From: a virus
Taxonomy: Duplodnaviria; Caudoviricetes
Strand: one strand, 5' to 3'
IMG/VR virus record: IMGVR_UViG_3300032092_000001
DNA length: 64,000 nucleotides
Part shown: in pieces, positions 1 to 64,000 of the stretch
How the letters are laid out: each line of letters opens with the position of its first letter
Position numbering within the stretch: position 1 is the stretch's first letter
Notes under the pieces: model-generated
What the model saw: the letters and a program-made list of their open reading frames with translations, nothing else
Told to the model about the DNA's origin: nothing
Database searches by the model: none
Made by a program: the position numbers and the translations under genes

Positions 1-130
1 ATTGAGCATTGTTTTTAAATCCAATTACTAATTTGCTAGTCGCAGTATCAAATTCCGCACTGTTAATATTTGACGACTCAACCTCACAAATAATTTTAGT
101 TCCATTGATAGTTTCTTTTTTGATTGCCAT
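1..130 (-). CDS. KTSC-domain protein (partial, runs off the window start)
   Basis: Manual translation MAIKKETINGTKIICEVESSNINSAEFDTATSKLVIGFKNNAQ matches the KTSC pattern (SSNI..xYD...L.V.F.N); not in ORF track. Confidence 0.65.
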   Translation of the reverse strand, partial: MAIKKETINGTKIICEVESSNINSAEFDTATSKLVIGFKNNAQ

Positions 131-213
131 ATTTTTTAATTTTATATCGTTAAACATAAACCAAAAATGTTGAATTTTAAATATTTTAATATTACACTTA
201 AAAAAAAATAGAT

Positions 214-2253
214 ATGATAGAATCCGCAGACGACAGTGCAAAAAATCCAAAAAAGGTTGAGACTTCATCCAATACTCCAGTTTTAGATAACTTTAGCCGA
301 GATTTAATAAAATTGGCTGAAGAAGGTAAATTAGACCCAGTTGTTGGTAGGGAGAATGAAATTCTAAGAATCGCTCAAATCCTTTCAAGAAGAAAGAAAA
401 ATAATCCAATTATTATTGGTGAACCTGGTTGTGGTAAAACCGCAATTGTTGAAGGCTTGGCAATGAAAATCTTTGAGGGTGATTGCCCAAGGAATCTTTT
501 AGATAAAAGAATTCTTTCATTGGAGATTAATTCAATTGTTGCTGGTACAAAATATCGCGGTCAATTTGAAGAGAGATTAAAGGTTATTTTGGAAGAAATA
601 CAATCAAACCCAAATGTAATATTATTCATTGATGAGATTCACACTATTGTAGGTGCAGGAAATGCATCAGGTTCATTAGACGCCTCAAATATTTTAAAAC
701 CAGCGTTATCAAGAGGTGAAATTCAATGTATTGGAGCAACAACTTTAGATGAGTATAAGAAACAAATTGAAAAGGACGGGGCATTAGATAGACGATTCCA
801 AAAAGTAGTAGTTAGTTCCTCAACCAAAGATGAAACCTTACAGATTTTAAAGAATGTTAAAGACAAATACGAAACTTACCATAGAGTTAGTTATCCTGAT
901 ACTATTCTTCAAATTTGTGTTGATTTGGCAGAACGTTATATCACCGACAGAGAATTTCCAGATAAAGCTTTTGATATTTTAGATGAAGTCGGAGCAAGAG
1001 CTCAAGTAGATGTTAAAAACCCTGAGATTATTGAGGACTTAAAAAAACAAGCTCAAGATATCCGTAATCAAAAATTACTTGTAGTTAAGAAGCAAAACTA
1101 CGAGGAAGCTGCGAATTTGAGGGATAAGGAAAAAAAGATTATGACTCAACTTGACACTGAGAAAAAGAAGTTTGAGCAAGAATTATTAAATAATAGAAAA
1201 GAAGTAATGGAAGATTTAGTCTATGAGGTAGTATCAACTATGACAAAAATACCTCTAACTAAATTAAGTTTGGATGATAAGAATGTTTTAATAAATCTTG
1301 AGGATGAATTATCTAAATCAGTTATCGGACAAGTAGAAGCGATTCAGAAAATTTCAAAATCAATTAGAAGAAATCGTTTAGGTATTAAAGACCCAAACAA
1401 ACCAATCGGTTCATTTATTTTCTTGGGGTCAACAGGTGTTGGTAAAACATTGTTGGCTAAGGAATTGGCAAAACAAATATTTGGAAGTGAAGATAATTTA
1501 ATCCGTGTTGACATGAGTGAATTCCAAGAGAAACATTCAGTGTCACGACTAATTGGTTCTCCTCCCGGATACGTTGGGTATGATGAGGGGGGTCAATTGA
1601 CCGAACAGGTTAAAACAAAACCATATTCAGTTGTATTATTTGATGAGGTAGAAAAGGCCCACAAAGATATTTTCTCAGCACTTCTTCAACTTTTAGATGA
1701 AGGGTATATGACCGACAGTTTTGGTAGAAAAATTAACTTCAAAAATTGTTTGATTATCATGACATCTAATTTAGGGGTTAAGAAAATGCAAGAATTTGGT
1801 AGTGGTATTGGATTTAGTAAAACTAATAACGTTTACGCAAATGAGGAGTTTAAGAAAAATATGTTAAATAAAGAACTAAAGACCCACTTCGCACCTGAGT
1901 TCATTAACCGATTAGATGAAGTCATCGTATTCAACACACTTCAAAATGAAGATGTTAAAAAAATTGTAGTGGTTGAGATGTCAAAATTAACTAAAAGATT
2001 AAATGATTTAGGTTATAAGATATTGTTTGATGAAAGTGTAATTGAATTTATCACTAAGGTTGGGTTTGATGATGTTTACGGAGCCCGTCCACTAAAGAGA
2101 GCAATTCAAGAAAAACTTGAGGACTTTATATCAGACGAAGTTCTTAGGGGAACTATCACTGAAGATAAAGAGTATCAAATATCAATTAAAGATGAATTAG
2201 TCCTAATTGATGAGATTAAGAAAAAAGTAACAAGAAAGAAAAAGGGAGAATAA
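214..2253 (+). CDS. clpC: ClpC-type Hsp100 AAA+ ATPase lacking the N-terminal Clp-repeat domain
   Basis: Two Walker A motifs (GEPGCGKT, GSTGVGKT), Walker B IDEIH and FDEVEK, short UVR-like middle coil (KQNYEEAANLRDKE), GARPLKRAIQ; only about 20 aa precede TPVLDNF. Confidence 0.9.
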   Translation: MIESADDSAKNPKKVETSSNTPVLDNFSRDLIKLAEEGKLDPVVGRENEILRIAQILSRRKKNNPIIIGEPGCGKTAIVEGLAMKIFEGDCPRNLLDKRILSLEINSIVAGTKYRGQFEERLKVILEEIQSNPNVILFIDEIHTIVGAGNASGSLDASNILKPALSRGEIQCIGATTLDEYKKQIEKDGALDRRFQKVVVSSSTKDETLQILKNVKDKYETYHRVSYPDTILQICVDLAERYITDREFPDKAFDILDEVGARAQVDVKNPEIIEDLKKQAQDIRNQKLLVVKKQNYEEAANLRDKEKKIMTQLDTEKKKFEQELLNNRKEVMEDLVYEVVSTMTKIPLTKLSLDDKNVLINLEDELSKSVIGQVEAIQKISKSIRRNRLGIKDPNKPIGSFIFLGSTGVGKTLLAKELAKQIFGSEDNLIRVDMSEFQEKHSVSRLIGSPPGYVGYDEGGQLTEQVKTKPYSVVLFDEVEKAHKDIFSALLQLLDEGYMTDSFGRKINFKNCLIIMTSNLGVKKMQEFGSGIGFSKTNNVYANEEFKKNMLNKELKTHFAPEFINRLDEVIVFNTLQNEDVKKIVVVEMSKLTKRLNDLGYKILFDESVIEFITKVGFDDVYGARPLKRAIQEKLEDFISDEVLRGTITEDKEYQISIKDELVLIDEIKKKVTRKKKGE

Positions 2254-2268
2254 ATCTCCCTTTTTTTT
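2239..2268. terminator. Bidirectional intrinsic terminator
   Basis: AAAAAGGGAGA-ATAAA-TCTCCCTTTTT hairpin between convergent genes. Confidence 0.8.
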
Positions 2269-2270
2269 AT

Positions 2271-3089
2271 TTAGAACATTCCTTTCGGATAATCTTGTTT
2301 GAATTTATACTTGGTATTCCCAAGTTCCTCAATCAGTTTCATACCCGACTTTACACCTGCAAATACTTCATCAACCACAACATATTCATTCTTTGTATGA
2401 TAACTGTGGTACCCCACAGAGATATTAATACATGAAAAATCAAATTGTTTCTTTAACTGCCAAACATCAGTAAATGGATGTTGCATAAATTTTGGTTCTG
2501 ATAACATATTTTCATTCAACACTTGTTTTGATGTGTTGTGAAATATAGAATCAGTTTCAAACAATTTAACACCATAACAATACTCTGTAACCATGTAATC
2601 ACCAGGAGCATCAAATTGAATTGCATAACCCACGTTACTAAAGAAATTCGCATCCGCACTTTTAGAACCAATACATCCAACTTCTTCAGATACAAAAAAT
2701 GCCGCTTTAATTACGTCAAACTCTTCCAATAGTTGCAAACATGCAAATACCCCACATTTGTCATCACCACCAATTCCTGTGGGTAGACCTTCGTCATTGT
2801 AAGCTTTTAGTGAAAAAGATTTCTCTCCTTTAGAGTTCGGTAGATATTCCTCACGGATATTAATTGTGTCAAGGTGATGTACCGTATCAGTGTGAGCTAC
2901 AACACATGGATAAGATTCTCCATCATTAATGGTTCCTTTTACTACATAGATATTCCCAAGTTCATCTATCTTATATTCATATCCTTTATCAAACAAATAG
3001 TTGATAAGATATTCAATCATTTCATCTTCTTGAAACGAATGGGTCGGTACAGATAGTACCGATTTAAGGAAATCTATATTTTCAATCAT
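2271..3089 (-). CDS. Zn-dependent exopeptidase, M20/M28/M42-like
   Basis: VAHTDTV, GGDDKCG, SEEVG, FD and GYH metal-ligand motifs; upstream TATATTTG promoter (caaatata at about 3095). Confidence 0.75.
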   Translation of the reverse strand: MIENIDFLKSVLSVPTHSFQEDEMIEYLINYLFDKGYEYKIDELGNIYVVKGTINDGESYPCVVAHTDTVHHLDTINIREEYLPNSKGEKSFSLKAYNDEGLPTGIGGDDKCGVFACLQLLEEFDVIKAAFFVSEEVGCIGSKSADANFFSNVGYAIQFDAPGDYMVTEYCYGVKLFETDSIFHNTSKQVLNENMLSEPKFMQHPFTDVWQLKKQFDFSCINISVGYHSYHTKNEYVVVDEVFAGVKSGMKLIEELGNTKYKFKQDYPKGMF

Positions 3090-3109
3090 AACGACAAATA
3101 TAGTAAAGA

Positions 3110-4180
3110 TTATGATTCAAACAATGTTGGATGGTATAAATAATTTAAAAAATTATCGTATGTAAATGTCCTTTTTTTACTCATATAAGTATTTCTATCC
3201 CTTTCGTGTAGAATAATATGCCCGTTAACTACATCAACCACTTTAAATTCCATATTGGACTCCTTACCAAAATTCTTTCTTGATGGAATTTTAGTCCAAT
3301 TACCTAACTGAATACCTAATTTATCTAATTGTTTATATACTTCAGCATTTTTAGTTAATTCTCCTTCCTCATTCATTTCCTCAACTTTCTCCTCAATCTT
3401 ATCTAATTGTCTACTAACTTCTTTTTGGAAACCTTCGTTATCAAAGTTCATATCATCGTAATAAGCGTAATAATCTTCGTATAAATCTTCATCTAAACCT
3501 AAATCATGGTCTTTAACAAATTTCTTCAATACTTCTAATAAATTATCATCTTCACCAGAGTTTGTTTTTTTCCAAAATGAAATTAATAAATTAACTGTGG
3601 TAAAATATTTGTAAGCACAAGTTTTTTCATAAATCCCATAATCATCAAATTTTTTACAAAATTTATTATCTAAATACTGTCTAAGTCCACTAACTAACGC
3701 ATCGTCAAATTTTGCGGCGTAGTCATAAACTATCTCAGATATTTCTCTATCAAAAGTATCTTGCATGAACTCAAAAACTTTTCTATTGTTTTCATCTTTC
3801 AAATACTCTGAATAAAGAGTTGGATTTACTTGTCTTAATAACTCCTCAAATTTGGTTTTATTTTCTTCACTAAAGTATCTAATTAGATAGCCTTCTTTCC
3901 AATCATCTTGCATTGAATACGAATCTATAAAAACATAATCTCCGCCATAATAATTACTAAACACAACATTAAGTAGATATGAATTATTCGTATCTTCATC
4001 TTTGTTAGTGAATATACTAAGGTAATCGTCTTTGTCAAAAGTTAGAGTAACTAATGACTTACCAAGATTTTCAGAGTTAACTCTACTAACTTTAATGATT
4101 CCATCTTCGTCCAAGTATTCTAATTGTCTTGAATCAATTTTACCTTCGGAAAACTCTTTTAACGCATCTAATAATGACAT
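3110..4180 (-). CDS. Hypothetical acidic protein
   Basis: 356-aa ORF with TATTTAT upstream; no recognised domain. Confidence 0.75.
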   Translation of the reverse strand: MSLLDALKEFSEGKIDSRQLEYLDEDGIIKVSRVNSENLGKSLVTLTFDKDDYLSIFTNKDEDTNNSYLLNVVFSNYYGGDYVFIDSYSMQDDWKEGYLIRYFSEENKTKFEELLRQVNPTLYSEYLKDENNRKVFEFMQDTFDREISEIVYDYAAKFDDALVSGLRQYLDNKFCKKFDDYGIYEKTCAYKYFTTVNLLISFWKKTNSGEDDNLLEVLKKFVKDHDLGLDEDLYEDYYAYYDDMNFDNEGFQKEVSRQLDKIEEKVEEMNEEGELTKNAEVYKQLDKLGIQLGNWTKIPSRKNFGKESNMEFKVVDVVNGHIILHERDRNTYMSKKRTFTYDNFLNYLYHPTLFES

Positions 4181-4201
4181 AAAAACTTTTTATTATAAAT
4201 A

Positions 4202-4233
4202 CTTGTGTATTAGAGAATATATTTATATCTTTG
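4202..4233 (+). promoter_or_regulatory. Bacteroidota sigmaA-type promoter overlapping a TATTTAT motif, upstream of tmRNA
   Basis: TATCTTTG at 4226-4233 (TAnnTTTG consensus); TATTTAT at 4220-4226. Confidence 0.7.
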
Positions 4234-4254
4234 TATCATAGTTCTTTGATTTAT

Positions 4255-4647
4255 GGGGATGTTTTTGGCTTTGACAGGAATGGATTTGTCATAAAACGCA
4301 CGTCGGGGCTAAGCTAACCCTGTAGAACTGGCTTAAATAGTAAACGGCAACGTTATCAACAAACTTTCTTCAATCGGTTTAATCCGTACTGAAGAAGTAT
4401 CTGTAGCTTAATCTAGGATTAACCTACTAGGGGTCGGCAGACATACAACCTTGCAACAGAAGTCGTAGTAGTGGTGTGGTTTCTACCCAAAAAGAAACAA
4501 GTGGAGGATTAGTTCTCAGTAAACCGAACCACTATAAAATAAGGGAATTGTGAAGTTTCGGATTGTTTAGAAAAACAATGACCTAAGCGTGTAGTGTTTT
4601 ATGGTAGACATTTTTGGACCCGGGTTCGACCCCCGGCATCTCCACCA
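4255..4647 (+). ncRNA. ssrA: tmRNA
   Basis: 5' GGGGATG pairs with 3' CATCTCC-ACCA including the G3.U Ala determinant; T-arm CCGGGTTCGACCCCCGG; internal tag frame; followed by terminator. Confidence 0.93.
4346..4411 (+). other. tmRNA tag reading frame (A)GNVINKLSSIGLIRTEEVSVA*
   Basis: Resume codon inferred as GGC after TAAAC; open to TAA at 4409-4411. Confidence 0.7.
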
Positions 4648-4651
4648 AATA

Positions 4652-4676
4652 ATAAAGGGACTTAATGTCCCTTTAT
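4652..4676. terminator. Bidirectional terminator
   Basis: ATAAAGGGAC-TTAAT-GTCCCTTTAT. Confidence 0.8.
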
Positions 4677-5504
4677 TTATTTTATAATTTTTTTCTTTTT
4701 TTGAATGTCTTCAAATAGCGAATCTTTAGCTGTAGATATTAAATCTTTTAATTTAAACCCAGCTATGGATATTTCCCCTGTATTATCTTTACTAACAGAA
4801 TCTCCACCAAATAAATTAGTTACCTCTTGTGTAAATTTTTCTCCGTCGTTATCTAAATCTAAATTTGCAATAAAACCTAACCCAAAAATATTTAAAATTT
4901 TAGATAATTTATCAGTGTTCTGTATTGGGGTTTCTTCAGTATCATCAAATTTGATATTACCTAAAGAACTTTCATCATAATTAGTTTTACAAAAACTATC
5001 AACATGTCTACTTTCATCTTTTGCAACTTCAGAATATGATAAATGAAAATGTCCTCCAGTTGAGTGAGCACTTGGATGTCTATACTCATCAATAAATGTA
5101 AACCCATTCATCTCATTTCTGGCCGAACATAAAATAATTGATATTTCATCTAAGGTTTTATTTTTATCTGAACCCCCACCACTAAATGTCACATCAATTG
5201 CATTTCCTTTTGTATGTCGACTATTGCCGAATTTTCTATGGAAATTATCGTTACCTGAACCAAATGTGAATTTAATATCCGGTAAATTTTCTTTAAAAGA
5301 TTTTGCAACTTTTTTAATTATATCCGCAAATTTGGAAGTCAGGTCTCCATAATCATCCATATTTGATTGTGTTTTATAACCTAATCCCGAAAGATAACTT
5401 TTCAAATTATTCGCATTAACATGGTTTTCCATAGACTCATTAATTTTCTCAATACCTGAGTTTTTTTTAAAGCTGTATATTTCCTCTAATAATTCTTTTT
5501 GCAT
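4677..5504 (-). CDS. Peptidase M15 (LAS/Hedgehog-DD-peptidase fold) putative peptidoglycan hydrolase
   Basis: SRHTKGNAID and HFH motifs; start moved to MQKELLEEIY after the palindromic promoter. Confidence 0.7.
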   Translation of the reverse strand: MQKELLEEIYSFKKNSGIEKINESMENHVNANNLKSYLSGLGYKTQSNMDDYGDLTSKFADIIKKVAKSFKENLPDIKFTFGSGNDNFHRKFGNSRHTKGNAIDVTFSGGGSDKNKTLDEISIILCSARNEMNGFTFIDEYRHPSAHSTGGHFHLSYSEVAKDESRHVDSFCKTNYDESSLGNIKFDDTEETPIQNTDKLSKILNIFGLGFIANLDLDNDGEKFTQEVTNLFGGDSVSKDNTGEISIAGFKLKDLISTAKDSLFEDIQKKKKIIK

Positions 5505-5517
5505 ATTTATAAATATG
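5502..5517. promoter_or_regulatory. Palindromic bidirectional TATTTATAAATA element between head-to-head start codons
   Basis: Perfect 16-bp palindrome CATATTTATAAATATG containing both ATGs. Confidence 0.7.
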
Positions 5518-6285
5518 GATAAAAATAAATTAATCTCACTGTCAAATAGATTAGGGAGAACTATTCTAAAGAAATATTCGGGTAAAATGAAACCTGGAGA
5601 TGCATATAATGAACTAAGAAAGGAAGAACAATATAGTTTTTTATTTAAACAACCAAATGGGCACATTGTTATTATCTGTTTTTTAGTTTCAATACCTGAA
5701 AGTCAAAGAGAGACTCAATTTGATAATATAGTGTCAAATTTATTCACATTTACATATTATACAATTGAATCTGACGAAGTTGATGAGGAGTGTGGTGATT
5801 GTTACGGTAATGGAACGGTCGATTGTAGTAATTGTGATGGTAATGGTAAGGTTGATTGTGATGAATGTGGGGGTGATGGTGAAGATTCAGATGGTGATAC
5901 TTGTAACAGATGTGATGGTGAAGGTGATTTTGAATGTGACTATTGTGGTAGTAGTGGACAAGAGACTTGTGACAGATGTGACGGACAAGGTTATATCAAA
6001 TTAGACGATACTTATGAAATTGAACAGTATTATTGCACATCATACGACCCAAATATACTTGAAGTTTGTGAAATGTATGACGAAGATGAGATTGTGGTAT
6101 CAGGTGATATTAATACTATTGAGAATAGAAAAAAAACAATAGTATTATATACCGATACGAGAAATATTGAGGAAAACAGTGAGTTATATAGGGGTGATAT
6201 CCATTTTTACGAATATAATAGGGACCCTGAATTTTATGGTAACGGTAACTATATTTCCGACACCCACATTAATGATAAAGATTAA
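5515..6285 (+). CDS. DnaJ-type Cys-rich zinc-finger protein without a J domain
   Basis: Six CxxCxGxG-type motifs; no HPD motif. Confidence 0.7.
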   Translation: MDKNKLISLSNRLGRTILKKYSGKMKPGDAYNELRKEEQYSFLFKQPNGHIVIICFLVSIPESQRETQFDNIVSNLFTFTYYTIESDEVDEECGDCYGNGTVDCSNCDGNGKVDCDECGGDGEDSDGDTCNRCDGEGDFECDYCGSSGQETCDRCDGQGYIKLDDTYEIEQYYCTSYDPNILEVCEMYDEDEIVVSGDINTIENRKKTIVLYTDTRNIEENSELYRGDIHFYEYNRDPEFYGNGNYISDTHINDKD

Positions 6286-6312
6286 AAAAAGAGGACTTTT
6301 GTCCTCTTTTTT
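6285..6312. terminator. Bidirectional terminator
   Basis: AAAAAAGAGGAC-TTTT-GTCCTCTTTTTT. Confidence 0.8.
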
Positions 6313-6316
6313 ATTA

Positions 6317-6393
6317 TGGTACCCCCGACAGGATTCAAACCTGTGACCGCAAAATTAGAAATTTTGTGCTCTGTTCTGCTGAGCTACGGAGGC
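6317..6393 (-). tRNA. trnR: tRNA-Arg(UCU), encoded CCA
   Basis: GCCTCCGTAGCTCAG...CAAAA-TT-TCT-AA-TTTTG...GGTTTGAATCC...GGGGGTACCA; T-loop is TTTGAAT rather than TTCGAAT. Confidence 0.85.
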
Positions 6394-6608
6394 ATTTATC
6401 TGTTACAAATATAGACAAAATTTGTTACAAAATCAAATCTTTTTTACGACGTATCTATATCCCGAATCGGAATTCATCTGAAGAATGTTTTTAAAATCTT
6501 CAGCTTTAACTTCAGTGTCAAACTCTAAAACCTCATCTTGTGAATTAAGAATTATAACAGGTAATTCTTTTTTATCTAACTTAATATATTTTATAATACA
6601 ATACATAA

Positions 6609-6836
6609 TTAATAACCGAAATGTGTCCCACTAAAATTATCCCAAGGGTCCTCAACGTGGATTTGTTTTTTATCTTCTTTTATAATTTTACAACCTCTAC
6701 TAATTAAAAAATCAGGAGTATTTTTAAATTCTTTCCAAGTATCAAAGTCCTTTAGTTCTTCAATCAATTCTAATGGAATTAATATACTATCAACTTCTTG
6801 ATTAAATAATACTTTGTTTTTGTCACTTGGGAACAT
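6609..6836 (-). CDS. Hypothetical protein
   Basis: 75-aa ORF with coding-like composition. Confidence 0.55.
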   Translation of the reverse strand: MFPSDKNKVLFNQEVDSILIPLELIEELKDFDTWKEFKNTPDFLISRGCKIIKEDKKQIHVEDPWDNFSGTHFGY

Positions 6837-6951
6837 AATTAAATATGAATATTTTTTTGGTTAATGTCAACTTACAGATATAAATAATTAGAGAATTTTT
6901 TTTGACTAAAAAAGTTTGGTTTTTTGTCAATTAATATTTAATTTTGTTACT

Positions 6952-7443
6952 ATGATACAAGGAGTATTAGTTTTAAATGCGGATTATAACCCAATCAATG
7001 TAACATCCCTACAAAGGGGATTTAATTTGGTATATAAGGGTAAAGCTGAGATTGTTAAATCGGCTGATAATCCTATTGTGTCAAGTTTTGGTAAATTTGT
7101 TCGTCCGTTAATTATCCGTTTATTAAACTATGTATCGGTTAAATCAAGAAAGATAAGAGTTAATCGTAATAGAATAATGAGACGTGATGGTTATACTTGT
7201 GTATATTGTGGAAGTAAGAAAAATTTAACCATTGACCACATTATACCCAAATCAAAAGGGGGTGATAATACTTGGAAGAATTTGGTTACCTGTTGTTCTC
7301 CTTGTAATTTGAAAAAAGGGGATAAGTCACTTGAGGAGATTGGAATGAAGTTAATAAAAAAACCCACAGAACCTAATATATTTTCAGATGCTGTGGGTCA
7401 GGGACTTCAAAAGATTTGGCAAGATTACCAAAACAACTTTTAA
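6952..7443 (+). CDS. HNH endonuclease (McrA-like, VLVLNA..P family)
   Basis: RDGYTCVYCG, TIDHIIPKSKGG, TWKNLVTCCSPCN.KKG. Confidence 0.85.
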   Translation: MIQGVLVLNADYNPINVTSLQRGFNLVYKGKAEIVKSADNPIVSSFGKFVRPLIIRLLNYVSVKSRKIRVNRNRIMRRDGYTCVYCGSKKNLTIDHIIPKSKGGDNTWKNLVTCCSPCNLKKGDKSLEEIGMKLIKKPTEPNIFSDAVGQGLQKIWQDYQNNF

Positions 7444-9206
7444 AATTCTGCTATTTTACTTGATAACTTATCAATAAAAGACTGCTTAACTTCATTTGAA
7501 GTTCTCTCAACATTTTGTCTTGCTGAGTCTAAAACTGAAGTTAATCTATTTGCAATTTTAAATTTAACGTCATCCATTGTAGACCTCATTTTGTTTACGG
7601 TGGATGATTTTAACATACTTTCTAAACTATCATCAGTTACATTATCAGACTCAATACTTTTGTCAATTGCCGAACTAATTTTATCAGCAACAAACGTTGG
7701 GTCGGACAATAATCTTGTAACCTCTGAATCAGGCACACTATTTAATTCATTAGTGATTTCAATTCCAATCTTAGAAGAAGGTTCTACTTTAAGTTCTCTT
7801 AGAATGTGATTGATTGTTTGTTCTTTCATCTTTGACTCATTCCCTAAAAATAAACTGTTAAATGCTTTCTCAAAAGTCGCTTCAATGTTCTCAGTTATAA
7901 TTCCATTAGAATTTTGTAATGATTTTGTATGTTCCATTATTTGAGTTAAGAATTTTCTATAGTTTTGTGAATAGAAGTTCTCAGCGATTTCATTTAATGA
8001 TTTTTTGTGTATTTCAACTTTAAGAGATTTAACCATCTTAGTTTCAACCAATTTAGTTCTTAAAGAATTTTCAATAGATTTCATTTTATTTTCAGTTAAT
8101 TTATTTGCAGTTCTACTTGACAAATTAATTGCCCAATCACGGTCCGCGATTCTTTGGAACTTTCTTATTTTATTGGTTAATCCAGGATGATATTTCACAC
8201 AATAAAAAACTGCGTCTTTGGTTGAGTTCATTTTATTTATGAAATTATTTCTTGTCATTCCATAACTGTCAGTATCATATTTGTTATATGCACTATCATA
8301 CATGTCAAGCAAATCTTTACACGCACTTCTTTCAGGTTGTTTAGCTCCTGTCTTAGACAATAATGACATGATATTAGTACCCTTATCAAACAAATTACTT
8401 AATTCGGCAATTACAGGTGCTCCTGATTCTATTTTTTGATAATCGGAAACAACACTATCTTGTTTACCTTGTTGGTATACATTATTGTACCAAAAATCAA
8501 ATGCTTCTTTATAGACAACTTTTTTATCCTTACCCATAAATGAGTCTCTTTTTGTTGCCATGTATTTAACTAAAGGACTCTGATGAATTGGGTCAGTTGT
8601 AATATATGGTTGAGATTCAATTGAACCGCATAATCCATGTAAAACTCCACCAGGACTAAAATAAAACTTCTTTGAGTTTATCCAATTGATAAATTCAGAA
8701 ACACTACTTTCAATTCCGTATGTCTCAAAATAGTTCCCACTAGTCCATTTATCATCACAATTAATTTGTAATTTTGATGGTGTAGTTGTTGTTTGATTTG
8801 TCCCACCACCTTGCTGAGTTGTGTTTGTTTGATTGGACCCTCCAGTACTTTGTTGAGATGATGGTTTATTAATCTCATCTTGATATATTTTACCGAACTC
8901 TTTCCACGCCTTTCTAATACAACTATTATCAGGTTTACCTGTTACAGATAAAGAAGAACCGTCATCACATTTAAAATCTGAATTATTTTTTTTCATCCAT
9001 CCTCTAAACTCATTACCTTTAGTATCATCTAATCCTGTCGCTGGATATGATGAACCTCCTCCACCACCTCCTGATGTTTTTTTCTTCGCATACCATTTAC
9101 CGTCAGCACCCTTTCTAACAGTATGAGTTCCAGCAGCATCTAATTGAGCTGCTTTATTTTTACTTACTTCTTCTTCACCTGATTTGGCCGGTTCATTTAA
9201 CATCAT
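7440..9206 (-). CDS. Large hypothetical protein, possible virion/ejection protein
   Basis: 588 aa, Gly/Gln/Thr low-complexity linkers, F-R-x-W...L-S-x-TG...N module shared with 10702..13056, LTE/ITE motifs near the C-terminal domain. Confidence 0.7.
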   Translation of the reverse strand: MMLNEPAKSGEEEVSKNKAAQLDAAGTHTVRKGADGKWYAKKKTSGGGGGGSSYPATGLDDTKGNEFRGWMKKNNSDFKCDDGSSLSVTGKPDNSCIRKAWKEFGKIYQDEINKPSSQQSTGGSNQTNTTQQGGGTNQTTTTPSKLQINCDDKWTSGNYFETYGIESSVSEFINWINSKKFYFSPGGVLHGLCGSIESQPYITTDPIHQSPLVKYMATKRDSFMGKDKKVVYKEAFDFWYNNVYQQGKQDSVVSDYQKIESGAPVIAELSNLFDKGTNIMSLLSKTGAKQPERSACKDLLDMYDSAYNKYDTDSYGMTRNNFINKMNSTKDAVFYCVKYHPGLTNKIRKFQRIADRDWAINLSSRTANKLTENKMKSIENSLRTKLVETKMVKSLKVEIHKKSLNEIAENFYSQNYRKFLTQIMEHTKSLQNSNGIITENIEATFEKAFNSLFLGNESKMKEQTINHILRELKVEPSSKIGIEITNELNSVPDSEVTRLLSDPTFVADKISSAIDKSIESDNVTDDSLESMLKSSTVNKMRSTMDDVKFKIANRLTSVLDSARQNVERTSNEVKQSFIDKLSSKIAEF

Positions 9207-10675
9207 TACTTAAATGTTTTAGTTTTTTTATCATATTCATATCCAACAGTTGAATTTTCTGATGCGTAATAAAATCCATCTTCCTTCTTAACTCCATTTT
9301 CACCAACCTTATTACCCGGGGTTAGTTCATAAGATTTCCATTTTGATAAAATTTGGTCTTCAGTCTCCTCACCACTTTGTGATTCTCCTCCAAAATTTAA
9401 TTCACTAGTTGGCAATCCCGCTTCTTCAAAATCTTTAATAGTTGCACCTTGTTTAATTAGTTCATTTGCGAATTTGATGTAGTCAGAATTGTTTTGGTCA
9501 TTATTTAACATTTCTTGTAGTTTCGCTTTAACTTCTTCGTCCTGTGGGGTTAATTGTGAAACAAATTGAGCTCCGTCAAGTAATTCCATAACCCCATTAA
9601 TAGGTAATGTAATACACCCACCTAAATCTTTAATTTGGCTTGATAATTCCCCATACATTGTTTTATATATCTCAAAGTCGGCACCTGATTTAACAGCATA
9701 ATCCCAAAGAACTTTCACTACCTTAACTATTAAACACATTTTAATTATAAAAATAGAATATGCCGCGATAACAAAAACTGATTTTGACGGTTGTCCTTTA
9801 TATAATTTAAGTAAACGTTCATATAGTTTAAATCTGTTAGCACTTTTAGTTACCATAGTCTGAACATTTGGTATCACATCAAAATATGGGTTACTTTCAG
9901 AAATTGAATTTTTAATAGTATTTAATTGATTTGTAATATTCTCAGGGCTCCACAATTTAGGATTAGAAACTGCGGAATCATATAAACCAACTAATTCATC
10001 ATATTTAATATTTTTACCTTTGATTTTTCTTGAAAGTTCAGAAAATGCTGTGTCAATTTCAGGTTGTACCGATTTTTTAGGTATAGAACTTAAATTAAGT
10101 TTATTAGTTATAATTTTTTTTAATTCATCGTCCATAGTTGATGAATTAATTGCATTTCTTAATTCAGTTAAATTATCAATCTGTTGGTTATATAATTTAG
10201 GATTTTTTACACTGTCAATATTTTTAAAACCCTGTACTGATGATAATAATTGAGATACTTCTTTAAACTCACCAGAAGTAATCATATCATCAACTAATTT
10301 TGAATAAAATGAGTCGTTTCGTTTAATAACGTCATCTAATAACGAATACCAATTAACCCCACCACCAATATTTGACAATGACTCACCTGAAATTAATTCA
10401 TCATTAATTGTTCTTAAATAACTATCAATATCTTGTGGAGACGCACTGGATAAATTAAATTCCTTAGTTATCCACGGTCTAACCGCATCATACGCAGCTT
10501 CATCCATGATATCGTCTGAAACTCCATCCATATTTCTAGTTGCACTTTCAATAATGTCTTTCATTAATGATTCAAACCATGGCTGTCCGATACTTTCTAA
10601 AATTACATTTTTAGGAGATACTCCCATTATTTCATGTAATCTTTTTATTTCTTCAAATAATAAATTTGTATTCAT
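9206..10675 (-). CDS. Large hypothetical protein with one hydrophobic segment
   Basis: N-terminus EEIKRLHEIMG..ILES; hydrophobic VFVIAAYSIFIIKMCLIVKVV; TAATG stop/start coupling to next gene. Confidence 0.75.
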   Translation of the reverse strand: MNTNLLFEEIKRLHEIMGVSPKNVILESIGQPWFESLMKDIIESATRNMDGVSDDIMDEAAYDAVRPWITKEFNLSSASPQDIDSYLRTINDELISGESLSNIGGGVNWYSLLDDVIKRNDSFYSKLVDDMITSGEFKEVSQLLSSVQGFKNIDSVKNPKLYNQQIDNLTELRNAINSSTMDDELKKIITNKLNLSSIPKKSVQPEIDTAFSELSRKIKGKNIKYDELVGLYDSAVSNPKLWSPENITNQLNTIKNSISESNPYFDVIPNVQTMVTKSANRFKLYERLLKLYKGQPSKSVFVIAAYSIFIIKMCLIVKVVKVLWDYAVKSGADFEIYKTMYGELSSQIKDLGGCITLPINGVMELLDGAQFVSQLTPQDEEVKAKLQEMLNNDQNNSDYIKFANELIKQGATIKDFEEAGLPTSELNFGGESQSGEETEDQILSKWKSYELTPGNKVGENGVKKEDGFYYASENSTVGYEYDKKTKTFK

Positions 10676-10701
10676 AATATATTAATATTTAGATAAATAT
10701 T

Positions 10702-13056
10702 TTAGTCCACAGGAATATCACTGATTTCATCAAGTAATTTTTCTTGTTCCTCATATTCTTGGTTTAATTTGTCAATTTTTTCTTTTAGTTTAACACAATA
10801 ACTTTGTAAATTTACTTTTTGTCCTGTTTTAGGGTCAATTGTTTCATATTTACCAAATTTTTCTCTTTCTTGTTTTGTTACAGTACCTAAAGCTTCTTGA
10901 TATAAACTTGGGTTATTCATTATTTCATCCGCAACTACATCATAATCAACTCCACTTCTATTCTTTTTTACCCACGAATTCCATCTTTCAAACTCAGTCT
11001 CAGTTATTTCTCTACCGTATATTTTTTTATGTAAATCACTAATTGTTGCAATTAATTTAAACCCATAATACCCTATCATTGGTGATAATGTTAAAATACC
11101 CTTCGTCCCCGCTTCTCTAAGCATTGATTTGATTAAATTAGTTTTTGCGGACCCAATGTCTTTAGCTAAAGCTTGTTGCATTTTACCTCTAGCAAACGTG
11201 CTCAACTGTTGTTGAAACTCACTATTTGACAGTAACTCTTGGAATAGTTTTTGTTCGGTTGTTGTTAAATTTGAATTAAAATTAACTAAATCTTGGTATG
11301 AGCTTAGATTTGCCTCTCTCATTTTCTGAGTAAACGATTTTCTTGTCCAATCATCAATTCCACCAGTTAAGAACTTAGATATTACTGGTAATTCGGCAAA
11401 CACCCCTAAAAACGCAATTGCAACATCTAATTTAGCCTCATCATACTTCCCGGCTTTATAATTTTGATTTGCTGAAACAAGGTTAATTCCAACGTCTGCC
11501 GCGGTTGCCGCTAATGTTACTGATAAGGCACTTCCACCTAAAACCGCCGCCGCACCTCCACTAACAATTGTCGCTAATATTATTCCTCCAATTTGTATTA
11601 AAGCTCCGTATTCATCCCAAAAAGTAGTGTCTTCAGGTATAGTATCATAAACACCTTTTTGAATTTTTACTGACCCGTCTTTATCTCTATATCTACCACC
11701 AAGAGTATGTCCTTTATATCTAATTTTACCATCAGCAACATCAAGCAAGAATTCAATTGCTCTCATACCCTTTTCATTTATTGCTCTGTCAATTTCCTCA
11801 TCAGTAAATGCGTTTGTTACAAAAGAACTCATTTTCAATTCTTTTTTTACCTTTTCAATCCATTTTAAATTTTCAGAAGCCTTTGAAATTGAGTCAAAAT
11901 TAATGTTAGAGTATTTTGTATTAGTAACATCAGGTGACTGAGTGATGTCTATTTTGAATAGGTTATCTGATATTTTTTTACCTTCACCTGACTCTATATC
12001 TTTAGGTTTGAACTGTTCAATCCCATAAAATTCATCAAAACCATTCATTAAGTTCCATTCCCTTATTGACATTTGAACAGATTCGTTATTAATATCCCAT
12101 TTTAAATTTTTAGCGTCTTTATAACTAACAGGTGGGAAGTCTCCACTCGGTTCTTTAATTTTTAATCTTGTAACTTTATCATATTCAGTTGGGGTCCCCT
12201 CAAAAGTGAACTTGTCAACATTTTTTGAAGCCGTACTTAAATTTCCGAATGAGATGTCATAATTCCATCTATTAAATACTATTCCCCACCCGCATTTAGT
12301 ATTGTGATTTACCGCCAATGACATGTTTTGATTCCACATTGGTCCTGTTTGAGATAGGTTATATGTTTTAGCAACTGATGGATAATTAACTCTAAACCAC
12401 TGTCTAAATGAGTCAGACCCATTTTCACCTGTTTTATCTTTAAATGGATTTTTACCAACACTCCCCATTAAATTAAATCCTTTTGATTTTTCACATTTTT
12501 GATTTTTTTCTAAACTTTGTTGTGTGTCTATTTTTTTTGAATTTTCATATCCTTTTATGATACGACTTGCGGGCTCTAAAAATCTGAAATAATTTGCGGA
12601 TACTAAATTTGAGGGGATGTCCTCAGGTTGTTTTAACCTAACGTCAATACCAAACTCATTTTTAGTTGTTGTAATCCCTTTTGATTTTTTATCATTAAAA
12701 TCTTTCAATTCTTTTTGATAAATTGTCTTGTCAAGTATTAATGACGCTGGGGTATATGATTTACTACCCATAAGGGCAACACTTCTGTTTAAAAGTTTGT
12801 CTCTTCTCAATTTATATAATTGAGGTAGGGACATTGTATTAATTAATTGTGCAAACTGATAAATTTTGTCATCAATATTAGGAACCCTTTTAGGGTCTCT
12901 CCAATCATATTTATTAATTTCATCAATTAATGTATTAACATTATATTGTTCTAAAATTAACGTTCCAACATTTTCAGATAAAGTTTTTTTATTGTCATAT
13001 TTCATTAACAATAAAACTCTTTCTAATATTTCCTGTTTGTTTTCTCCCATTACCAA
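10702..13056 (-). CDS. Large protein with Gly/Ala-rich hydrophobic hairpin, candidate membrane-channel ejection protein
   Basis: GALIQIGGIILATIVSGGAAAVLGGSALSVTLAATAADVGINLV; N-terminal LSE/ILE motifs. Confidence 0.7.
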   Translation of the reverse strand: MVMGENKQEILERVLLLMKYDNKKTLSENVGTLILEQYNVNTLIDEINKYDWRDPKRVPNIDDKIYQFAQLINTMSLPQLYKLRRDKLLNRSVALMGSKSYTPASLILDKTIYQKELKDFNDKKSKGITTTKNEFGIDVRLKQPEDIPSNLVSANYFRFLEPASRIIKGYENSKKIDTQQSLEKNQKCEKSKGFNLMGSVGKNPFKDKTGENGSDSFRQWFRVNYPSVAKTYNLSQTGPMWNQNMSLAVNHNTKCGWGIVFNRWNYDISFGNLSTASKNVDKFTFEGTPTEYDKVTRLKIKEPSGDFPPVSYKDAKNLKWDINNESVQMSIREWNLMNGFDEFYGIEQFKPKDIESGEGKKISDNLFKIDITQSPDVTNTKYSNINFDSISKASENLKWIEKVKKELKMSSFVTNAFTDEEIDRAINEKGMRAIEFLLDVADGKIRYKGHTLGGRYRDKDGSVKIQKGVYDTIPEDTTFWDEYGALIQIGGIILATIVSGGAAAVLGGSALSVTLAATAADVGINLVSANQNYKAGKYDEAKLDVAIAFLGVFAELPVISKFLTGGIDDWTRKSFTQKMREANLSSYQDLVNFNSNLTTTEQKLFQELLSNSEFQQQLSTFARGKMQQALAKDIGSAKTNLIKSMLREAGTKGILTLSPMIGYYGFKLIATISDLHKKIYGREITETEFERWNSWVKKNRSGVDYDVVADEIMNNPSLYQEALGTVTKQEREKFGKYETIDPKTGQKVNLQSYCVKLKEKIDKLNQEYEEQEKLLDEISDIPVD

Positions 13057-13295
13057 ATTTGATTTGCAACCCCTCTACCAATACCTGTAGACCACACTTC
13101 ACCTTTTTTACCTAACATATTCGCCTTACCTCTTTTAGTAACATATAAGTCGGACCACTTAGGCATTGCCTTCGCACCCCCTCCTCCACCAGCCGCAGCA
13201 TCCTGTTCGTCAATTTCACCGCTAGACTTTTTGGAATCATTTGTGAAAGTATAAGACTTTAACAAATCAATTATGTCATCAATATCGTTAGTCAT
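13050..13295 (-). CDS. Hypothetical protein
   Basis: 81-aa ORF with TATTTAT upstream. Confidence 0.65.
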   Translation of the reverse strand: MTNDIDDIIDLLKSYTFTNDSKKSSGEIDEQDAAAGGGGGAKAMPKWSDLYVTKRGKANMLGKKGEVWSTGIGRGVANQIW

Positions 13296-13345
13296 TTTTA
13301 ATGATAAATATCTATACTAAATCAAATTTTGTGTATATTAGCAAT

Positions 13346-13807
13346 ATGAAAAATCTATTTGTTGTTTTATTCTCAATTTTATTATTAACTTCTTGTGAAG
13401 TTTATGAAGAACCAACATATCCAACTTTAAGTGGTGAATATGTAATTGATTTAGTCACAGTAGATGATATGTCACTTACTCAATATCTTTCTGGAGATAC
13501 TTTAGAGATTGAGGCTAATGAGTTTCCAATTGACACACTAATTGTTGGGATAACTAAGATTAAATTTTCAAATGATAGGATTTTCTTCAACCCTTATTTA
13601 AATCAATACGGAAACACTCAATGGGAGAATGAATTTTTCTACGTAACAAGAAATTACGAATATCACGGTTCGGGACATTTTTTAGTGGATATGAATGGTA
13701 AGACATTCATATTTGATATAGTTGAGGATGGTTTGACAAATCTTGTTATTAAAAGTAACTCATTTAACAAAACAATTACTTTTAACCTAACGATGGTTGG
13801 CCATTAA
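13346..13807 (+). CDS. Lipoprotein
   Basis: Signal MKNLFVVLFSILLLTSC with lipobox LTSC, followed by acidic residues. Confidence 0.75.
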   Translation: MKNLFVVLFSILLLTSCEVYEEPTYPTLSGEYVIDLVTVDDMSLTQYLSGDTLEIEANEFPIDTLIVGITKIKFSNDRIFFNPYLNQYGNTQWENEFFYVTRNYEYHGSGHFLVDMNGKTFIFDIVEDGLTNLVIKSNSFNKTITFNLTMVGH

Positions 13808-14127
13808 AATAATTCTGACGGTGGGATTTTTTTTGGATTTGTCTCGTAGTACTCTGATAAAAAATTGGATAATTCCGACTCGTCAATACTACAATCATCA
13901 TTAATGTAGTCGTCGTTTAAAATAATGTCGTCAGTATCCTCTTCATAAGTTATGGGGTATTCATCATCGTTTAAACCTTCAATGACATAATACCCCATAC
14001 CTTCAATAATATCAATTTCAAATTCATCTTCTCTGATATAATCATCAGAGTCGTCCTTCATCCTAAAGGAAACCTGTATTGCTTGAGTCTTTTGATTATA
14101 ATATGACTCTACAATTTCTTTAATCAT
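13804..14127 (-). CDS. Acidic hypothetical protein
   Basis: 107-aa D/E-rich ORF. Confidence 0.65.
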   Translation of the reverse strand: MIKEIVESYYNQKTQAIQVSFRMKDDSDDYIREDEFEIDIIEGMGYYVIEGLNDDEYPITYEEDTDDIILNDDYINDDCSIDESELSNFLSEYYETNPKKIPPSELF

Positions 14128-14129
14128 CT

Positions 14130-14594
14130 TTAGATAATCTTCTTAAACCACTTTAGTGACTCTTGTATTTGTTCTGAGACTAATGGAGCCTTTGATTTTA
14201 GGTTAACGTTCTCCTCAATCTCTTCCATTGTATACATTTTGTTTGAGCATTCACATGTTTCACCTTCATACATCTCACCACACTCGTTACACTCTTTTTT
14301 AGATTCACTCATTTTACCTGACATACATTCACAAGTTTCAGCTTCATAAATCTCGCCACACTCATTACAAGTTTTCATTAATTTTTTATTAATGTTTGTA
14401 TGTTTGTATTCCATTACTTCACCTTTATTATTAACCGTAATTCCACCTTCATCTAATGCGTAATTACCGACAGTCAGAGGTGTCTCACTAGGTCCTTTAC
14501 CTTCACGAGTCACATAACCATCATATAGTTTAGTGTGTTTTTCCTTAATGGAATTTTTTTCTTCTTCAGATATGTTTAAAAAATAAGCTCTCAT
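14130..14594 (-). CDS. Hypothetical protein with ISEEEK leader and duplicated Cys motif
   Basis: ISEEEKNSIKEKH N-terminus; CNECGxxYExETCEC twice. Confidence 0.7.
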   Translation of the reverse strand: MRAYFLNISEEEKNSIKEKHTKLYDGYVTREGKGPSETPLTVGNYALDEGGITVNNKGEVMEYKHTNINKKLMKTCNECGEIYEAETCECMSGKMSESKKECNECGEMYEGETCECSNKMYTMEEIEENVNLKSKAPLVSEQIQESLKWFKKII

Positions 14595-14660
14595 AATTTA
14601 ATTTTCTTATAAATATATTGACATTACCATTTGACAAAAAAAGATAATTAATTTAAATTT

Positions 14661-15167
14661 ATGGTTATGACACCTGAATTAAAAAAACAACCGGTATTCA
14701 AGGACCACAGAGGTTCATTCACACCAATCAAATTATCCAATAAATGGGTCCAATCCAACATTAGTATTAACGATGATATTTTTGTTTTTCGTGGATTACA
14801 TTTACAGAAATATCCAAAGTCACAAGCCAAACAAGTGATGGTTATTCAGGGTAAATTGATTGATTTTTGTGTATGTGTTGACAAACTCAACCCAAATTTT
14901 GGAAAAGTTTTTGAATATATGATGAATGAAGGAGATGTTCTATATGTACCTCATGGATATGCTCACGGATTTTTAACTCTACAAAGTGGAACTATTGTCA
15001 ACTATTTGGTTGATGAAATGTATTCTCCCGAACATGAACTATGTGTTAAATGGGATTCGGTTGAAGAGGTTAGAGAAACTATTACAAAATTAACCTCAGG
15101 GTTTACATTCAAACTTAAAATGAGCGATAAAGATAATGAAGGTATTCATTTTACAAATTTGGTATGA
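14661..15167 (+). CDS. rfbC: dTDP-4-dehydrorhamnose 3,5-epimerase
   Basis: FKDHRGSF, QSNIS, RGLHLQ, QAK, VPHGYAHGFLTL. Confidence 0.88.
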   Translation: MVMTPELKKQPVFKDHRGSFTPIKLSNKWVQSNISINDDIFVFRGLHLQKYPKSQAKQVMVIQGKLIDFCVCVDKLNPNFGKVFEYMMNEGDVLYVPHGYAHGFLTLQSGTIVNYLVDEMYSPEHELCVKWDSVEEVRETITKLTSGFTFKLKMSDKDNEGIHFTNLV

Positions 15168-15400
15168 CAAGGGAAGAGGTTGAAGAACTATACGAAGGAG
15201 CAATACTACTTGAGGGATTTGACGATTGTATTGTTGGAGTTACTGAGGAATTTGGTAATGGGATTAGAATACTATACTCAAGAGACAAAATTTTAGAGTC
15301 CCTACAAAAAGATATGTCCGAAGAAGATGCTATTGAGTATTATTACTATAATATAGTAGGTGGTCATTTTGGAGACAGGAATCCAGTATTTCTGGTTTAA
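15164..15400 (+). CDS. Conserved phage hypothetical protein
   Basis: GFDDCIVG...AIEYYYYNIVGG pattern; ATGA overlap with rfbC. Confidence 0.65.
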   Translation: MTREEVEELYEGAILLEGFDDCIVGVTEEFGNGIRILYSRDKILESLQKDMSEEDAIEYYYYNIVGGHFGDRNPVFLV

Positions 15401-15984
15401 TAATGTCTCATCCAAAAATTTAAAACTTTTGGGGCCATTCTTTTAACCATTCCTCCCACTGAACTAGGGGTAACTTCTCTACCTTCTTTTTCTAATATTG
15501 TCATTGCTCCACGAATCATTATGTGTTTAACCTCATCGGCCATTGATGCCGCTTCTTCAAACTCATCACTTTCTTCATTATAATGTTCTTTCCTTAAAAT
15601 ATCTTCACCAATATAAAGATATGGTGACGCTCCAAACATGTTAGCAACACCTGACTCTCTTATCTTATCCAAGTATTTTTTAATTGGTAACATTTTAAAA
15701 TACTTTAGGATTTTGGCATCATCAGATAATTGGTTCACATCACTGGATTCATTAATCTTCCTTTTACTTCCCTTCCAATCTTCCTCATACATCCATTTAT
15801 CAGTATCGGACAATAAAAATAATGAACCACCATCATCCCATTTGATGTCGTATTGGTGTCCTGTCGGTTGTTTTGAAATTCTCCTAACAGTTCCTTTATT
15901 TCCGGTGTATCTAGGCTCACCGTCCATATCAATACAAACTATTCTATCACCAATTTTTAATTCGGGATTAATTTTCTTACTCAT
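15397..15984 (-). CDS. Two-domain protein: SH3-like N-terminus plus DUF5049-like C-terminus
   Basis: LKIGDRIVC..GTV..I...YDIKWD; IRESGVANMF; junction KINES; start moved to MSKKINP. Confidence 0.55.
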   Translation of the reverse strand: MSKKINPELKIGDRIVCIDMDGEPRYTGNKGTVRRISKQPTGHQYDIKWDDGGSLFLLSDTDKWMYEEDWKGSKRKINESSDVNQLSDDAKILKYFKMLPIKKYLDKIRESGVANMFGASPYLYIGEDILRKEHYNEESDEFEEAASMADEVKHIMIRGAMTILEKEGREVTPSSVGGMVKRMAPKVLNFWMRHY

Positions 15985-15999
15985 ATATTTATAAATATG
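15982..15999. promoter_or_regulatory. Palindromic bidirectional TATTTATAAATA element
   Basis: CAT-ATATTTATAAAT-ATG between divergent genes. Confidence 0.7.
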
Positions 16000-16623
16000 A
16001 AGATAATGATTAATGAAACTCAGAAAAGACTTATAACTGAATCTATCAATGATAGAATCAAGAATATTCAAGAAGAGTCAGTTAATATTACAAAACAAGT
16101 AATTGAATCCACCGCAACTCAGACAGGTATTAATTTATCTATGTTGTTAACTTGGGGTACATCAATTGGGGGTTTCATATCTCCTGTTATTCAATGGTTA
16201 CAAGGTAAGAACCCTCAACTAAGTGACATGGATATATCATTAATTATGACGGCAGTTATTGCTGTGATTTTTTATGATAACAAAAAAGTAATTACAGATT
16301 TAGTTAACGAAATTAAAAAAAGAGGTCTTGAAGATTACTTTAAAAATTCATTAAAGAAATCAATTGACTTAAAAAAGACGTTGATAAATTTCCTAAGGAG
16401 TTTAAATATTTCATCATTCAACTTACTTAGTATGTTAAGTTACGCATTTTTGGTGCCTCTACTTCAGATTTTCTATAATATGGCTCACGAAGGTCATTTT
16501 AATTCTCATGATGCTGAAATGATTGCCAAAGCAGTTACGTCGTTTGGTTTAATAACTGTGGGTAGTAATTACCTGAAAGTTTTGATTGAAAAGATTTTAA
16601 ATAGATTTTCTAGCAAAAAGTAA
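15997..16623 (+). CDS. Membrane protein with INE/ITE leader
   Basis: MKIMINETQKRLITES; several hydrophobic segments. Confidence 0.7.
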   Translation: MKIMINETQKRLITESINDRIKNIQEESVNITKQVIESTATQTGINLSMLLTWGTSIGGFISPVIQWLQGKNPQLSDMDISLIMTAVIAVIFYDNKKVITDLVNEIKKRGLEDYFKNSLKKSIDLKKTLINFLRSLNISSFNLLSMLSYAFLVPLLQIFYNMAHEGHFNSHDAEMIAKAVTSFGLITVGSNYLKVLIEKILNRFSSKK

Positions 16624-16876
16624 TTTTAATCTTCAAACTATCTTCTCCTTTTATTGTTCTATGATAAACTCCTTCAGGAATAGTGTACTTACCACCTTTC
16701 TTCATTTCAATGGGTAATTCGTTATCCAATTGTAATTGCCACCCATTACCCTCAATGACCTCAATTAATCTTGTTTCTCGGTCTCTATGCCAATGAAGTT
16801 CTCCTGAATCAACATTTGATTCAAATATTCTAATTTTAGATTTTTCTGTAACTTCTAAATCTTTGTATGGTTTCAT
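16610..16876 (-). CDS. Small cupin-domain protein
   Basis: ELHWHRD...EG.GWQLQ...IPEGVYHR cupin motifs; start MKPYKD. Confidence 0.7.
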   Translation of the reverse strand: MKPYKDLEVTEKSKIRIFESNVDSGELHWHRDRETRLIEVIEGNGWQLQLDNELPIEMKKGGKYTIPEGVYHRTIKGEDSLKIKITFC

Positions 16877-16877
16877 A

Positions 16878-17474
16878 TTACCAATAACCTGGATATGTTT
16901 TTCCACCCCACAAATGTCCAAAACGATTAAGACGACATGCCCAATAACCTGCGGTCATTCTATCTTTCTTGTCTTTACAGTTATGTCTTGATGCAAACGC
17001 CTTACGAGCTTTAGGGTTAGATACTTTAGCGGTTAGACCACCCTTAACATCTCCAAATGATATTTTTTTAACTCTTCCTGTAGATGGGTTTTTAACGTAT
17101 ACTACATATTTTTTTCCACCACCTGTATTTCTTCTTGGTTTACCCAATTCCACTTTTTTACCATTATATTCCGCCTCATTAATAAATTCCTCAGATAATG
17201 GTATGTCTAAATAAACTTCTTTTCCACTTGATAATCTAACCTTTGCACCCAAATCGGTCTCAATTAATTCAACCTCTTCATCACTTAATTCAATATTACC
17301 ATTCTCATATAAATCACGAACTTCGTTAATTAAACTAAAGAAAGAATCGGAATGTGGACGATATATGTTTTCAGTTAATGGTATATTGTTTTTTAAATGG
17401 TAATTCAAACCTTCAGAAACTAATAATTCATTACTTTCCTTTAACACTTTTTTAATCAAATTATCAATTCTCAT
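16878..17474 (-). CDS. Conserved large-phage basic protein
   Basis: C-terminal KKYVVYV...KISFGD...ARKAFASRHNC...AGYWACR motif seen in T4-like and other large viruses; N-terminal VLKES/VSE leader. Confidence 0.65.
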   Translation of the reverse strand: MRIDNLIKKVLKESNELLVSEGLNYHLKNNIPLTENIYRPHSDSFFSLINEVRDLYENGNIELSDEEVELIETDLGAKVRLSSGKEVYLDIPLSEEFINEAEYNGKKVELGKPRRNTGGGKKYVVYVKNPSTGRVKKISFGDVKGGLTAKVSNPKARKAFASRHNCKDKKDRMTAGYWACRLNRFGHLWGGKTYPGYW

Positions 17475-17674
17475 TTTTTCTCACGAAATAAAAAATACAA
17501 CCCAAAGAATGATAGTGCAATACCATAAAAAATTGCGGTGGTAGTCCAATAGGAATTCGTAGCATCTAAAATCATCTTGAAGATTACGTCGAAACCTAAA
17601 GGGTTGAAAAACATTCCAGCCATCAGACAGAAAGTCGCTATGTTTTTGCGAAATAATTGTCTCCAAGTCATCAC
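17471..17674 (-). CDS. Small two-TM membrane protein
   Basis: Two hydrophobic stretches and a basic C-terminus. Confidence 0.6.
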   Translation of the reverse strand: MMTWRQLFRKNIATFCLMAGMFFNPLGFDVIFKMILDATNSYWTTTAIFYGIALSFFGLYFLFREKK

Positions 17675-17794
17675 TATCCATTTATTTGGGGTTAAAGTTT
17701 ATGAATCTGAAAAAAATCAAATTCTTTATCATAAATATTTGTGGGAATCAATATTTGTCGTATATTTGTAGAAATAATTAAATAATCAAGTCCT

Positions 17795-18337
17795 ATGAAA
17801 AACTTATTCCTTTCTTTAGTGTTAGTTTTAACAAGTTTATGTTCATTTGGGCAAGTTAAAAAAGAATTTGTTGCATTGACTGAGGTTGAGCAATTAGTCT
17901 TCAAAAAAATAAATGACTATCGAGTTAAAAACGGATTAAAGTCAATTATTTGGTGTCCTAACTCATACAAATCAGCATACCATCACTCCTACTACTTGTC
18001 AGACCCAAATGTTGAAATTTCACACTTTGAGCCGGAAGATGTTGAAGGTATTGATGAAATTAACACTCATAACGACAGAATTTGTGGGGTTTTAAATTCA
18101 CCTGGGGTTGTTAGTGTTGAAAACGTAATGACAGTCCAAGCGTCCGACCGTTGGCTTAATAGAAAAGATTGTGATGGTAAAAAAACAACATCCGATTTTA
18201 TTTTTAAAGCTTGGTATGAATCTGATAGTCATAACAAGGCAATGTTAAATCCGTCTATGACACATGGGTCAATTGCTATTGTTAGAGAAAAGGATGGTAA
18301 TTATTGCAGACCTGTAATGGTATTCTATAAAAAATAA
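17795..18337 (+). CDS. Secreted CAP (SCP) domain protein
   Basis: Signal peptide ending SFG|Q; INDYR..NGL, ENV, W..S..H..AML; TATATTTG promoter at 17761-17768. Confidence 0.8.
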   Translation: MKNLFLSLVLVLTSLCSFGQVKKEFVALTEVEQLVFKKINDYRVKNGLKSIIWCPNSYKSAYHHSYYLSDPNVEISHFEPEDVEGIDEINTHNDRICGVLNSPGVVSVENVMTVQASDRWLNRKDCDGKKTTSDFIFKAWYESDSHNKAMLNPSMTHGSIAIVREKDGNYCRPVMVFYKK

Positions 18338-18361
18338 AAATGGGGATTACTCCCCATTTTT
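18336..18361. terminator. Bidirectional terminator
   Basis: AAAAATGGGGA-TTAC-TCCCCATTTTT. Confidence 0.8.
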
Positions 18362-18364
18362 ATT

Positions 18365-19495
18365 TTATTGTCCTTTAGTCTTATATGATGACCAATTCTT
18401 CGCAATTTTTTCAGCTGTGGTCCTCGGTACTTCATTTCCAGGGACACTCCAATCACTACCTGAACCTCCGTATCTGTATCGATACGAATAATTTGGCCAT
18501 TTTTTAAAGTAATCTTGACATTTTGGTTCTTTTCCCGCTCCGTGATACTCATATTGGAAACACCAACGTGCGGTCTCATCACTCCACATACCCTTACCAA
18601 GTACAAAATCTGAATTTGAAACACTTTCACCTGCCAAATCACCTTCTTGTACAGGTATCCATCTTACTTTACCTGCAACTTGATTGTCATCACCATTTGA
18701 GTAATATACTGACGCATAATTAGGTTTCTGCACCTTACATCTATAAATCCCTTGAGCATCTGTTGCGAACCCATCCGCACAAAATGTGATAATTCTAGTA
18801 TGAGGCGCATTCCATGCCAATATTCTATACGGCTGAAATGAGTAAGTTTGACTTGATTTTGTTTCAACCTCACCTTTAGCTTGTATTGTTATAGTTACAA
18901 ATTGATATGGCTGATATTGAGGTTCCGTAGATTTATTAACATTAGGAGTATAATCAGGTCCCGCAAATGCTTGTGAGATATCGGTAATATATTTAACCTT
19001 ATCTAATGATATTCCTGGAATTGTAGATAAATAATTTTTAATTGAACTAAACGCAGTATCCGCTCTTTTTTGAGCTAAATCAATATTAAAGGCCTTTCTT
19101 TCTTCTTCGGTTTTTCCTGGTCCTGATTTTGAACTACCTGCGGTAACAATAACTTCGGTTTCAACATTTTTTAACCCCTGATTATTATACCAATTACTAA
19201 TTTTTGTTTTTTCATCATCTGTTAAACTCCATGGTTGTGACTTACCTGGAGCAAATTTAGTTTCGGCTTTTATAATCAAAGGTTTAACTTTAGATGTTTC
19301 ATTCCTAACTAATTTAGTTCCATCAGGAGAAATAAAAGTCCCAGGCGTTGGATTTGGTGGTTGATGTTGCTCATTTACCAACTCTGTATATTTTTTTTCA
19401 AGAACGTTAAAGTAATTAATTTCCGTTTTTTGATTTTCATGAAGAGAACGAATTTTTTCTTTTTCGTTTTCTGATATAATAATTCTTTTTCCCAT
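18365..19495 (-). CDS. OmpA-C-like domain protein with ISENEK leader
   Basis: F..GKS...V.AGSS...NIDLAQKRA...YL pattern; start MGKRIIISENEKEKI. Confidence 0.55.
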   Translation of the reverse strand: MGKRIIISENEKEKIRSLHENQKTEINYFNVLEKKYTELVNEQHQPPNPTPGTFISPDGTKLVRNETSKVKPLIIKAETKFAPGKSQPWSLTDDEKTKISNWYNNQGLKNVETEVIVTAGSSKSGPGKTEEERKAFNIDLAQKRADTAFSSIKNYLSTIPGISLDKVKYITDISQAFAGPDYTPNVNKSTEPQYQPYQFVTITIQAKGEVETKSSQTYSFQPYRILAWNAPHTRIITFCADGFATDAQGIYRCKVQKPNYASVYYSNGDDNQVAGKVRWIPVQEGDLAGESVSNSDFVLGKGMWSDETARWCFQYEYHGAGKEPKCQDYFKKWPNYSYRYRYGGSGSDWSVPGNEVPRTTAEKIAKNWSSYKTKGQ

Positions 19496-19523
19496 ATTAC
19501 ATTTTAGTTTTTTTATAAATATA

Positions 19524-20129
19524 TTAATTAGTCCAAATATTAATTTCAACCCATTGGTCATTTAAATATTTTGGGTCCTGTGGGTTATCAACACCTTGTT
19601 TATAAGGTATTGAACCTTGTTTATATCTCCCACTTACTGATGACATTCCTTTTGGCCAAGATGGTAACTTTTCTAATTGACTTCTAAAGTAATCTCCAAG
19701 TGTCCCCCCTCTTTTTTGAGATAAAGTATTAACATCTGAACCTGTCTTAGGAGTCTGTGACTCTGAAGCCACCCAACTAATTTGAAATGGTTTGTTTGAT
19801 TTCGATAAATATTCTTTAGCCTTTGTTAAAAAGTTTTGAACTTCCTGAAAGTTTCTAATGGAATCTTTATCAAGTCCTGTTTTACCCGTATTAAAATAAA
19901 ATTTATTATTTAACTTTAAAACATCTTTTAGATTTTGTTTACTAGCAGCCGATGACGTGCCGGTCTTAACATCCACACTTGTGTTTGGCGTTACCGGTCC
20001 TCCAGTTGACGGGGGGTCCGTTTCATTAATTTGGGACTCTGAAATCAAATATCCATTTTTTGTTGCGGACAAATGCATTTCAATAATTCGTTGTCTTTCA
20101 CTATCGTCAATTGTAAATAAATTTTTCAT
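19524..20129 (-). CDS. Second OmpA-C-like domain protein
   Basis: FYFNTGKT.L...ASES...LSQKRG...Q.V.I; start MKNLFTIDDSERQRIIEMH. Confidence 0.55.
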   Translation of the reverse strand: MKNLFTIDDSERQRIIEMHLSATKNGYLISESQINETDPPSTGGPVTPNTSVDVKTGTSSAASKQNLKDVLKLNNKFYFNTGKTGLDKDSIRNFQEVQNFLTKAKEYLSKSNKPFQISWVASESQTPKTGSDVNTLSQKRGGTLGDYFRSQLEKLPSWPKGMSSVSGRYKQGSIPYKQGVDNPQDPKYLNDQWVEINIWTN

Positions 20130-20190
20130 ATTAAAACATTTTATAATAAATATATGACAAAAGAGAATACTTATTAGCAAACATAAAAAT

Positions 20191-20331
20191 ATGGCTGCAA
20201 AAACATCAAAATCAACAGGAGCAACAAAGGTTACCTTTGGGACTAAAAAAACTGGAAGATATTCCAAAAAACAATCAACAAATAAGAGGTCTAAAAACTA
20301 TAAGAAATCATATAGAGGACAAGGTAGGTAA
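20191..20331 (+). CDS. Small basic peptide (46 aa)
   Basis: MAAKTSKSTGATKVTFGTKKTGRYSKKQSTNKRSKNYKKSYRGQGR; below ORF-track cutoff. Confidence 0.6.
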   Translation: MAAKTSKSTGATKVTFGTKKTGRYSKKQSTNKRSKNYKKSYRGQGR

Positions 20332-20332
20332 T

Positions 20333-20629
20333 ATGAAACAATTTATTAAAAAACAAATTGCAGATATAAAAAAATTCTCATTTGCTGAAATGACTTCCAA
20401 TAGCAATGGGAAAACATCTAGCAGTGGAACTATGGGGGTTTATGTAATCATTATTGGAGGACTTTGTTTTCTACTTGGTAGTATTGATAAAATGTTTCTA
20501 AATAAAGATATTGATGTGATGACACAATCAATAATCTTTACAGGCATCGGAGCAGCATTACTTGGTTACAGAAAATCAAAAGATAATACTGAAATTATAT
20601 CTGAAGAGGTTAAAAATGAAGAAAACTAA
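20333..20629 (+). CDS. Two-TM protein, holin-like
   Basis: Two hydrophobic helices and a charged C-terminus, directly upstream of a putative muralytic enzyme. Confidence 0.5.
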   Translation: MKQFIKKQIADIKKFSFAEMTSNSNGKTSSSGTMGVYVIIIGGLCFLLGSIDKMFLNKDIDVMTQSIIFTGIGAALLGYRKSKDNTEIISEEVKNEEN

Positions 20630-20652
20630 CATTTAGATATATTTATAATATT

Positions 20653-21414
20653 ATGACACGAAAAGAAAAACAAGTTGACAAAGTTTTAAAAACAATAACT
20701 GAAGGTAAACAACATCTTTTAGTTGAGAATCCATTACTTATGGGTTTATTAAGAATGGGATTAATGAATTACTTATTTGGTGATGCGGTTAAAACACAAG
20801 TAGATAAAGTAATTCAAAAATATCCTGAATTATCTCCAACCGAGTTATTAAAAAAGGCAGGGTTAGATGTTACCGCTTCTGACAAAGATGTTGAGGAGTA
20901 CACAAAAGATAGTTATTTAAGTAAATCTGAAAAAGAAAAATTAGGACTTGGTGATACTTCTTATGGTGTCGGAGCAATGAGTTCAAATAATGATAACAAA
21001 TTTTATGAAAGAGTTTTGAAGGATTTAGGAGCACCTGTCACTGATGGGAACATTACATTCTTAAAGGCAATTAGACAGGCGGAAGGAGCTAAAGCAAGAT
21101 ACAATCCATTTAATACAACTATGAAAAAAATGGGGTCATCTTGTTATAATGTCTTAAAGAGAGATAATTTTGGTGGATGTAAATCAGGAGTTCAAAATTA
21201 TATGAGTGAGGAGGATGGAATTGACGCAACTGTTGAGACTTTAAAATTGGGTTACTATAAAGATATTGTTAACGGATTTAAAAATGACGTAGGTCCTAAG
21301 GAATTATCAAAAAGATGGGCGTCATCACCATGGGGAACAGGAGACTTAGTTAAAAAAGTTGTTGATTCCTACTTAAAGGGTGCTAAACCATCTCCACCAC
21401 CTATTGCTCGTTAA
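20653..21414 (+). CDS. Putative lysozyme-fold peptidoglycan hydrolase
   Basis: C-terminal QAEG...YNPFNTT...GVQNY.S.EDGI.AT..TL pattern; ITE/VEN leader. Confidence 0.5.
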   Translation: MTRKEKQVDKVLKTITEGKQHLLVENPLLMGLLRMGLMNYLFGDAVKTQVDKVIQKYPELSPTELLKKAGLDVTASDKDVEEYTKDSYLSKSEKEKLGLGDTSYGVGAMSSNNDNKFYERVLKDLGAPVTDGNITFLKAIRQAEGAKARYNPFNTTMKKMGSSCYNVLKRDNFGGCKSGVQNYMSEEDGIDATVETLKLGYYKDIVNGFKNDVGPKELSKRWASSPWGTGDLVKKVVDSYLKGAKPSPPPIAR

Positions 21415-21637
21415 TTAACGAATATTTCTTAATTTTTCTATCAAGATGTTGATTTAATTGGTCTACAAAAAAATTAAATCCGTCTTCATTGACTGAATCA
21501 AAATCATCGGACCAATGTTTGTTCTTATACTGTTTAATTAAATTTTCACAACATTCAATTTGAGTATACGATGTTACAGAGTCAATTATTTTTTTAACCC
21601 ATTCAAAATCTTTTTCCATTGGGCTAATATAAGTCAT
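21401..21637 (-). CDS. Hypothetical protein
   Basis: 78-aa ORF coupled to neighbour. Confidence 0.6.
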   Translation of the reverse strand: MTYISPMEKDFEWVKKIIDSVTSYTQIECCENLIKQYKNKHWSDDFDSVNEDGFNFFVDQLNQHLDRKIKKYSLINEQ

Positions 21638-22020
21638 TAGTTATATAACAAAGCAACGTACTGAGGATATTTTTTCTCAAATACTCTTGCCATAATTCCG
21701 GCTTCAGTATTTGCATAATCTTCTTGTGATTGAGTATTATACCCTTGTAACTTTATTTTTCTTTGTCTTGCAAATTCATGAGTCCATTCATGAGCAATTG
21801 TTCTAATAATATCAAGTAACATTCTATTATCCGCCAAAACCTTAATTAAACCCGTTATCTCGCTACCGGTTGACATAGCCCCCATTCTCTCACTCATTAA
21901 AATAATCTCAACGTCTCTTTTAAGTGGTGAGTTTTCTTGGGCGAATTTTAAAAAATCTCTAATAACCTGAATCTTATCTTGCCCTAAATCTTTTACTCTA
22001 TTTACAATTTTAACTTTCAT
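21637..22020 (-). CDS. Small zincin-like (HExxH) protein
   Basis: RTIAHEWTHE...E..AN. Confidence 0.6.
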   Translation of the reverse strand: MKVKIVNRVKDLGQDKIQVIRDFLKFAQENSPLKRDVEIILMSERMGAMSTGSEITGLIKVLADNRMLLDIIRTIAHEWTHEFARQRKIKLQGYNTQSQEDYANTEAGIMARVFEKKYPQYVALLYN

Positions 22021-22082
22021 ACTGATAAATATTTGTCTTAGTTGATTAAATTTACTATATTTAATTGTAAAGAAAACTAATC

Positions 22083-22433
22083 ATGCGGAAAGATTTAAGT
22101 TTAGTTGATATTCTTAATAAAACAATCACATCTGAATTTCCTGTAATAAAAAAAGTGGAAATGACAAATAAAAAAATCTATGACGGATTCATTGATTTTA
22201 AATTTGTTCTTTTTTTAACTAAAGATGATTTATTTAAAATATTAGGAGTCACTGATGATTCATTAATACTTGATTTAATTTTTAAAAATGATGAAGTGAA
22301 TGATTTTTGGTTCAAGTATAAAGTGACCGATAATTTTGATTACAAGACAATAAGACACAGACTAAAAAATATTTGTAAGTTCTATTATAACGAAAAGATA
22401 CAAAATTTTGACGTGGTTATTAAACTTTTATGA
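22083..22433 (+). CDS. Hypothetical protein
   Basis: 116-aa ORF. Confidence 0.6.
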   Translation: MRKDLSLVDILNKTITSEFPVIKKVEMTNKKIYDGFIDFKFVLFLTKDDLFKILGVTDDSLILDLIFKNDEVNDFWFKYKVTDNFDYKTIRHRLKNICKFYYNEKIQNFDVVIKLL

Positions 22434-22702
22434 TGAAAAAATTCTATGAGGCGTATCTGAATAAACTTTATAAAAAGGACATTGACATTTTTTTTGGTGA
22501 GGGTTCAAAAATTGTAATTACTAGTTTAGGATACTCAACAAATTTAAAACAGATTCATATGTCGGCAAAGTTATTTCCAACTAACTCAGAATTTGCAGTT
22601 GAGATTTTTCCTGAAGGTTTGGAAATGTTAATTACGGAATCTTGGAAATTTATGGGAATTGATGAATTTGAAATAATGTTAACTAGCTCAATGGAACACT
22701 AA
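22430..22702 (+). CDS. Hypothetical protein
   Basis: 90-aa ORF, ATGA coupling. Confidence 0.6.
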   Translation: MMKKFYEAYLNKLYKKDIDIFFGEGSKIVITSLGYSTNLKQIHMSAKLFPTNSEFAVEIFPEGLEMLITESWKFMGIDEFEIMLTSSMEH

Positions 22703-22703
22703 T

Positions 22704-23057
22704 ATGGCACATCCAATTTTACATTCCAAATCATCCGCAAAAAAGTTTGGGGGAATATGGGAAGATTATATACACCTACACGAATGGATGGATGAAACTA
22801 AGGGTTGGTACGGGCACTCAACTCATAGAATGTTTAGACATCATTCTGAAGGTATTTTTGAAATGGAGAAAAGGTTCGGACCTGAATTTAAAAATAGTGA
22901 AGGAAAGACTGTGTATACCAGATATGTTGGAGAGCAACATGTTAGAGAAGACTGCAATAACTACATCCCAACGGCAAAGGAGTGGATTGATGCAATTGAA
23001 TCAAAGTCAAGACCGTTATGGATGATGAAAACTATGAAATTAGAATTTGAAGACTAA
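22704..23057 (+). CDS. His-rich conserved protein, DUF6915-like
   Basis: MAHP..H..SSAKKFGG..EDY..LH.W.D...RHHSEGIF...VGEQHV.ED. Confidence 0.6.
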   Translation: MAHPILHSKSSAKKFGGIWEDYIHLHEWMDETKGWYGHSTHRMFRHHSEGIFEMEKRFGPEFKNSEGKTVYTRYVGEQHVREDCNNYIPTAKEWIDAIESKSRPLWMMKTMKLEFED

Positions 23058-23068
23058 TATTTATTAAT

Positions 23069-23779
23069 ATGGGAATATCAGAATTGAGAGATTATTTGGA
23101 AACCGAGGTTTCAAAAAAGATGATAAAATTATTATCTAAAATCATGAAGAGTTATAATAGAGAACGTCTCTATCAAACAATTACAATATATAATGGTGAT
23201 GATGTTAATTATTATTTTTCACCTCATACAGAATCGGGCTCAATTGAACTTCCTCCATCTATAACAAATTATTTAGACAATCTTTATGAAAAAATATCTA
23301 ATATGGATATTGAAAGTAATGAAGATGATGTTAACTATTCAACAATAGAAGTTATTTTTGATTTTGATGACGACGTGTTTAAAGTATGGATGACTGATTA
23401 CGTATACGAAACTCAATCGTTTTCAACTGAAAGTGAGTTAGATGAAAACGATGAAAAAGAAATTATTGAAACTTTAAACCAATGGTTGAGTGAAGGTCAT
23501 AAATTTGTTAAAGTTGATTATAGTGGAGGTGGTGATAGTGGATATATTGAAAGTAATGGATATGGTGAAGGTGGGATTAATGATATTGGAATTCCAGCAG
23601 GTTTTGAGGACTATATCTATCAAATGCTTGAATCAAATTACGGTGGGTGGGAAATAAATGAAGGTTCTCAAGGAACCTTCATAATTAATACTGAAGAAAA
23701 GACTGTTACTTTAGAACACAACATGAACGATGAACGTCCTGTTGATAGTGAGTTACTAAAAGTACATTTAAACTATTAA
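23069..23779 (+). CDS. Acidic protein, C-terminal DUF6878-like domain
   Basis: VDYSGGGDSG...GGWEINEGSQG. Confidence 0.5.
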   Translation: MGISELRDYLETEVSKKMIKLLSKIMKSYNRERLYQTITIYNGDDVNYYFSPHTESGSIELPPSITNYLDNLYEKISNMDIESNEDDVNYSTIEVIFDFDDDVFKVWMTDYVYETQSFSTESELDENDEKEIIETLNQWLSEGHKFVKVDYSGGGDSGYIESNGYGEGGINDIGIPAGFEDYIYQMLESNYGGWEINEGSQGTFIINTEEKTVTLEHNMNDERPVDSELLKVHLNY

Positions 23780-24102
23780 TAAACTTGTATTGTTCTTTGT
23801 GGTCTGTCATCACCAAAATCAGGACAGAAATATACATTTACTCCGTCGTGATAGATTGCACCACCAACACCATTAGGTATCTTGTGTTTCTCATGGAATT
23901 TATCACCTAAGTCAATTTGATAATTTCCATCAGCAACTTTTATACACTTATTTTCCATTTCGTAACCACAATGATATTGTTGGTTTTTATTTTTATGTTT
24001 CATAAATTCATCAAATGACATTACAAATGATGCATTTTCATTCATTACTTTTTTAACAACTTTTCCTAATTGTCTTTCTGTTATCAAAATATTCTTTTTC
24101 AT
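23776..24102 (-). CDS. Hypothetical protein with LITE leader
   Basis: MKKNILITERQL..VVKKVMNE. Confidence 0.7.
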   Translation of the reverse strand: MKKNILITERQLGKVVKKVMNENASFVMSFDEFMKHKNKNQQYHCGYEMENKCIKVADGNYQIDLGDKFHEKHKIPNGVGGAIYHDGVNVYFCPDFGDDRPQRTIQVY

Positions 24103-24115
24103 ATTACTATAAATA

Positions 24116-25834
24116 TTAACTTATATTATAATTACCATTAAGATACATTTCCGCTTCAGAATTTCTTCTGTTAACTAATCCCTGTAATCCTAATGTTTTA
24201 AAATTTCTAATCTGTTCCGCAGCCCTTTTATGGTCTCCTTTCTTAACTGACTGAATGAAGTCAGATTGTCTAACCCCACCACATCCAGCATTAAACGCTA
24301 ATGACACTAATGCGTCAAATTGACCCTGAGTTATCATATAACTTTTAAGTCCTTTTGATTTCCATTCAGATAAAAAATTCCTAACACAGTCCGCAAACTC
24401 TTTAGCATCATTGTATAGTAATTTTAAAGCCCTTGTTTCATCTATAGTCATTCCCATTCTAACATCATCACCAGTGTGACCCCATCCAATAGTTGCAACA
24501 CCAACGCTGTCTTTATATGCTTGTAATGCCGGCTTGCCCTTTAATTTTGCCAATCCCTCGGCGTACTTAATATGGTCCCAAAAATCCTGACTAACTTTCA
24601 TTTTAGTACCATCTTGTAAATTACTTTCCTCAGGTACGTCTACAGGTTTTACAATTGGTTGTGGTTTATCATACTTTGTCATAGTACTATCCGACGCTGC
24701 GGTAATATCAGGCATTTTTATTTTTTGCTCATTAACTTCAGGTTTCAATACCGTCATGGACTCAGGAAATTCTTTACTTAAAAATTCTCTGTTTTTACCC
24801 TTATATGGAATATTTTGTAAAACGTATCTAATTGCATTTAAACCTGATACTCTCTTATCATTGGCATCCAATATTACCCAAGGGTGATTAACCGTTGAGG
24901 TTTTGTCAAATAATTTTTGTTTAAACTCTGAGAATCGGTCCCACATGTCTTGCATTTTCTCGTCATTAGGGGAGTATTTCCAATACTTTAATGGTGACGC
25001 TTGTCTCATCTGAAATCTAGTTGCCTGAGTCTCCTTATCAATTGAGAACCATAATTTAAACAAATAATCTCCATCTTTAACTAAGTCTTTTTCAAAGTCT
25101 TCAACGTTTTCCATAAAGTCTTCATATTCCTCTGGAGAACCGTATCCCATCACTGGTTCAACAAGTCCTCTATTATACCAACTTCTATCAAAGAAATTAA
25201 TCATTCCTTTTCTAATTTGACTTCTATATCTATCCCACCATGCTTTTCTCTCCTCAGGTGTTGGTATTCCCAATGCAATGATGTTGTAATATCTTGGATT
25301 TAAATTCTCAGTGTACTTTTTAATAGTTGAACCCTTACCCGCAGAATCTCTACCCTCAAAAACAATTATGACAGTTTTACCGGTACTTTTAATCCACTCT
25401 TGCATTTTAAGTAACTCAACTTGTAAATGATATAACTCCTCGTTATAAACTTTCTTTTTAATTAATGAAGGTTCTTGTGGTTCAAATGAAAACTCTTCAA
25501 AATCAGGTTCGTTACTTATGAAATCTTCTTTTTTTCTTTTCTTTAATACCTTTATAATATTTTCAAAATACTTGGTAATGTTTTTTTCTTTATTACCTTT
25601 TTTCATTAAAACATTTCTAACATTTCTCTCAAGTAAGTCAAAATTAATGGTTTGATTAAAACCCATATCCATAATATCATACAATAGAATCTCAAGGTTC
25701 TTTGTGTAGATATTATATTGTTTTAGAATATCCGCAATCTCATTCTCATATTGTTCTGTCGGTTTCTCCTCTTCGTTTAATTGAGTTCCGAGTAATTGTT
25801 TGTATCTGCTGATTTCAGAAATTAATTTTTTCAT
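24116..25834 (-). CDS. ppk2: Fusion: leader + polyphosphate kinase 2 + GH24 (phage lysozyme)
   Basis: PPK2: LQVEL.K.Q, FEGRDSAGKG, FDRSWYNR, KLWFSI; GH24: AEG...AYKDSVGVATIGWGHT, QFDALVS.AFN.G, GL.NRR..E; single uninterrupted frame. Confidence 0.85.
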   Translation of the reverse strand: MKKLISEISRYKQLLGTQLNEEEKPTEQYENEIADILKQYNIYTKNLEILLYDIMDMGFNQTINFDLLERNVRNVLMKKGNKEKNITKYFENIIKVLKKRKKEDFISNEPDFEEFSFEPQEPSLIKKKVYNEELYHLQVELLKMQEWIKSTGKTVIIVFEGRDSAGKGSTIKKYTENLNPRYYNIIALGIPTPEERKAWWDRYRSQIRKGMINFFDRSWYNRGLVEPVMGYGSPEEYEDFMENVEDFEKDLVKDGDYLFKLWFSIDKETQATRFQMRQASPLKYWKYSPNDEKMQDMWDRFSEFKQKLFDKTSTVNHPWVILDANDKRVSGLNAIRYVLQNIPYKGKNREFLSKEFPESMTVLKPEVNEQKIKMPDITAASDSTMTKYDKPQPIVKPVDVPEESNLQDGTKMKVSQDFWDHIKYAEGLAKLKGKPALQAYKDSVGVATIGWGHTGDDVRMGMTIDETRALKLLYNDAKEFADCVRNFLSEWKSKGLKSYMITQGQFDALVSLAFNAGCGGVRQSDFIQSVKKGDHKRAAEQIRNFKTLGLQGLVNRRNSEAEMYLNGNYNIS

Positions 25835-25899
25835 ATAATATAAATATTACGAAAAAATAATTGATTGTTTTTTAAATTACACTATATTTAATAAAAAGT

Positions 25900-25967
25900 A
25901 TGAGAAATAAATTGCGAAACATATATAATTTATACAGAATGTCCTGACAATTGTCAGGATTTTTTTT
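25900..25967 (+). promoter_or_regulatory. Leader peptide plus terminator (attenuator-like)
   Basis: MRNKLRNIYNLYRMS* (25900-25947), stop inside the perfect palindrome TCCTGACAATTGTCAGGA followed by a T run, upstream of the AsnRS-like gene. Confidence 0.55.
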
Positions 25968-26004
25968 GCCCATACGTTAACAATAAACAAAAAAATAAAA
26001 AAAA

Positions 26005-26832
26005 ATGAAAGACACAAAAACTTATGACGAGTTAGTTCAAAAAATGAGAACATTCTTCCAAGAAAAAGGATTTAAAGAAGTTCCAACACAATCAAGATTG
26101 TCAATTTTGGCAGCATGTGAGAATCCTCACTCAATAACAACATTCAATTATCAAGGAGAAGTTTGGCCGTTACCACAGACAGGTCAAATGTGGTTAGAAT
26201 ACGAACTTCTTAAAAATCCTGAATGGAATGGTGTATATTGTATCTCAACATCATATAGACAAGAGAAGGACCCAATTCCTGGAAGACATGAATTAATTTT
26301 CCCTATGTTTGAATTTGAATCAAAAGGAGGAATGAAAGAAATGATAAAACTTGAATCTGAACTTTTGGATTACTTAGGGTTTGATAAACCAATTGAGGTT
26401 AACTACGATGATGTTTGTGAAGAATATGGTGGAGTCCCAATTTTAGAAAACGAACATGAAACAAGAATGTGGGAAGAGAAAGGTCCTGTTGTTTCTCTTC
26501 AGAATTTCCCATACAGAACCAATCCATTTTGGAATATGCGAGAAAGTGAAAATAGAATATTCAATAAAGTTGATGTGATTCTCTACGGACAAGAAACAAT
26601 TGGTTCGGCAGAAAGAAGTTCTAATGTAGAAGAAATGAGAAATAACTTCTACACTATTGAAAACGGTGGATATTCTGCCAAACTATTTGAACTATTCGGT
26701 AAAGAAAGAGTTGAGAAAGAATTAGAAGAATTCCTATCGTTTGATTTCTTCCCTCGTTTTGGTGGAGGAATCGGAATGACAAGACTCGCAAGAGCTTATC
26801 AGTTAATGATGGAAGAAGTAGAAACTGTATAA
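26005..26832 (+). CDS. Class II aaRS-like catalytic domain only (AsnRS/AspRS paralogue; asparagine synthetase-like)
   Basis: Motif 2 YRQE...RH..IFPMFEFE, motif 3 GGGIGMTRL, ETIGSAER; no anticodon-binding domain. Confidence 0.75.
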   Translation: MKDTKTYDELVQKMRTFFQEKGFKEVPTQSRLSILAACENPHSITTFNYQGEVWPLPQTGQMWLEYELLKNPEWNGVYCISTSYRQEKDPIPGRHELIFPMFEFESKGGMKEMIKLESELLDYLGFDKPIEVNYDDVCEEYGGVPILENEHETRMWEEKGPVVSLQNFPYRTNPFWNMRESENRIFNKVDVILYGQETIGSAERSSNVEEMRNNFYTIENGGYSAKLFELFGKERVEKELEEFLSFDFFPRFGGGIGMTRLARAYQLMMEEVETV

Positions 26833-26836
26833 AATG

Positions 26837-26867
26837 AAAATCCCCTCTAATTTGAGGGGATTTTTTT
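26837..26867. terminator. Bidirectional terminator
   Basis: AAAATCCCCTC-TAATTT-GAGGGGATTTT. Confidence 0.8.
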
Positions 26868-27030
26868 ATTCTTTAATTTCCGACATTAAACGTCCCCACA
26901 ACAACATCTGAATAATACCCAAAAGAATTCCAATAGTCAAAATTGACTTATTCGGAGCATTAACAATCAAAATCATATCTACCGCCAAAGCCATCATACA
27001 AGCGGTCATTTTAAGTTTTAAGTTTTTCAT
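26866..27030 (-). CDS. Small protein (54 aa) with hydrophobic N-terminus
   Basis: MKNLKLKMTACMMALAVDMILIV...; TATATTTG promoter upstream. Confidence 0.5.
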   Translation of the reverse strand: MKNLKLKMTACMMALAVDMILIVNAPNKSILTIGILLGIIQMLLWGRLMSEIKE

Positions 27031-27072
27031 AGTTGTGTTGTGGTTTTAATTATTTCTACAAATATAGAATAA

Positions 27073-27096
27073 AAAACCCACATTTCTGTGGGTTTT
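27073..27096 (-). terminator. Intrinsic terminator
   Basis: AAAACCCACA-TTTC-TGTGGGTTTT. Confidence 0.7.
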
Positions 27097-27115
27097 AATA
27101 TTTTTTTATAAGAAA

Positions 27116-27592
27116 TTAAAATCTTACAGGTGGTACCACAACAGTTCCTCCACCGCCACAAGGACATCCGCATTTCTTTTGCCAATATGACGGCCATTTA
27201 CATGGATTAGCACAAGTAGACGCACAATTTCCAGGTGCAATATCTTCTTTTACATCTCCATCGCGTTGTAATCTTTTTTTCTTTCTTTGTTCTCCGATTT
27301 CACCACCATTATCGTTAGATTGCATGTCTTTAATTGCTGACATCATTTCTTTCGCCTCTTTTTTCTTACCTGACTTCATTAATTCTTTAGCGTATGCTTT
27401 AAGGATGTCATACCCGGCAATACCTAATAAACCAATTGTAGTTCCAACAATTGTTAAAATTGCATCACCTGTTTCCAACGCTACCGGTAAATACTCCTGC
27501 TCATTTACTGATTTTTTTCTTTTTGTTTCAGTTACCAAATTTTTGATTAAATCTGTTAATTCAGATTCTGTTAGTCTTATTTTCTTTTTCAT
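27116..27592 (-). CDS. RLTESEL-leader protein with TM helix and Cys-rich tail
   Basis: MKKKIRLTESEL; ILTIVGTTIGLLGIAG; CASTCANPC...CGCPC. Confidence 0.7.
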   Translation of the reverse strand: MKKKIRLTESELTDLIKNLVTETKRKKSVNEQEYLPVALETGDAILTIVGTTIGLLGIAGYDILKAYAKELMKSGKKKEAKEMMSAIKDMQSNDNGGEIGEQRKKKRLQRDGDVKEDIAPGNCASTCANPCKWPSYWQKKCGCPCGGGGTVVVPPVRF

Positions 27593-27593
27593 T

Positions 27594-28520
27594 TTATATA
27601 TTATTACAACATTTAGTCTTATTTAATAAATACTTAGATAGTTCACTTTGGTATAAAAAACCTTCATTTGTTTTTCTTTTTTCCTTACTATTTTTTTGGA
27701 AATATTTAAACACCACTCTACCACAATCATATATTACATACGATTTTTCATTACTTTCAACGTCAGTCATTTCCATTTCAACAGTTAAATAATCATCTTC
27801 CTGAATATACGTAGCGTTTACAACTTTAAAAATTTTTGGTTCTTTAATTTTCCTATCTTCAAAAATATAAGTTTTACCAATTAAAAATTCTAATTCTGAC
27901 GGTACCTCTACAATCTTGTCTAATTCTAATGTTAATATTTCCTTATCTTTATTCTCTTTAAATTTATCGTCTATCACATATTGTTTGTCAGTATATCCGT
28001 CTTTAGTTATTATAATATTAAAGTCGTAGGTACTGTCAAATTTAACTTTCCCATCACTGTTAGTTTTTAAAGTCACATCCTCACCTAATTTATTTTTTGT
28101 TTGTATAACACACTCAGGTAGTGGGGACTTAGACACCGAGTCAACAATCAGTAAATCAAATTGGTTTACCCGTATTTCAAGTGTTTTCAATGACAATGAA
28201 TCTTTAAGTGTCACATTAATTTCAGTTTCGTCAATTTTAGGAGTAATTTCTTGAGGCTCCATTCCAACAAATGTTACGTTTACTGAAGGTCCAACAAAAT
28301 TGTTTAAGATTCCAATTCCATTTACATCCGTCACCGCTCCGTTTGTCCTGTCTCCAGAATCAATCACCGTAACAAATTCTAATGGTTTATTACGTTCATC
28401 AAAAACTTTAATTTTTAATGTTCTTTTTTCCTCAAATAAATATTGCTTATTTAACGCATTAATATGCATTTCTAAAATTCTATCTCTTTCTTCAGATGAA
28501 ATCTCAAATAAATTTTTCAT
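27594..28520 (-). CDS. Protein with two CarboxypepD_reg-like (transthyretin-like) domains
   Basis: V.DE.NKPLEFVTVI...TD.NG...VTFVGM and a second D..SKSPL...TNSDG..K.GY repeat; ISSEERDRILEMH leader. Confidence 0.65.
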   Translation of the reverse strand: MKNLFEISSEERDRILEMHINALNKQYLFEEKRTLKIKVFDERNKPLEFVTVIDSGDRTNGAVTDVNGIGILNNFVGPSVNVTFVGMEPQEITPKIDETEINVTLKDSLSLKTLEIRVNQFDLLIVDSVSKSPLPECVIQTKNKLGEDVTLKTNSDGKVKFDSTYDFNIIITKDGYTDKQYVIDDKFKENKDKEILTLELDKIVEVPSELEFLIGKTYIFEDRKIKEPKIFKVVNATYIQEDDYLTVEMEMTDVESNEKSYVIYDCGRVVFKYFQKNSKEKRKTNEGFLYQSELSKYLLNKTKCCNNI

Positions 28521-28581
28521 AATTCTATTAATAAATATAAAGCTTAGTTGATTATATTAAACTAAAGAATTAATATTGGGT

Positions 28582-29007
28582 ATGAGTACAATTAAAAATG
28601 GAGACCGTGTATCCGTTAACTACACTGGAAAATTAGAAGATGGTTCAATTTTTGATTCTTCATTACAAGAAGGACGAACACCATTAGAGGCGACTTTAGG
28701 TCAAGGTATGTTAATTCCTGGTTTTGAAAATGGATTAATTGGCATGTCTATTGGTGAATCTAAAACTGTTGAGATTGAGCCTGAAAATGCTTACGGTACC
28801 TATAATAATGATATGGTACAGGAAGTTCCATTGTCACAGGTTCCTGAAGGAGTTCAAGTCGGTGACATGTTGACCGGTCAGAGTCAGTATGGGCCAATGC
28901 AAGTAACAGTTAAAGAAGTTAGTTCTGAAACTGTTGTATTGGATATGAACCACCCACTAGCGGGAAAGAAACTAATCTTTGATTTGGAAGTAGTTTCAGT
29001 AAACTAA
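28582..29007 (+). CDS. slyD: FKBP-type peptidyl-prolyl isomerase (SlyD-like, no His-rich tail)
   Basis: V.VNYTGKLEDG.IFDSS, LIPGFE..LIGM, AYG, DMNHPLAGK.L.F. Confidence 0.88.
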   Translation: MSTIKNGDRVSVNYTGKLEDGSIFDSSLQEGRTPLEATLGQGMLIPGFENGLIGMSIGESKTVEIEPENAYGTYNNDMVQEVPLSQVPEGVQVGDMLTGQSQYGPMQVTVKEVSSETVVLDMNHPLAGKKLIFDLEVVSVN

Positions 29008-29008
29008 T

Positions 29009-29037
29009 AAAAAGTCCCCTAATTGGGGACTTTTTTT
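29009..29037 (+). terminator. Intrinsic terminator
   Basis: AAAAAGTCCCC-TAATT-GGGGACTTTTT. Confidence 0.8.
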
Positions 29038-29076
29038 ACACTAATTAGTATTTATTAACTATAGATAAAAAGTTTA

Positions 29077-29691
29077 ATGGATTATATGTCACCAGAGATA
29101 ATTGTTGCGTTTATTACAGGGGTTTTGGGTCCAGTTTCTGTAATTCTAATCAAAAGTTTTTTAGATAAAAGAAAGAAAAAACCAGATTTAGTTCATGAAA
29201 CATTAAAAGTTTCAGAATTAGTAACATCAAAGATAGAACACATTAAAGAAGAGTTCGGAGCCGACAGAGTTTGGATTACACAATTTCACAACGGAGGTAA
29301 TTTTTACCCAACAGGAAAATCAATGGCAAAATTCAGTATTATCTATGAATCAGTGAATGTTGGGGTCTCTTCAATACAAAGTAATTTCCACAATATACCT
29401 GTTAATCTTTTTAGTAAATCAATTAATCAGTTATTATTAAATGATGTAATTGAAATCCCTGATTTTAAGGATGATTCAATTTCAACATTCGGTTTAAAAT
29501 ATGTTGCCGAGGAAAACGGATGTAAATCAGGTTATCTATTCGCAATTAAATCAATTGATGAGAGATTTATTGGTACTTTAGGTTTGGATTTTACAAAACG
29601 TAAAACAAAATTAGACATGGAGTCAGTAAATCACCTACAAGTTCATGCGACTTCATTGGGTGGGGTGTTGATGAATCACTTATCTAAGTAA
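29077..29691 (+). CDS. N-terminal TM plus GAF-like domain (architecture of T4 holin T)
   Basis: TM IIVAFITGVLGPVSVILI; ADRV.I.QFHNG...IG.LGLDF GAF-like pattern. Confidence 0.5.
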   Translation: MDYMSPEIIVAFITGVLGPVSVILIKSFLDKRKKKPDLVHETLKVSELVTSKIEHIKEEFGADRVWITQFHNGGNFYPTGKSMAKFSIIYESVNVGVSSIQSNFHNIPVNLFSKSINQLLLNDVIEIPDFKDDSISTFGLKYVAEENGCKSGYLFAIKSIDERFIGTLGLDFTKRKTKLDMESVNHLQVHATSLGGVLMNHLSK

Positions 29692-29877
29692 TTAATTCAT
29701 TAGTCCTGACATTTCGTTAACAATCACACCTTGTTTCATTTGTAATTGTCTAATACGACTATTTTGAGATTCATTCATCTCCAAACTTTCACCTTTAATT
29801 GACGCTATTTGGTTAGATAATTTATCAAATTCTGATAAAAGATATTGGTATCTTTGAGCTTTTTGTTCGTAATTCAT
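29692..29877 (-). CDS. Small coiled-coil protein
   Basis: 61-aa ORF with TATTTAT upstream. Confidence 0.6.
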   Translation of the reverse strand: MNYEQKAQRYQYLLSEFDKLSNQIASIKGESLEMNESQNSRIRQLQMKQGVIVNEMSGLMN

Positions 29878-29912
29878 TCTAAATTATAATCATTTGTTTA
29901 TATAAATAAACA

Positions 29913-30218
29913 TTACTTTTCACATTCCGATGCGTGACTATATACCTCAAATGGAAATGGTATCATAGATTTTAAATATTCTTTAACATTATCTCTAATA
30001 TACCCTGAACGTAATGATGACCAATTATCATTCAATACCCATTCCTTGTTTAATAGGGTATACACATCAAAAATTGAATCTTCCTCGTCAATTCTATCTT
30101 CATTTAGAAACGCTCTAAAACCACAAATTCTATCATCAGATGAAAAATAACTATTAAGTTGTTCTTCCACCTTTCTGATGATTTTTTTACTTTGTTCTTG
30201 TGTGATTTTATATTTCAT
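29913..30218 (-). CDS. Hypothetical protein, MKYKITxEQ leader
   Basis: Leader motif; similar layout to the next ORF. Confidence 0.7.
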   Translation of the reverse strand: MKYKITQEQSKKIIRKVEEQLNSYFSSDDRICGFRAFLNEDRIDEEDSIFDVYTLLNKEWVLNDNWSSLRSGYIRDNVKEYLKSMIPFPFEVYSHASECEK

Positions 30219-30222
30219 TAAA

Positions 30223-30525
30223 TTAACATTTGTCAGAATAAGGTAATATTGTCAAATAAATATCATACTTATCTTGTATAAAATTTATAGAATCTTTAAT
30301 TAAAGATTTTAATTCTTCTTTACCCTCAAAACCTTTTTTACTCATTTTACTATTAACCCATTTCTTATCAATTCTAAGTTTAACAGTTGGGTTAATGTCA
30401 AAATCTTCATCAGGAATTACCTCAAATTTACAAATCTCATATCTGTTATGAAATTCTTTATTTAAATCTGAGACAATACCGATAAGTATTTTATTTTTTT
30501 GAGATTCGGTGATTACAAGTTTCAT
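30223..30525 (-). CDS. Hypothetical protein, ITESQ leader
   Basis: MKLVITESQ. Confidence 0.7.
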   Translation of the reverse strand: MKLVITESQKNKILIGIVSDLNKEFHNRYEICKFEVIPDEDFDINPTVKLRIDKKWVNSKMSKKGFEGKEELKSLIKDSINFIQDKYDIYLTILPYSDKC

Positions 30526-30638
30526 TTTAATTCCTTAATTTCTCTTAGTACTTTAACGTTATTTGAAATCCTTTTAAGATTTTTTGCGAAGTTACGTCTA
30601 TTACGTTTTGGTTTACCTGCTTTTTTTGCCTTTGCCAT
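30522..30638 (-). CDS. Small basic peptide (38 aa)
   Basis: MAKAKKAGKPKRNRRNFAKNLKRISNNVKVLREIKELK; TATTTAT upstream; ATGA overlap. Confidence 0.55.
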   Translation of the reverse strand: MAKAKKAGKPKRNRRNFAKNLKRISNNVKVLREIKELK

Positions 30639-30669
30639 GTGAATATTTTATTATAAATATCCATTAAAT

Positions 30670-30695
30670 AAAAAACCCCAATTAAGGGGTTTTTA
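30670..30695 (-). terminator. Intrinsic terminator
   Basis: AAAAACCCC-AATTAA-GGGGTTTTT. Confidence 0.75.
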
Positions 30696-30696
30696 G

Positions 30697-30897
30697 TTAG
30701 TTAATACCTTCGTTGAATTTAGTTTCAATCTCTTCACGTTCTTCATCCGTTAAATCCTCGTCGGTTTCAATTTCTTCAATCCAAGTGTTATAACCATCAC
30801 TACGAGCAACGATTGAAAATTCTCTACCGTCTTCTGTTGTTCCATCATATTTTTTTAGACAGAACATCAACATTTCATTTTCAAAATCAATATTCAT
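30697..30897 (-). CDS. Small acidic protein
   Basis: 66-aa ORF. Confidence 0.6.
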   Translation of the reverse strand: MNIDFENEMLMFCLKKYDGTTEDGREFSIVARSDGYNTWIEEIETDEDLTDEEREEIETKFNEGIN

Positions 30898-30899
30898 AA

Positions 30900-31178
30900 T
30901 TAGTCAAATCTACATTCTTGTTCTTCACCTGTAATTTTTTCTCTAACTACATCAGACTCACTACATTCTTCTCTTAAACTTTCAAGATACTCGTCATCGG
31001 TTGGCTTCATTTCATTCCAATTTTCTGAGATGTAATCTTGTATTTCTTCTTCGGTCATTCCATTAAGTTCGGGATAGTCCTCAACATTAATTTCAACCGA
31101 TTCTCTTACAACCATTGTGTTGTAATACTCTACCATTCTGACTGAAATGGTCTTTGGCGTTTCGTTTGTATTTTCCAT
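30900..31178 (-). CDS. Small acidic protein
   Basis: 92-aa ORF. Confidence 0.65.
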   Translation of the reverse strand: MENTNETPKTISVRMVEYYNTMVVRESVEINVEDYPELNGMTEEEIQDYISENWNEMKPTDDEYLESLREECSESDVVREKITGEEQECRFD

Positions 31179-31219
31179 AATAATATTTTTAATAAAAATA
31201 CATTAGGGAAATTATATTG

Positions 31220-31699
31220 TCAAACGTCTTTTATTTTTTTGGGTGAATAATAATTCCAATCATATGATTCACTATCATGATTAATAGTATCAATTACTTC
31301 TCCGTCATAAACTGAAGTAAATCCTTCATTTTCCTCAAATCTAAACTTTTCAGTTACGATACTCATATCGTATGAATAGACAATATTTTTATATACTTCT
31401 GTTTGGATAACTCTCATCTCAATTCCAACGTTTTGAGAGTATTTCGCAAGAGTTGGTCTATTTAGAGGAGTTTTAAAATCGTCTCTAATATTTAATTTAA
31501 TCAACGAATACATGTAATCCACGTCAATTGTTTCAACATTAATCCCAAGAGCACTGATATTTGACACATAATTTTCGTAATATTCTGATGACTCATCAAA
31601 CGGATTTTCCCATTCATCACCATCAAAATCTTTTAATATGTTGTCAATGATTTTAATTAATATCTTATCATTAAATCTTTCTAACTTACTTTTTTCCAT
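31220..31699 (-). CDS. Hypothetical protein
   Basis: 159-aa ORF. Confidence 0.65.
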   Translation of the reverse strand: MEKSKLERFNDKILIKIIDNILKDFDGDEWENPFDESSEYYENYVSNISALGINVETIDVDYMYSLIKLNIRDDFKTPLNRPTLAKYSQNVGIEMRVIQTEVYKNIVYSYDMSIVTEKFRFEENEGFTSVYDGEVIDTINHDSESYDWNYYSPKKIKDV

Positions 31700-31700
31700 A

Positions 31701-32207
31701 TTATATTTCGTATTTGTCAGGAATTATTCTTTCAACTTCTTCTCCTGTTGTATTAATCAATCGGTTCATATCTGACCAATTAATACCATTGATTGAAACA
31801 ACGTGTGTCATCGTATCAGAATTAAATTTCCTATCATTAAAGTACGCCCAATCACCGGCATCATCAGGTTCTAAATAATGTAGATAATTGAATAGTATTG
31901 AAATATGAGACTCATCTTTAACTTCAGGTATTATGACATCAACATAAATGTCATACGTCCCTCCAAAGTAGTCGTCATCTTTTTCAATTTCAGTTATTTG
32001 TATTGGGAGTTTGTATCTTTTTTCCGACTCGTCAATATAGAACTCAAGTTCTCCTCCTAACTTAGTATCGAGTAAATCTTTTAAATAAGGGTACTTTGAA
32101 ACTCTTTTTAAAAACTCCCCAAGTCCCCCAAAATACTCCGCAATCTCTAATGGAGACATTCCCTTATCTAATTGAGAAATTATCTTCTGCGAAAAGTTAT
32201 CTGACAT
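31701..32207 (-). CDS. Hypothetical protein
   Basis: 168-aa ORF starting at a palindromic promoter. Confidence 0.7.
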   Translation of the reverse strand: MSDNFSQKIISQLDKGMSPLEIAEYFGGLGEFLKRVSKYPYLKDLLDTKLGGELEFYIDESEKRYKLPIQITEIEKDDDYFGGTYDIYVDVIIPEVKDESHISILFNYLHYLEPDDAGDWAYFNDRKFNSDTMTHVVSINGINWSDMNRLINTTGEEVERIIPDKYEI

Positions 32208-32222
32208 ATTTATAAATATATG
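32205..32222. promoter_or_regulatory. Palindromic bidirectional TATTTATAAATA element
   Basis: CAT-ATTTATAAATAT-ATG between divergent genes. Confidence 0.7.
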
Positions 32223-32579
32223 GATAAAGATATATTAATCACTATTGAATTAATTAAAAAGTTTGTAAAATCTAACGGAGTATTTGAAGATTACTACTAT
32301 ACCCCATATTCTGAAAACGAATTACCAATTGATGTTAGAATCCCATATAAAGTAACTAAGATTTCTTTACATAAAGAAAAAGAAGGTAAATTCAAATACG
32401 AAGGTGTTGTCTATGTTAAACCATTGGAAGTTATTCAGGGTGTTGGAGGTCAATTTGAGACAGGATATTCTTTAGATGATATCCCTGAATACTTGTTAGA
32501 CGATTTCACTGAAAATATTGTGAAAGATATTGATAACTTTCTAAGTCACGTATATTTAGAAGTTGATTTTACTTATTAA
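32220..32579 (+). CDS. Hypothetical protein
   Basis: 119-aa ORF. Confidence 0.7.
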   Translation: MDKDILITIELIKKFVKSNGVFEDYYYTPYSENELPIDVRIPYKVTKISLHKEKEGKFKYEGVVYVKPLEVIQGVGGQFETGYSLDDIPEYLLDDFTENIVKDIDNFLSHVYLEVDFTY

Positions 32580-32893
32580 ATCTGAACAAATTTAATAACC
32601 CTTATGTATGAATTAGGAAGCCAATCTTCGTCAACTCTTGCCGATATCTCCTCAATTAATTCACTATAGTATATTCCATCATCATTGACATAACATATCA
32701 CATCAATTTTAAATGGATTACCTTTTTTCTCAACGTTAATCACCTCCATTCTATCTAACCCCTCAACTTGAACAAGTTCAGACATCTCACCCATACCCCA
32801 ATCTTCTGATTCGGTTTTAATTGTGCGCAGAGTATTATCTACCGCAGTTTGGGCAAGTGTAATTAATTTAGATTGCGCAACTTTAAACTTCAT
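32576..32893 (-). CDS. Hypothetical protein
   Basis: Start moved to MKFKVAQ. Confidence 0.6.
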   Translation of the reverse strand: MKFKVAQSKLITLAQTAVDNTLRTIKTESEDWGMGEMSELVQVEGLDRMEVINVEKKGNPFKIDVICYVNDDGIYYSELIEEISARVDEDWLPNSYIRVIKFVQI

Positions 32894-33041
32894 CGCTTTC
32901 ACCAAGAAATGGTTTTGTATCACCCAACTTGGTATTAACCAATTTATTAAAGTTTTCAATTACGATTTTTTTTCCTCCTGTGTGTTGTTCACGGATTCTG
33001 TTTTTTTCTTCTTCAGAAAGGTCGTTTAAAAGATGTTTCAT
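32883..33041 (-). CDS. Small protein (52 aa) with SEEEKNRIREQH leader
   Basis: MKHLLNDLSEEEKNRIREQHTGGKKIVIENFNKLVNTKLGDTKPFLGESDEV; below ORF-track cutoff. Confidence 0.65.
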   Translation of the reverse strand: MKHLLNDLSEEEKNRIREQHTGGKKIVIENFNKLVNTKLGDTKPFLGESDEV

Positions 33042-33063
33042 TTTAGTATTTTATTTATGTTAT

Positions 33064-33819
33064 TTATCGTCCAAGTAATCTATTGATTATATTATTTGTT
33101 TTTTTAGTTTCTGCAAATTTTATCCTTGGGATTTTTATATTATTCTCCTTTTCGTATTTGGCGATTAAATCCATAAGAATATTTTTTGGCGCGTAATTGG
33201 TAAGTTTGTTCAGTAAGTGTTGATAATTATATGGTGTTTTATTTTCACGAGCGTCTGTTCTATAATCAGAGATAAATTTAAAAATTACTTTTTCCAGTTT
33301 AGGATTGTGTTCCTTATAATCAACTTCAATATTTTTATTTTGGACTAAATCAGGAACTTTTAAGGCCGCAATTCCCGTAATTGCCCCAACAATCAATGGG
33401 ATAATACTGGTATCATCGGGTTGATGACGTATATATGACGTGGTCATGTCAAGTAACCCGTATACACCTGAAGTTACCGAAATATTGATTAAATTTGATA
33501 AACTAAGTTTATCAAGTATGTTTTGAAGTCGTTCTCTTTCTTCTTCATTTGCAACTTTAAAATTACCTTTAGAATAAGATATGGTTTCATTAACCTCTTC
33601 ACTAAACTGAGATTCAATTTCATCTTCAACAGTTTCTTCAAATCCCTCTTTACCTAACTTATTGTATAACTTACCAAGAAACAATAAGTCGTCATTAGAC
33701 AATGTTTGAATAATCTCCTGTTTAATTTCACTTGCAACTTTTTGTTCTTCGTTCTCACGAATAACACGTTTAACAATGTTTGTCAAATCCGACTCGGTTA
33801 ATCTAATAACTTTACTCAT
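33064..33819 (-). CDS. RLTESDL-leader membrane protein (paralogue of 34612)
   Basis: MSKVIRLTESDL..IVKRVIRENEEQ; two hydrophobic segments. Confidence 0.75.
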   Translation of the reverse strand: MSKVIRLTESDLTNIVKRVIRENEEQKVASEIKQEIIQTLSNDDLLFLGKLYNKLGKEGFEETVEDEIESQFSEEVNETISYSKGNFKVANEEERERLQNILDKLSLSNLINISVTSGVYGLLDMTTSYIRHQPDDTSIIPLIVGAITGIAALKVPDLVQNKNIEVDYKEHNPKLEKVIFKFISDYRTDARENKTPYNYQHLLNKLTNYAPKNILMDLIAKYEKENNIKIPRIKFAETKKTNNIINRLLGR

Positions 33820-33821
33820 AA

Positions 33822-34364
33822 TTATTTTTTACCTAAATCTCTCATCATTTTTGAGATGTTATATGGGTTGTCAAGAGATGATACTCTACCTCTATTACTT
33901 TCATCACTATAACGAATTTTTGGAGCCCTCTCCGCAACCAAATTGGCAATTTTCTTGATAAATCCTTTAGAAAAAATCTTAATTGGATTTTTACCATTTT
34001 TACCAGTGTGATTAATAATTATGAGTGGTCTTAACCCTGTATGCTTAAGAACAGATGCCGGATAATATATATCAATATCTAAAAACTCACCAAAAGGGCT
34101 AACTCTAATAACAAAATGTTTGTTGTCATCTGTATCAGGATTATTTGATATTGTTCTAAGTATTTCATAATCACCGCTCTTAACTTTCTCAAGTATCCCA
34201 TTGGCAAGGTATTCCATTGTTGATGATTCATTCTCAACACCAAACAATGAATGGAAAGAACCACTTAATTTATCTCCAAATGTGAACGCGCTATCTTCTT
34301 GGATTACTCGTTTAACGATATTAACTAAATCTGACTCGGTTAATCTGATTATTTTTTCACTCAT
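33822..34364 (-). CDS. RLTESDL-leader protein
   Basis: MSEKIIRLTESDLVNIVKRVIQE. Confidence 0.75.
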   Translation of the reverse strand: MSEKIIRLTESDLVNIVKRVIQEDSAFTFGDKLSGSFHSLFGVENESSTMEYLANGILEKVKSGDYEILRTISNNPDTDDNKHFVIRVSPFGEFLDIDIYYPASVLKHTGLRPLIIINHTGKNGKNPIKIFSKGFIKKIANLVAERAPKIRYSDESNRGRVSSLDNPYNISKMMRDLGKK

Positions 34365-34397
34365 AATAATGTTTTAATATAAATATATCAAAAAACA

Positions 34398-34586
34398 CTA
34401 TTTTTTGTATTCAATCCACTCAAGATAGAATCCAATACCGACAATTAAATTCATACCGATAGAAGATAATATTTCAACAACATCATCATAGACATTAATA
34501 CTAAGATGTATGTGTCCAACAACCCAAAATGGAATTGATAGATTGGACGAGACCCACAATAAAAAAAATTTGATAAATTTAACCAT
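34398..34586 (-). CDS. Small two-TM protein
   Basis: Hydrophobic 62-aa ORF. Confidence 0.55.
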   Translation of the reverse strand: MVKFIKFFLLWVSSNLSIPFWVVGHIHLSINVYDDVVEILSSIGMNLIVGIGFYLEWIEYKK

Positions 34587-34611
34587 TAGACCTTCTCATC
34601 GGAATAACATT

Positions 34612-35328
34612 TTATTTAGCTCTTACAAGTCTTTCTTTAGGAGGTCTTCTAAAATTGATATTATTTGTTTTTTCCCAATTCTCAACAAATTGTCTTACAA
34701 CTTTTTCAGGGATTCCAATTTCCACCAAATGTTCAATAACATCACTTAATAGTGTGTTTGTTGGTTCAGGGAATTTCTTCAGTTCCTTATCCACCAATTT
34801 CGCCATTCTTGAGTCCTTTAATTTTTCTGGTAGTGGTTTAGATGCAATATTATGTGGGATTCTTGTTAACAAATTTGCCCCAACCATTGCGGCTGTTACT
34901 ATTCCCATAACAATACCGGCATCAATGTTTTCTTGGGTTTGTTGTTGCGAATGTAAAAAACTATAGCTAGCTCCTCCAGTTATTAATGAGAATAAGGTAG
35001 ACACAAGTCTCGTCATTATTTTTATAGACTCAATTTTATCTTCTTCAGATTCGGTATCAACTGTTATACCTCTTTTTGATAACCCTATTGATTCATTAAC
35101 ATTTTCATCATCAATAACATTATCCACAATATCTTCAGTGAAGTTCTTAAACTCATCTTCACCAATAGAGTTGTATAATTTACCGAGTGTTAATAAATCT
35201 TCTTTTGAAATATTATTAAGAATTGTATTGGTAACCTCGTCAGCAATTTGTTGTTCCTCGTTCTCACGAATAACACGTCTGACAATTTTTTCTAAATCTG
35301 ATTCTGTTAATCTAATTACTTTACCCAT
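34612..35328 (-). CDS. RLTESDL-leader membrane protein (paralogue of 33064)
   Basis: MGKVIRLTESDL..IVRRVIRENEEQ; shared LL.LGKLYN.IG...F block. Confidence 0.75.
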   Translation of the reverse strand: MGKVIRLTESDLEKIVRRVIRENEEQQIADEVTNTILNNISKEDLLTLGKLYNSIGEDEFKNFTEDIVDNVIDDENVNESIGLSKRGITVDTESEEDKIESIKIMTRLVSTLFSLITGGASYSFLHSQQQTQENIDAGIVMGIVTAAMVGANLLTRIPHNIASKPLPEKLKDSRMAKLVDKELKKFPEPTNTLLSDVIEHLVEIGIPEKVVRQFVENWEKTNNINFRRPPKERLVRAK

Positions 35329-35357
35329 ATAAGATAAATACATTAGACAATTAAAAG

Positions 35358-35855
35358 TTACTCTTCCTCAAAATGTCTCTCAATGGTAACAGGTTCCACA
35401 AATGTTCCTTTAAGCTCAGACATCTCTTCTTTAAACTGTTCAATCATTTCAGTAGAATAGATTGGAGCAAATAATGGACGATGACTAAACGGAACATTAT
35501 CTCGGTTTTCCCAATCCACCAATTCTTTTTCCCATCCAGGAATATGGGTTTCTATAAACCTATAATTTTTCCATTTCTCCAAATCTTCTTTGGTGGGGAC
35601 AAATTTAACATCTCCATAGTTTTCAATATTCAAATCAGGATTGTTTGTATACACATCAACAATACCTTCGTCACCAAAATACTGGTAACATAGTTCCTGA
35701 ACTGTATGGGGGTTTATATGATTTTCTTTCCAATTCCTACCATAAGAACGGACATCACAGATATAGAAATACCCATCCTCAAAAGAATTGATTCGGAAAT
35801 TAACTTCATTCTTTAATTCAATAAGTTCGTCAAAAGTGTAGTTATCTAAATTCAT
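35358..35855 (-). CDS. Hypothetical protein (host-type promoter)
   Basis: Start MNLDNY, TATATTTG immediately upstream. Confidence 0.7.
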   Translation of the reverse strand: MNLDNYTFDELIELKNEVNFRINSFEDGYFYICDVRSYGRNWKENHINPHTVQELCYQYFGDEGIVDVYTNNPDLNIENYGDVKFVPTKEDLEKWKNYRFIETHIPGWEKELVDWENRDNVPFSHRPLFAPIYSTEMIEQFKEEMSELKGTFVEPVTIERHFEEE

Positions 35856-35926
35856 AGAGCAAATATAAAACAAAAAACCCCATCAAACAAATGAATGGGG
35901 TTTTAAATATTCTTGTAATTTTAAAT

Positions 35927-36574
35927 TTATGAATCAAGTTCGGTATATTTACGAAACTTATTTAAAAGTTCCTCATACGTCGATTCAATATCATAACGAT
36001 TTTCACAATCATTTTCTTCAGCCATATCAAGAAGTCCACCAAGTTCTGATTCTAAGTCATGGTACATATCTGAAGCACCTAAGATAGATTGTGTATCAGG
36101 GGATGAACGTTTAAAATCTCTCATAAAATCTTTAAAAATATATTTCATTTGTGAAATAATTTCATCACAATCAGAACCCATGTCCATGTCAAATTCATCA
36201 TCTTCAAATTCTTGTTCTTTTTGTATTTTTGTTTTTACTTTAAAAGGTCTTCCTGATTTCTCTCTGTAGGTATCAAATATTTTTCTACCTGTTTCACCTT
36301 TACCGAACCATCTTGGTGTGTTTTCATCTTCATCAGGATATTTTTCTCTATAAGAGTCATAATCGTCAAATTCTTCTGTATCAAATTCTTCGGGGTCTGC
36401 AAGTCCATAAAGTTCTTCACTTTTTCTAACGTATCTGTCTTTATCATCAATCCATTCGTCACCTTTGAAATCTTTTTTTCTAGGATTTCCGAATGAACTA
36501 TATTTTTGTTCTTCTATAACTTTTTTAACCAATCTTACCAAATCGGTTTCTGTTAATCTTACAACTTTTTTCAT
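35927..36574 (-). CDS. RLTETDL-leader acidic protein
   Basis: MKKVVRLTETDLVRLVKKVIEEQ. Confidence 0.75.
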   Translation of the reverse strand: MKKVVRLTETDLVRLVKKVIEEQKYSSFGNPRKKDFKGDEWIDDKDRYVRKSEELYGLADPEEFDTEEFDDYDSYREKYPDEDENTPRWFGKGETGRKIFDTYREKSGRPFKVKTKIQKEQEFEDDEFDMDMGSDCDEIISQMKYIFKDFMRDFKRSSPDTQSILGASDMYHDLESELGGLLDMAEENDCENRYDIESTYEELLNKFRKYTELDS

Positions 36575-36651
36575 AATTTTTTAATTTATATATAAATATA
36601 TCGTAAAATAAAAAAGGGGGTAGGGGGATTGGAACAACGGGAAAAAAATTT

Positions 36652-36933
36652 TTATAAAATATCAGAATACTTAACCTCAACTTTAATGATGTTTTCAATA
36701 CCGAGAAATTTAATTGTATCGGTAACCAATTCTTTTATCTCATCCCACCTCTCCCAATATTCCATAAGGAATGTTTTAAAATCAATAATCAGGGTAATAT
36801 AATAATTTATACCACTTTCCCCATATTTGTGATAACGAAACACATTCTTCTCTGACCTCACATGAATATCCCCAAACAATGGATATTTCTTTTCCACAAT
36901 ATGACTAACGATTTTTTCAATGGGTTTTTGCAT
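36652..36933 (-). CDS. Hypothetical protein (host-type promoter)
   Basis: Start MQKPIEK, TATCTTTG upstream. Confidence 0.65.
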   Translation of the reverse strand: MQKPIEKIVSHIVEKKYPLFGDIHVRSEKNVFRYHKYGESGINYYITLIIDFKTFLMEYWERWDEIKELVTDTIKFLGIENIIKVEVKYSDIL

Positions 36934-36992
36934 ATGAAATACAAAGATACAAAAAAAAAGGGGTAGGGGATTGAGCAATAAAGAAAAAAATA

Positions 36993-37300
36993 TTACCAAA
37001 TATTACTAAACTCAAACCCATATGTTTTTTTAATGTAACGACCTATTGCATCAGTAAATTCTTTTGAGTCAATACTAAATAATTCCCACATATTATTAAA
37101 ATATCTTCCGTCAGTATAATAAGTGGAAGTATCAGATTCTGGATGACCGACCAACATCTCACCATTTTGATTAAATAAACCGAACCACGTTTCGCCGTAT
37201 CCACCAATATATTTTTCACTCCACTTGGTATCTTTAAACACCTTATCAAAATAAGGTTTCATAATTTTGTCCAACTGTTCAGGTGTGATAACGTATTTCA
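36993..37300 (-). CDS. MKYVITPEQ-leader protein, distant relative of the 42-47 kb family
   Basis: MKYVITPEQLDK...YFD...LFS.......IG.Y. Confidence 0.7.
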
Positions 37301-37365
37301 TATAAGAATAAATATAATCAAAACAAAAAAGGGGGTAGGGGGATTGGCAACAACGGAAAAAAATT

Positions 37366-37830
37366 TTATAGATTCCCAACAAGTTCGTCCATTCCCTCAA
37401 TAATGATTCCACATTCAGAATAAAACTCATAATTACATTTACCAGTATTTTTGGCTCTAATTGTAATTAATGAATGTTCTTCTTCAGACAAACAAACGGT
37501 GGATGCATATTTTTTACATAACGAAACAAAATCAGTTAAACTCATTTCAGGATTATTACTTAACTCTTCCATGATAAATCCCATTGCAATCTTTCGTGGG
37601 ACATAGTGGTCCTTAACAACTTTCACCCCATTAACCTTTGCTCCGTTTGAGGATAAACCTGTTTCCCAAAACTTGGTATTGGTTAAATCAAACAATGGGT
37701 TTCGGTTTCTAGACAAGAACATATCATACAACTCATCATTGTCCTTAACTTCCAAATATCGTGGGATAAGACATACAAAATCTTTTAATGTCTCATTACA
37801 TTTAACCAATTGTTTATTTGTTAATTTCAT
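37366..37830 (-). CDS. Hypothetical protein, weak His-Me/HNH-like motif
   Basis: KDHYVPRK...VCLSEEEH; TATATTTG promoter. Confidence 0.55.
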   Translation of the reverse strand: MKLTNKQLVKCNETLKDFVCLIPRYLEVKDNDELYDMFLSRNRNPLFDLTNTKFWETGLSSNGAKVNGVKVVKDHYVPRKIAMGFIMEELSNNPEMSLTDFVSLCKKYASTVCLSEEEHSLITIRAKNTGKCNYEFYSECGIIIEGMDELVGNL

Positions 37831-37891
37831 ATTGCAAATATAATAAAAAAGGGGGTAGGGGGATTGGAAACAACGGAAAAAAATTTTAGAA

Positions 37892-38167
37892 TTAATCTAA
37901 TTTCAAAGTATGTTTAACAAATTCAACAAGAGGTTTTTCATATTTAAGGTATGAATCCCAATAATCTTGTTCAAACCCAAATTCATCTATATCAGAAAAT
38001 TTTCCTTCCTTTATAAATTCTCTAACCGCATCATAAACCGAAGATTCAATATCCCCATTATATTCAATTAGCTCTGTAACATCTTCAATTAATTTATTTA
38101 AGTCTTCAATAGAAAATCTTCTACGAATAAAGGACGCCAGTTGTGAGTGATTTATAACGTATTTCAT
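37892..38167 (-). CDS. Hypothetical protein, paralogue of 41754
   Basis: MKYVINHSQLASFIRRRFSIEDL versus MKYIITESQLDTFLLRRFTMDEL. Confidence 0.7.
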   Translation of the reverse strand: MKYVINHSQLASFIRRRFSIEDLNKLIEDVTELIEYNGDIESSVYDAVREFIKEGKFSDIDEFGFEQDYWDSYLKYEKPLVEFVKHTLKLD

Positions 38168-38244
38168 ATTACAATAAATATAAAAAATTCCCAAAAATTT
38201 TTTTCCACACATGACCCTTCATTTACAGATAGGGGGTCATGTTT

Positions 38245-38505
38245 TCAAAAACTAATATTACCATATATCCTTCTATATTCATCCAAATCCTTTTTCACAT
38301 TGATAACATACTCCTTGAAGTTAATCTTCTCATCAAACCTAAACCTTTCATTCTCCTTATCTCTTTGAAGTAGATTAATAATGGAATCATCAATCTCAGA
38401 TAATATCTCCCTATATATTCTTTCCCTATCAATACACTCCTTTAACTCTGATTTTAAACCAAAGATTTCACCCTCAAGTTCCTGTATTCTTTCCTTGTCT
38501 TCCAT
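38245..38505 (-). CDS. Coiled-coil protein (host-type promoter)
   Basis: Start MEDKERI; TATCTTTG at 38512-38519 and TTTG 20 nt further upstream. Confidence 0.65.
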   Translation of the reverse strand: MEDKERIQELEGEIFGLKSELKECIDRERIYREILSEIDDSIINLLQRDKENERFRFDEKINFKEYVINVKKDLDEYRRIYGNISF

Positions 38506-38660
38506 AATATACAAAGATAGTAAAATTCCCAAAATTTTCCAAAAATTTATTTTTACTTTTACCACGCTTTTATATATGAAGGGGTCGTGTTCCATAAAAA
38601 AGAAACCCCCTGAATAAATCCAAGGGGTCAGTCCAACAATACTATCATTGGAGAGGAATA

Positions 38661-38951
38661 TTATATATAATTAACGTCGTGTGGACCCAAACCTTTACCC
38701 CATCCTTGTGGAGCAACAATGAAAATAATCTGTTTACCATCAGAGATTAATGAAACATTCCCCTTTGTATAATATTGGTAACCTGTATATTTTTCTATTA
38801 ATTTATTCACCACATCTCTTTGTTTCCCTGTTAATTTATTAACATCACCCAAAACATATCCTTTCTTAATAAGAATATCATTTTGTTCCGAAATAACCCT
38901 TTTAACTATTTTAACTAAATCCGATTCCGTTAATCTTACAACTTTTTTCAT
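38661..38951 (-). CDS. RLTESDL-leader protein
   Basis: MKKVVRLTESDLVKIVKRVISEQ. Confidence 0.75.
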   Translation of the reverse strand: MKKVVRLTESDLVKIVKRVISEQNDILIKKGYVLGDVNKLTGKQRDVVNKLIEKYTGYQYYTKGNVSLISDGKQIIFIVAPQGWGKGLGPHDVNYI

Positions 38952-39064
38952 AATATATAATGTTTACTATAAATACAAAAAATTTCCAAAAATTTATTTT
39001 TCATATATAGTAAACATTTTAAAACAAGGGGTCCCTTTTTTATAAATTTTTTTCCAGGATTTTT

Positions 39065-39212
39065 TAGAGGGGATTAACCCCCCTTTCTACCCCAAAAAAC
39101 CCCTATAAAAGGGGGGATACGGGAGGGGGGACCCCCTATGTGGGGATATAAGGGGAGGGGTACCCATATATAGGGGGGAGTGTTAATAACTTTTCATAAC
39201 TCCTCCCCCCAC
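39065..39212. other. G/C-tract palindrome cluster (non-coding)
   Basis: GGGGATTAACCCC, CCCCTATAAAAGGGG, GGGGGACCCCC, GGGTACCC and several G5-G7 runs in an AT-rich genome. Confidence 0.7.
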
Positions 39213-39219
39213 GTGTTAA

Positions 39220-39495
39220 TTACTTTTTAGATAGTTCAAATAGTAGGAAGTCAATCTCATCCTTCTCCACATAACCTTTCACATCATCGTGGTCAGATAG
39301 TTTAATCCACTCACTTGAGTCGGTATACCATGCAGCCACTTCAAAGGTATCTATACCATCACCATATAATGTTGAACCACCGACAATAGATACAGTAATG
39401 TTGTTGGGGAGATTAAGTAATCCCTGAACACCACCCTTCACAACTCTGTGGGGTTTGAATTCTATATCCTTAAATGTTAGGGGTCTTACTTTCAT
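39220..39495 (-). CDS. Hypothetical protein (host-type promoter)
   Basis: 91-aa ORF, TATATTTG at 39501-39508. Confidence 0.7.
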   Translation of the reverse strand: MKVRPLTFKDIEFKPHRVVKGGVQGLLNLPNNITVSIVGGSTLYGDGIDTFEVAAWYTDSSEWIKLSDHDDVKGYVEKDEIDFLLFELSKK

Positions 39496-39500
39496 GGATA

Positions 39501-39584
39501 CAAATATACAACAATATTATTCCCCCACCAAAAAAATACATACAAAAATAAATTTGTTTATATAGATTATTCTTCATATCTTTG
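39501..39584. promoter_or_regulatory. Back-to-back divergent Bacteroidota sigmaA promoters
   Basis: Minus: TATATTTG 39501-39508 with TTTG at 39529-39532. Plus: TTTG 39553-39556 with TATCTTTG 39577-39584. Both have 20-nt spacers. Confidence 0.75.
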
Positions 39585-39906
39585 TGATGGTGCTTTATAT
39601 TTTCCCTTTGTCTTGGGGGACAACTTTATAGTATAAGGCAGGTTGGAGTATACTCGGTCCCGATGTTATCGTTACAATAGTACAAAGGTACGGTGAACTT
39701 TTTTAATATCCTATTTTTTTGTTTCATATTTTTGTTGTACCTTAGCTCTAACGTACTTCATAATGATGAGGGGATAAAGGGCTGCTGTCTGTAAGATAGT
39801 TGGAGTGTGTACTCCACCCTGCTTAATTAAAAAATAAATAAGATTTTTCTTGTGTATAAGGAATCCCCGCCGTATATTTGTAAAACAATCAAACACCACT
39901 ACTACC

Positions 39907-40326
39907 ATGAAAATCACCCAAGATAAGAAGTCAACCAAGTTAGTTAAGAAGTTCTTACAGAAGACCAACTCCTTAATCATCAAAGATACATGGCATGGTT
40001 TCGGTGATGTATCAATCCGTGTTGTATCAGTTGGGGAAACCGACAAATACAGTTGGAAGGACCAACAGTATGGTCGTGTGTTGAACATTGAGATAACCAT
40101 GAAGAAGACGGGTTACCACTTCAGTGAAAACAGAATCCCATCCAAGTATGCTTGGGGAGAAACTCAAATAGCTTTCTACAAAAAGAGAAAGTCCAATGTT
40201 GAGTATAACTTCACCAAGACAATTCAGAAAACCAAAATCCCCGTGTTCTTCACAATGGCAGGAATTCCTACCCCAAGATATGGTGAGGACTTCATGGGTA
40301 AAGTATCATTCAAATATATTGACTAA
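39907..40326 (+). CDS. Basic hypothetical protein (host-type promoter)
   Basis: Start MKITQDKK, TATATTTG at 39873-39880. Confidence 0.7.
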   Translation: MKITQDKKSTKLVKKFLQKTNSLIIKDTWHGFGDVSIRVVSVGETDKYSWKDQQYGRVLNIEITMKKTGYHFSENRIPSKYAWGETQIAFYKKRKSNVEYNFTKTIQKTKIPVFFTMAGIPTPRYGEDFMGKVSFKYID

Positions 40327-40327
40327 T

Positions 40328-40720
40328 ATGAAACTAAAAGATAAGTGCAACAAATACACAACCCCTGAGCTTAGAAAGATGGGGATTAAAGTTCTATCTC
40401 TTGTTAGAAAGAAACTTGGTCATGGAAACAAACCTGTCCCCAAGTTTAAAATTAACAATGGGTTATCCCATTCATATGGTTGTTATGATTATGACTATAC
40501 CATTACAATCAACCCCTCAAATTGTGGTACCATGGAAATGTTCGTGAGAACAATCATTCATGAATATACTCACCACATACAGAAGGGGTTAAAAAGAAAC
40601 TACACCTCATCCGTTAATCGTGATGGATATTATGATTCCCCCTTTGAAGTGGAAGCTAGAGGAAATGAAAAAAAGTATAAGAGTGTTATTTGGAAAGAAT
40701 TTAAACAATCAGTGTCTTAA
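40328..40720 (+). CDS. Zincin-like (HExxH) protein
   Basis: RTIIHEYTHHIQ...PFEVEAR. Confidence 0.65.
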   Translation: MKLKDKCNKYTTPELRKMGIKVLSLVRKKLGHGNKPVPKFKINNGLSHSYGCYDYDYTITINPSNCGTMEMFVRTIIHEYTHHIQKGLKRNYTSSVNRDGYYDSPFEVEARGNEKKYKSVIWKEFKQSVS

Positions 40721-40958
40721 CATAAGTGGTGATTGTAACAAGTGGACTCTCTTCCCCCTTGAATAATTCTGAATAATCAGGGGATAATTTATAACTCCTT
40801 AGTATATACTGACTACCTTGAAGAGGGGTTTTCATCTGTATAAACTCCATTGTCCCCACCTTCTTACCCTCATAGTATAGATGTACCACCTTAAAGTCCC
40901 TTAAAGTGTCAGTCATTATCCTTGTGTTTTTTAATACAATGTCCACTGTTGGTATCAT
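40701..40958 (-). CDS. Hypothetical protein
   Basis: 85-aa ORF; moderate support. Confidence 0.45.
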   Translation of the reverse strand: MIPTVDIVLKNTRIMTDTLRDFKVVHLYYEGKKVGTMEFIQMKTPLQGSQYILRSYKLSPDYSELFKGEESPLVTITTYVKTLIV

Positions 40959-41753
40959 AAGGGGTAATTGTTAATAACTTTATTTGTTAAAAAACTTGAT
41001 TTTGTCAAAATGTCAGGGGAGCGTCAGATGGGGGATGGTCCCTTTCACCACTTTTAGACATATTAACTATAATAAATATCCCCCATATTGTCTATAATAT
41101 AGGTGTATTAAATTTACCACTTTTTCCCACTGACGTATATGTGAGAGGGGTTTTTGATTATATAAAAAGTGAAAAAAGTGGTCCTGTAGATAGCGTCAGA
41201 GGGGTTTTTTTTACTATATAGATATTCCAGATAAAAAAAGAGTATGTTAATAAATGAGCGTGGACAGACTTTAGTCGTTACAATCTTCAACGAAAAAAGG
41301 GATTTTATTGTGTCTTCAAGGGGGTTTTTCATATTACCCCTTTCAAATATAGACACATTATATGGACAATTATAGTGGTGGTAAAAAGTGGGACATAATG
41401 AGTCATATAACGGATAAACCTGTAGGTTTATGTTCCCTATAAGTCACATTGTCCCTTACGTATTCCACCATTTATATATGGGGAATGAATAACATCACCT
41501 ATCATATACTCATTCATTTATACCTGTAGGTATAATACCTTTTAGTATATAGAATGATTATTCACATATGGAACTATAATGTCCCCTTATACTATGTGTC
41601 TTTCATTAGGGGTTCTTATATATGGGGGAAATTAGGAAGTAAATAAACGAATGTACCCATTAGTGTAATGGACCGAAGGGGAATGGAACGACACGATAGT
41701 GGAATGGGGGAGTGAGTTTATTTAGTTCGTAATTTCATTATATTTATTATCAT

Positions 41754-42032
41754 ATGAAATACATTATCACAGAATCACAGTTAGATACATTTTTACTTAG
41801 GAGGTTTACAATGGATGAATTGGAATCACTTAGGGATGATTATAACTATATTATGGATGACGAAGATTTTGAAGACTCTGCCGATAGAGATGACTACGCT
41901 TATGAACTACTTGAAAAGTTCATTGATAGACATAGAAGTGAGGAGTTTTTACAATATGATAATGACACTGAATTCTATGAAAACCGTGCCGATTATATTA
42001 GGGCGTTACTTAAATTCTTACATTCTAATTAA
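41754..42032 (+). CDS. ITESQ-leader acidic protein
   Basis: MKYIITESQ; TATTTAT at 41741. Confidence 0.75.
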   Translation: MKYIITESQLDTFLLRRFTMDELESLRDDYNYIMDDEDFEDSADRDDYAYELLEKFIDRHRSEEFLQYDNDTEFYENRADYIRALLKFLHSN

Positions 42033-42048
42033 TTAATATTTATATATA

Positions 42049-42402
42049 ATGAAATACCTTATCACCGAATCACAAATTGATAGAGTAGTGTCCATATACT
42101 TGAATAATCAGGACTTTGTGATATATGACAACAAGAAGAAATTCAATAATTATATATATTTCTTAAACAGTGAGTCAGATAGGGAATCGCAGATTAGTGT
42201 TTATACTAACAACGCTTTTGGTGAAGTTAGGAATTGGGTGTTTGTAAATTCTGATTTGATTGAGGAATTATCTACCTTCTTCTCCATAGATAGATTGGAT
42301 TGTTTGAATATAATCAAAATGTGGGTTAATAATACTTTGGGTATTAGTGATAGTACGATTTGGGATGGTCCATATGATTACAGATTAATGGTTAACGAAT
42401 AA
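42049..42402 (+). CDS. ITESQ-YLDNQDF family paralogue 1
   Basis: MKYLITESQID...YLNNQDF...WVNNTL. Confidence 0.8.
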   Translation: MKYLITESQIDRVVSIYLNNQDFVIYDNKKKFNNYIYFLNSESDRESQISVYTNNAFGEVRNWVFVNSDLIEELSTFFSIDRLDCLNIIKMWVNNTLGISDSTIWDGPYDYRLMVNE

Positions 42403-42812
42403 TGAAAGTAATAATCACTGAAAGTCAAGGTAAGAAAACTCTTAAACCATTATTGGCGAAATTTGGTATGCGTACTCTGTGTAAAATGACAGGTAAGTCA
42501 GTTAAAGATGTTATTAATGAAGCAGGTATTAAGGGAACTAAAGAAGATATTATCTTTCTAACAAAAACTATAATTGAGAATGACCTCTCATCCGTCTTAA
42601 CATATTGTAATTATAATATCATACCCACTCAGTACTCTATGGATTTGGTTGTCTATATACCTAAGCCGGCTCCTGAAAATGTGGGAAGGTATATGTTTGA
42701 CCAAGGTACAAGGAATGTGTATAGAGATGCTATCTCCGAGGCTTTATATAAATTAGGTGGCGGTTTAATTAAAGGTCATAATATTGAGGTTCATAATACA
42801 GGTAACTGTTAA
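42402..42812 (+). CDS. ITESQ-leader protein
   Basis: MKVIITESQ. Confidence 0.75.
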   Translation: MKVIITESQGKKTLKPLLAKFGMRTLCKMTGKSVKDVINEAGIKGTKEDIIFLTKTIIENDLSSVLTYCNYNIIPTQYSMDLVVYIPKPAPENVGRYMFDQGTRNVYRDAISEALYKLGGGLIKGHNIEVHNTGNC

Positions 42813-42828
42813 CTAATATTTATATATA

Positions 42829-43161
42829 GTGAAATATCTTATAACCGAATCACAGATAGACAAAGTAATCTTTAGGTACTTGGACAATCAGGACTTTATT
42901 CCAATAGAAAAGGGTGATAATATATACTTTGTAAATTCAGAAGGAGATGAATATGCTCAAATCAGATATGATAAAGATGATGGTTGGTGTTATATATCTT
43001 GGAAGTTAGTTAATGAAATTTATTCTTTCTTTTCTTTGGAAGAATATGATTCCGAACAAGTTATTGGTAGGTGGGTTGAGAATACCCTACAGATGAGGGT
43101 CACTGACACCGTGCCCATTTTTAATCCGGATAATCCTTCGTTGATAATACCCTCTAACTAA
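42829..43161 (+). CDS. ITESQ-YLDNQDF family paralogue 2 (GTG start)
   Basis: MKYLITESQIDKVIFRYLDNQDF...WVENTL...IPSN. Confidence 0.8.
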   Translation: MKYLITESQIDKVIFRYLDNQDFIPIEKGDNIYFVNSEGDEYAQIRYDKDDGWCYISWKLVNEIYSFFSLEEYDSEQVIGRWVENTLQMRVTDTVPIFNPDNPSLIIPSN

Positions 43162-43873
43162 TAGTAATAATCTTCCACTCCCCATTGTAATCTTCCACAA
43201 GACAAGTGGAGTTCTCACAAAAATCACCTGAATTCATATAGTCATTCTCTAACTTCGGATGATGAATATGTCCACACACCGCAACATCATATCCCTTCTG
43301 TTTCGTTAACCCTTTTGCGTTTTCCTCAAAATCAGATACAAAGTTAATTGCCCCTTTAACAGATTGCTTTATTGTGTTTGCCAGTGAATGATATGGTAAG
43401 TTAAACCACTTTCTTATTTTGTTGTATAGGGTATTAAACTTAATGACAATATCATATGACCATCCACCAATTACTGCTAACCATCTTGCTTCCATTATAA
43501 CGAAATCCAACACATCCCCGTGAAAACAAAAGTATGTTCTCCCATCTATTCCTTCGTGCACATATTTCCTCACAATCCTTATATTGTTTAACTTAAACGG
43601 AATGAAATCTTTTAGGAAGTCATCGTGGTTTCCCCTTATATAAATCACCTTTGTGTCCTTCTCTGACATCTTCATAAACTTCCTGAATATCTTGGTGCAA
43701 TCCTTTGTCCATTTACCATTCCCCTTTAATGCCCAACCATCTATTATATCTCCGTTTAATATTAACTTATCCGCTTGGTTTTCCTCTATGAACTTTATTA
43801 TCTTATCCGTTTGTGATTGTCTTGCACCCAAATGTAAATCACTCATTATGATTGTTCTGTATCTCATTTCCAA
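43154..43873 (-). CDS. Calcineurin-like metallophosphoesterase, UDP-2,3-diacylglucosamine hydrolase (LpxH)-like
   Basis: SDLHLG, GDIIDG, GNHD, HGD, GHIH, NSGDF. Confidence 0.8.
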   Translation of the reverse strand: MEMRYRTIIMSDLHLGARQSQTDKIIKFIEENQADKLILNGDIIDGWALKGNGKWTKDCTKIFRKFMKMSEKDTKVIYIRGNHDDFLKDFIPFKLNNIRIVRKYVHEGIDGRTYFCFHGDVLDFVIMEARWLAVIGGWSYDIVIKFNTLYNKIRKWFNLPYHSLANTIKQSVKGAINFVSDFEENAKGLTKQKGYDVAVCGHIHHPKLENDYMNSGDFCENSTCLVEDYNGEWKIITIS

Positions 43874-44568
43874 TATGAATTATGGTTGGAAAAATATCCC
43901 TTGTTATTTCTGTTGAAGAATGACTGTATCATTAACTTTGTCATATACCATAATCCCTTATTCTCAAATCTTCTTGGTAATGTGAATATGGTTTTCCTAT
44001 ATACCTTGAACTTATTTGTCTTTATCTGCTTTGATAGTAAGTAATCCTCCGCAACCTTTGCTTCTTCATCAAATCCATTTAGTGAATTGAATGTAGATTT
44101 CCTTATTAACATAAATCCACCGAGACAGAATGGTGTAATATATCTTGTTATTCCCTGAATTAAATCAAATGTCCTAAATACATAATTGTATTTTCCATTT
44201 GTTGTTCTTACCTTTGTTGTCAGTAAATCCAACCTTTCTTTTGTCATCATATACATGCACTCTTGTAACAAGTTTGTGTCAAGTATCATCATGTCCGCAT
44301 CCATAAACAATACAAACGGAGTTTCAGCTCGTTCTGCCCCGTTATTTCTTGCTTTGCTAGGTAATCCACCCTGAATGATGTCAAGATTGAAATAATCCCT
44401 GTTTCTGTTCTCCAAATGGTATGTTGTTCCATCATCCGATGAGTCGGAAACAATAACCTTAACTCCGTCAATACCATTTTGGAAATTTAATAGTGTTATA
44501 GTTTGATTGATAGTTATCCCCTCGTTCTTACAAGGTATAACAATGGTTAATAACTTTGATAGTTCCAT
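43864..44568 (-). CDS. Glycosyltransferase family 2
   Basis: IVIPCKNE, VSDSSDDGT, ARN.GA, FMDAD, GGFMLI..GFDE...EDY. Confidence 0.85.
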   Translation of the reverse strand: MELSKLLTIVIPCKNEGITINQTITLLNFQNGIDGVKVIVSDSSDDGTTYHLENRNRDYFNLDIIQGGLPSKARNNGAERAETPFVLFMDADMMILDTNLLQECMYMMTKERLDLLTTKVRTTNGKYNYVFRTFDLIQGITRYITPFCLGGFMLIRKSTFNSLNGFDEEAKVAEDYLLSKQIKTNKFKVYRKTIFTLPRRFENKGLWYMTKLMIQSFFNRNNKGYFSNHNSYWK

Positions 44569-44677
44569 TTATATAAGTATTGGAAGTAAAGACCAAACCA
44601 TATTATCATATTCTTATGAAATTATTAACTCAATATGTATAGTTCAATTTTATACTTATCTTTGTATTTATTATCAT

Positions 44678-44995
44678 ATGAAGATTGAGAATAAAGTTAA
44701 TGCAATTGTAAAACTAATTAATACATTATACTCACCTGACGAGATTAAAGTTAGAAAGAGTGAATATGATGATGAGATATTAATTGATGTTTACTTTTCT
44801 CATATTGATGATTCATATATAACCAACTCTGACTATTATGACCTTAAAAAATTAAAACAACAAAATTTTGAGGGTGAGATTAGAAGGACGATACAGGACT
44901 TCTTGAGTATTAAAACAAGCGGATTAAACCCACATACAGGTTTCTCCCCATACGAGGTTCACGGTATAACAATAGACGTAAGATTAACTAAATGA
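44678..44995 (+). CDS. Hypothetical protein
   Basis: Start MKIENKV after TATCTTTG and TATTTAT. Confidence 0.7.
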   Translation: MKIENKVNAIVKLINTLYSPDEIKVRKSEYDDEILIDVYFSHIDDSYITNSDYYDLKKLKQQNFEGEIRRTIQDFLSIKTSGLNPHTGFSPYEVHGITIDVRLTK

Positions 44996-45321
44996 AATAC
45001 CTTATAACAGAATCACAAATAGATAGAATAATCTTTAGGTATCTTGACAATCAGGACTTTATTCTTGTTGGTAATGGTCTCAGTTTATTTTTTATTAATT
45101 CTGAGGGTGATGAATCAGCTCAAATTAGATATAATAAAGATGATGGTTGGTGTTATATAAACCACGATTTAATTAGGGAGATTACCTCCTTCTTTTCTAT
45201 CAAATCATATGAAGCTGAAAAGATTATCAGTAAATGGGTTGAATATGTTTTGGAGATGGAAGTTACTAACATCGGTAAACCTGGATATGTGACCTCAAAC
45301 ACACTATACTATTCTATATGA
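44992..45321 (+). CDS. ITESQ-YLDNQDF family paralogue 3
   Basis: MKYLITESQIDRIIFRYLDNQDF. Confidence 0.8.
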   Translation: MKYLITESQIDRIIFRYLDNQDFILVGNGLSLFFINSEGDESAQIRYNKDDGWCYINHDLIREITSFFSIKSYEAEKIISKWVEYVLEMEVTNIGKPGYVTSNTLYYSI

Positions 45322-45629
45322 AATACCTTATAACAGAATCACAATTTGACAAAGTAATATTTAGATACTTAGACAATCAAGATTTTATTCAGATAGAAAA
45401 AGGAAATAAAATATACTTTGTAAATTCAGAAGGGGATGAATATGCTCAAATCAGATATGATAAAGAATATGGTTGGTGTTATATACATTACAAGTTAGTT
45501 GATGAAATTTCTACCTTCTTTTCTTTGGTACGAGATGATTCTAAAGAAGTTATTGGTAGATGGGTTGAGAATACCATCCAGATGAGGGTCACTCACACCA
45601 TAATATGGGTATATATCCAGGTGGAATAG
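45318..45629 (+). CDS. ITESQ-YLDNQDF family paralogue 4
   Basis: Near-copy of 42829; TAG stop lies at the end of a 30-nt spacer-like insert. Confidence 0.8.
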   Translation: MKYLITESQFDKVIFRYLDNQDFIQIEKGNKIYFVNSEGDEYAQIRYDKEYGWCYIHYKLVDEISTFFSLVRDDSKEVIGRWVENTIQMRVTHTIIWVYIQVE

Positions 45630-45663
45630 GTTGAGAATACCCTCTAACTAATATTTATATATA

Positions 45664-45996
45664 ATGAAATACCTTATAACAGAATCACAATTAGATAAAG
45701 TAATCTTTAAATACTTAGATAATCAGGACTTCATTCAGATTGAGAAGGGTGATGGTGTATACTTTGTAAATTCAGAAGGTGATGAATATGCTCAGATTAG
45801 ATATTTTAAAAAGGATAACAAATGTGTCATATATACAGGATTAATTGATGAGGTATCTTCTTTCTTTTCTATGCAAGGTTATGATGCTAGAGAAACTATA
45901 GGTAGATGGGTTGAGGAGACCTTAAAGGTAGATATTGATTATTGTTTGTGGGCATATAACATTAAATCTGAGTGGATGCAGATTCCGTCTAATTAA
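45664..45996 (+). CDS. ITESQ-YLDNQDF family paralogue 5
   Basis: MKYLITESQLDKVIFKYLDNQDF...IPSN. Confidence 0.8.
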   Translation: MKYLITESQLDKVIFKYLDNQDFIQIEKGDGVYFVNSEGDEYAQIRYFKKDNKCVIYTGLIDEVSSFFSMQGYDARETIGRWVEETLKVDIDYCLWAYNIKSEWMQIPSN

Positions 45997-46009
45997 TATT
46001 TATAATAAC

Positions 46010-46366
46010 ATGAAAGTATTAGTCACCGAATCTAAATTAAAAACATTTATTAAGAACAAATTAAATATTGACTTCACAGGCCGTGTGGAGCTTGACCCGA
46101 GCATATATAAAATACTGAATGATTTTGATTTCTATTTTACTTACGATGGTTTACGAAGAAGACAATTAGGTGATAACTATGGTCCGATGTATCTGATAGA
46201 ATTGGATGATAATCATAAGGTATTATATCAAATGAATTATAGTTCAAACCACCCATTGATTCTTGATAATAGAGGTGATGGATATGAAGAGTCCGACTTT
46301 ATGAATTTACTTGGTATCTCCGCTCTTGGGATAACATTAGAACAATTCCTTGACCTATACATATGA
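46010..46366 (+). CDS. VTES-leader protein
   Basis: Start MKVLVTESKL after TATTTAT. Confidence 0.7.
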   Translation: MKVLVTESKLKTFIKNKLNIDFTGRVELDPSIYKILNDFDFYFTYDGLRRRQLGDNYGPMYLIELDDNHKVLYQMNYSSNHPLILDNRGDGYEESDFMNLLGISALGITLEQFLDLYI

Positions 46367-46662
46367 AATACATTATAACAGAATCACGATTTGATAAAGC
46401 AGTATTTAAGTATTTGGATAATCAGGACTTTATTAAGGTTAACAAAAAAGAAAACATATTCTTTCTTAATTCTTCAGATGATAAATTATCGGATGCTCAA
46501 ATCGCATATGTTAAAACTGATGGTGAGTGTTACATAAAATATGAATTAATGGTAGAGATTTCTGATTTTTTTTCTATTGATGTATATGAGGTCAATAAAA
46601 TCATTGGTAGATGGTTTGAAGATACTCAACAAAGAAGAGTATCATCAATCCATTGGGTGTAA
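46363..46662 (+). CDS. ITESQ-YLDNQDF family paralogue 6
   Basis: MKYIITESRFDKAVFKYLDNQDF. Confidence 0.8.
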   Translation: MKYIITESRFDKAVFKYLDNQDFIKVNKKENIFFLNSSDDKLSDAQIAYVKTDGECYIKYELMVEISDFFSIDVYEVNKIIGRWFEDTQQRRVSSIHWV

Positions 46663-46674
46663 TATTTATTCTAT

Positions 46675-47046
46675 ATGAAATATATTATCACAGAATCACA
46701 ACATAAGTTAATCACCGAGCTTGAAAGAACTTGGAGAAATGTTGAGTATACTGAACAATATGAGAAACTTAAACATAAACTTGTTCCTTATTTTGAGAAG
46801 TTGGTTGACTCATATGATGAAAGTGAATTTAGAATTGGTTTATTTGATTCTGAAGGAAAACTAATGATGTTGTATATAAAACAAAGTGGTGAATTATATT
46901 ATAGTAGACACCTTGATAATATGTATGGTGACGCTTTTCCTCATCCCATTTGGCAAGTCCACGGCGATTTCATTCTATCAGATGTATTTAACATATACTT
47001 CCCCGACTATGAAGTTAAATCAGTTAAAAGTGTAACATTCTCATGA
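46675..47046 (+). CDS. ITESQ-leader protein, distant family member
   Basis: MKYIITESQHKLITE. Confidence 0.75.
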   Translation: MKYIITESQHKLITELERTWRNVEYTEQYEKLKHKLVPYFEKLVDSYDESEFRIGLFDSEGKLMMLYIKQSGELYYSRHLDNMYGDAFPHPIWQVHGDFILSDVFNIYFPDYEVKSVKSVTFS

Positions 47047-47384
47047 AATACCTAATCACCGAATCACAACGAGATAAAGCCGTATTCAAATACTTGGATA
47101 ATCAAGATTTTGAAATATCTAAAATTGGTGCCAGTACATACTTTAAACACCCTGATGATGACGGGTTTGCTCAAATTAAATATGGTGGTAATCACGCTAA
47201 TAATGAATTGTGTTTTATCTATATAGATTTAATTAAAGAAATTTCTTCCTTCTTTTCTCTTAACGATTATCAATCTACCAGAGCTGTTGGACAATGGGTT
47301 AAGAAAACCCTGAACTTGGAGGGTCAAATGTCCAACAAGATAATGCAACTCAAATCGTCATTAAAAATACCAACTGAATATTAA
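47043..47384 (+). CDS. ITESQ-YLDNQDF family paralogue 7
   Basis: MKYLITESQRDKAVFKYLDNQDF...WVKKTL...IPTE. Confidence 0.8.
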   Translation: MKYLITESQRDKAVFKYLDNQDFEISKIGASTYFKHPDDDGFAQIKYGGNHANNELCFIYIDLIKEISSFFSLNDYQSTRAVGQWVKKTLNLEGQMSNKIMQLKSSLKIPTEY

Positions 47385-47420
47385 TTTGTAGTTCCACAAT
47401 TTTTGTCGTATCTTTGGCTT

Positions 47421-48020
47421 ATGGTAACAGATAAGATAAAACAATACATATTCAAACGTCTATACAAAGAGTTAGGTAATGCGGAAATAATTCCATACAA
47501 TAATTCCATATGGTTTATTGATAGAAATGAAAGGTATTGGTATTTTGAACTTGAAAATAACGGAAATCTTTATTGGAGATATAATTATTTTACAAATTTT
47601 TTCTCTTGGTTCTCTTTGGAACCTAATCAGTTTGAACCAATTATATCTGAATGGGTGGAAGAGGTATTAAATCATAAGGTATCCACAACAGGAAACCAAG
47701 GCCATGATAGCGGATTCTGGGTGGAAGATGTATTAAATCATAAGGTATCTACAACCGTCCCCTACTTGACCATTGACAATGTCCAGGTGGAAAAGGTATT
47801 AAATCATAAGGTATCTACAACATGGTCAGGTCACTCAACCCAACCAAATATGGTGGAACAGGTCTTAAATCATAAGGTATCAACAACTATTCCTGTGAAT
47901 TTGGGAATGGGTCAGCGGGTGAAATATGTCTTAAATCGTAAGGTAGAAACAACAAAAAGCTTTGGAGCTCCCAAGCACTTTCAGGTGGATAAGGTATTAA
48001 ATGAAAACCCCACTGAGTAG
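47421..48020 (+). CDS. Divergent family member without the ITESQ leader, carrying an in-frame 22-aa repeat array
   Basis: Start MVTDKIK after TATCTTTG; VE.VLNHKVSTT five times plus a partial copy, separated by unrelated 10-mers. Confidence 0.75.
   Translation: MVTDKIKQYIFKRLYKELGNAEIIPYNNSIWFIDRNERYWYFELENNGNLYWRYNYFTNFFSWFSLEPNQFEPIISEWVEEVLNHKVSTTGNQGHDSGFWVEDVLNHKVSTTVPYLTIDNVQVEKVLNHKVSTTWSGHSTQPNMVEQVLNHKVSTTIPVNLGMGQRVKYVLNRKVETTKSFGAPKHFQVDKVLNENPTE
47654..48002. CRISPR. CRISPR-like array inside a CDS: 5 full 36-nt repeats, 1 partial repeat, 5 unique 30-nt spacers
   Basis: Consensus GGTGGAANAGGTATTAAATCATAAGGTATCNACAAC at 47654, 47720, 47786, 47852, 47918 and partial at 47984; exact 66-nt period; no cas genes in window; repeats degenerate. 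Confidence 0.5.
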
Positions 48021-48069
48021 CGAATTCAATGGGGTTAATGTAGCCTAAACTACAGCGGTCCTAAGCCCG
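48006..48069 (+). ncRNA. Twister-ribozyme-like core (incomplete match)
   Basis: TAATGTAGC (48036) and CGGTCCTAAGCCCG (48056-48069) match twister conserved blocks; hairpin AACCCCA/TGGGGTT; the P2-GA-T1 strand was not found. Confidence 0.3.
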
Positions 48070-48096
48070 TTTCTTTAATGTTTTTATAGGTCCATA

Positions 48097-48510
48097 TTAA
48101 TTACTCTTCCCTGTTCCTTTATGTATTAATCTTAAACAATCAGGTGATATGTTATCAAATGTAACTATATGGTGTTTGTAGTCACCACCCTCAAAATGTC
48201 TATCTTTATACCAAGTAACACCCGCACATTCTGTATTAATTACCCATATATCATCGTCGTAAGTTGAATCAAACATTTGTTTCTTATCAAATGAATCTGT
48301 CGCAAATATAGATGGTTTACATTCCACATCACCTCCCACATGTTGTTGGTAACAATCCCCCACATACGTTTGTAAACCTGTAAGTTCTATGTTCTCTCTC
48401 CATATAGGGTTTGATTTGTGAACTACAAATTTACCAGGTGTATATTCATCTCCTGATGGAGAATATATTTCTTCCCTTAATATTCTTCTTATTGTTTCTT
48501 GTAGGTTCAT
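48097..48510 (-). CDS. LQE-leader protein with ADP-ribosyltransferase-like fold
   Basis: HKS...NI..TGL...IFAT...IWVI...I.P..L pattern of H-x-S/T ART (Tpt1/DarT-like) families. Confidence 0.45.
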   Translation of the reverse strand: MNLQETIRRILREEIYSPSGDEYTPGKFVVHKSNPIWRENIELTGLQTYVGDCYQQHVGGDVECKPSIFATDSFDKKQMFDSTYDDDIWVINTECAGVTWYKDRHFEGGDYKHHIVTFDNISPDCLRLIHKGTGKSN

Positions 48511-48511
48511 A

Positions 48512-49039
48512 TTACATACTTTTTTTAATCCTGTCTCCAACTTTTTGAAAGAACTCTAATAAATTTTCTTCAAGTTCTTCATTAAATTCTACATAGTCAT
48601 CACCATCGTGTAAGTCAAATGAATGAACGTTATAGTCCTCATCAGTATACATTGTTACATAATATTCTTCACCATCAATAAAGAATTCACCAATATGTTT
48701 ATATTCAACTGGGTCTTCGTCCCACTCTTGGGTTTCGTTATAAATGAATTTTACATCATAATCATCAACAATATCATTAAATTCGTAACCTGAATCAATA
48801 CTCACAATATCTTCCAATTCGTTGTCAGTAATATCTTGTGATTTATTATGTAAATATTTTTTTTCGGCCTTGGTTAATGACTCCATTCCGAATTGATTAA
48901 TTTTATCTAAAATACGATTGGTTAATTCATCATTTTCATTGATGACCCCCATCATTGATTTTATTCTTGATATTTGTTCTTGTAGTTTCATATTAGTCTC
49001 CTCTTTAAGTATTCTTCTTATGTGTTCTTGTAGGTCCAT
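48512..49039 (-). CDS. Protein with double leader and DUF6576-like helix pair
   Basis: MDLQEHIRRILKEE then MKLQEQISRIKSMMGVINE; RILDKINQFGMESLTKAEKKYL. Confidence 0.65.
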   Translation of the reverse strand: MDLQEHIRRILKEETNMKLQEQISRIKSMMGVINENDELTNRILDKINQFGMESLTKAEKKYLHNKSQDITDNELEDIVSIDSGYEFNDIVDDYDVKFIYNETQEWDEDPVEYKHIGEFFIDGEEYYVTMYTDEDYNVHSFDLHDGDDYVEFNEELEENLLEFFQKVGDRIKKSM

Positions 49040-49040
49040 A

Positions 49041-49913
49041 TTATTCGGAATATAAATAAAAAAAGAATTTAAATGGGAAATAACTTGTGATAGTTGAACC
49101 AATTTCTTTAATAAAGTTTTGTTTTACCTTATTAAAATTTTTGGGGTTATCTATTGCGAATTGTCTATCATAAAATATATGAACGTTATAACCTCCAATC
49201 CTTTCATCATATTCAAACTCAACACGTTTAACTGCCGGTATTTCAAGTGTGTTAATTAAACGTGCAGCTTTCTTTTCAAAATATTCTCTTTTACTTTCAG
49301 TTTCTTCCCTTAATACTCTAACAATACTTTCTCTCATAGGACTGTAACCCATATTGTCATCTAACCTATCATCCATATCTTGTCGTAGTTTAGGTAAAAA
49401 ATTATCCATTATAATTTCATATACACTTGGTAAATAAACTTTTTCATACCAACTAAGTAAATCATCCACATTACTAAAACCCTCAACTTCGTCAAGTTGT
49501 TCGTAGTAATCTCCACCTCCTTCAATCTCAGCAATAAGGGTATCATTAGAGGTATCAACCAACGAATACCAATCAGTTTCAACAGGAGTCCACGTCATAC
49601 CATCCCAAAAAGGAGTCGCCATTACCCATACTGTTTCAACCATATTAGGTAAGAAGTGTTCCCCATAAAATTTACCTTCCCAATAAACAACACCATCAGA
49701 ACTTGTTGAAATCTTAAATTCTTTATATTCTGTCGGTAAATTTCCGTTATTAATATTTTCAATTATTATTTCATTAGCCAACCCAATATTAGATTCAATT
49801 CTCATCCCAACCATTTTCACAAGTTTGGTTAATGGAATACCCAAAGCTTCTTTGGTTTTCCAAAGACCTAACTCATCAATTAACTTTAATATTTTATCTC
49901 TTCCTTTAGTCAT
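49041..49913 (-). CDS. Two-domain hypothetical protein
   Basis: Internal MRESIVRVLREE leader-like junction. Confidence 0.7.
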   Translation of the reverse strand: MTKGRDKILKLIDELGLWKTKEALGIPLTKLVKMVGMRIESNIGLANEIIIENINNGNLPTEYKEFKISTSSDGVVYWEGKFYGEHFLPNMVETVWVMATPFWDGMTWTPVETDWYSLVDTSNDTLIAEIEGGGDYYEQLDEVEGFSNVDDLLSWYEKVYLPSVYEIIMDNFLPKLRQDMDDRLDDNMGYSPMRESIVRVLREETESKREYFEKKAARLINTLEIPAVKRVEFEYDERIGGYNVHIFYDRQFAIDNPKNFNKVKQNFIKEIGSTITSYFPFKFFFYLYSE

Positions 49914-50967
49914 TATTACTTAATCTTTTTATTTCAGCATTACGAAGTTTCTTTAAATACATATCTTCAATATACCCAGGTTCATTACCTTCATATCTTA
50001 ATAAATCATTTCTTTTAAACAAAGTTCCTTTCATAATAAACTCAATCATCTCATCTTGAGTAACTCCTTCAGGTATTTCAGTAACTGGTGGGACACATAC
50101 ATCAACTCTGTCTGTAAATGATAATTCATCAATAGATATATCATCCCTACCCATTTCATTTATTACATTATCAAAAAAATTATCTTCAAACCATTCTTCA
50201 ATTAAGTAAATAAGATAATTTTTTCTAATAGGTATATAGTTTAATATATCATTAACAAACTCTTTGGGTATAGATAAAAATGACTCCATGAATTTTCTTT
50301 CAGATGTTGGTCTTCGGTCATCAGTTTCTTCAAAAAACAATGCTAAATTCATCATTTTTTTACCATTTTTACAAAACTCAATATCGTGTCTTGTTTTATA
50401 ACTTTCAGTGTGATACATATTCATATCTGAAAAAATCTTATTCAACCTATCTAATATAAGTTTTTCAGTTTTCTCATTTGGTTTCAAGAATTTCCTACTT
50501 ACTTCTTCTTGTAATACTTGTCTAATATGTTCTTTCAAAAAATTATTCTCATTCATATCTTCTTTCTTTTTTGTTTCAACTGGTTTGACTTTGAACCAAC
50601 TAAATGATAAATATTTTGGGTATTTACCTCCGTGTATTGAATTGAATACCGATAATAGTATTTCTTTAAGTGTGTCAAGCCAACCGTCATTTATACCAAC
50701 CAAATCTCCAAAAGTGTATTCATCATAATCAGTTCCAAATTCAGGTACTGGTGAGTAATCATTGTATTTTCTCCATTGTTCACCTATCCAATCAGCATCA
50801 ACATAAATGTCACCATCCATATACAAATAATTCATGTTGTCATTTAATCCAGCACGAAATATTTCAATACCTTCAAACCACCAAGGGAAATTTTGGGATA
50901 GTTTCTTATTCAATACTTTATTGAATATTTTTAATTGTGGTTCGGTTAAATTAAGTGACTCTTTCAT
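49906..50967 (-). CDS. Two-domain hypothetical protein
   Basis: LNLTEPQL N-terminus; internal LKEHIRQVLQEE junction. Confidence 0.7.
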   Translation of the reverse strand: MKESLNLTEPQLKIFNKVLNKKLSQNFPWWFEGIEIFRAGLNDNMNYLYMDGDIYVDADWIGEQWRKYNDYSPVPEFGTDYDEYTFGDLVGINDGWLDTLKEILLSVFNSIHGGKYPKYLSFSWFKVKPVETKKKEDMNENNFLKEHIRQVLQEEVSRKFLKPNEKTEKLILDRLNKIFSDMNMYHTESYKTRHDIEFCKNGKKMMNLALFFEETDDRRPTSERKFMESFLSIPKEFVNDILNYIPIRKNYLIYLIEEWFEDNFFDNVINEMGRDDISIDELSFTDRVDVCVPPVTEIPEGVTQDEMIEFIMKGTLFKRNDLLRYEGNEPGYIEDMYLKKLRNAEIKRLSNND

Positions 50968-50978
50968 TGTATAATTCT

Positions 50979-52196
50979 TCAATCTTCTTTATGTATACCT
51001 TTATAATATACATCATATAATACTATTTCATATAAATTATTAAATATGTATTCAGGTAATTCCGAGTAGGCCAAGTTTATAAGTCCGAGATATTTTCTAT
51101 CATTATCAAATCTTTCTCCTGTTATACCACCCTCACCAAAATACTGAATTTCGTAATTCCTATTCCCATTGTTAGTCTTAACGCTATACATTAAAGACAA
51201 CATCTTATCACCACTAACATAATCACTTAACCATTGTGATACCACATGTTCGGCAGTATCATCTAAGAATTGGTATTTAACACCTTTAGGTAGTGCGTCT
51301 AAATCAAACTTCCTTCCTAATTGATATGGACTTAAATTAGACATATCTAAGAAATTAAATAGTCCTTGTTTTTCAATAAGTTTTAATGCCTTACTCTCAC
51401 TTTCTTGAAGAGGTTTCTTTTTCTCTTCATACCACCATTTACTTTTGTTATACGACTCAAGTGTTTCAGTATTGAAACTAATTCCAGCTTTGAATTCAGG
51501 AAAGAATTCACGAATAACAGACCTAACATTACTCAAAGTATTATGAAATCTATCTGACTCTTCACCTGAAAACGAACCTTTCATTAAAACGGTAACATGA
51601 CATTGTGTTCCATAATCAGTATTGTAGATATTAACCTCAACGTCGTGGAAATTATCAGTAAGAATACTTTTATCAAATCTTGCTTTAACAAATGATGCGA
51701 CTATTTTTTCTAATTTACTATTACTATCCATAGAGCGAATTGACTCATCATTACTTTCACTAATAGTCGTGTCTTTAGGAGTAATTGCAAAATAAACGTT
51801 GAAGCCGGCTATTTTAGTATTCAATCCAAGTTTTGTCTCAAGTATATCTTCTAACCTGTGTTCAAATGTATAGATATCCGCAGTTTCAAATAATTCCTTT
51901 GGTAATTTGTGATAAACTTGTATACCATAATATATATAGAAATTATTAACCTCATCATAATCACTACGACTTTCCCTGAAATACTTATTTAGTTCAGGTT
52001 TTAACTTAATGATAACTCTACCTTCCAATGCATCACCAACTACCTCAATACCATTAACTCCGTAGACCGAATCTAAATAGGGATAATCTTTAATCAGTTT
52101 TTGAGCGTCTTTTACAATAACTTTTTCAAGTCCTGTAAAGTCACCAGTCTTCACCTCTCGTGATTCGGTCAAAACTTTCCTGATTAATTCTTTCAT
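50979..52196 (-). CDS. Three-domain hypothetical protein
   Basis: MKELIRKVLTES; internal TISES and PLQES junctions. Confidence 0.7.
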   Translation of the reverse strand: MKELIRKVLTESREVKTGDFTGLEKVIVKDAQKLIKDYPYLDSVYGVNGIEVVGDALEGRVIIKLKPELNKYFRESRSDYDEVNNFYIYYGIQVYHKLPKELFETADIYTFEHRLEDILETKLGLNTKIAGFNVYFAITPKDTTISESNDESIRSMDSNSKLEKIVASFVKARFDKSILTDNFHDVEVNIYNTDYGTQCHVTVLMKGSFSGEESDRFHNTLSNVRSVIREFFPEFKAGISFNTETLESYNKSKWWYEEKKKPLQESESKALKLIEKQGLFNFLDMSNLSPYQLGRKFDLDALPKGVKYQFLDDTAEHVVSQWLSDYVSGDKMLSLMYSVKTNNGNRNYEIQYFGEGGITGERFDNDRKYLGLINLAYSELPEYIFNNLYEIVLYDVYYKGIHKED

Positions 52197-52282
52197 ACTT
52201 AATAAATATATCATTTTTCATTTGATTTGGAAGTTTAAATTGTATACATTTGTAATGTAAAATCTAAATAACAATATAAACT

Positions 52283-52531
52283 ATGGCAAAAAGTTCAGCA
52301 AAAGGTCGTTACGTCTGTAAGGTAGGTTTCTATGATGTCTATGCAAAAGACAATCTAAAACCAGCAAAAGAAAGTAAAAAGAAATGGATTATTGGTGAGG
52401 TTATCTCAACCGATTACATCATTTATCACTCCAAGAAATTGGTAGAAAAAGGACTCCACACAAAAGAACAAGCAGTTAATAAAGCTAAAGAGCTTTTGGG
52501 AGTTAAGTACCGAGACGTGTACGGCCTGTAA
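52283..52531 (+). CDS. Basic hypothetical protein (host-type promoter)
   Basis: TACATTTG at about 52245. Confidence 0.65.
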   Translation: MAKSSAKGRYVCKVGFYDVYAKDNLKPAKESKKKWIIGEVISTDYIIYHSKKLVEKGLHTKEQAVNKAKELLGVKYRDVYGL

Positions 52532-52543
52532 GAATAACAAAAG

Positions 52544-52570
52544 AAAACCCTCATTTAAGAGGGTTTTTTT
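52544..52570. terminator. Bidirectional terminator
   Basis: AAAACCCTC-ATTTAA-GAGGGTTTT. Confidence 0.8.
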
Positions 52571-52937
52571 ATTTAAAGTAATAATTAAATATCTTACAAT
52601 CGGGACTTAAATTCATTAAGTCAGGAAACATAATATCCCCGATATCATTATTATCAATATGTGAGATATGTAATTCAGTGAAGTATTTCGCATACTTCTC
52701 ATATGTTTTCTTACCTCCAATACACCAATCCACATCTGTAATCTCTTTGTCTCTCTCATCAACAATTACCTCTCTATTATTTAGTTTTGGTAGGTTTGTT
52801 GACGTATTATAACCAACAAGTAATCTTTGGTTTAGTGTTTGTTTCACAAAATGTGACATATCTTGTTGGGATTTCCATAACAACTCATTGTTCACTCCGA
52901 TGTATCCCAAATTATTAACCGCAATAATTGATTTCAT
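52569..52937 (-). CDS. folA: Dihydrofolate reductase (short form)
   Basis: IIAV...IG.NN.L.W..D..HF, VG..T..LP.L.NR, IGG...Y, GD..FP. Confidence 0.85.
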   Translation of the reverse strand: MKSIIAVNNLGYIGVNNELLWKSQQDMSHFVKQTLNQRLLVGYNTSTNLPKLNNREVIVDERDKEITDVDWCIGGKKTYEKYAKYFTELHISHIDNNDIGDIMFPDLMNLSPDCKIFNYYFK

Positions 52938-53944
52938 TATATTGTCTCCGCACTTTCTGAAAAGATTATTTCCCTAACCAAAGGACAATTCTGTTTAATA
53001 TTGTTTTCAAAGAATATCTTGAAGAACTCTTTATCCACAAAACTTATCATCTGTTTTTTATACTGTAACTTAAAGTCTCCAACTTTTTCAAGAACATCAA
53101 CTTTATTTACAACCAAATGAGTCACTCCATTAATGTTTGCAGCTTTAATTAAATCATCCAGGTTAGTCCAACCAATCTGTCTTGGTCTTCCTGTGGTTGA
53201 CCCATATTCATTACCAACTTCTCTAATCATCTCAAATGTTCTACTTGGTTCCTCAAATTGCTTGGCTCCAACATACGTGTTATATGCTTTACATACACCA
53301 TAAACCTTTCTAATCTTTTGAGGTGGAACTCCATTAAGAACAGCACTTCCAATCGTACAATGTGATGATGTAACATATGGGTAATCCCCCCAATCAATAT
53401 CAAGTTCAAACCCTTGAGCACCTTCAAACAAAATCTTTACATCATTTTTACCATGGAATTCCTCATAGATATCACAGACATATTGCTCAAGTAATTCGGC
53501 GTTCTCAACTCTCACACCTTTACGATAATACTTATCACGATAAGCCGGTCCATTACCTGTTTTAGTCGTTCCAATCTCTTGGTCTTTGGAGTCCTCGGTT
53601 GTGTGTTCAGGTCGGATAATGTGAGCTCGTTTATCAATAAACAAATTACCCATAACTTCAATTCCATTTGCCTCAAGTTGTTGTATTTCATGGAATAAAC
53701 TAATCGGATTAACCACACAACCTGGTCCAATAATTGACTTAACACCGTTTACAATTCCCGATGGAATAAAATGTGTCACCATCTTTTTACCTTTCTTGTA
53801 TATGGTGTGACCAGCATTACCACCACCATTATATCTCACAACATGTGTGTATTCATTTGGGATTTGACTTAAAGTATTACATACCTTACCTTTCCCTGTG
53901 TCCCCCGCTTGGAGGTCCACAATTACATCCGCATAATTAATCAT
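52937..53944 (-). CDS. purA: Adenylosuccinate synthetase (short form)
   Basis: QAGDTGKGK, GGGNAGHT, EGAQG..LD.D.G.YPYVTSS, GSTTGRPR, NKVD. Confidence 0.88.
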   Translation of the reverse strand: MINYADVIVDLQAGDTGKGKVCNTLSQIPNEYTHVVRYNGGGNAGHTIYKKGKKMVTHFIPSGIVNGVKSIIGPGCVVNPISLFHEIQQLEANGIEVMGNLFIDKRAHIIRPEHTTEDSKDQEIGTTKTGNGPAYRDKYYRKGVRVENAELLEQYVCDIYEEFHGKNDVKILFEGAQGFELDIDWGDYPYVTSSHCTIGSAVLNGVPPQKIRKVYGVCKAYNTYVGAKQFEEPSRTFEMIREVGNEYGSTTGRPRQIGWTNLDDLIKAANINGVTHLVVNKVDVLEKVGDFKLQYKKQMISFVDKEFFKIFFENNIKQNCPLVREIIFSESAETI

Positions 53945-53994
53945 ACCCAATATTAACAATAAATTAATTAACTTTAAAGTATATTTATCATATT

Positions 53995-54672
53995 ATGGCG
54001 GATAATAAATTAGTTCAAAAACTCTATAACACACTTATTAAAAACAACAAAGTTAATATTGGTGGGTTAACCTACAAATCAGAATATGATGAGTCAAAAA
54101 ACTTAATTAATATATACATTTCAAATCCAAATAACTTATCATACAATCCACATGTAGTTATTGAATTTTTTAATGACGTAATATCTTTTTTTACTGAATT
54201 TATACCACCACAATCCACTTCAGGTCCTTCAAATTTTTACTACTTAAAACAATTTTTTAAATTCTACTTTGATGAGGTTAGCATAAATGAGGTGTATTTA
54301 AATAGAGTTGATACAAGAATAATGATGAGTTTAGTTTCAGACATAACTAACATTAGGTATGGTGATTTTGATTCTGAGGTAATATCTGAATTTATTGACT
54401 TAACATCTGAGGGTGATGGAAACAGAATACAAATTAAAATTCAGATAACTGACTCTCACTATGACGGTGAGCCGGCGGAAACTAACAAAAGATTATTTGA
54501 TATTTTGGATGTCTTATTCAATGAAAAATCATTCTCTGATTACCTTGATAACAAATACGACGCAGCAATGGACTATATTTGGGCTAATACTTTACTAACT
54601 AATAAAGAATATATGTATCTTGATTTAGATGTAATGTTTTACGACCCTAGCGGAAAAAGAATAAGGTATTAA
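53995..54672 (+). CDS. Hypothetical protein
   Basis: 225-aa ORF, TATTTAT at 53982. Confidence 0.7.
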   Translation: MADNKLVQKLYNTLIKNNKVNIGGLTYKSEYDESKNLINIYISNPNNLSYNPHVVIEFFNDVISFFTEFIPPQSTSGPSNFYYLKQFFKFYFDEVSINEVYLNRVDTRIMMSLVSDITNIRYGDFDSEVISEFIDLTSEGDGNRIQIKIQITDSHYDGEPAETNKRLFDILDVLFNEKSFSDYLDNKYDAAMDYIWANTLLTNKEYMYLDLDVMFYDPSGKRIRY

Positions 54673-54974
54673 ATTAATAATAATAAGTTCTTATTCTTAG
54701 GACGGTAATCAACATAAACTTTCATAAAATGAAGTTTCTTAGTTGAGAACACTTCGGTTAATGATTTAATTTCTTCGTATAACTCATCAATTATCTCGTA
54801 TCTATAAAGATATACCTGAATTGGGAACTCCTTCATTGGGAATATTAATTTGAAGTAATCGTCATTCATGAATTCTAACGATACACAACTAACAGGTAAA
54901 TTATGTTTATCAACCACATAATCTTTAATGTATTTTAAAAAGGCAATATCCTGTTTCTTTAACTCATTAATCAT
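54669..54974 (-). CDS. Hypothetical protein
   Basis: 101-aa ORF in operon. Confidence 0.6.
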   Translation of the reverse strand: MINELKKQDIAFLKYIKDYVVDKHNLPVSCVSLEFMNDDYFKLIFPMKEFPIQVYLYRYEIIDELYEEIKSLTEVFSTKKLHFMKVYVDYRPKNKNLLLLI

Positions 54975-54977
54975 TTG

Positions 54978-55409
54978 TTATTTTTCTTCCAACGAAAGAA
55001 GTCCTTTACCAAATTTATTTAGTCTATCATAATATCTTTCTTTAACATGTTGGTGAATTGGTATCGCCTTACCATCCCCGTCTATTCTAACAAATGTTAT
55101 AAATGTTTGTGTTACCGCATCTTGTTTACCAGTGTGGACGTTGTGTTTACGAACTTCAATATATAATTTAATTGACGTTGTTCCGAACTTCTCAACTCTA
55201 CCGTAGATTTTAAGTAAACTTCCAACTTTAACAGGACTCTTAAATAACAACTCGTCAATCTTGATTGTAACCATTCTTGGAGTGTCACATATCTGAGCGG
55301 CATATGAAGCAGCTGAATCATCAATCAATGACATTAAAGTCCCTCCAAAGATGTTTCCATGAACACCCTCGTCAGATTTTTTCATGATTGTTGTTGTTAT
55401 AAGTTCCAT
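54978..55409 (-). CDS. Hotdog-fold acyl-CoA thioesterase (YciA-like)
   Basis: HGNIFGG.LMS.ID..A...VT..ID...F..PV.VG...G.TS. Confidence 0.85.
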   Translation of the reverse strand: MELITTTIMKKSDEGVHGNIFGGTLMSLIDDSAASYAAQICDTPRMVTIKIDELLFKSPVKVGSLLKIYGRVEKFGTTSIKLYIEVRKHNVHTGKQDAVTQTFITFVRIDGDGKAIPIHQHVKERYYDRLNKFGKGLLSLEEK

Positions 55410-56428
55410 TACACCGTAGTCATTTTAAAATTAGTTTCCACCATGTTTACAGTACTAGATATTACTGACATGATTAAGTATGGATTACCATTTGATGCTG
55501 GTCTTCTATCTTCAATATAACCTTTCCACCCTGAGTTAGCCGTAGTTTGTGGGACTCTGATTGATGCCCCTCTATCTGACACACCAAAACTAAACTTATC
55601 AATTGATTGTGTCTCGTGTTGACCTGTTAATCTCATTTTATTGTCAGAACCATAGTTCTCAATATGTTTTGAATGGTTTTGCTCCATAGCAAAGAACAAC
55701 ATATCAAAGTATGGTTTTCCTCCAACCTCTCTCATATATTTTGTTGAGAAATTTGTGTGTAACCCTGAACCGTTCCAATCACCTTGAAGCGGTTTTGGAT
55801 GGTATTCAATTCTAACCTCATATGTCTCAGCAATTCTTTCTAAAAGATATCTACATAAAATCAATTGGTCGCAAGCATCCAATGTTCCTTTACCCATTAC
55901 TTGGAACTCCCATTGCCCAAGAGCAACTTCAGCATTAATACCAGTAACATTAAGTCCCGCAGCCAAACAAACATCCAAATGGTGTTCAACGATGTTACGA
56001 CCTGAAACATTCTCAAATCCAATTCCACAATAATACTCACCTTGTCCCTTCATCAAACCTTTTTTATGTCCGAGAGGTAATTCACCATTGTAAATAAAAT
56101 ACTCTTGCTCAAATCCAACCCACATATCTGAATCATCTTTAATCAATGAACGATGGTTTGTTGGGTGAGGTGTTGAATCGGGATTTAGAACTTCACATAG
56201 GACCAAATAACCATTCTTCCTTTGTGGGTCTTTAATCATCTTAACAGGTTTCAAAAGACAATCAGAAAACTTCCCTTCAGCTTGCTTTGTTGATGACCCA
56301 TCAAAATTCCAAATTGGTAATGAATCAATTGTTAGTTCAGTTTCCGTGTTTAATACTTTGGTCTTACTTCGTAAATTCGGCTCGCTACCATATCCGTCAA
56401 GCCAAATGTATTCTAATTTGTGTATCAT
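55409..56428 (-). CDS. glnII: Glutamine synthetase type II
   Basis: EYIWLDG, LRSKT, WNFDGSST, EQEY, NAEV..GQWEFQ, WNGSG.H.N, RGASIR.P, EDRRPASN. Confidence 0.92.
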   Translation of the reverse strand: MIHKLEYIWLDGYGSEPNLRSKTKVLNTETELTIDSLPIWNFDGSSTKQAEGKFSDCLLKPVKMIKDPQRKNGYLVLCEVLNPDSTPHPTNHRSLIKDDSDMWVGFEQEYFIYNGELPLGHKKGLMKGQGEYYCGIGFENVSGRNIVEHHLDVCLAAGLNVTGINAEVALGQWEFQVMGKGTLDACDQLILCRYLLERIAETYEVRIEYHPKPLQGDWNGSGLHTNFSTKYMREVGGKPYFDMLFFAMEQNHSKHIENYGSDNKMRLTGQHETQSIDKFSFGVSDRGASIRVPQTTANSGWKGYIEDRRPASNGNPYLIMSVISSTVNMVETNFKMTTV

Positions 56429-56431
56429 AGT

Positions 56432-56605
56432 TTAATCAATTTCATAGTTATCAACATCCAACTCGTGGTATGCCTTTTGAATGCAATCAACCCATTCTAA
56501 TTTTAAATTAGTCTGAATTTCTTTAGCCTTATCAAGAACATCATGTCCGATACCTCGTTTATGAGCTTCCCATAATAATTCTTCAACCAGTTCTTCGTTG
56601 TTCAT
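56432..56605 (-). CDS. Small hypothetical protein (57 aa)
   Basis: MNNEELVEELLWEAHKRG...; below ORF-track cutoff; fills operon gap. Confidence 0.55.
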   Translation of the reverse strand: MNNEELVEELLWEAHKRGIGHDVLDKAKEIQTNLKLEWVDCIQKAYHELDVDNYEID

Positions 56606-56607
56606 AA

Positions 56608-56928
56608 TCAATCGTTATAAAAGTCAAAGTCAGATTTATAGTTTTTCTTTTTTTTATGTTTCGGTGTTTCAGTTTCATAACGATATTCGGTAGCAATGTT
56701 AAACGCTATCCAGTAACGAACCCATAATAAATCAACACCAAAACTATATGTGGTGGATTTAAATTTCTTTCCGTCTTTTTCCTTACTTTTAAAAATACTA
56801 CTCAAATGACGTGAGGTGAAGAACCCCAAATTACGGTAGCTGTTCGCTTGCATGGACTCGTCCGTCCATACAGATTTAACATAAGAGTTTACCTCGTGAT
56901 TACCAATATCAAAACCAAAAATTTTCAT
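56608..56928 (-). CDS. Hypothetical protein
   Basis: Start MKIFGFD. Confidence 0.55.
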   Translation of the reverse strand: MKIFGFDIGNHEVNSYVKSVWTDESMQANSYRNLGFFTSRHLSSIFKSKEKDGKKFKSTTYSFGVDLLWVRYWIAFNIATEYRYETETPKHKKKKNYKSDFDFYND

Positions 56929-56955
56929 AGTTAAATGATAACACAAGTAGTGACT

Positions 56956-57840
56956 TTATTCAATGATTGTTGAAAGTTTTTTTAAATATTTCCCGTATGA
57001 ATTCTTTGAGTATTTCTCGGCGTGTTTCTCTAACTGACTAACGTCAATCCACTCATTATTATACGCTATTTCTTCAATACAACCGACCATAAGACCTTGT
57101 CTCTCTTGAATGGTCTCAACATATTGTCCTGCTTGGTTTAATGACTCAAATGTTCCCGTATCAAGCCAAGCTACACCTCTTGGTAACTTATATACACTCA
57201 ACAACTCCCAATCTAAATAATGTTGAATAACATCTGTGATTTCAAGTTCACCTCTCTCGGATGGTTTAACATTATGTACAACTTTAACTACTGAATTGTC
57301 AAAGAAATATAAACCTGGAACTGCATAGTTTGATTTTGGTTTCTTTGGTTTCTCCTGAATACCTGTGACATTCCCTTTCTTATCAAAAGACAACACACCA
57401 TATCTTTCAGGGTCATTAACCTGATAACCAAATATTAATGCACCAACAACTATTTCTTTACTCAATTTCTTAATCCGTTCTTTTACCTTATCGGTATCAA
57501 TACCATAGAATATATTGTCACCAAGAATTAAACAAACCGAATCATCACCAATGAATTTCTCACCGATTATAAATGCTTCAGCAAGTCCATTTGGTTTCTC
57601 CTGAATCTCATAACTTAAACTAATCCCCCACTGACTTCCATCACCCAATAGATTTTGGAACAATGGTTTATCTTGTGGCGTGGATATAATAAGAATATCA
57701 TTTATCTCCATTGACATCAATGTTGCTAATGGATAATAAATCATCGGTTTATCATACACAGGTAACAATTGTTTGGTTACCGATAATGTAAGTGGATGTA
57801 ATCTTGTCCCTGAACCTCCTGCAAGTATTATTCCTTTCAT
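56956..57840 (-). CDS. rfbA: Glucose-1-phosphate thymidylyltransferase
   Basis: [14 protein letters not shown]...[35 protein letters not shown]. Confidence 0.93.
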
Positions 57841-58040
57841 TCTTCCGTGACTGTAATCTTTATTCTCTTACCGTTTAAATAGATAGGAGTGATTGTTGTT
57901 CTTTCATCCATTGAAATTGTTTTACCACCAATCTCAACTTTATACAATGACATACTCTCGTTCTCTTGTCTTGACCAGTAATCAAGTCCTCGGGCAATTT
58001 CGTTTGTTACCCATTTTACTTCCCAATTATTGTTTTCCAT
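57837..58040 (-). CDS. Hypothetical protein
   Basis: Start MENNNWE; ATGA coupling to rfbA. Confidence 0.55.
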
Positions 58041-58506
58041 ATTCAATTTTTTTCCATTTATTATCAGAGTCCAACTCAAATTCTCCGATGAACTCTTGTT
58101 TCCACTGCGTTGGTTTTATTAATGATAAGAAAGTTTCCCCATTATTTCTACGATACAAGTAATATTTTTCACCAATGATGGGTTGGAAATTATAATTTGC
58201 AGAATAAACCATCTGATTCCATTCAAATTCCTCAACCAATTTGTTATACTGTTCTTTTATTTCCTCATACTTCTTGTTGAAGTAATGGTTTGTCTTCAGT
58301 ATCTTCTCGTTCTTCCAAGTTGATATGTTATCAGGAATAATCACAGGAGCCCCGACATTGGTTGCGTATGGAAGAAGGTGAGCATAATACCCACGCTCTT
58401 CACTCCAAACAACATTGTCAGGATATCTCTTTTTTTTTGGTGTGTCGTATGCCATCACGCTTGGTAAATCAGAATACTGACACCATAAATCATCATTTTG
58501 TTCCAT
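58027..58506 (-). CDS. DUF2452-like protein
   Basis: F.P..G..Y.LY.R..G..FLS.I.P..W....G.F.L..D..W. Confidence 0.65.
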   Translation of the reverse strand: MEQNDDLWCQYSDLPSVMAYDTPKKKRYPDNVVWSEERGYYAHLLPYATNVGAPVIIPDNISTWKNEKILKTNHYFNKKYEEIKEQYNKLVEEFEWNQMVYSANYNFQPIIGEKYYLYRRNNGETFLSLIKPTQWKQEFIGEFELDSDNKWKKIEYGKQ

Positions 58507-59381
58507 TATAGAATACTTAAATATCTTTCACCTCTATCACATAAAAATGTAACAACAATACCCTCAGGTTTAGTTTCTTCAACATATCTCTCAGCAGCTA
58601 ATATATTTGCACCTGCGGATATACCAACAAAAATACCCATCTCTTTGGATAATTGTCTTGCTCTTTCTTTCGCGTCCTCAGTTTTTATTCTAATAATGTT
58701 ATCAACAAATTTTAAATCAACCAAGAATTTACTACCGTCACCAATTCCTTGAATTCCGTGAATCCCTGGTTGTCCTCCGCTCATCACAGGTGATTCATCA
58801 GGCTCAACCGCAATAACTTCCATAGTTGGAAAGTCCTTCTTTAAAGTTAATCCCGCACCCATCAATGTCCCTCCTGTTCCAGTTCCTGTAATAAACCCTG
58901 AAACCGATTCATCCATCACTCTAACTTGATTAATGATTTCCTTTGCGGTTGTTTCAATATGTGATTGAATGTTTAACTGACTATCAAACTGATTGCAGTT
59001 AAACCATCCGTTATTTTCTGATAGTTCGTTTCGTAATCTGATTGCCCCGTCAAAATCACCAGCGTCAACCTCAATAAGTTCAGCCCCGAACAAACGTAAC
59101 ATTTGTTTTCTTTCCTCACTCATATTGGATGGCATAACAATCTTGCAATTATAACCTCTTTCAGATGCCAACCAAGCAAATGATATTCCCATATTACCTG
59201 ATGTTGCCTCAATAATGGTATCACCTTTTTTAAGTAATCCATTCATTTCAGCATCATTGATAATGTAAGAAGCGGGTCTGTCTTTAATTGAACCTGTCGG
59301 ATTTAGTAATTCGGCTTTCGCGTAAATCTTGTCAGTAATTTTAATAAGTGGTGTGTTTCCTATATAATCTGATAATTTCAT
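58506..59381 (-). CDS. cysK: Cysteine synthase (PLP-dependent, CysK/CysM)
   Basis: IGNTPL, K.E..NPTGSIKDR, EATSGN.GI, GTGTGGT, HGIQGIG, GIS.GAN. Confidence 0.88.
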   Translation of the reverse strand: MKLSDYIGNTPLIKITDKIYAKAELLNPTGSIKDRPASYIINDAEMNGLLKKGDTIIEATSGNMGISFAWLASERGYNCKIVMPSNMSEERKQMLRLFGAELIEVDAGDFDGAIRLRNELSENNGWFNCNQFDSQLNIQSHIETTAKEIINQVRVMDESVSGFITGTGTGGTLMGAGLTLKKDFPTMEVIAVEPDESPVMSGGQPGIHGIQGIGDGSKFLVDLKFVDNIIRIKTEDAKERARQLSKEMGIFVGISAGANILAAERYVEETKPEGIVVTFLCDRGERYLSIL

Positions 59382-59382
59382 A

Positions 59383-59577
59383 TTAGTGTGTTCCATTTGT
59401 TAATGATATTCCGTGTTTTAAACCTGTAATAAAATCATTTAATTCTTCATCAGTTGATAGATATTGTCCAAGAGCAATTCCTATTTCATTACCAACATCA
59501 GATATGTCTCCATTAGGGTAATTAATATTCTCCAATTGAGTTTTGATACGATTTAAAATGTGTTTAAAGTCATCCAT
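59383..59577 (-). CDS. Hypothetical protein
   Basis: Start MDDFKHI. Confidence 0.55.
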   Translation of the reverse strand: MDDFKHILNRIKTQLENINYPNGDISDVGNEIGIALGQYLSTDEELNDFITGLKHGISLTNGTH

Positions 59578-59578
59578 A

Positions 59579-59836
59579 TTATCCCATATAATAATTGTAA
59601 GGTTTATAAACATAAACATTTCCGTATACTCTACATTCTCCGTGACCTGTATAAGTTTTCAACAGGTATAATTCAGCATCTTCATAAGAGTTGTGGACTA
59701 TACCTCTATATTTAGGACCTTCATTACATCCGATTTCTCTCCATCCAAACCATTTCTTTTGTTCCACAATCCAATAACCTTTTCTGTCTTCGTTTCCTGA
59801 ATTCTCAATGATTTCTACTATTCTAAATTTTGTCAT
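59579..59836 (-). CDS. Hypothetical protein
   Basis: Start MTKFRIVE. Confidence 0.6.
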   Translation of the reverse strand: MTKFRIVEIIENSGNEDRKGYWIVEQKKWFGWREIGCNEGPKYRGIVHNSYEDAELYLLKTYTGHGECRVYGNVYVYKPYNYYMG

Positions 59837-59997
59837 AATTAATCTTTTATTACTACTCTTAAACAATTCTTCTTAATATACTCAACATCATAACAAGGAG
59901 CACCTTCTGGATAAATGCATAAATGTTTCATTTTTGTATCATATAACACATCTGATGTGTCAATATGAGTTACAGGTTCTAAAGTTGCGGTCATAGG

Positions 59998-61065
59998 TTA
60001 ATTACTTAATGGTGCTTTAATTGATGGGTGTGATTGGTAGTTCTCCAAAATAACATCATTAATAGATGAACAATGGATACCACCTCTAACACTAACCTTT
60101 GGTAAGTCGTATGGTTCTCTACCAATCTGTTCTTTTGCTTGTTCAATATGATTTAGGTAAATGTGAGTATCACCCAAGTTACCAATCAACTCATCAGGAA
60201 CCATATTTACTTCATCAGCAATCATAGTCAATAACAATCCATAACTTGCAATGTTGAATGGTAAACCTAAGAATGTATCTACTGAACGTTGATTCCACAT
60301 TAAAGAGATTGCTCTGGTTGGAATATTTTTATCATCTAAATAATCTAGTGTGTTAATCATTCCAAGTCCATTACCATCGTATGGTTTATCTGAATAAAGA
60401 GCCCATCTTTCGTCAAAACTTAAAACTCTCGTATACATTTGAAATCCATAGTGACAAGGTGGAAGTACCATTTGGTCTAATTCACCTGGATTCCAAGCAT
60501 TAACCATCATTCGTCTTGAGTCTGGATTTGTTTTAAGGTCACGGATTAGGTTTGCAATTTGGTCTATACCGTTCCAACTTGTCTTTGCACCTACTATGTC
60601 TCCTTTACCGTTATCTACATACTTAAATACGTTCTTATACGAACCCCAACCCCTCCATTGCTTACCATAAATCGGACCTAATTCGCCCCACTTATAAGCA
60701 AACTCATCATCTGTTTTGATTTTGTTTATGAATTCTTCTTGTGTTAATGTCTCAACTTGGGTTGATACTCCAGCAATAACCGAATACCTCTTATAAGCAT
60801 CACCATCCCAAATATGACAATTGTTATCAACAAGGTATTTGATATTGGTATCACCTTTTAAAAACCATAGTAATTCAGTTACCATAGTTTTCCAAGCCAT
60901 CTTCTTGGTTGTAAGAAGTGGAAAACCATCTTTCATATTATGACGAATGGCATAACCAAAAATTGATTTGGTTCCTGTACCAGTTCGGTCTTTCTTCTCC
61001 ACCCCAAAATCTAAAATGGTTTGGAGTAATGTTTGATATTGTTTATCTAACTTATTCATTTTCAT
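59998..61065 (-). CDS. thyA: Thymidylate synthase with insertions
   Basis: DRTGTGT, FPLLTTKK, ELLWFL.G.TN, GPIYG.QWR, SRR..V.AWN, LPPCH, QRS.D.FLG.PFNIASY, HIY.NH. Confidence 0.93.
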   Translation of the reverse strand: MKMNKLDKQYQTLLQTILDFGVEKKDRTGTGTKSIFGYAIRHNMKDGFPLLTTKKMAWKTMVTELLWFLKGDTNIKYLVDNNCHIWDGDAYKRYSVIAGVSTQVETLTQEEFINKIKTDDEFAYKWGELGPIYGKQWRGWGSYKNVFKYVDNGKGDIVGAKTSWNGIDQIANLIRDLKTNPDSRRMMVNAWNPGELDQMVLPPCHYGFQMYTRVLSFDERWALYSDKPYDGNGLGMINTLDYLDDKNIPTRAISLMWNQRSVDTFLGLPFNIASYGLLLTMIADEVNMVPDELIGNLGDTHIYLNHIEQAKEQIGREPYDLPKVSVRGGIHCSSINDVILENYQSHPSIKAPLSN

Positions 61066-61160
61066 TATTTAATATTTCTTGTCCTCTTTTACTTACAATA
61101 CGATGAGCGTCGTTATCAAAGAAACTCCACACCATTTGAAATGGATGTAGTATCGCAATT

Positions 61161-61412
61161 TTAAATGATGTCTTCCAATCCATCAATTTCATCTCTCAAT
61201 CCGTTAATCTTTGAATGAACATACTCTTCAATCTCGTGAGATATCTCCAAATACTTTCTCCTCAATTCGTGGAACTTCTCATCCTCAACTTCTTTGAATG
61301 ATGAATAGTTTTTGAAACAATAATGGAAACCCTCATTCTCCATTCTATAACGAACCATTTCAAACTTTTCAAGTTCTTCGTGTAGTTTATCAATTTTTTC
61401 CATATACTTCAT
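61161..61412 (-). CDS. Hypothetical coiled-coil protein
   Basis: 83-aa ORF. Confidence 0.6.
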   Translation of the reverse strand: MKYMEKIDKLHEELEKFEMVRYRMENEGFHYCFKNYSSFKEVEDEKFHELRRKYLEISHEIEEYVHSKINGLRDEIDGLEDII

Positions 61413-62245
61413 CTAAAATATTCATCGTAAAAAATATCTACCATTTCATCCATTTCTTTTATTTTATTATCAAAATGAGTAATAATTTTATCAGAAAACA
61501 CATCTAATTTTGATTCTAAATTTTTAATTTCTTCAACTTTCTTATAATATTGATTAATTATTTTGTCAATTTTTTTGTCTTTAAATCCTGCAAAGTTGTT
61601 TTCTTCAGATAATATAATTTTGAAATTACCATTTTTGATTTTTTCTTTATAGTATCCATAAATTTCTTTTCTATCTCTATAATCAGAAAGTTCTCTTTCT
61701 AATTGTTTGGATTCAACTCTGAATATTATTTCTCTCCCTGAATTTAATAGGCTTTCAATAATATCTTCTAAAAGTTCTGTTGTATTTAATCTACGAGATG
61801 ATGAAAAAACAAAATGAATATTAAAGTTTTCATCTTCTTTGTTTTTTTCTAACCAAAAAATAAATTTAAAATTACTTTTACCGTATGTTTTAATGAAAAA
61901 ATTATTAATTTCATTTATAATATTTAAATTATCTTCTTTTGATATTTTAGTTTCTAAACTTCCTCTGAAATCATAATAAATAGCTTTAATATAAGACCTA
62001 TATTTTTTCTCATCTGTTATATCGTTTGGTTTTTTTCTCTCAAAGAAAAAATGTTTAAGAATTTTCCCATTAATAACCATTTCAGTTTGTTCTTGTTTGT
62101 CCTGATTTAGGGATTCTATTTTTTTTAATTTTGTGAGGGAAGAAAACTCTTCCATGCTTAAAATTCTCTTTAAATCTTTGTTAAAAGATTTTTCACTAAT
62201 ACCTGTAATGTCAAGTATTTCTTTTTTTGTTAAGTATTTTTCCAT
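61409..62245 (-). CDS. Very AT-rich hypothetical protein with N-terminal HTH-like segment
   Basis: LTKKEILDITGISEKSFNKDLK; K/E/N-rich; overlaps both neighbours. Confidence 0.6.
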   Translation of the reverse strand: MEKYLTKKEILDITGISEKSFNKDLKRILSMEEFSSLTKLKKIESLNQDKQEQTEMVINGKILKHFFFERKKPNDITDEKKYRSYIKAIYYDFRGSLETKISKEDNLNIINEINNFFIKTYGKSNFKFIFWLEKNKEDENFNIHFVFSSSRRLNTTELLEDIIESLLNSGREIIFRVESKQLERELSDYRDRKEIYGYYKEKIKNGNFKIILSEENNFAGFKDKKIDKIINQYYKKVEEIKNLESKLDVFSDKIITHFDNKIKEMDEMVDIFYDEYFR

Positions 62246-62727
62246 ATTTTATCTATTATTTGTTCGTAAGCTTCATCGTATTGTTTTCGTTGTTCTTCGG
62301 TCAATGACTCATATAAATTCAACATAAACCACTCGTCCATCTTATACGCAATCTTCAAATCTTTTAGGTAAGATTCACAATAACTCCCATCAGGACTCAT
62401 TTTACACATTGTCGCATTACAACAACCATCTTCACCACATCCCGAACATACAGGACAATATACAGAATCAACATCTCCATACTTCTCCCTGAACTCTTCA
62501 TTGTGTTCCAGTTCGTGTTTAAACCATTCAAAACTTGGGATGTCTTCGTGACCTATGAAATTATCTGTGTATCTCTGATACAAGTTCCATTCAATCGGGG
62601 GGTTGTTTAATTTTTCAAATATGGGTCCCATATCATCGGCCCATTTTTGTTTCCACTCCTCAAATGTAAGAGTAGATGATGGATTCTTTTCTAAAAAATT
62701 CCAATATTGTGTCTCTAATGTTGCCAT
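62230..62727 (-). CDS. Hypothetical protein with Cys cluster
   Basis: CPVCSGCGEDGCC..MC...C. Confidence 0.65.
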   Translation of the reverse strand: MATLETQYWNFLEKNPSSTLTFEEWKQKWADDMGPIFEKLNNPPIEWNLYQRYTDNFIGHEDIPSFEWFKHELEHNEEFREKYGDVDSVYCPVCSGCGEDGCCNATMCKMSPDGSYCESYLKDLKIAYKMDEWFMLNLYESLTEEQRKQYDEAYEQIIDKIWKNT

Positions 62728-62728
62728 A

Positions 62729-63091
62729 TCATTCAAAAACTTGTATTTTAGTTTCAATTTCTTTTAGTTCCGTCCAATTACCCAAATAAGTAACCGCTCT
62801 TACCTTACGATTGTCAATCCAAATATATTCCTGACCATCTTTGATTCTTGGTTTATCCATAACCAACCCGTGATATTTAAATCCATTATCACCCAACCAA
62901 GTTTCAGTAACATCCCTATCTTTACTCTCACGTGCGGTAAAAAATGTTATAACATTTCCTTCATCATACCACTTATTAATTATCCGTAATGCATCTGGAT
63001 AACACTTTGCCGTTGGGTATAAATGTGACTCCTCATTTTTTATGTCATCACATATTGTCCCGTCAATATCAATTAAAAAAACTCTATTCAT
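62729..63091 (-). CDS. HAD-superfamily phosphatase (cap-less)
   Basis: LIDIDGTI, FFTAR, T..WL...GF.Y..L.M.KP, IDN. Confidence 0.8.
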   Translation of the reverse strand: MNRVFLIDIDGTICDDIKNEESHLYPTAKCYPDALRIINKWYDEGNVITFFTARESKDRDVTETWLGDNGFKYHGLVMDKPRIKDGQEYIWIDNRKVRAVTYLGNWTELKEIETKIQVFE

Positions 63092-63315
63092 CTTATAATA
63101 TTAATCTCTGATTCAGTTTCAATTATCACACGTGCCCCACAGGACAACAATGTCTTTTCATTACCACCATACACAACACGACTAGGTCCCAAGATTTCAA
63201 CCTCGGAACAATAGGTGTTCTTTCTACCTTCTTTAATGGTAATGACAGGGTCTAACGTGTTGTTCTTTTTGTTAGCCCTTATTTTGTGTTGATTTACGTG
63301 GATATACTTCTTCAC
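63088..63315 (-). CDS. Conserved phage hypothetical protein
   Basis: IHVNQH.I..N.K...PVIT.K...L.CGA.V.IET; TATCTTTG promoter. Confidence 0.7.
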   Translation of the reverse strand: MKKYIHVNQHKIRANKKNNTLDPVITIKEGRKNTYCSEVEILGPSRVVYGGNEKTLLSCGARVIIETESEINIIR

Positions 63316-63335
63316 TCCACAAAGATAATGCGGAA

Positions 63336-63776
63336 TTAGTGAAGAATCAAATATAATAGACCTAAATTAATAGCAACTGAACCAATTGCAATACCTCTCC
63401 ATTTTTTCTTTTTGTCAGATTGTTTCTCTAACTTGTCTTTGGTTTTGGCATGTTCAATTACCTCGTTGTTATACTTTTCTCGTATTCTATTCGCCTCACT
63501 TTCCATATCAGTGAATAACTTATTCATATCAGCATTAGCCTTCTGTTCAGCCTTCAACTGATTATCACAATTATCTTTATAGATGTACAACTGCTCAATC
63601 TCTTTCTTCTGAGCCTTTTCAGTTTTGATAATTGTTAATAACAATAACTCTTGTGATTTACTGAAGAACACTCCTGTGTCACCTTCATATACTATTCTAT
63701 GGGGCTTCAAAACTTGACCAAACGCTGTCACGTTGAGCAAGATTAAGCTTACCAAGATTACTAATTTCTTTAGCAT
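63336..63776 (-). CDS. Signal peptide, coiled coil and C-terminal TM
   Basis: Signal ending AFG|Q; heptad region; WRGIAIGSVAINLGLLYLIL. Confidence 0.65.
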   Translation of the reverse strand: MLKKLVILVSLILLNVTAFGQVLKPHRIVYEGDTGVFFSKSQELLLLTIIKTEKAQKKEIEQLYIYKDNCDNQLKAEQKANADMNKLFTDMESEANRIREKYNNEVIEHAKTKDKLEKQSDKKKKWRGIAIGSVAINLGLLYLILH

Positions 63777-64000
63777 TTTCTTCCTTGATGTATTTGATTT
63801 TAGTGATTACCTCACCTTGTTTATTATCGTATGCAATTCTTAAATCGGTCATTTGTTTGTTTAAACTATCAACCTGTGAACGAAGAGCATTTATTTTTGT
63901 CCCATCTTCCAATGTTACAGTAATTGGTTCACGATTTAATAAGATACCTACATAGATACCCATAGAAATAACAATAACACCTAATAGAATTTGAGACCAG
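63697..64000 (-). CDS. N-terminal TM plus coiled coil (partial, starts beyond window end)
   Basis: Frame stays open past 63963 (WSQILLGVIVISMGIYVGILL); overlaps the next gene by 80 nt. Confidence 0.6.
   Translation of the reverse strand, partial: WSQILLGVIVISMGIYVGILLNREPITVTLEDGTKINALRSQVDSLNKQMTDLRIAYDNKQGEVITKIKYIKEENAKEISNLGKLNLAQRDSVWSSFEAP

Follow-up and report, generated by a model that had tools for sequence, protein, structure and literature searches.

Leaders shared by unrelated proteins

Why should dozens of proteins with different bodies begin with the same short peptide? The question is raised by a stretch of 64,000 nucleotides (hereafter the window) from the 284,559-bp contig of an uncultivated freshwater phage (285 kb), in which a curated set of 35 ORFs carries one of a few interchangeable, strongly conserved N-terminal leaders of 7-27 residues. 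The original prediction had pointed to these leaders, and all of them are present where it placed them. The reading that we favour, at roughly even chances, is that they are T4-like capsid-targeting propeptides processed by a protease and greatly expanded in number, the mechanism being one that we infer.

The leader types are MKY-L/I-ITESQ (A), K-V-I-RLTESDL..IVKRVI.E (B), ..SEEEK..I.E.H (C), LQE.IRRILKEE or KKVLKE, and E..R.K..MG. Pattern A, MK[YVL][LIV][IV]TES[QKR], has 12 members and four variants; pattern B, RLTES[DE]L..[IL][IV]K..[IV].E, six and one variant; pattern C, [ST].E[EQ][KR]..I..[..]H, five; LQE.IRRIL[KR]EE or [IL][IR]KK?VL[KT]E, four; and E..R.[KL]..[ML][GK], three. The idea of four separate codes was too strong, as the MKYLITESQ and RLTESDL leaders fall into a single cluster and can be aligned residue for residue.

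Eleven A-leader genes lie on the plus strand. Those at 42049..42402, 42829..43161 (GTG start), 44992..45321, 45318..45629, 45664..45996, 46363..46662 and 47043..47384 are paralogues of one family, YLDNQDF, which also has an untagged member at 47421; TATTTAT stands 5 nt upstream of the first, second and fifth of them. The genes at 41754..42032 (MKYIITESQ; TATTTAT 6 nt upstream), 42402..42812 (MKVIITESQ), 46010..46366 (MKVLVTESK; 6 nt) and 46675..47046 (5 nt) have unique bodies, and the L003 homologue of the second bears an LQE.IRR leader. The twelfth gene, 30223..30525 (MKLVITESQ, 100 aa), is on the minus strand, as are the variants 29913..30218 (MKYKITQEQ), 37892..38167 (MKYVINHSQ) and 36993..37301 (MKYVITPEQ), the last two with re-set starts and TATTTAT 6 nt upstream; the variant 15997..16623 (MKIMINETQKRLITES; 4 nt) is on the plus strand.

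All the other leader genes are on the minus strand. Leader B opens 27116..27592 (KIRLTESELTDLIKNLVTE, 158 aa), 33064..33819 (251 aa), 33822..34364 (180 aa, unique body), 34612..35328 (start MGKVIRLTESDL; TATTTAT 5 nt upstream), 35927..36574 (RLTETDL, 215 aa) and 38661..38951 (96 aa), with a variant at 23776..24102 (MKKNILITERQLGKVVKKVMNE; 6 nt). Leader C is found at 14130..14594 (LNISEEEKNSIKEKH), 18365..19495 (start MGKRIIISENEKEKIRSLHE), 19524..20129 (MKNLFTIDDSERQRIIEMH), 27594..28520 (MKNLFEISSEERDRILEMH, with a SusC/CarboxypepD_reg-like domain) and 32883..33041, an ORF of 52 aa (MKHLLNDLSEEEKNRIREQH ... GDTKPFLGE) whose homologues elsewhere have varied bodies. D leaders begin 48097..48510 (MNLQETIRRILREE) and 48512..49039 (MDLQEHIRRILKEE, then EQISRIKSMMGVINE, then DUF6576), and E leaders 16878..17474 (MRIDNLIKKVLKES) and 50979..52196 (MKELIRKVLTES; TATTTAT 5 nt upstream), the product of which has a weak YARHG-domain match below the Pfam cut-off. 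The F leader of 9206..10675 (LFEEIKRLHEIMGV..NVILE, 489 aa) has F-like counterparts at 10702..13050 (QEILERVLLLMKYD..TLSE, 782 aa), of which only residues 3-39 are conserved in the related genome G002, and at 24116..25834 (MKKLISEISRYKQLLGTQLNE; TATTTAT 5 nt upstream), on a PPK2-lysozyme fusion.

Position and selection

When N-termini (first 31 residues) were aligned locally, all against all, 71 pairs reached a score of at least 40, against one pair for shuffled N-termini and 17 for internal segments, most of the latter probably from one paralogue family. Within the window the leaders sit at N-termini and almost never inside proteins: their patterns matched 27 of 111 N-termini and none of 419 internal 32-residue windows (36 of 279 and 3 of 1890, respectively, in G002). 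Likewise, RLTESDL starts 5-9 residues past the start Met in 169 of 173 matches among 92 sequences, namely 91 related loci and the window. The leader consensus sequences include [LIV]-x-E, as LTE or ITE before Ser, VI.E, ILRE and VLKE. In the pooled accessory regions of G002 and the window, 33% of genes have an [LI]-x-E whose Glu falls at residues 6-10, compared with 10% of other genes, and the motif shows strong positional peaks at residues 6-10 and 21-25. Since this Glu/Ile/Leu-rich proteome has many [LI]-x-E sites (base rate 1.4% per residue), a site near any one N-terminus is weak evidence alone.

Among 116 distinct B leaders the residues stay the same and their codons change: five codons, taken from both Ser families, encode Ser5, and Leu and Arg each have three to five. 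Because synonymous codons vary freely, selection acts on the amino acids of the leader. This bears on the proposal that the shared N-termini mainly reflect gene birth by duplication and recombination through a conserved promoter-plus-start cassette, the peptide itself having no sorting function. T4-type phages are known to have such mobile cassettes (PMC2839356, PMC4122927), the tagged genes are clustered in a hyperplastic region, and the DNA from TATTTAT through the leader (TATTTAT-N5-ATG AAA TAC CTT ATA ACA GAA TCA) is near-identical among neighbouring A-type genes. The codon pattern, with its Ser from two families, speaks against it, as does the retention of the same peptide in two phage groups from different habitats (GC 31% and 35%) and on 7,830 protein clusters marked by RLTESDL in metagenomes, most of the best 150 of these 7,830 matches beginning at residue 1. 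Nor would neutral hitch-hiking hold 11-14 residues invariant beside diverged bodies, as in 33064..33819, where homologues with 23-34% identity between their bodies keep the B leader unchanged. We therefore regard a cassette without a sorting function as quite improbable.

Promoters and gene starts

The statement that nearly all leader genes follow TATTTAT applies to 24 of the 35, which have it within 45 nt; the other 11 have none of their own, and where inspected they directly follow, or overlap with, the gene ahead on the same strand. The contrast with host-type promoters was borne out, none of the 13 genes behind TAnnTTTG having a leader. TATTTAT also precedes head genes, and tagged genes have it in common with genes for head and tail (odds ratios 7.9 and 6.3). 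Four starts (35328, 38167, 37301 and 52196) were moved to an internal ATG that has TATTTAT 5-6 nt ahead of it, which puts the leader at residue 1 of each protein. For a fifth, 19495, the leader motif and the overlap of genes decided the new start, and TATTTAT lies 19 nt upstream.

Since TATTTAT stands 4-6 nt from the ATG, many late transcripts would have no 5' untranslated region or almost none, and the conserved peptide might then serve expression, its first codons or nascent chain being tuned for initiation, perhaps by ribosomes carrying a phage bS21. The spacing peak of 4-7 nt, a mild excess of the A/T-ending codons AGA, GAT, AAA and GAA in the leader and the presence of bS21 in the head module of G002 (PMC9723584) agree with this. 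It is nevertheless highly unlikely: conservation extends over 22-27 codons and concerns amino acids rather than nucleotides, the leader is absent from head genes that have this promoter, internal leader copies exist, and bS21 was not found at the syntenic place of the window's own contig.

Bodies and exchange of leaders

The bodies are for the most part without detectable similarity, but to call all of them unrelated was an overstatement; the YLDNQDF family and the B-leader pair 33064..33819 and 34612..35328 (cited as 33819 and 35343) are true paralogues, and among the window bodies compared all the remaining ones gave no BLASTP match at E<1e-3. The leaders are interchangeable, because homologous bodies in related phages bear different types: the bodies of the 173 B-leader proteins form 87 clusters, two different leader types occur within each of eight body clusters, and the YLDNQDF body of L003:5876-6283 has a B leader with a decayed A leader behind it. 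The leader is followed by a PT-rich linker in G002 35422 and by an acidic linker in the window proteins 33819 and 35343.

An anti-defence or host-takeover role for the bodies is not supported, 100 of 105 sampled tagged proteins being without a Pfam domain. Metabolic enzymes occur among them (PPK2 in the window; PTPS and GNAT in metagenomic tagged proteins), and some have membrane-like segments. An amidase of about 200 aa that has no leader and is conserved in four of four genomes is likely the endolysin; the tagged lysozyme would therefore be an extra enzyme, as expected if it is virion-borne.

Lysozyme, GH19, peptidoglycan-binding-like and SusC-N-terminal-like domains on tagged proteins could alternatively suggest an unconventional export signal that takes late proteins, cell-wall enzymes included, across the cytoplasmic membrane. 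Genuine lipoprotein signal peptides, however, are carried in the same genome by other genes, behind host-type promoters. The leader is charged and amphipathic, with neither a hydrophobic core nor a twin-arginine motif, and the bodies behind it are mostly small proteins, acidic or helical, which makes export very improbable.

Predicted structure

In AlphaFold2 models, leader residues 1-6 or 1-8 lie outside the fold and a helix, amphipathic with a hydrophobic face, sets in at a Glu: Glu7 in 45318..45629 (pLDDT 90; residues 1-6 outside) and Glu9 in 33064..33819. The helix that follows ITES is part of the folded body in YLDNQDF proteins (pLDDT 93), which leaves at most 6-7 residues that could be removed; this predicted placement counts against the capsid-targeting reading. 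The invariant Thr and Ser/Asp can likewise be read as a helix N-cap box instead of protease determinants.

The models bring in a possible, though unlikely, alternative: a permanent, uncleaved docking or assembly helix that drives self-association or binds a common partner other than the prohead core, such as the outer capsid surface (decoration or display), another virion part, a membrane or a late intracellular assembly. The hydrophobic face, the N-cap character of T-E-S-D/Q and the integration of the helix in the YLDNQDF fold favour it, as do extracytoplasmic-type domains on tagged proteins (CarboxypepD_reg/SusC-like, the weak YARHG match, lysozyme, peptidoglycan-binding-like sequences). In many metagenomic proteins the leader is also repeated internally before successive modules, which fits gene fusions or polyproteins but equally a reusable structural helix. 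However, an anchor has no need to begin at residue 1, whereas >95% of the tags are N-terminal; when a new tag is put ahead, the old one decays; and the [LI]-x-E peaks and the co-occurrence with an S77 protease are left unexplained.

Head module and proposed role

A gp21-like protease, which the original prediction advised seeking elsewhere in the genome, is encoded on the same contig about 10 kb upstream of the window. It belongs to the T4 gp21 family (Peptidase_S77; PDB 5JBL, E=3e-18), and the same module encodes a T4 portal (Portal_T4), an acidic scaffold full of [LIV]-x-E sites and a gp23-type capsid protein whose N-terminal region has LINE, then AA. S77 was present in 10 of 10 large leader-bearing genomes tested and in 16 of 49 fragments; the RLTESDL leader occurs in huge Bacteroidota-type phages of 295-413 kb. 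Tagged proteins are found inside the head module of the window's own contig as well (L188:18158-18664, 17638-18153, 16976-17176), and in G002, 32 of 36 tagged genes lie within 40 kb beside the head module.

Under the capsid-targeting reading, late genes driven by TATTTAT would yield proteins whose first 6-8 residues, M-K-K/Y-h-h-(R)-L/I-T, form an extended tail. A basic amphipathic helix would come next, its first residue being the Glu of the invariant [LI]-T-E-S box. This module would dock the protein onto the acidic gp22-like scaffold core during prohead formation, and the gp21-family serine protease would cut after Glu in [LIV]-x-E, candidate sites being LTE or ITE before Ser and/or the terminal VI.E or IL.E. 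The body, freed inside the head, would leave with the DNA at the next infection. Being short and self-contained, the tag could move freely between genes, types being swapped or a new tag being added ahead of an old one that then decays; we propose that the lineage therefore has a large, fast-changing set of tagged cargo proteins.

The protease, the shared TATTTAT, [LIV]-x-E and modularity thus lend circumstantial support to the packaging part of the original prediction; the function that it gave the bodies is not supported. The N-terminal place of the tag, selection on its residues, the modelled tail outside the fold, the linkers behind some leaders, the tagged genes in and beside the head module and the extra lysozyme also speak for capsid targeting. 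So does the one other N-terminus common to unrelated proteins of the window, the classical lipoprotein signal peptide, as it is itself a sorting signal. Against capsid targeting count the lack of sequence similarity between the leaders and the T4 signal, the membrane-like proteins and metabolic enzymes among those tagged, the internal leader copies, and the number of tagged proteins, about 35 in the window and more elsewhere in the genome, which exceeds any documented capsid cargo.

Comparison with known systems

The T4 precedent is real: diverse internal proteins share only the capsid-targeting sequence (CTS), removed by gp21 at L/I-x-E, and here too a short N-terminal tag ending in hydrophobic-x-Glu is common to otherwise unrelated proteins (PMC9026906, PMC3012670). 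As in T4, a gp21-family protease, gp23-type capsid protein, acidic scaffold and T4 portal are encoded, and the cargo set is hypervariable between relatives. Unlike in T4, the leaders have 7-27 residues instead of 10 and a conserved amphipathic helix, come in several interchangeable types with internal copies, and mark dozens of genes per genome instead of three to four, with thousands of tagged metagenomic families. The cargo-loading peptide of encapsulins is also short and conserved, and suffices to send diverse enzymes into an HK97-fold shell; it is usually C-terminal and uncleaved, and binds the shell protein directly, in a bacterial nanocompartment and not a virion. The propeptides of the giant phages phiKZ, 201phi2-1 and SPN3US are long, are not known to have a short consensus common to unrelated proteins and are cleaved at S/A/G-x-E, not L/I-x-E. 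In these phages many head proteins are processed after Glu, head and ejection propeptides being cut by the gp21-like proteases gp175 and gp245, and our phage resembles these jumbo phages in its diverged T4-type protease and paralogous families of putatively packaged proteins (PMC5694885, PMC10052503, PMC9026906). Finally, the PeSL cassettes of T4-type phages have in common with the leaders conserved short gene-start sequences, hyperplastic regions and modular exchange (PMC2839356, PMC4122927). PeSLs, however, are non-coding DNA elements, whereas conservation here is on the encoded peptide.

Leader peptides and their position

Every coordinate of the original prediction was verified in the window, which after curation holds 35 leader-bearing ORFs. 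Twelve carry the MKYLITESQ-type leader (A; MK[YVL][LIV][IV]TES[QKR]) and four more are variants of it; six have the RLTESDL-type leader (B; RLTES[DE]L..[IL][IV]K..[IV].E), with one variant; five match SEEEK..I.E.H (C), four are of the LQE.IRRILKEE or KKVLKE type and three of the E..R.K..MG type. Four ORF calls (35328, 38167, 37301 and 52196) were over-long: since TATTTAT lies 5-6 nt 5' of an internal ATG, their true starts are at the leader. A fifth start, 19495, was shifted to the leader on the basis of the motif and of gene overlap, its TATTTAT being 19 nt upstream.

The sharing of these N-termini exceeds what shuffled or internal sequence gives. All-versus-all alignment of the first 31 residues produced 71 pairs scoring >=40, against one for shuffled N-termini and 17 for internal segments. 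The leader patterns occur at 27 of 111 N-termini in the window versus none of 419 internal windows, and at 36 of 279 N-termini versus 3 of 1890 internal ones in G002, a 240,759-bp contig that is the closest large IMG/VR relative (the ClpB-like proteins of the two are 85% identical). An unbiased clustering that pooled the N-termini of the window with those of G002 joined the MKYLITESQ and RLTESDL types in one cluster of 45, in which they align as LITESQLDKVIFRYLD versus RLTESDLTNIVKRVIRE; KKVLKE/IRRILKEE formed a cluster of 10, and seven members of another cluster of eight were of the SEEEK type. Apart from the untagged 47421-type paralogues described below, the only other N-terminus common to unrelated proteins was the classical lipoprotein signal peptide. 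Matches to the B leader begin at most 9 residues from the start Met in 169 of 173 proteins of the related loci and the window.

An export signal is a minor alternative. Sec and lipoprotein signal peptides are recognized by a hydrophobic core of ~10-15 residues that precedes a signal-peptidase site or a lipobox; this arrangement was not found in the leaders, which are charged and amphipathic. Genuine lipoprotein signals do occur in this genome, on genes other than the tagged ones, and their N-termini cluster apart from the leaders.

One C-type ORF, at window 32883-33041 (-), has homologues in three related loci (L003, L008 and L049), and in these proteins the leader is followed by a second conserved block ending in G-D-[VT]-K-P-[LF]-[LI]-x-E. 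The block looks like a second cleavage-type site, ~45 residues in. With only 52 aa, the window copy has hardly any body behind its leader.

Bodies, portability and selection

The leaders had been described as sitting on otherwise unrelated proteins. BLASTP with the first 30 residues removed (E<1e-3) bears this out for most bodies, the exceptions being the YLDNQDF family and the pair 33819/35343, the only two body families detected among the leader genes of the window; all remaining bodies are unrelated. The YLDNQDF family comprises seven tagged genes and the untagged 47421, and a marginal pair, 22020/40196 (E=4e-4), is untagged in both members. Untagged paralogues with the pattern MVTDKIKQ.IFK.LYKELGN.EIIP lie at window 47421-48020 (+) and at 435-2521 and 9657-10385 of G002, with host-type promoters upstream. 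Their body similarity to the tagged YLDNQDF family is weak, and the two groups look like untagged and tagged versions of related bodies.

We extended the comparison to 92 sequences (91 related loci and the window, 1.37 Mb), which contain 253 tagged ORFs. The 173 B-tagged proteins among them fall into 87 body clusters, and eight clusters mix leader types within one body cluster. The window protein at 42402, for instance, has an A leader and its homologue in L003 has MNLQETIRRVLREE. In another gene of that locus (L003:5876-6283) a B leader precedes a YLDNQYF body and the old A leader has decayed to ISKSES, an arrangement suggesting that the tag must sit at the extreme N-terminus. The leaders are thus portable and interchangeable.

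Third codon positions vary freely among the six B leaders of the window. Across 116 distinct B leaders from the related loci, the invariant Ser is written with five codons from both codon families, and the Leu and Arg positions with three to five codons each. R6, L7, T8, E9, S10, I15, V16, V19, I20, E22 and E24 are invariant across homologues whose bodies are 23-34% identical. By these sequences, selection acts on the leader peptide and not on the DNA. Two further explanations, that the leaders are traces of a recombination cassette or serve translation, are minor alternatives. An RNA-level explanation of the leaders was rejected because of the codon data.

The domain DUF6576 is present in the protein of 48512-49039 at residues 41-68 (30.9 bits versus a Pfam gathering cut-off of 27.3); it corresponds to the segment after the leader and not to the leader itself. 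At window 24116-25834 (-), a single late ORF joins a leader to an entire PPK2 polyphosphate kinase domain and to a phage lysozyme domain; the syntenic gene of L003 codes for a 236-aa lysozyme with the same leader and without PPK2. A leaderless amidase of ~200 aa, conserved in 4/4 genomes, is likely the endolysin, and the tagged PPK2-lysozyme is therefore an extra wall enzyme, as expected of a virion-borne one.

Expression signals

TATTTAT stands upstream of the TerL, protease and scaffold genes, and in G002 of many tail genes as well, which makes it very likely the late promoter element. The original prediction that nearly all leaders follow this motif was too broad: it lies within 45 nt of 24 of the 35 tagged genes, leaving 11 without it at that distance. 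For tagged against untagged genes the odds ratio is 7.9 (p=2e-5). The accompanying claim that genes behind TAnnTTTG host-type promoters lack leaders held throughout, as none of the 13 such genes is tagged and none of the 35 tagged genes has TAnnTTTG. The distance from TATTTAT to the ATG is 4-7 nt in many late genes across the window (e.g. 42038-42048 and 45653-45663) and in G002, with a second peak at 12-18 nt. If TATTTAT is a -10-like element, late mRNAs would in many cases be leaderless or nearly so.

Two blocks of leader genes are separated by window 39500-41750, where GC is slightly raised (about 0.33-0.35) and the ORFs are all short and poorly supported.

Source genome and head machinery

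The window DNA, of which an exact 46-mer had no match in IMG/VR, has 31% GC and is crowded with short ORFs. Its bases 214-12253 are 100% identical to a stretch of the JGI metagenome contig Ga0114354_1000001 (284,559 bp), which is therefore the window's own genome, that of a jumbo phage. G002 encodes bS21 (PF01165, E=2e-10) within its head module, on the opposite strand, between a portal-side gene and a protease-side gene (L172:10756-10941 (-), equivalent to 65756-65941 of the contig); at this position the window's own contig (L188:10711-10823) has 112 nt only and no such ORF. Because G002 encodes bS21, the lineage belongs with, or adjoins, the freshwater Bacteroidota 'bS21 phages' (Chen et al. 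2022, PMC9723584). A Bacteroidota host agrees with the TAnnTTTG promoters.

A gp21-like protease, which the original prediction had proposed to look for elsewhere in the genome, is present: the contig to which the window belongs encodes, ~10 kb upstream, a Peptidase_S77 of 239 aa (L188:11310-12029; PF03420; T4 gp21, PDB 5JBL, E=3e-18). Its ELNHP and SSRG stand opposite ELNAP and ASRG of T4 gp21 (5JBL) in the alignment. The same region, again ~10 kb upstream, contains TerL, a T4-type portal (Portal_T4) and, in the gp22 scaffold position, an acidic protein of 487 aa with abundant [LIV]-x-E. It also encodes a Gp23-type capsid protein (PF07068), whose G002 orthologue matches T4 gp23 with E=2e-23. 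In the N-terminal region of the capsid protein, HLINE followed by AATT lies 12 residues ahead of the segment aligned to T4 residues 93-126.

Tagged proteins are also found within the head module, where MKKIRLTESQLVGIIKQCINE followed by DUF6576, MEKLIKKILKEE and an internal KLTESQLNLLYRKVIKEA occur; the head-module protein L188:18158-18664 has a precomputed DUF6576 match. Of the 36 tagged genes in G002, 32 are found in the 40 kb adjacent to its head module. S77 was detected in 5/5 large contigs with B leaders and 16/49 fragments, in 5/5 complete genomes with the H variant and in 10/10 large leader-bearing genomes overall.

With the cargo region on one side and the head module on the other, window 214-2253 (+) codes for a ClpB/ClpA-like double-AAA+ protein (AAA, AAA_lid_9, AAA_2, ClpB_D2-small). 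It is highly conserved, with 467 relatives on metagenome contigs at 56-87% identity, and could be an unfoldase tied to head assembly or cargo handling. A tRNA-Arg (TCT) gene (6317-6393 (-)) and an HNH endonuclease gene (6952-7443 (+)) are located between the ClpB-like gene and the large leader-bearing genes at 9206 and 10702.

Structure of the leader module

In AlphaFold2 models of a YLDNQDF protein (pLDDT 90) and a B-tagged protein (pLDDT 66), a helix starts at Glu7 and Glu9, respectively, and residues 1-6 of the former lie outside the fold. The module is therefore a short extended tail, a Thr helix cap and an amphipathic, mostly basic helix; the Thr and Ser of the leader may be structural. 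In some proteins the leader is followed by a linker that is PT-rich (G002 35422) or acidic (window 33819 and 35343). Searches with the YLDNQDF model gave no informative relative (best E=0.79 with Foldseek against the PDB; best Z=4.5 with VIA-align), and its AFDB matches are all uncharacterised.

The main rival to cleavage makes the leader a docking helix that is never removed. The predicted helix would suit this role; the hydrophobic-x-Glu sites and the protease encoded in the same genomes favour removal, and we regard a permanent docking helix as rather unlikely. A complex predicted for the G002 S77 and residues 1-45 of a B-tagged protein scored 0.00 (partner pLDDT about 31), a result that counts neither for nor against cleavage.

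Distribution and significance

The two most conserved stretches of the B leader, back-translated, occur at >589 places in IMG/VR, and all 54 examined contigs with this leader have a CheckV-scaled genome of ~300 kb. Phages with the B leader occur in freshwater. A B-leader profile run against 1.84 billion proteins reached E<=1e-3 with 7,830 representatives of 50%-identity clusters, 344 of which also pass E<=1e-10. Among the top 150 metagenomic proteins the best-scoring match mostly begins at residue 1, and many metagenomic tagged proteins have a second, internal leader copy. Only 5 of 105 metagenomic tagged proteins have any Pfam domain. A leader variant, MNKKLIRLTESDLHRIVKESVNRILKE, was found in 98 IMG/VR stretches, on contigs of 35% GC and up to 295-413 kb; of the 75 distinct proteins that carry it, 72 have it directly behind the initiator Met, no more than 9 residues away. 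The tag thus extends to a second lineage of huge phages; going by sample numbers alone, our guess is that these phages come from rumen or gut.

No model of the leader is present in Pfam, NCBIfam or PHROGs; these collections therefore lack a protein module that is both large and strongly conserved. A protein-atlas search with the leader returned unnamed clusters only, below a useful score. Two leader variants gave no tblastn match in 50,697 deposited phage genomes, which does not establish absence from cultured phages because such short queries may escape detection. Literature searches with the motif strings and with DUF6576 found nothing relevant, and the published bS21-phage and Jug-phage papers make no mention of such leaders.

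If the capsid-targeting reading is right, a pattern of 20 residues reveals, from sequence alone, the head-carried proteins that uncultivated huge Bacteroidota phages deliver with their DNA. At least 7,830 protein clusters, nearly all of them unannotated, bear the pattern. They would then list candidates for early-acting effectors, such as anti-defence proteins and cell-wall or metabolic enzymes, and the leader would serve as a portable tag with which foreign proteins could be brought into such phages.

Comparison with known systems

Anchors of receptor-binding proteins are 100 residues or more in length and belong to large fibre proteins. An anchor role of the leader was dropped, the bodies being mostly of 60-300 aa versus large fibre proteins.

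The tag might also be something other than a copy of the T4 system, namely the address of a separate sorting route by which huge Bacteroidota phages handle late proteins, a reading to which we give little credence. Such a route could consist in active, unfoldase-assisted loading, considering that the gene of the ClpB/ClpA-like protein separates the cargo region from the head module, or in delivery to a compartment or surface outside the capsid interior; either way, several interchangeable tags would bring hundreds of cargo families to one receptor.

The best-supported mechanism, for which the evidence is circumstantial and which in our estimation has about an even chance of being correct, is that the leaders are T4-type capsid-targeting propeptides; packaging, cleavage and ejection are what we infer from the comparison. 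In T4, internal proteins that are otherwise unrelated enter the scaffold core by means of a short N-terminal capsid-targeting sequence, which gp21 removes after L/I-x-E (PMC9026906, PMC3012670). By analogy, the leader would recruit unrelated bodies into the scaffold core, and the gp21-family protease would remove it after [LIV]-x-E, between LTE or ITE and the following S (residues 7-9) and/or at the leader's end after VI.E, ILRE or VLKE. The [LI]-x-E motif has a sharp peak at residues 6-10, where 33% of the accessory-region genes and 10% of the others have it, but it is frequent by chance (1.4% per residue). As in T4, the leaders stand at the extreme N-terminus of the precursor, a common tag is borne by otherwise unrelated proteins, hydrophobic-x-Glu occurs inside the leaders (invariant LTE or ITE) or ends them (VI.E, ILRE or VLKE), and the same genome encodes a gp21-family protease, a gp23 shell, an acidic protein at the scaffold position and a portal. 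Compared by eye, the T4 targeting sequence resembles the leaders only in starting with Met-Lys and ending in hydrophobic-x-Glu; sequence kinship is unnecessary for the mechanism. The scale of tagging is without precedent.

Follow-up and report, generated by a model that had tools for sequence, protein, structure and literature searches.

The locus and its surroundings

The window analysed here is a stretch of 64,000 nucleotides of the genome of a large, uncultured tailed phage (Caudoviricetes) from a lake. On its minus strand, positions 24116-25834 hold a single unbroken frame of 572 amino acids from ATG to stop, the plus strand at the same positions being rich in stops. In order from the N-terminus, the protein has a leader of 21 residues, a four-helix N-terminal domain (N-domain), a class I polyphosphate kinase 2 (PPK2), a disordered linker starting from EVNE/Q, and a GH24 lysozyme (Table 1). 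This bears out an earlier note on the same DNA, which had described an uninterrupted 572-aa frame with a leader, a PPK2 and a lysozyme: the leader that it quoted is the true N-terminus of the protein, and the EVNEQ that it placed at the domain junction is residues 366-370.

Table 1. Features of the fused gene and its immediate neighbours (positions in the window).
Feature	Position	Strand	Description
108-aa gene	23776..24102	-	Downstream, syntenic; own TATTTAT; leader ending VMNE/N
GH24 lysozyme domain, aa 410-572	24119..24607	-	PF00959; stop codon at 24116-24118
Linker, aa 371-409	24608..24724	-	Mostly disordered
Junction, E366-V367-N368-E369/Q370	24725..24739	-	Candidate internal prohead-protease site and cassette recombination joint
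Class I PPK2 catalytic domain, aa 126-365	24740..25459	-	Pfam PF03976
N-domain, aa 22-125	25460..25771	-	Four-helix bundle (aa 26-99) and acidic connector
Leader, aa 1-21	25772..25834	-	Amphipathic helix, then G16 and L19-N20-E21; putative capsid-targeting propeptide
TATTTAT motif	25840..25846	-	5 nt upstream of the ATG; candidate late-class promoter element
Class II aaRS-like (AsnA-like) gene	26005..26832	+	Catalytic core only; divergent, conserved left neighbour

The AsnA-like gene matches Pfam tRNA-synt_2 (E 1e-13) and phrog_29758 (E 4e-97), and keeps its position and orientation in the related locus L007. It is the only neighbour with a PHROG assignment. Pfam made only three assignments among the neighbours, these being the AsnA-like gene, DUF6878 and a weak CarboxypepD_reg; at E 0.01, Pfam had no family for the ORFs at 4677-5666 and 20653-21414. 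On the other side, homologues of the 108-aa gene come after the fused or the separate lysin in loci L001-L011, this gene being the conserved right-hand flank of the lysin cassette described below.

The motif (A/G)TATTTAT precedes nearly all PPK2 orthologues, and also the prohead protease gene in the related locus L085. Within the window, TATTTAT stands before 11 of the 17 genes that bear a leader of the kind found here and before 18 of the 88 others (Fisher p 5e-4), while from position 49041 to the end of the window it precedes only one ORF (53995). TATTTAT is a putative mark of late-class timing.

A single gene for two enzymes

The translated frame has neither a stop nor a frameshift between the PPK2 and lysozyme domains. 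The junction is bridged, gap-free, by contigs of two independent lake-metagenome runs that belong to other studies (X7 record 18, covering 24160-25052, and X8 record 26, covering 24222-24893), and the comparison with these contigs reported no indels within the 572-aa ORF. The contiguity that the earlier note wished to see confirmed in reads is thus upheld by separate datasets. Independent assemblies show the same architecture again, at identities of 90%, 85%, 67% and about 50%, as do at least 18 further protein clusters. The cluster at 90% identity has 32 member sequences, many additional fused clusters are found in assemblies of JGI, ENA and Logan, and IMG/VR holds five fused PPK2-lysin loci. 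Homologues are not always encoded as separate genes, an outcome that would have told against the fusion; fused and separate states both occur.

The fusion is therefore genuine: one ORF encodes a class I PPK2 and a GH24 lysozyme, both intact. An assembly or sequencing artefact that joined two genes was considered solely because unfused relatives differ by a short deletion. No evidence in support of it was found, and it is rejected on the gap-free spanning contigs from two independent studies and the many independent fused assemblies, the five IMG/VR loci among them, which leave it a negligible probability.

A megablast search with 10 kb around the gene gave zero matches in 50,697 phage records, tblastn found at most 59% of the fusion protein in catalogued phages, and no such architecture was found in the literature on PPK2 in jumbo phages, virions with lysozyme, and auxiliary metabolic genes.

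The two catalytic domains

The Pfam profile PF03976 matches residues 126-348 over almost its whole length (positions 3-227 of 229; E 5.7e-71, 239.2 bits against a cut-off of 22.3). The Walker A motif (G161-S169, GRDSAGKGS), FDRSWY at 215-220 including the Walker B D216, and the lid (K283-S288, KYWKYS) are invariant across 50 homologues, and this strict conservation of the catalytic motifs points to enzymatic use. The NCBIfam equivalog TIGR03707 scores 270.3 bits, below its trusted cut-off of 301.8, and the domain is therefore best described as a diverged member of the family that cannot be named as the equivalog. The best Foldseek match is the Francisella PPK2 (43-44% identity, TM by target 0.94-0.95), followed by the S. 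meliloti class I enzyme SMc02148 (40% identity), with class II and class III chains ranking below class I. A phmmer search of the PDB (E 1e-60 to 1e-69) agrees with the class I placement. The phage domain thus shares its fold with FtPPK2 (PDB 5LL0/4YEG) and SMc02148 (PDB 3CZQ/6DZG) at 40-44% identity and retains the Walker A, Walker B and lid motifs in full, but the phage protein adds 125 residues of leader and four-helix N-domain in front, and the lysozyme behind. The expected reaction of this half, predicted from homology, is polyP + NDP -> NTP.

In the C-terminal half, Phage_lysozyme (PF00959) matches residues 437-560 (E 5e-30, 104.8 bits against a cut-off of 22.3), and the predicted catalytic residues are E426, D442 and T448, which come in this order before the GxG turn. 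The column of the catalytic Glu is retained in every GH24 row of our alignment (A1). In the present protein Glu and Asp stand further apart than in the lysin domain of P0102 type, which has a gap at this place in A1. The closest solved structures are GH24 muramidases and endolysins (E about 3e-13). Endolysin families of PHROGs match this half, and its best PHROG and NCBIfam names are both 'endolysin'; a PHROG family of 'baseplate hub subunit and tail lysozyme' matches weakly (E 1.3e-7).

The leader and the N-domain

The pattern of the leader, M..LL.E..RIK..MG-hydrophobic-x-x-E, recurs in 54 distinct orthologues, with a spacer of differing length behind it. Its conserved residues are each encoded by 2 to 5 synonymous codons, which indicates selection on the protein and rules out a cause at the level of RNA. 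Reading of the sequence found no hydrophobic signal or transmembrane segment in the leader. Most PPK2 orthologues stand alone, with the leader kept and the lysin absent, and the terminal Glu is retained in 32 of the 46 PPK2 genes that have no lysin joint. Leader types shared with PPK2 stand at the head of many unrelated proteins, and the leader is in this sense portable.

AlphaFold2 gives low confidence to residues 1-22 (pLDDT < 50), and high confidence to the helices of residues 26-99 (about 85-94). The second half of the N-domain is strongly basic. An exhaustive phmmer search with residues 1-125 against 1.84 billion representatives found only 20 proteins. The matches of a length that allows a judgement (372, 478 and 539 aa) are PPK2-sized and have the match at the N-terminus, the remainder being mostly 73-229 aa long. 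The four-helix N-domain appears on these matches to be found only in the present phage PPK2 family. Comparison of its fold gave a best Z of 7.7, to designed helical bundles, and E > 0.4 in AFDB, both of which are within the noise expected for helical bundles.

The strict leader pattern is found in 17 of the 105 ORFs of the window. Taken over the whole window, the tripeptide [LIVM]NE shows no significant excess at residues 9-42 when compared with the remainder of the proteins (ratio 1.47, Fisher p 0.36), and hydrophobic-x-E is in any case a frequent tripeptide. Any argument from the motif therefore stands on site-specific conservation only.

The junction and the lysin cassette

The two segments to which AlphaFold2 gives low confidence, residues 1-22 and 367-402, are bounded by the two cuts that are proposed below, with pLDDT falling to about 24-31 in residues 371-400 of the linker. 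Both the sequence and the length of the linker differ among fusion lineages. The junction itself is kept: all 23 fusion proteins examined have hydrophobic-N-E within 12 residues past the motif LKP. These 23 are spread over two PPK2 clades and carry GH24 domains of three lineages, PF18013 or Hydrolase_2, and PPK2 halves that are nearly identical are joined to three unrelated lysin folds. The lysin half is a cassette that has been swapped among relatives at a conserved junction.

Loci L007 and L010 encode the lysozyme in a gene of its own, which abuts or overlaps PPK2; this lysozyme has its own amphipathic leader of 13 residues ending in ILE/Q or LNE/Q. The fusion junction corresponds to the end of this leader in L010 (LLNE/Q), where removal of 34 nt between two Asn-Glu codon pairs reproduces the fused junction exactly. 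The fusion arose by merger of two neighbouring genes. Another arrangement is seen in a further X7 contig (record 17), which keeps the 108-aa gene and the end of PPK2 and has 701 other letters in place of 24105-24785. In eight related loci, PPK2 is followed by a leaderless PG_binding_1 lysin of endolysin type, so that the lysin position would not hold cargo in every locus.

Head genes and lysins in related genomes

The window contains no prohead protease or capsid protein genes, and these are known from relatives. Five related jumbo genomes (209-321 kb) were searched, and all five encode a capsid protein of gp23 type along with a gp21-type protease (Peptidase_S77, E 1e-22 to 2e-30). The phage group is, by such homologies, T4-like. 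The capsid protein of the relatives has L-I-N-E/(A/S) where the maturation cut of T4 gp23 (LTE/A) aligns, a correspondence that is one of homology, not a measured cut. This I-N-E is of the same hydrophobic-N-E type as the sites at E21 and E369.

The related genomes also have other lysins. The fusion-bearing genome G001 has a separate leaderless PG_binding_1+GH19 protein, and the unfused G002 a separate leaderless GH24 lysin of 152 aa; these look like true endolysins. G002 encodes a third lysin-like protein, this one with a leader that ends in LNE/D. The PPK2-linked lysins that bear a leader, or are fused behind one, do not have the form of a canonical, dedicated leaderless endolysin. In the five genomes Hydrolase_2 (PF07486) was unmatched, and PF18013 gave one weak match, in G002. 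The T4 gp5-type hub (PF06714) was unmatched everywhere including the control genomes, and this search is therefore uninformative.

Possible functions of the fusion protein

The earlier note had offered two explanations for the fusion. One was a lysin linked to polyP or NTP status, for which there is no specific support, the relatives having separate leaderless endolysins. The other, a polyprotein that is cleaved at xNE sites as the head matures and brings both enzymes into the cell on infection, is the best-supported reading: comparative evidence was added to it by the S77 protease, the capsid I-N-E, the leaders, the junction and the low-confidence segments of the model, while the wider enrichment of the motif did not materialise. 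In the form that we propose, and to which we give an even chance of being correct, the protein would be a polyprotein carried as cargo in the head, with cuts following E21 and E369, and would enter the host along with the DNA.

The gene would be expressed late, and its leader would work like the capsid-targeting sequence of T4, bringing the protein into the assembling prohead. There the gp21-type protease would cleave after E21 (L-N-E) and E369 (V-N-E/Q), to leave a PPK2 of 348 aa (N-domain and kinase) and a lysozyme of 203 aa, both of which would exit via the tail alongside the DNA at infection. The lysozyme would locally open the peptidoglycan. In the host cytoplasm, and ahead of phage gene expression, PPK2 would convert host polyphosphate and ADP or GDP to ATP or GTP, and it may additionally remove polyP that helps to silence foreign DNA. 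For the fused lysozyme its own targeting helix would be dispensable, with the cleavage site alone retained. Some observations weigh against packaging in the head. The wall enzyme of contractile-tailed T4-like phages is normally on the baseplate, a lysin inside the head being unusual, and 17 leader-like ORFs in the window would be much cargo for one capsid.

The protein could instead act uncut in the cytoplasm as a bifunctional late enzyme, the product of a chance fusion of neighbouring late genes. PPK2 would then make ATP or GTP from polyP for late functions such as packaging of a 285-kb genome, the lysozyme would be a main or auxiliary endolysin acting once holin has opened the membrane, and the conserved helix at the N-terminus would have a role in oligomerisation or regulation. 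Virus-encoded ppk2 is commonly taken as an auxiliary metabolic gene (PMC13188868), the endolysin-type lysins in eight loci place PPK2 beside lysis functions, and both the 'endolysin' names of the C-terminal half and the non-significant motif enrichment fit this explanation. We nevertheless consider it rather unlikely, since it leaves unexplained why the leader is conserved at the level of protein, why separate lysozymes adjacent to PPK2 have a short leader ending in Asn-Glu/Gln, why a hydrophobic-N-E junction survives every lysin swap, and why G001 and G002 have ordinary leaderless lysins elsewhere.

Swapping of lysin domains is typical of virion-associated hydrolases, and in contractile-tailed phages the entry lysin is usually on the tail (T4 gp5, phiKZ gp181). 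Together with the weak PHROG match to a tail lysozyme, this would suit a fusion that is, as a whole, an uncut structural or tail- or baseplate-attached entry enzyme, with the PPK2 fold as an adaptor or simply attached. That is improbable given the strict conservation of the PPK2 catalytic motifs, the majority of orthologues that are stand-alone PPK2 with a leader and no lysin, and a junction that resembles the capsid maturation site and sits in a disordered linker. It is also quite improbable, in our view, that the leader targets polyP granules, the membrane or a phage-made compartment, with the junction motif being only a footprint of recombination. The Asn-Glu codon pairs are short direct repeats that could be used for deletion or recombination, so that conservation of the junction could be mechanistic and not functional, and the basic half of the N-domain would be in keeping with a target of this kind. 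However, the final Glu of the leader is kept even where PPK2 has no lysin joint, many unrelated proteins begin with like leader types, the leader lacks a hydrophobic signal or transmembrane segment, and the relatives have both a T4-type protease and a matching capsid site.

Comparison with known systems

The proposal of processed head cargo has its closest parallel in T4, where a capsid-targeting sequence loads the internal proteins IPI-III and Alt, and gp21 then trims them, Alt at both ends (Mullaney and Black 1996, summarised in PMC5694885). Proteases of this kind all cleave after Glu (PMC5694885). In both T4 and the present group there is a short amphipathic N-terminal leader that ends in hydrophobic-x-Glu and is portable among unrelated proteins, and a gp21-family protease, seen here in the genomes of relatives. 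Alt is moreover an enzyme that is packaged in the head and injected, and the fusion would resemble it in this. With its 21 aa, the present leader exceeds that of T4 (10 aa) and shows no similarity to it in sequence; P2 is preferentially Asn, and a single polyprotein with a proposed internal cut would supply two cargo enzymes, a polyphosphate kinase and a lysozyme.

In phiKZ, 201phi2-1 and SPN3US, ejection and inner-body proteins are processed by gp175/gp245 (PMC5694885, PMC7411985, PMC10052503). Dozens of head proteins are cut there after Glu at a short motif, some of them multiply, and are then ejected. Their proteases are S80 enzymes that recognise A/S/G-x-E, whereas the present group has S77 (T4-type) and hydrophobic-(N)-E, and neither PPK2 nor a head-internal lysozyme is described as cargo in those phages. 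The T7 protein gp16 is an internal core protein with a lytic transglycosylase domain. Like gp16 and T4 gp5, the fusion joins a wall-degrading domain to a non-lytic part, with lysin modules that are exchangeable, and carriage in the particle is proposed here. Those two are however structural parts of the ejectosome and baseplate, while here the lysin is paired with a soluble enzyme of metabolism, through a link that seems intended for cleavage. Metagenomic viral ppk2 is also a phage-borne PPK2 gene (PMC13188868), but the reports take it to act by expression in the infected cell, where it would alter polyP accumulation, and a leader, a lysin fusion and delivery as protein are not described for it. 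What is new here is the gene merger, the swappable lysin cassette, a junction tripeptide that matches the site in the capsid protein, the gp21-type protease in each of the five related genomes, and the separate leaderless endolysins of two relatives.

Biological significance

The merger is a natural experiment, in which a lysozyme placed behind the PPK2 leader loses its own leader while the proposed cleavage site remains, and the joint of the cassette illustrates the exchange of entry lysins among phages. Together, the leader and the cleavage site might be used as a tag to bring enzymes into large capsids. We suggest tentatively, and with rather less than even confidence, that widespread freshwater T4-like jumbo phages may pre-load a polyphosphate-driven NTP regenerator in the capsid and inject it as protein, some lineages doing so as a polyprotein with a swappable hydrolase that is cut off by the head protease. 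If true, this would extend the T4 system of capsid targeting and gp21 to a large uncultured phage group. It would also mean that auxiliary metabolism of phages can be independent of gene expression, with an energy-mobilising enzyme that arrives with the DNA. The polyphosphate store of the host would be tapped at once, which would be useful in starved lake bacteria, and such an injected auxiliary metabolic enzyme would power, or de-silence, the first minutes of infection.

Domain organization and predicted structure

The uninterrupted 572-aa frame at 24116-25834 described in the earlier note is borne out, running from ATG to stop on the minus strand, with the plus strand closed. By Pfam, aa 126-348 match PPK2 (PF03976, E 5.7e-71) and aa 437-560 match Phage_lysozyme (PF00959, E 5e-30). 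The best NCBIfam model is TIGR03707, the class I equivalog, although its 270 bits lie below the cut-off of 301.8; PHROGs names the C-terminal half as endolysin. The GC content of the window is about 31%, and family assignments by Pfam or PHROGs are rare among the neighbouring genes.

AlphaFold2 was used to model the whole protein on 50 homologues (mean pLDDT 78.7). The model has a low-confidence helix at aa 1-22, a confident four-helix bundle at aa 26-99, PPK2 at aa 127-363, disorder at aa 367-402 and the lysozyme at aa ~410-566. Francisella PPK2 superposes on the PPK2 part (43-44% identity, TM by target up to 0.95), as does the class I enzyme SMc02148, and solved GH24 enzymes match the lysozyme part (E ~3e-13). 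The four-helix bundle is generic, and fold comparison gave no informative match for it. The proposed prohead-protease sites, E21 and E369, mark the start or end of the two low-confidence segments.

Features of the PPK2-lysozyme protein, its locus and related sequences (window coordinates unless marked)
Feature	Position	Remark
Walker A	aa 161-169	PPK2 motif intact
FDRSWY	aa 215-220	PPK2 motif intact
Lid	aa 283-288	PPK2 motif intact
EVNEQ	aa 366-370	PPK2-lysozyme junction
E426, D442, T448		lysozyme domain
X7 contig record 18	24160-25052	bridges junction
X8 contig record 26	24222-24893	bridges junction
TATTTAT	25840-25846	5 nt before ATG of PPK2-lysozyme ORF
TATTTAT	24109-24115	another example
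AsnA-like gene	26005-26832 (+); L007:8957-9817	class II aaRS-like, without anticodon domain
158-aa protein	27116-27592 (-)	type A leader
Tandem-leader ORF	48512-49039 (-)	leaders of two types
Trp-rich module	L007:11101-11997; P0011 linker (alignment columns ~410-480)

Occurrence of the fusion and exchange of its lysin

The DNA is best represented in lake and freshwater metagenomes. Contigs from two sequencing runs of other studies (X7 and X8) cross the junction without a gap, and no insertions or deletions within the ORF were reported across this contig comparison. Among 5.8 billion protein clusters searched, the same PPK2+GH24 architecture recurs at 90, 85, 67 and ~50% identity. An assembly artefact is therefore rejected, on both the contigs and the clusters. 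The search also returned PPK2+PF18013 and PPK2+Hydrolase_2 fusions, together with hundreds of stand-alone proteins of ~365 aa, which span residues 1-365 at 65-70% identity. PPK2 is also encoded in the uncultured phage records LR756502, LR745206 and LR756501 (635-735 kb), these being 50-53% identical over aa 124-364 only and without the family's leader and N-terminal domain.

The fusion is real, its domains are intact, it derives from two neighbouring genes, and its lysin is swappable. Synteny is conserved, with a divergent AsnA-like gene, PPK2, a variable slot, and then a 106-108-aa leader-bearing gene. In loci L007-L009, from three metagenomes, a separate gene for a 298-aa GH24 protein occupies the slot; its ATG overlaps the PPK2 stop, and the protein has an N-terminal 13-aa amphipathic leader ending ILE|Q (the bar marks the proposed cut). 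In L010-L011 PPK2 ends PESNEDN-stop, and the start of a 289-aa lysozyme, whose leader ends LLNE|Q, lies 14 nt within the PPK2 gene. If the 34 nt that separate the two Asn-Glu codon pairs in L010 are deleted in silico, PESNE is joined in frame to Q, which reproduces exactly the fused junction at the nucleotide level; the fusion therefore drops the putative targeting helix of the lysozyme and keeps the residues around the putative cut. A hydrophobic-Asn-Glu sequence lies within 12 residues past the LKP end of PPK2 in all 23 fusion proteins examined, the junction variants being EVNEQ, NINEQ, EIGESKNINET and ETTESINHLNET. The gene after PPK2 encodes a leaderless PG_binding_1 lysin in eight other loci, and an unrelated 205-aa protein in most.

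A maximum-likelihood tree built from 166 PPK2 cores puts the fusions in two well-supported clades (SH-aLRT 99 and 100), within each of which the lysin type switches repeatedly. The PPK2 halves of P0002 (GH24), P0007 (Hydrolase_2) and P0008 (PF18013) are near-identical (branch lengths < 0.01), the sister of P0001 is a PF18013 fusion, and the GH24a tail is present in both clades. A co-occurring relative in X7 (contig record 17) retains both the end of PPK2 and the gene for the 108-aa protein, with 701 unrelated letters replacing the lysin cassette (24105-24785), at a depth in that sample of 33.6 vs 9.4 for the GH24 form. Here the cassette is captured within a natural population.

It is worth adding that two stand-alone PPK2s, P0013 and P0015, are nested within a mostly fused clade; their position suggests that the lysin half was secondarily lost or truncated, in which case fusion and fission both occur. 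The AsnA-like gene (phrog_29758, E 4e-97) is the divergent neighbour of PPK2 even in distant relatives. The separate lysozyme and some fusions carry a Trp-rich module of ~60-100 aa, W..WK.F....KK(W/Y)G...AK..F..(F/Y)W, between the putative cleavage site and the lysin domain, which may be wall- or membrane-binding.

Leader, proposed cleavage motif and head genes

All 54 distinct PPK2 orthologues start with M..LL.E..RIK..MG-hydrophobic-x-x-E, followed by a spacer variable in length and sequence. Each conserved leader residue uses 2-5 synonymous codons, which places selection at the level of the peptide rather than the RNA. Among 1.84 billion representatives searched, residues 1-125 gave 20 hits and are confined to this phage family of PPK2s. 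Many unrelated window ORFs are headed by similar leaders. The 158-aa protein in the table combines such a leader with SVNE|Q, then a single hydrophobic helix and a C-terminus rich in Cys, Gly and Pro, and could be membrane-inserting cargo or a holin-like protein. Another ORF has M.LQE.IRRILKEE and then MKLQEQISRIKSMMGVINE|N at one N-terminus, which could represent alternative starts or a double tag.

On sequence similarity the phage group is T4-like in its head genes, because each of the five related genomes searched encodes a gp23-type major capsid protein and a prohead protease of the T4 gp21 type (Peptidase_S77, E 1e-22 to 2e-30); neither gene lies within the 64-kb window. The 80 related loci in IMG/VR are in many cases on contigs of 209-321 kb. 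One related genome, G004 (268,739 bp, containing L070), has two prohead protease and two capsid protein genes (L084/L095, L089/L092) in separate head modules at about 31-35 kb and 233-238 kb, reflecting either head-gene duplication or a contig joining two phages.

In a MAFFT alignment, the capsid proteins of the five relatives read L-I-N-E|(A/S) opposite LTE|A, the known maturation site of T4 gp23. This tripeptide type recurs at E21 (L-N-E) and E369 (V-N-E), terminates the separate lysozyme leaders and, as LNE|D, the leader of a third lysin-like protein in the related genome G002. Counting against the motif, [LIVM]NE shows no significant N-terminal enrichment over the window as a whole (ratio 1.47, p 0.36).

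The sequence TATTTAT precedes the PPK2-lysozyme ORF, nearly all PPK2 orthologues and one prohead protease gene. Genes with a leader have it more often than the others (11/17 vs 18/88, p 5e-4), and it lies within 40 nt upstream of 29 of the 105 window ORFs. From 49041 to the window end, the stretch with the recognisable metabolic genes, a single ORF (53995) is preceded by it. We infer that it marks late genes. The window has 55 copies on its two strands; those upstream of ORFs often stand just 4-6 nt ahead of the ATG, which would imply near-leaderless mRNAs.

Possible function

The fused lysozyme is probably not the phage's endolysin, because leaderless lysins are found elsewhere: G002 has a canonical 152-aa GH24 distant from PPK2, and the fusion-bearing genome G001 a 278-aa PG_binding_1+GH19 protein ~100 kb away. 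In T4, the internal proteins and Alt attach to the scaffolding core via a capsid-targeting sequence, and gp21 then trims them after Glu, Alt at both ends (PMC5694885). By analogy, the leader would load the polyprotein into the prohead, where the protease would cut after E21 and E369, and the resulting 348-aa PPK2 and 203-aa lysozyme would be ejected along with the DNA. The lysozyme would then open the wall locally, and PPK2 would use host polyP and NDP to make NTP. Loading, cutting, ejection, wall opening and NTP making are all steps that we infer beyond the real fusion with its swappable lysin. PPK2 might also remove polyP; polyP and Hfq jointly repress genes of prophages and those gained by horizontal transfer (PMC11894788).

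Reports of viral ppk2 treat it solely as an auxiliary metabolic gene (PMC13188868), and a literature search found neither a PPK2-lysin fusion nor PPK2 as virion cargo. In packaging, the proposed scheme follows T4 and the giant phages; compared with them, the new elements are the cargo, its polyprotein form and the joint of the cassette.

What the first reader, a model, noticed from the sequence alone, without database searches (positions are those of the whole stretch)
42325..47384. Repeat-spacer-partial-repeat units at the 3' ends of the paralogue family, with a covarying hairpin
Seen: after the conserved Trp codon each paralogue has a 36-nt block, then a variable stretch, then a partial second copy. 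43075-43110 GTTGAGAATACCCTACAGATGAGGGTCACTGACACC is followed by 29 nt and GTTGATAATACCC. 45564-45599 is followed by 30 nt and GTTGAGAATACCC. 42325-42360 is followed by 30 nt and GTTAAC. Degenerate versions lie at 45910 and 47298. The central stem is kept with different bases: ACCCT/AGGGT (43084, 47307), TAATAC/GTATTA (42330), GATACTC/GAGTATC (46621), ACCT/AGGT (45919). The variable stretch encodes each paralogue's unique C-terminal peptide, and at 45627 it supplies the stop codon. Known (from memory): Cas13b direct repeats are 36 nt, begin GTTG, and carry a CCCT/AGGG-type stem. Inference: the long array at 47654 is the expanded form of one mechanism that diversifies the C-termini of the whole family, or these are single-spacer mini-arrays.
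Basis: partly seen in the sequence, partly recalled or inferred. Interest (0 to 1): 0.85.

Follow-up and report, generated by a model that had tools for sequence, protein, structure and literature searches.

The report
CRISPR-like mini-arrays ending phage genes
Small genes of a giant lake phage end in a 36-base repeat, a 29-31-base unique insert and a cut-off second repeat, built like a one-spacer CRISPR array, and related phages carry up to five such repeats, so new DNA seems to be added to gene ends much as bacteria add CRISPR spacers.

Summary
The repeat-insert-partial-repeat units at 43075 and 45564 are real and far beyond chance. In 31 related IMG/VR loci the same 36-nt repeat (GTTGAGAATACCCTMCAAATGARGGTYACAAACACC) recurs with 47 unrelated inserts of 29, 30 or 31 nt. 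Up to four full repeats plus a truncated last repeat occur, and these arrays run out of frame past the stop codon. Inserts are at chance identity (0.27) where flanks are 80-95% identical.

The units at 45910 and 47298 are old, conserved versions. The unit at 42325 is not supported. The covarying hairpin is not supported.

The in-frame array at 47654 grows at its gene-proximal end like a CRISPR array. Both repeats resemble published Flavobacterium type VI-B repeats (20-25 of 36, shuffle p<1e-4). The first also matches a Cas12f-like mini-array repeat in a Flavobacteriaceae MAG (72-78%).

Five related phage genomes hold no Cas1, reverse transcriptase or TnpB, and no source of any insert was found.

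Best reading: orphan CRISPR-type arrays seeded on a coding block, extended by a host Cas1-Cas2-like ruler (about 0.45). Other agents of this scan already reported the translated arrays on other genomes. The out-of-frame mini-arrays are the addition here.

The parts
42829..43161 (+). Paralogue gene (110 aa, MKYLITESQ...WVENTLQMRVTDT-VPIFNPDNPS-LIIPSN*) whose 3' end is a class A unit
   Evidence: ORF; family alignments; AlphaFold2 model with pLDDT 93
43075..43110 (+). Class A 36-nt repeat, full copy (codes VENTLQMRVTDT after the invariant Trp)
43111..43139 (+). 29-nt unique insert (spacer); no match elsewhere in 0.9 Mb of held loci
43140..43161 (+). Truncated terminal repeat GTTGATAATACCCTCT plus AACTAA. 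It is read one base out of frame as LIIPSN*, and it has stop codons in all three frames.
   Evidence: (family D10)
45318..45629 (+). Paralogue gene (103 aa) ending inside its spacer
45564..45599 (+). Class A 36-nt repeat, full copy; its first 17 nt are identical to the repeat of the Flavobacteriaceae MAG mini-arrays (L086)
45600..45629 (+). 30-nt unique insert that supplies the TAG stop (45627-45629)
45630..45650 (+). Truncated terminal repeat GTTGAGAATACCCTCTAAC, lying in frame (VENTL*) but after the stop
45910..45996 (+). Degenerate fossil unit: block, 29-nt segment and GATGCAGATTCCGTCTAATTAA (MQIPSN*), period 65; the segment is conserved in the orthologue L001 8441
   Evidence: (D10)
47298..47384 (+). 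Degenerate fossil unit (period 62; second copy ATTAAAAATACC at 47360, read as LKIPTEY*); alignable with orthologues
42325..42402 (+). Homologous block without a real second copy (GTTAAC only); not a unit
47421..48020 (+). Divergent family member carrying the class B array; a Bacteroidota-type TAnnTTTG element (TATCTTTG, 47409-47416) ends 4 nt before its ATG
47654..48020 (+). Class B array: five 36-nt repeats plus a truncated sixth, five 30-nt spacers, exact 66-nt period, read in frame

Best explanation
The 3' ends of one subfamily of a multicopy phage gene family are orphan CRISPR-type repeat-spacer arrays, most often reduced to one spacer. The 36 nt that code the last conserved residues (V-E-N-T-L-Q-M-K/R-V-T-x-T after an invariant Trp) act as the first repeat. 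It is followed by an unrelated 29-31-nt insert and then by another full repeat or a last repeat cut to about 12-16 nt. That last repeat, with the TAACTAA behind it, stops translation in all three frames (VENT(L)*, LRIPSN*, or xGT-TGA).

Shown: the architecture; its expansion to five repeats in relatives, including parts outside any reading frame; wholesale replacement of inserts next to conserved flanks; nucleotide-level conservation of the repeat; and polar growth and decay in the sister array at 47654.

Inferred: new inserts are added at the gene-proximal repeat with duplication of that repeat. The enzyme would have a 36/30 ruler, most likely the Cas1-Cas2 of a Bacteroidota host acting in trans. 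In Flavobacterium columnare the type II-C Cas1 serves the type VI-B array in this way, and the phage lineage holds no such enzyme itself.

The changed C-terminal peptide is then a consequence. It is filtered for frame and stops only where downstream protein matters, as in the 47654 array. Whether the transcripts serve as decoys or guides for a host Cas protein is open.
For: Class A units: 47 distinct units in 31 loci plus the window, with periods of 65 (21 units), 66 (14), 67 (10) and 62 (2). There are arrays of 3-5 repeats in L004, L005, L025, L068 and L024, with the ORF ending in the second repeat or in the spacer. Insert identity is 0.26-0.27 (chance) where the upstream 120 nt are 70-95% identical and the downstream 25 nt are 62-77% identical. 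Insert GC is 40.6% against 32% for the genome, with A about equal to T and G about equal to C.

Repeat synonymous sites are fixed: GTT 100%, AAT 98% and ACC 88% in a 32% GC genome.

Class B array: all 237 periods measured are 66 nt, and the spacers are unrelated to one another. The base before each repeat is G in 97% of copies, whatever the amino acid. Only the 3' spacer is shared in 141 array pairs, against 51 sharing only the 5' spacer, and shared spacers are colinear in 677 of 701 pairs. Differences between neighbouring repeats rise from 2.2 at the 5' end to about 6 at the 3' end, and each spacer travels with its flanking repeat variants.

Populations: one lake metagenome holds many alternative spacers between the same repeats.

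Similarity to real CRISPR repeats: 20-25 of 36 to the published Flavobacterium VI-B repeats of PMC5395568, with shuffle p<1e-4, but not to the II-C repeat. Identity is 72-78% to a 36-nt repeat with 30-nt spacers beside a Cas12u3/Cas12f-like gene in a Flavobacteriaceae MAG.

In trans use of II-C Cas1 by a VI-B array with 36-bp repeats is published (PMC8092290). No Cas1, reverse transcriptase or TnpB was found in five related phage genomes, three of them complete.
Against: No protospacer was found anywhere. The searches covered 0.9 Mb of related loci, five whole related genomes including the array's own, 401 Flavobacteriaceae genomes (noise only), and exact scans of IMG/VR and JGI metagenomes for five spacers.

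No host repeat above 78% identity was found, and no class B array was found in 185,579 species genomes. No Rfam CRISPR-DR family matches.

The repeat is homologous to a coding motif present in all family members, including those without arrays, so it arose in a gene and was not captured from a host array. Neighbouring repeats are often not identical (R1 equals R2 in 13 of 46 class B arrays; about half of class A arrays). This is unusual for an actively growing CRISPR array and fits recombination of units. Frame +1 (period 65, keeping LRIPSN) is over-represented, and in-frame stops in first spacers are half as frequent as in the other frames (9 vs 20-21 of 47), so protein-level selection also acts. 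The host is not identified.
Confidence: 0.45

Rival explanations
1. The cassettes are made by a still unknown, non-Cas process of the phage itself, such as template-independent or templated insertion coupled to repeat duplication. That process would serve to diversify the C-terminal loop or tail of packaged or early proteins, and the CRISPR geometry would be convergent.
For: No cas gene in five related genomes and no protospacer found. The class B array is strictly in frame, with an in-frame stop in 1 of 140 spacers against 41 and 81 in the other frames. The LRIPSN frame is preferred in single units and the tail is modelled confidently. The spacer peptides have the composition of random sequence. 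The repeat derives from a coding motif.
Against: No candidate enzyme was seen. The 36/30 geometry, the polar growth with 3' decay and the significant similarity to Flavobacterium repeats would all be coincidences. Class A arrays continue untranslated past the stop codon with periods of 65-67, which a protein-directed process does not need.
Confidence: 0.25
2. Ordinary gene-family evolution explains the pattern. A poorly constrained C-terminal tail diverges fast, the second copy is a frameshifted relic of one old duplication, and unequal recombination between paralogues and phages at the conserved block shuffles tails and occasionally concatenates them.
For: The units at 45910 and 47298 behave as normal coding sequence with conserved tails. 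Some spacers are inherited with 1-4 point changes. Second repeats often equal the family consensus rather than their own first repeat, as recombination would give. Many tandem paralogues offer partners.
Against: Recombination cannot create the hundreds of unrelated inserts: 47 class A, 140 class B in the loci, and 270 clusters among 120 proteins. Divergence would not hold insert length at 29-31 nt, would leave intermediate identities (the Hamming distribution is bimodal), and would not raise GC to 41-43% with strand parity.
Confidence: 0.12
3. The repeat-like gene ends are RNA decoys (Racr-like solitary repeat units) that mimic the host's CRISPR repeat and soak up a Cas protein. The inserts are by-products of the host adaptation machinery mistaking the mimics for an array.
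For: Viral solitary repeats and mini-arrays that mimic host repeats are known (PMC10651486, seen). About ten copies lie in tandem in the window. There is similarity to VI-B and Cas12f-type repeats of Flavobacteriaceae. Spacers without any target fit inert decoys.
Against: Identity to any real repeat is only 56-78%. The hairpin that defines VI-B repeats is not conserved. The elements lie inside ORFs without promoters of their own. This reading shares its insertion step with the best explanation, so it is a view on function rather than a separate origin.
Confidence: 0.15

Closest known systems
Type VI-B CRISPR arrays of Flavobacterium (F. columnare CRISPR-2, F. branchiophilum; PMC5395568 Table 4), filled in trans by type II-C Cas1 (PMC8092290)
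   Same: 36-nt repeat and 29-31-nt spacers. GTTG start, ACC/CCCT...AGG core, and ...ATCTACAAC end in class B. 20-25 of 36 identical positions. Growth at one end and decay of distal repeats. No adaptation genes next to the array.
   Different: The first repeat is coding sequence of a phage gene. The arrays sit in a phage with no cas genes. The defining hairpin and the CAAC end are not kept in class A. Identity is far below that within a repeat family. No protospacers are known. One array is translated throughout.
Virus-borne orphan mini-CRISPR arrays and solitary repeat units (Racr RNAs, PMC10651486; mini-arrays of archaeal viruses, PMC7099407; review PMC11656645)
   Same: One or a few repeat-spacer units in a viral genome without cas genes, thought to depend on host Cas proteins.
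   Different: The known cases are non-coding, match the host repeat closely, and their spacers target rival viruses. Here the repeat is the end of an ORF present in about ten tandem paralogues, the match to any known repeat is loose, and no targets were found.
Mini-arrays beside a Cas12u3/Cas12f-like gene in a mobile element of an uncultured Flavobacteriaceae MAG (CAZBXQ010000008.1; locus L086)
   Same: The repeat GTTGAGAATACCATCCAAAATGTGGTCGCTCCCAAC is 36 nt with 30-nt spacers and 2-3 repeats per array. It is 26-28 of 36 identical to class A, with the first 12-17 nt identical.
   Different: These arrays lie next to an effector gene and a conserved 70-nt scaffold and are non-coding. Their polarity relative to the shared 12-mer is opposite to that in the phage. 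The first 12 nt of the match were imposed by the search pattern.
Spontaneous neo-CRISPR arrays from off-target Cas1-Cas2 integration at repeat-like sites (recalled from memory, Nivala et al. 2018; not checked here)
   Same: Spacer insertion with duplication of a pseudo-repeat outside a canonical array, which can lie inside genes.
   Different: That was seen in laboratory E. coli as rare events. Here the arrays are conserved, widespread and evolving in a natural phage lineage.

Membership tests
CRISPR array (generic) | Several near-identical direct repeats of 23-47 nt separated by unique spacers of constant length | tested here: met
   Met at the level of the element family: up to four full plus one truncated 36-nt repeat, with spacers of 29-31 nt. 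The window's own units hold one full and one 13-16-nt repeat only.
CRISPR array (generic) | Spacers derive from foreign DNA (protospacers exist) | tested here: inconclusive
   None was found. The searches were exact or covered small samples. GC of 41-43% with strand parity suggests a non-phage origin.
CRISPR array (generic) | Cognate cas genes in the same genome or a matching system in the host | tested here: not met
   No Cas1, TnpB/Cas12 or reverse transcriptase in five related phage genomes. The host is unknown, and the best host-side repeat is 72-78% identical.
CRISPR array (generic) | Polar growth at a leader end and degenerate distal repeat | tested here: met
   Class B: 3' spacers are shared 141 times against 51 for 5' spacers, and repeat decay runs from 5' to 3'. 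Class A: truncated last repeat and more divergent distal repeats in L004.
CRISPR array (generic) | Non-coding, transcribed and processed into crRNAs | not testable with these tools
   The first repeat is coding, and class B is translated. Only contigs of a metatranscriptome were available, which cannot show processing.
Type VI-B (Cas13b) repeat family | 36-nt repeat with 30-nt spacers | tested here: met
Type VI-B (Cas13b) repeat family | GTTG...CAAC ends and a conserved internal CCC/GGG stem | tested here: not met
   Class A ends in CACC, and its central pair is C.A in 19 of 43 variants without significant covariation. Class B starts with GGTG and has no internal stem. The family-wide fold test is negative.
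Type VI-B (Cas13b) repeat family | Sequence similarity to known members | tested here: inconclusive
   20-25 of 36 identical to F. columnare and F. branchiophilum repeats, with shuffle p<1e-4. This is real similarity but below family level. No Rfam DR match.
RNA anti-CRISPR / solitary repeat unit | Close mimic of the host's repeat, expressed as a small non-coding RNA | tested here: inconclusive
   The host repeat is unknown. The elements lie inside ORFs, and no promoter of their own stands out.
Diversity-generating retroelement | Reverse transcriptase plus a template/variable repeat pair differing at adenines | tested here: not met
   No RVT_1 in five related genomes. The inserts are wholly unrelated to one another.

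The most novel reading that the evidence does not exclude
A phage lineage uses CRISPR-style spacer integration, by host Cas1-Cas2 or an unknown enzyme, on repeats that are part of its own coding genes. Captured or random 30-nt DNA pieces would become new peptide cassettes at protein C-termini, giving a heritable insertional way of diversifying proteins that are possibly packaged and injected.
Probability: 0.3. Interest if true: 0.95.

Novelty: new variant of a known kind. Interest (0 to 1): 0.8.

Why it matters
If host adaptation enzymes write spacers into repeat-like ends of phage genes, CRISPR adaptation has a second, unrecognised target. Phages would then carry a living record of it. It would also be a new route by which proteins gain wholly new peptide segments.

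The out-of-frame class A arrays show that the process works on DNA and does not depend on translation. That narrows the mechanism for the translated arrays seen elsewhere in this scan.

The system is directly testable in Flavobacterium columnare, where in trans adaptation is established. Array-detection pipelines that discard repeats inside ORFs would miss this class.

Tried and rejected
- **Hairpin covariation:** rejected. The stems lie in different registers. The MFE of the block is no better than controls. Pair counts on 43 repeat variants show a mostly mismatched central pair.
- **Rfam CRISPR-DR families:** no match even at E<=10.
- **Known families for the proteins:** no match in Pfam or PHROGs. 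No PDB fold relative for the AlphaFold2 model (Foldseek best E 0.19; VIA best Z 4.5).
- **INPHARED phages:** no DNA match.
- **Phage-encoded machinery:** Cas1, RVT_1 and TnpB are all absent from five related genomes.
- **Protospacer hunts:** local BLAST; whole related genomes; 401 Flavobacteriaceae genomes (only noise in AT-rich gene parts); exact scans of IMG/VR (only the array itself) and JGI metagenomes.
- **Class B arrays in 185,579 species genomes:** none.
- **Mismatch-tolerant scan for class B junctions in 401 Flavobacteriaceae genomes:** hits equal to the reversed-pattern control, so uninformative.
- **Homologues of the MAG Cas12f-like gene in 17 other Flavobacteriaceae genomes:** they carry no arrays, so they gave no further repeats to compare.
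- **tmRNA tag as a host clue:** the tag is atypical and uninformative.


Full report
**Setting.** The window is 32% GC, has no whole genome held and no relative in INPHARED. It carries a tmRNA and a tRNA-Arg. Its relatives in IMG/VR are contigs of 220-322 kb, three of them rated complete, so this is a jumbo phage of lakes (run labels). Between 41.7 and 48.0 kb lie about twelve tandem small genes that start MKY(L/I)ITESQ. Seven share a roughly 100-aa body ending in an invariant Trp followed by V-E-x-x-L. An eighth, more distant member (47421-48020) carries the 66-nt-period array at 47654. The family has no Pfam or PHROG match. An AlphaFold2 model of the 42829 protein is confident (pLDDT 93) but has no solved fold relative.

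**Check of the observation.** The two best units are exactly as described. The first is 43075-43110, then 29 nt, then GTTGATAATACCC at 43140. The second is 45564-45599, then 30 nt including the TAG stop at 45627, then GTTGAGAATACCC at 45630. The spacings of 65 and 66 nt equal the period of the large array.

The other items are weaker. The units at 45910 and 47298 have degenerate second copies (periods 65 and 62), and their variable parts are conserved in orthologues. At 42325 there is only a 6-nt GTTAAC. At 46621 there is no second copy.

**The same unit in relatives.** I anchored on the 36-mer in 83 related loci and found 47 distinct units. The repeat consensus is GTTGAGAATACCCTMCAAATGARGGTYACAAACACC. 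The inserts are 29 nt (21 units), 30 nt (14), 31 nt (10) or 26 nt (2).

Several phages have true arrays:
- L004 has four full repeats and a truncated fifth (periods 67, 66, 66, 66).
- L005, L025, L068 and L024 have three repeats.
- L007, L010 and L013 have two full repeats.

Where the first period is 67, the ORF ends at the TGA inside the second repeat and the rest of the array lies outside the reading frame. Where it is 66, the tail ends VENT(L)*. Where it is 65, the tail reads LRIPSN*. Some ORFs stop inside the insert. The last repeat is regularly cut after 12-16 nt and followed by TAACTAA, giving stops in all three frames.

So the length of the insert is set at the DNA level and not by the reading frame.

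**Are the inserts alignable?** No. For pairs of units whose upstream 120 nt are 80-95% identical, and whose downstream 25 nt are 62-77% identical, insert identity is 0.21-0.27, which is chance. Only near-identical loci, with upstream identity of at least 95%, share inserts. A few inherited inserts differ by 1-4 bases. It does apply to the fossil units at 45910 and 47298.

The inserts have 40.6% GC against 32% for the genomes, with A about equal to T and G about equal to C. In-frame stops occur in 9 of 47, against 20-21 in the other frames. Translation of the first insert is therefore under some selection but is not required.

**The hairpin.** Over 84 family genes the block is no more stable than other windows of the same genes or shuffles. 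Within 43 variants of the class A repeat, the stem 10-14/22-26 is paired in 80% of cells against 27-61% for slid partners. However, its central pair is C.A in 19 variants, and there is no significant compensatory change. I treat the hairpin as unsupported.

**The sister array.** The repeat of 47654 (GGTGGAAGAGGTATTAAATCATAAGGTATCYACAAC, class B) codes VEEVLNHKVSTT, which is homologous to VENTLQMKVTNT. The protein has 614 homologues, with lengths differing mostly by steps of about 22 residues, and their arrays are mosaics of shared and unique 10-residue cassettes.

In 39 loci every period measured is 66 nt, and other gaps are multiples of three. Of 140 unique spacers one has an in-frame stop, against 41 and 81 in the other frames, so this array is translated. 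Spacers are unrelated to each other.

The constraint on the repeat is on nucleotides. Synonymous sites are fixed across distant phages, and the base before the repeat is G in 97% of copies whatever the codon.

Arrays behave like CRISPR arrays in four respects:
- Shared spacers are colinear in 677 of 701 array pairs.
- Only the 3' spacer is shared in 141 pairs, against 51 sharing only the 5' spacer.
- Neighbouring repeats differ by 2.2 bases at the gene-proximal end, rising to about 6 at the distal end.
- A spacer keeps its flanking repeat variants when it occurs in another array.

One lake metagenome holds many alternative spacers between the same repeats. A riverine metatranscriptome holds a repeat-spacer-repeat contig, which does not prove transcription. 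Other agents of this scan reported these translated arrays on other genomes.

**Relation to real CRISPR systems.** The published repeats of F. columnare and F. branchiophilum (PMC5395568) are 36 nt with 29-30-nt spacers. Class B shares 24 of 36 positions with the F. columnare VI-B repeat, including the last 12. Class A shares 20-25 of 36 with the two VI-B repeats. Shuffling gives p<1e-4, whereas the II-C repeat gives 9-17 of 36.

A scan of 185,579 species genomes for two class A 12-mers at array spacing found five places. One is a 73-kb contig of an uncultured Flavobacteriaceae MAG. It holds four mini-arrays of a 36-nt repeat with 30-nt spacers, 26-28 of 36 identical to class A. These lie beside a 390-aa Cas12u3/Cas12f-like gene (PADLOC E 9e-48) in what looks like a conjugative element. 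A Bacteroidales MAG has a related repeat.

The promoter-like TATCTTTG that ends 4 nt before the ATG of the array gene fits the Bacteroidota TAnnTTTG element. That consensus is recalled from my own knowledge, and the lead came from note e1-5340859. A Bacteroidota host, perhaps a Flavobacteriaceae, is therefore likely but not shown.

In F. columnare the VI-B array, which has no cas1, is filled by the II-C Cas1, and both have 36-bp repeats (PMC8092290).

**What is missing.**
- Five related phage genomes have no Cas1, reverse transcriptase or TnpB.
- No class B array exists in the species genomes.
- No Rfam DR family matches.
- No protospacer was found in related loci, in whole related genomes including the array's own, in 401 Flavobacteriaceae genomes, or by exact scans of IMG/VR and JGI metagenomes.
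- Neighbouring repeats are often not identical, which points to age or to recombination of units.
- The repeat is clearly derived from a coding motif shared by members without arrays.

**Verdict.** The units are real DNA-level repeat-spacer cassettes, with confidence about 0.85. Two in the window are canonical, two are fossils and one is spurious. They are the short form of arrays that reach five repeats in relatives.

The best mechanism is CRISPR-type integration at a repeat-like gene end by a host 36/30 ruler enzyme (0.45). The rivals are an unknown phage process (0.25), ordinary divergence plus recombination (0.12), and a decoy role that shares the insertion step (0.15).

The hairpin claim and a family-wide diversification role are not supported.

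Noticed in passing
window 4255-4647: A full-length tmRNA gene (Rfam 134.7 bits) in the phage. ARAGORN missed it. The apparent tag, GNVINKLSSIGLIRTEEVSVA*, is unusually long and atypical.
   Followed up: partly
window 24116-25834 (-): A single 572-aa ORF joining a polyphosphate kinase 2 domain to a phage lysozyme domain (Pfam 5.7e-71 and 5e-30).
   Followed up: no
window 214-2253 (+): A ClpB-like two-AAA-domain ATPase (AAA_2, AAA_lid_9, ClpB_D2-small) encoded by the phage.
   Followed up: no
L086 3400-6500 (= G006:C8:35.6-38.4 kb), uncultured Flavobacteriaceae MAG: Four mini-CRISPR arrays (2-3 repeats each). Each abuts the same conserved sequence of about 70 nt (a possible tracr-like scaffold). 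They cluster around one Cas12u3/Cas12f-like gene inside a conjugative-element-like region with Toprim-methylase-helicase, RadC, Fic and DUF3853 genes. Seventeen homologues of that gene in other Flavobacteriaceae genomes have no arrays.
   Followed up: partly
window 41754-47046 and 48097-52214: Otherwise unrelated small proteins share short N-terminal tags (MKY(L/I)ITESQ; M.LQE.IRRIL(K/R)EE). The tagged paralogues are preceded by TATTTAT-type motifs, whereas the array gene at 47421 lacks the tag and has a TAnnTTTG element.
   Followed up: partly
window 43154-44568 (-): A metallophosphoesterase gene and a family 2 glycosyltransferase gene are inserted on the opposite strand in the middle of the paralogue cluster. 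The phosphoesterase stop codon abuts the truncated repeat at 43140-43161, so its 3' UTR would be antisense to the class A unit.
   Followed up: no
window 48006-48040 and 48054-48080: A hairpin (AAAACCCCA...TGGGGTT) and a terminator-like site directly follow the class B array. The array is therefore probably the 3' end of its transcript.
   Followed up: no
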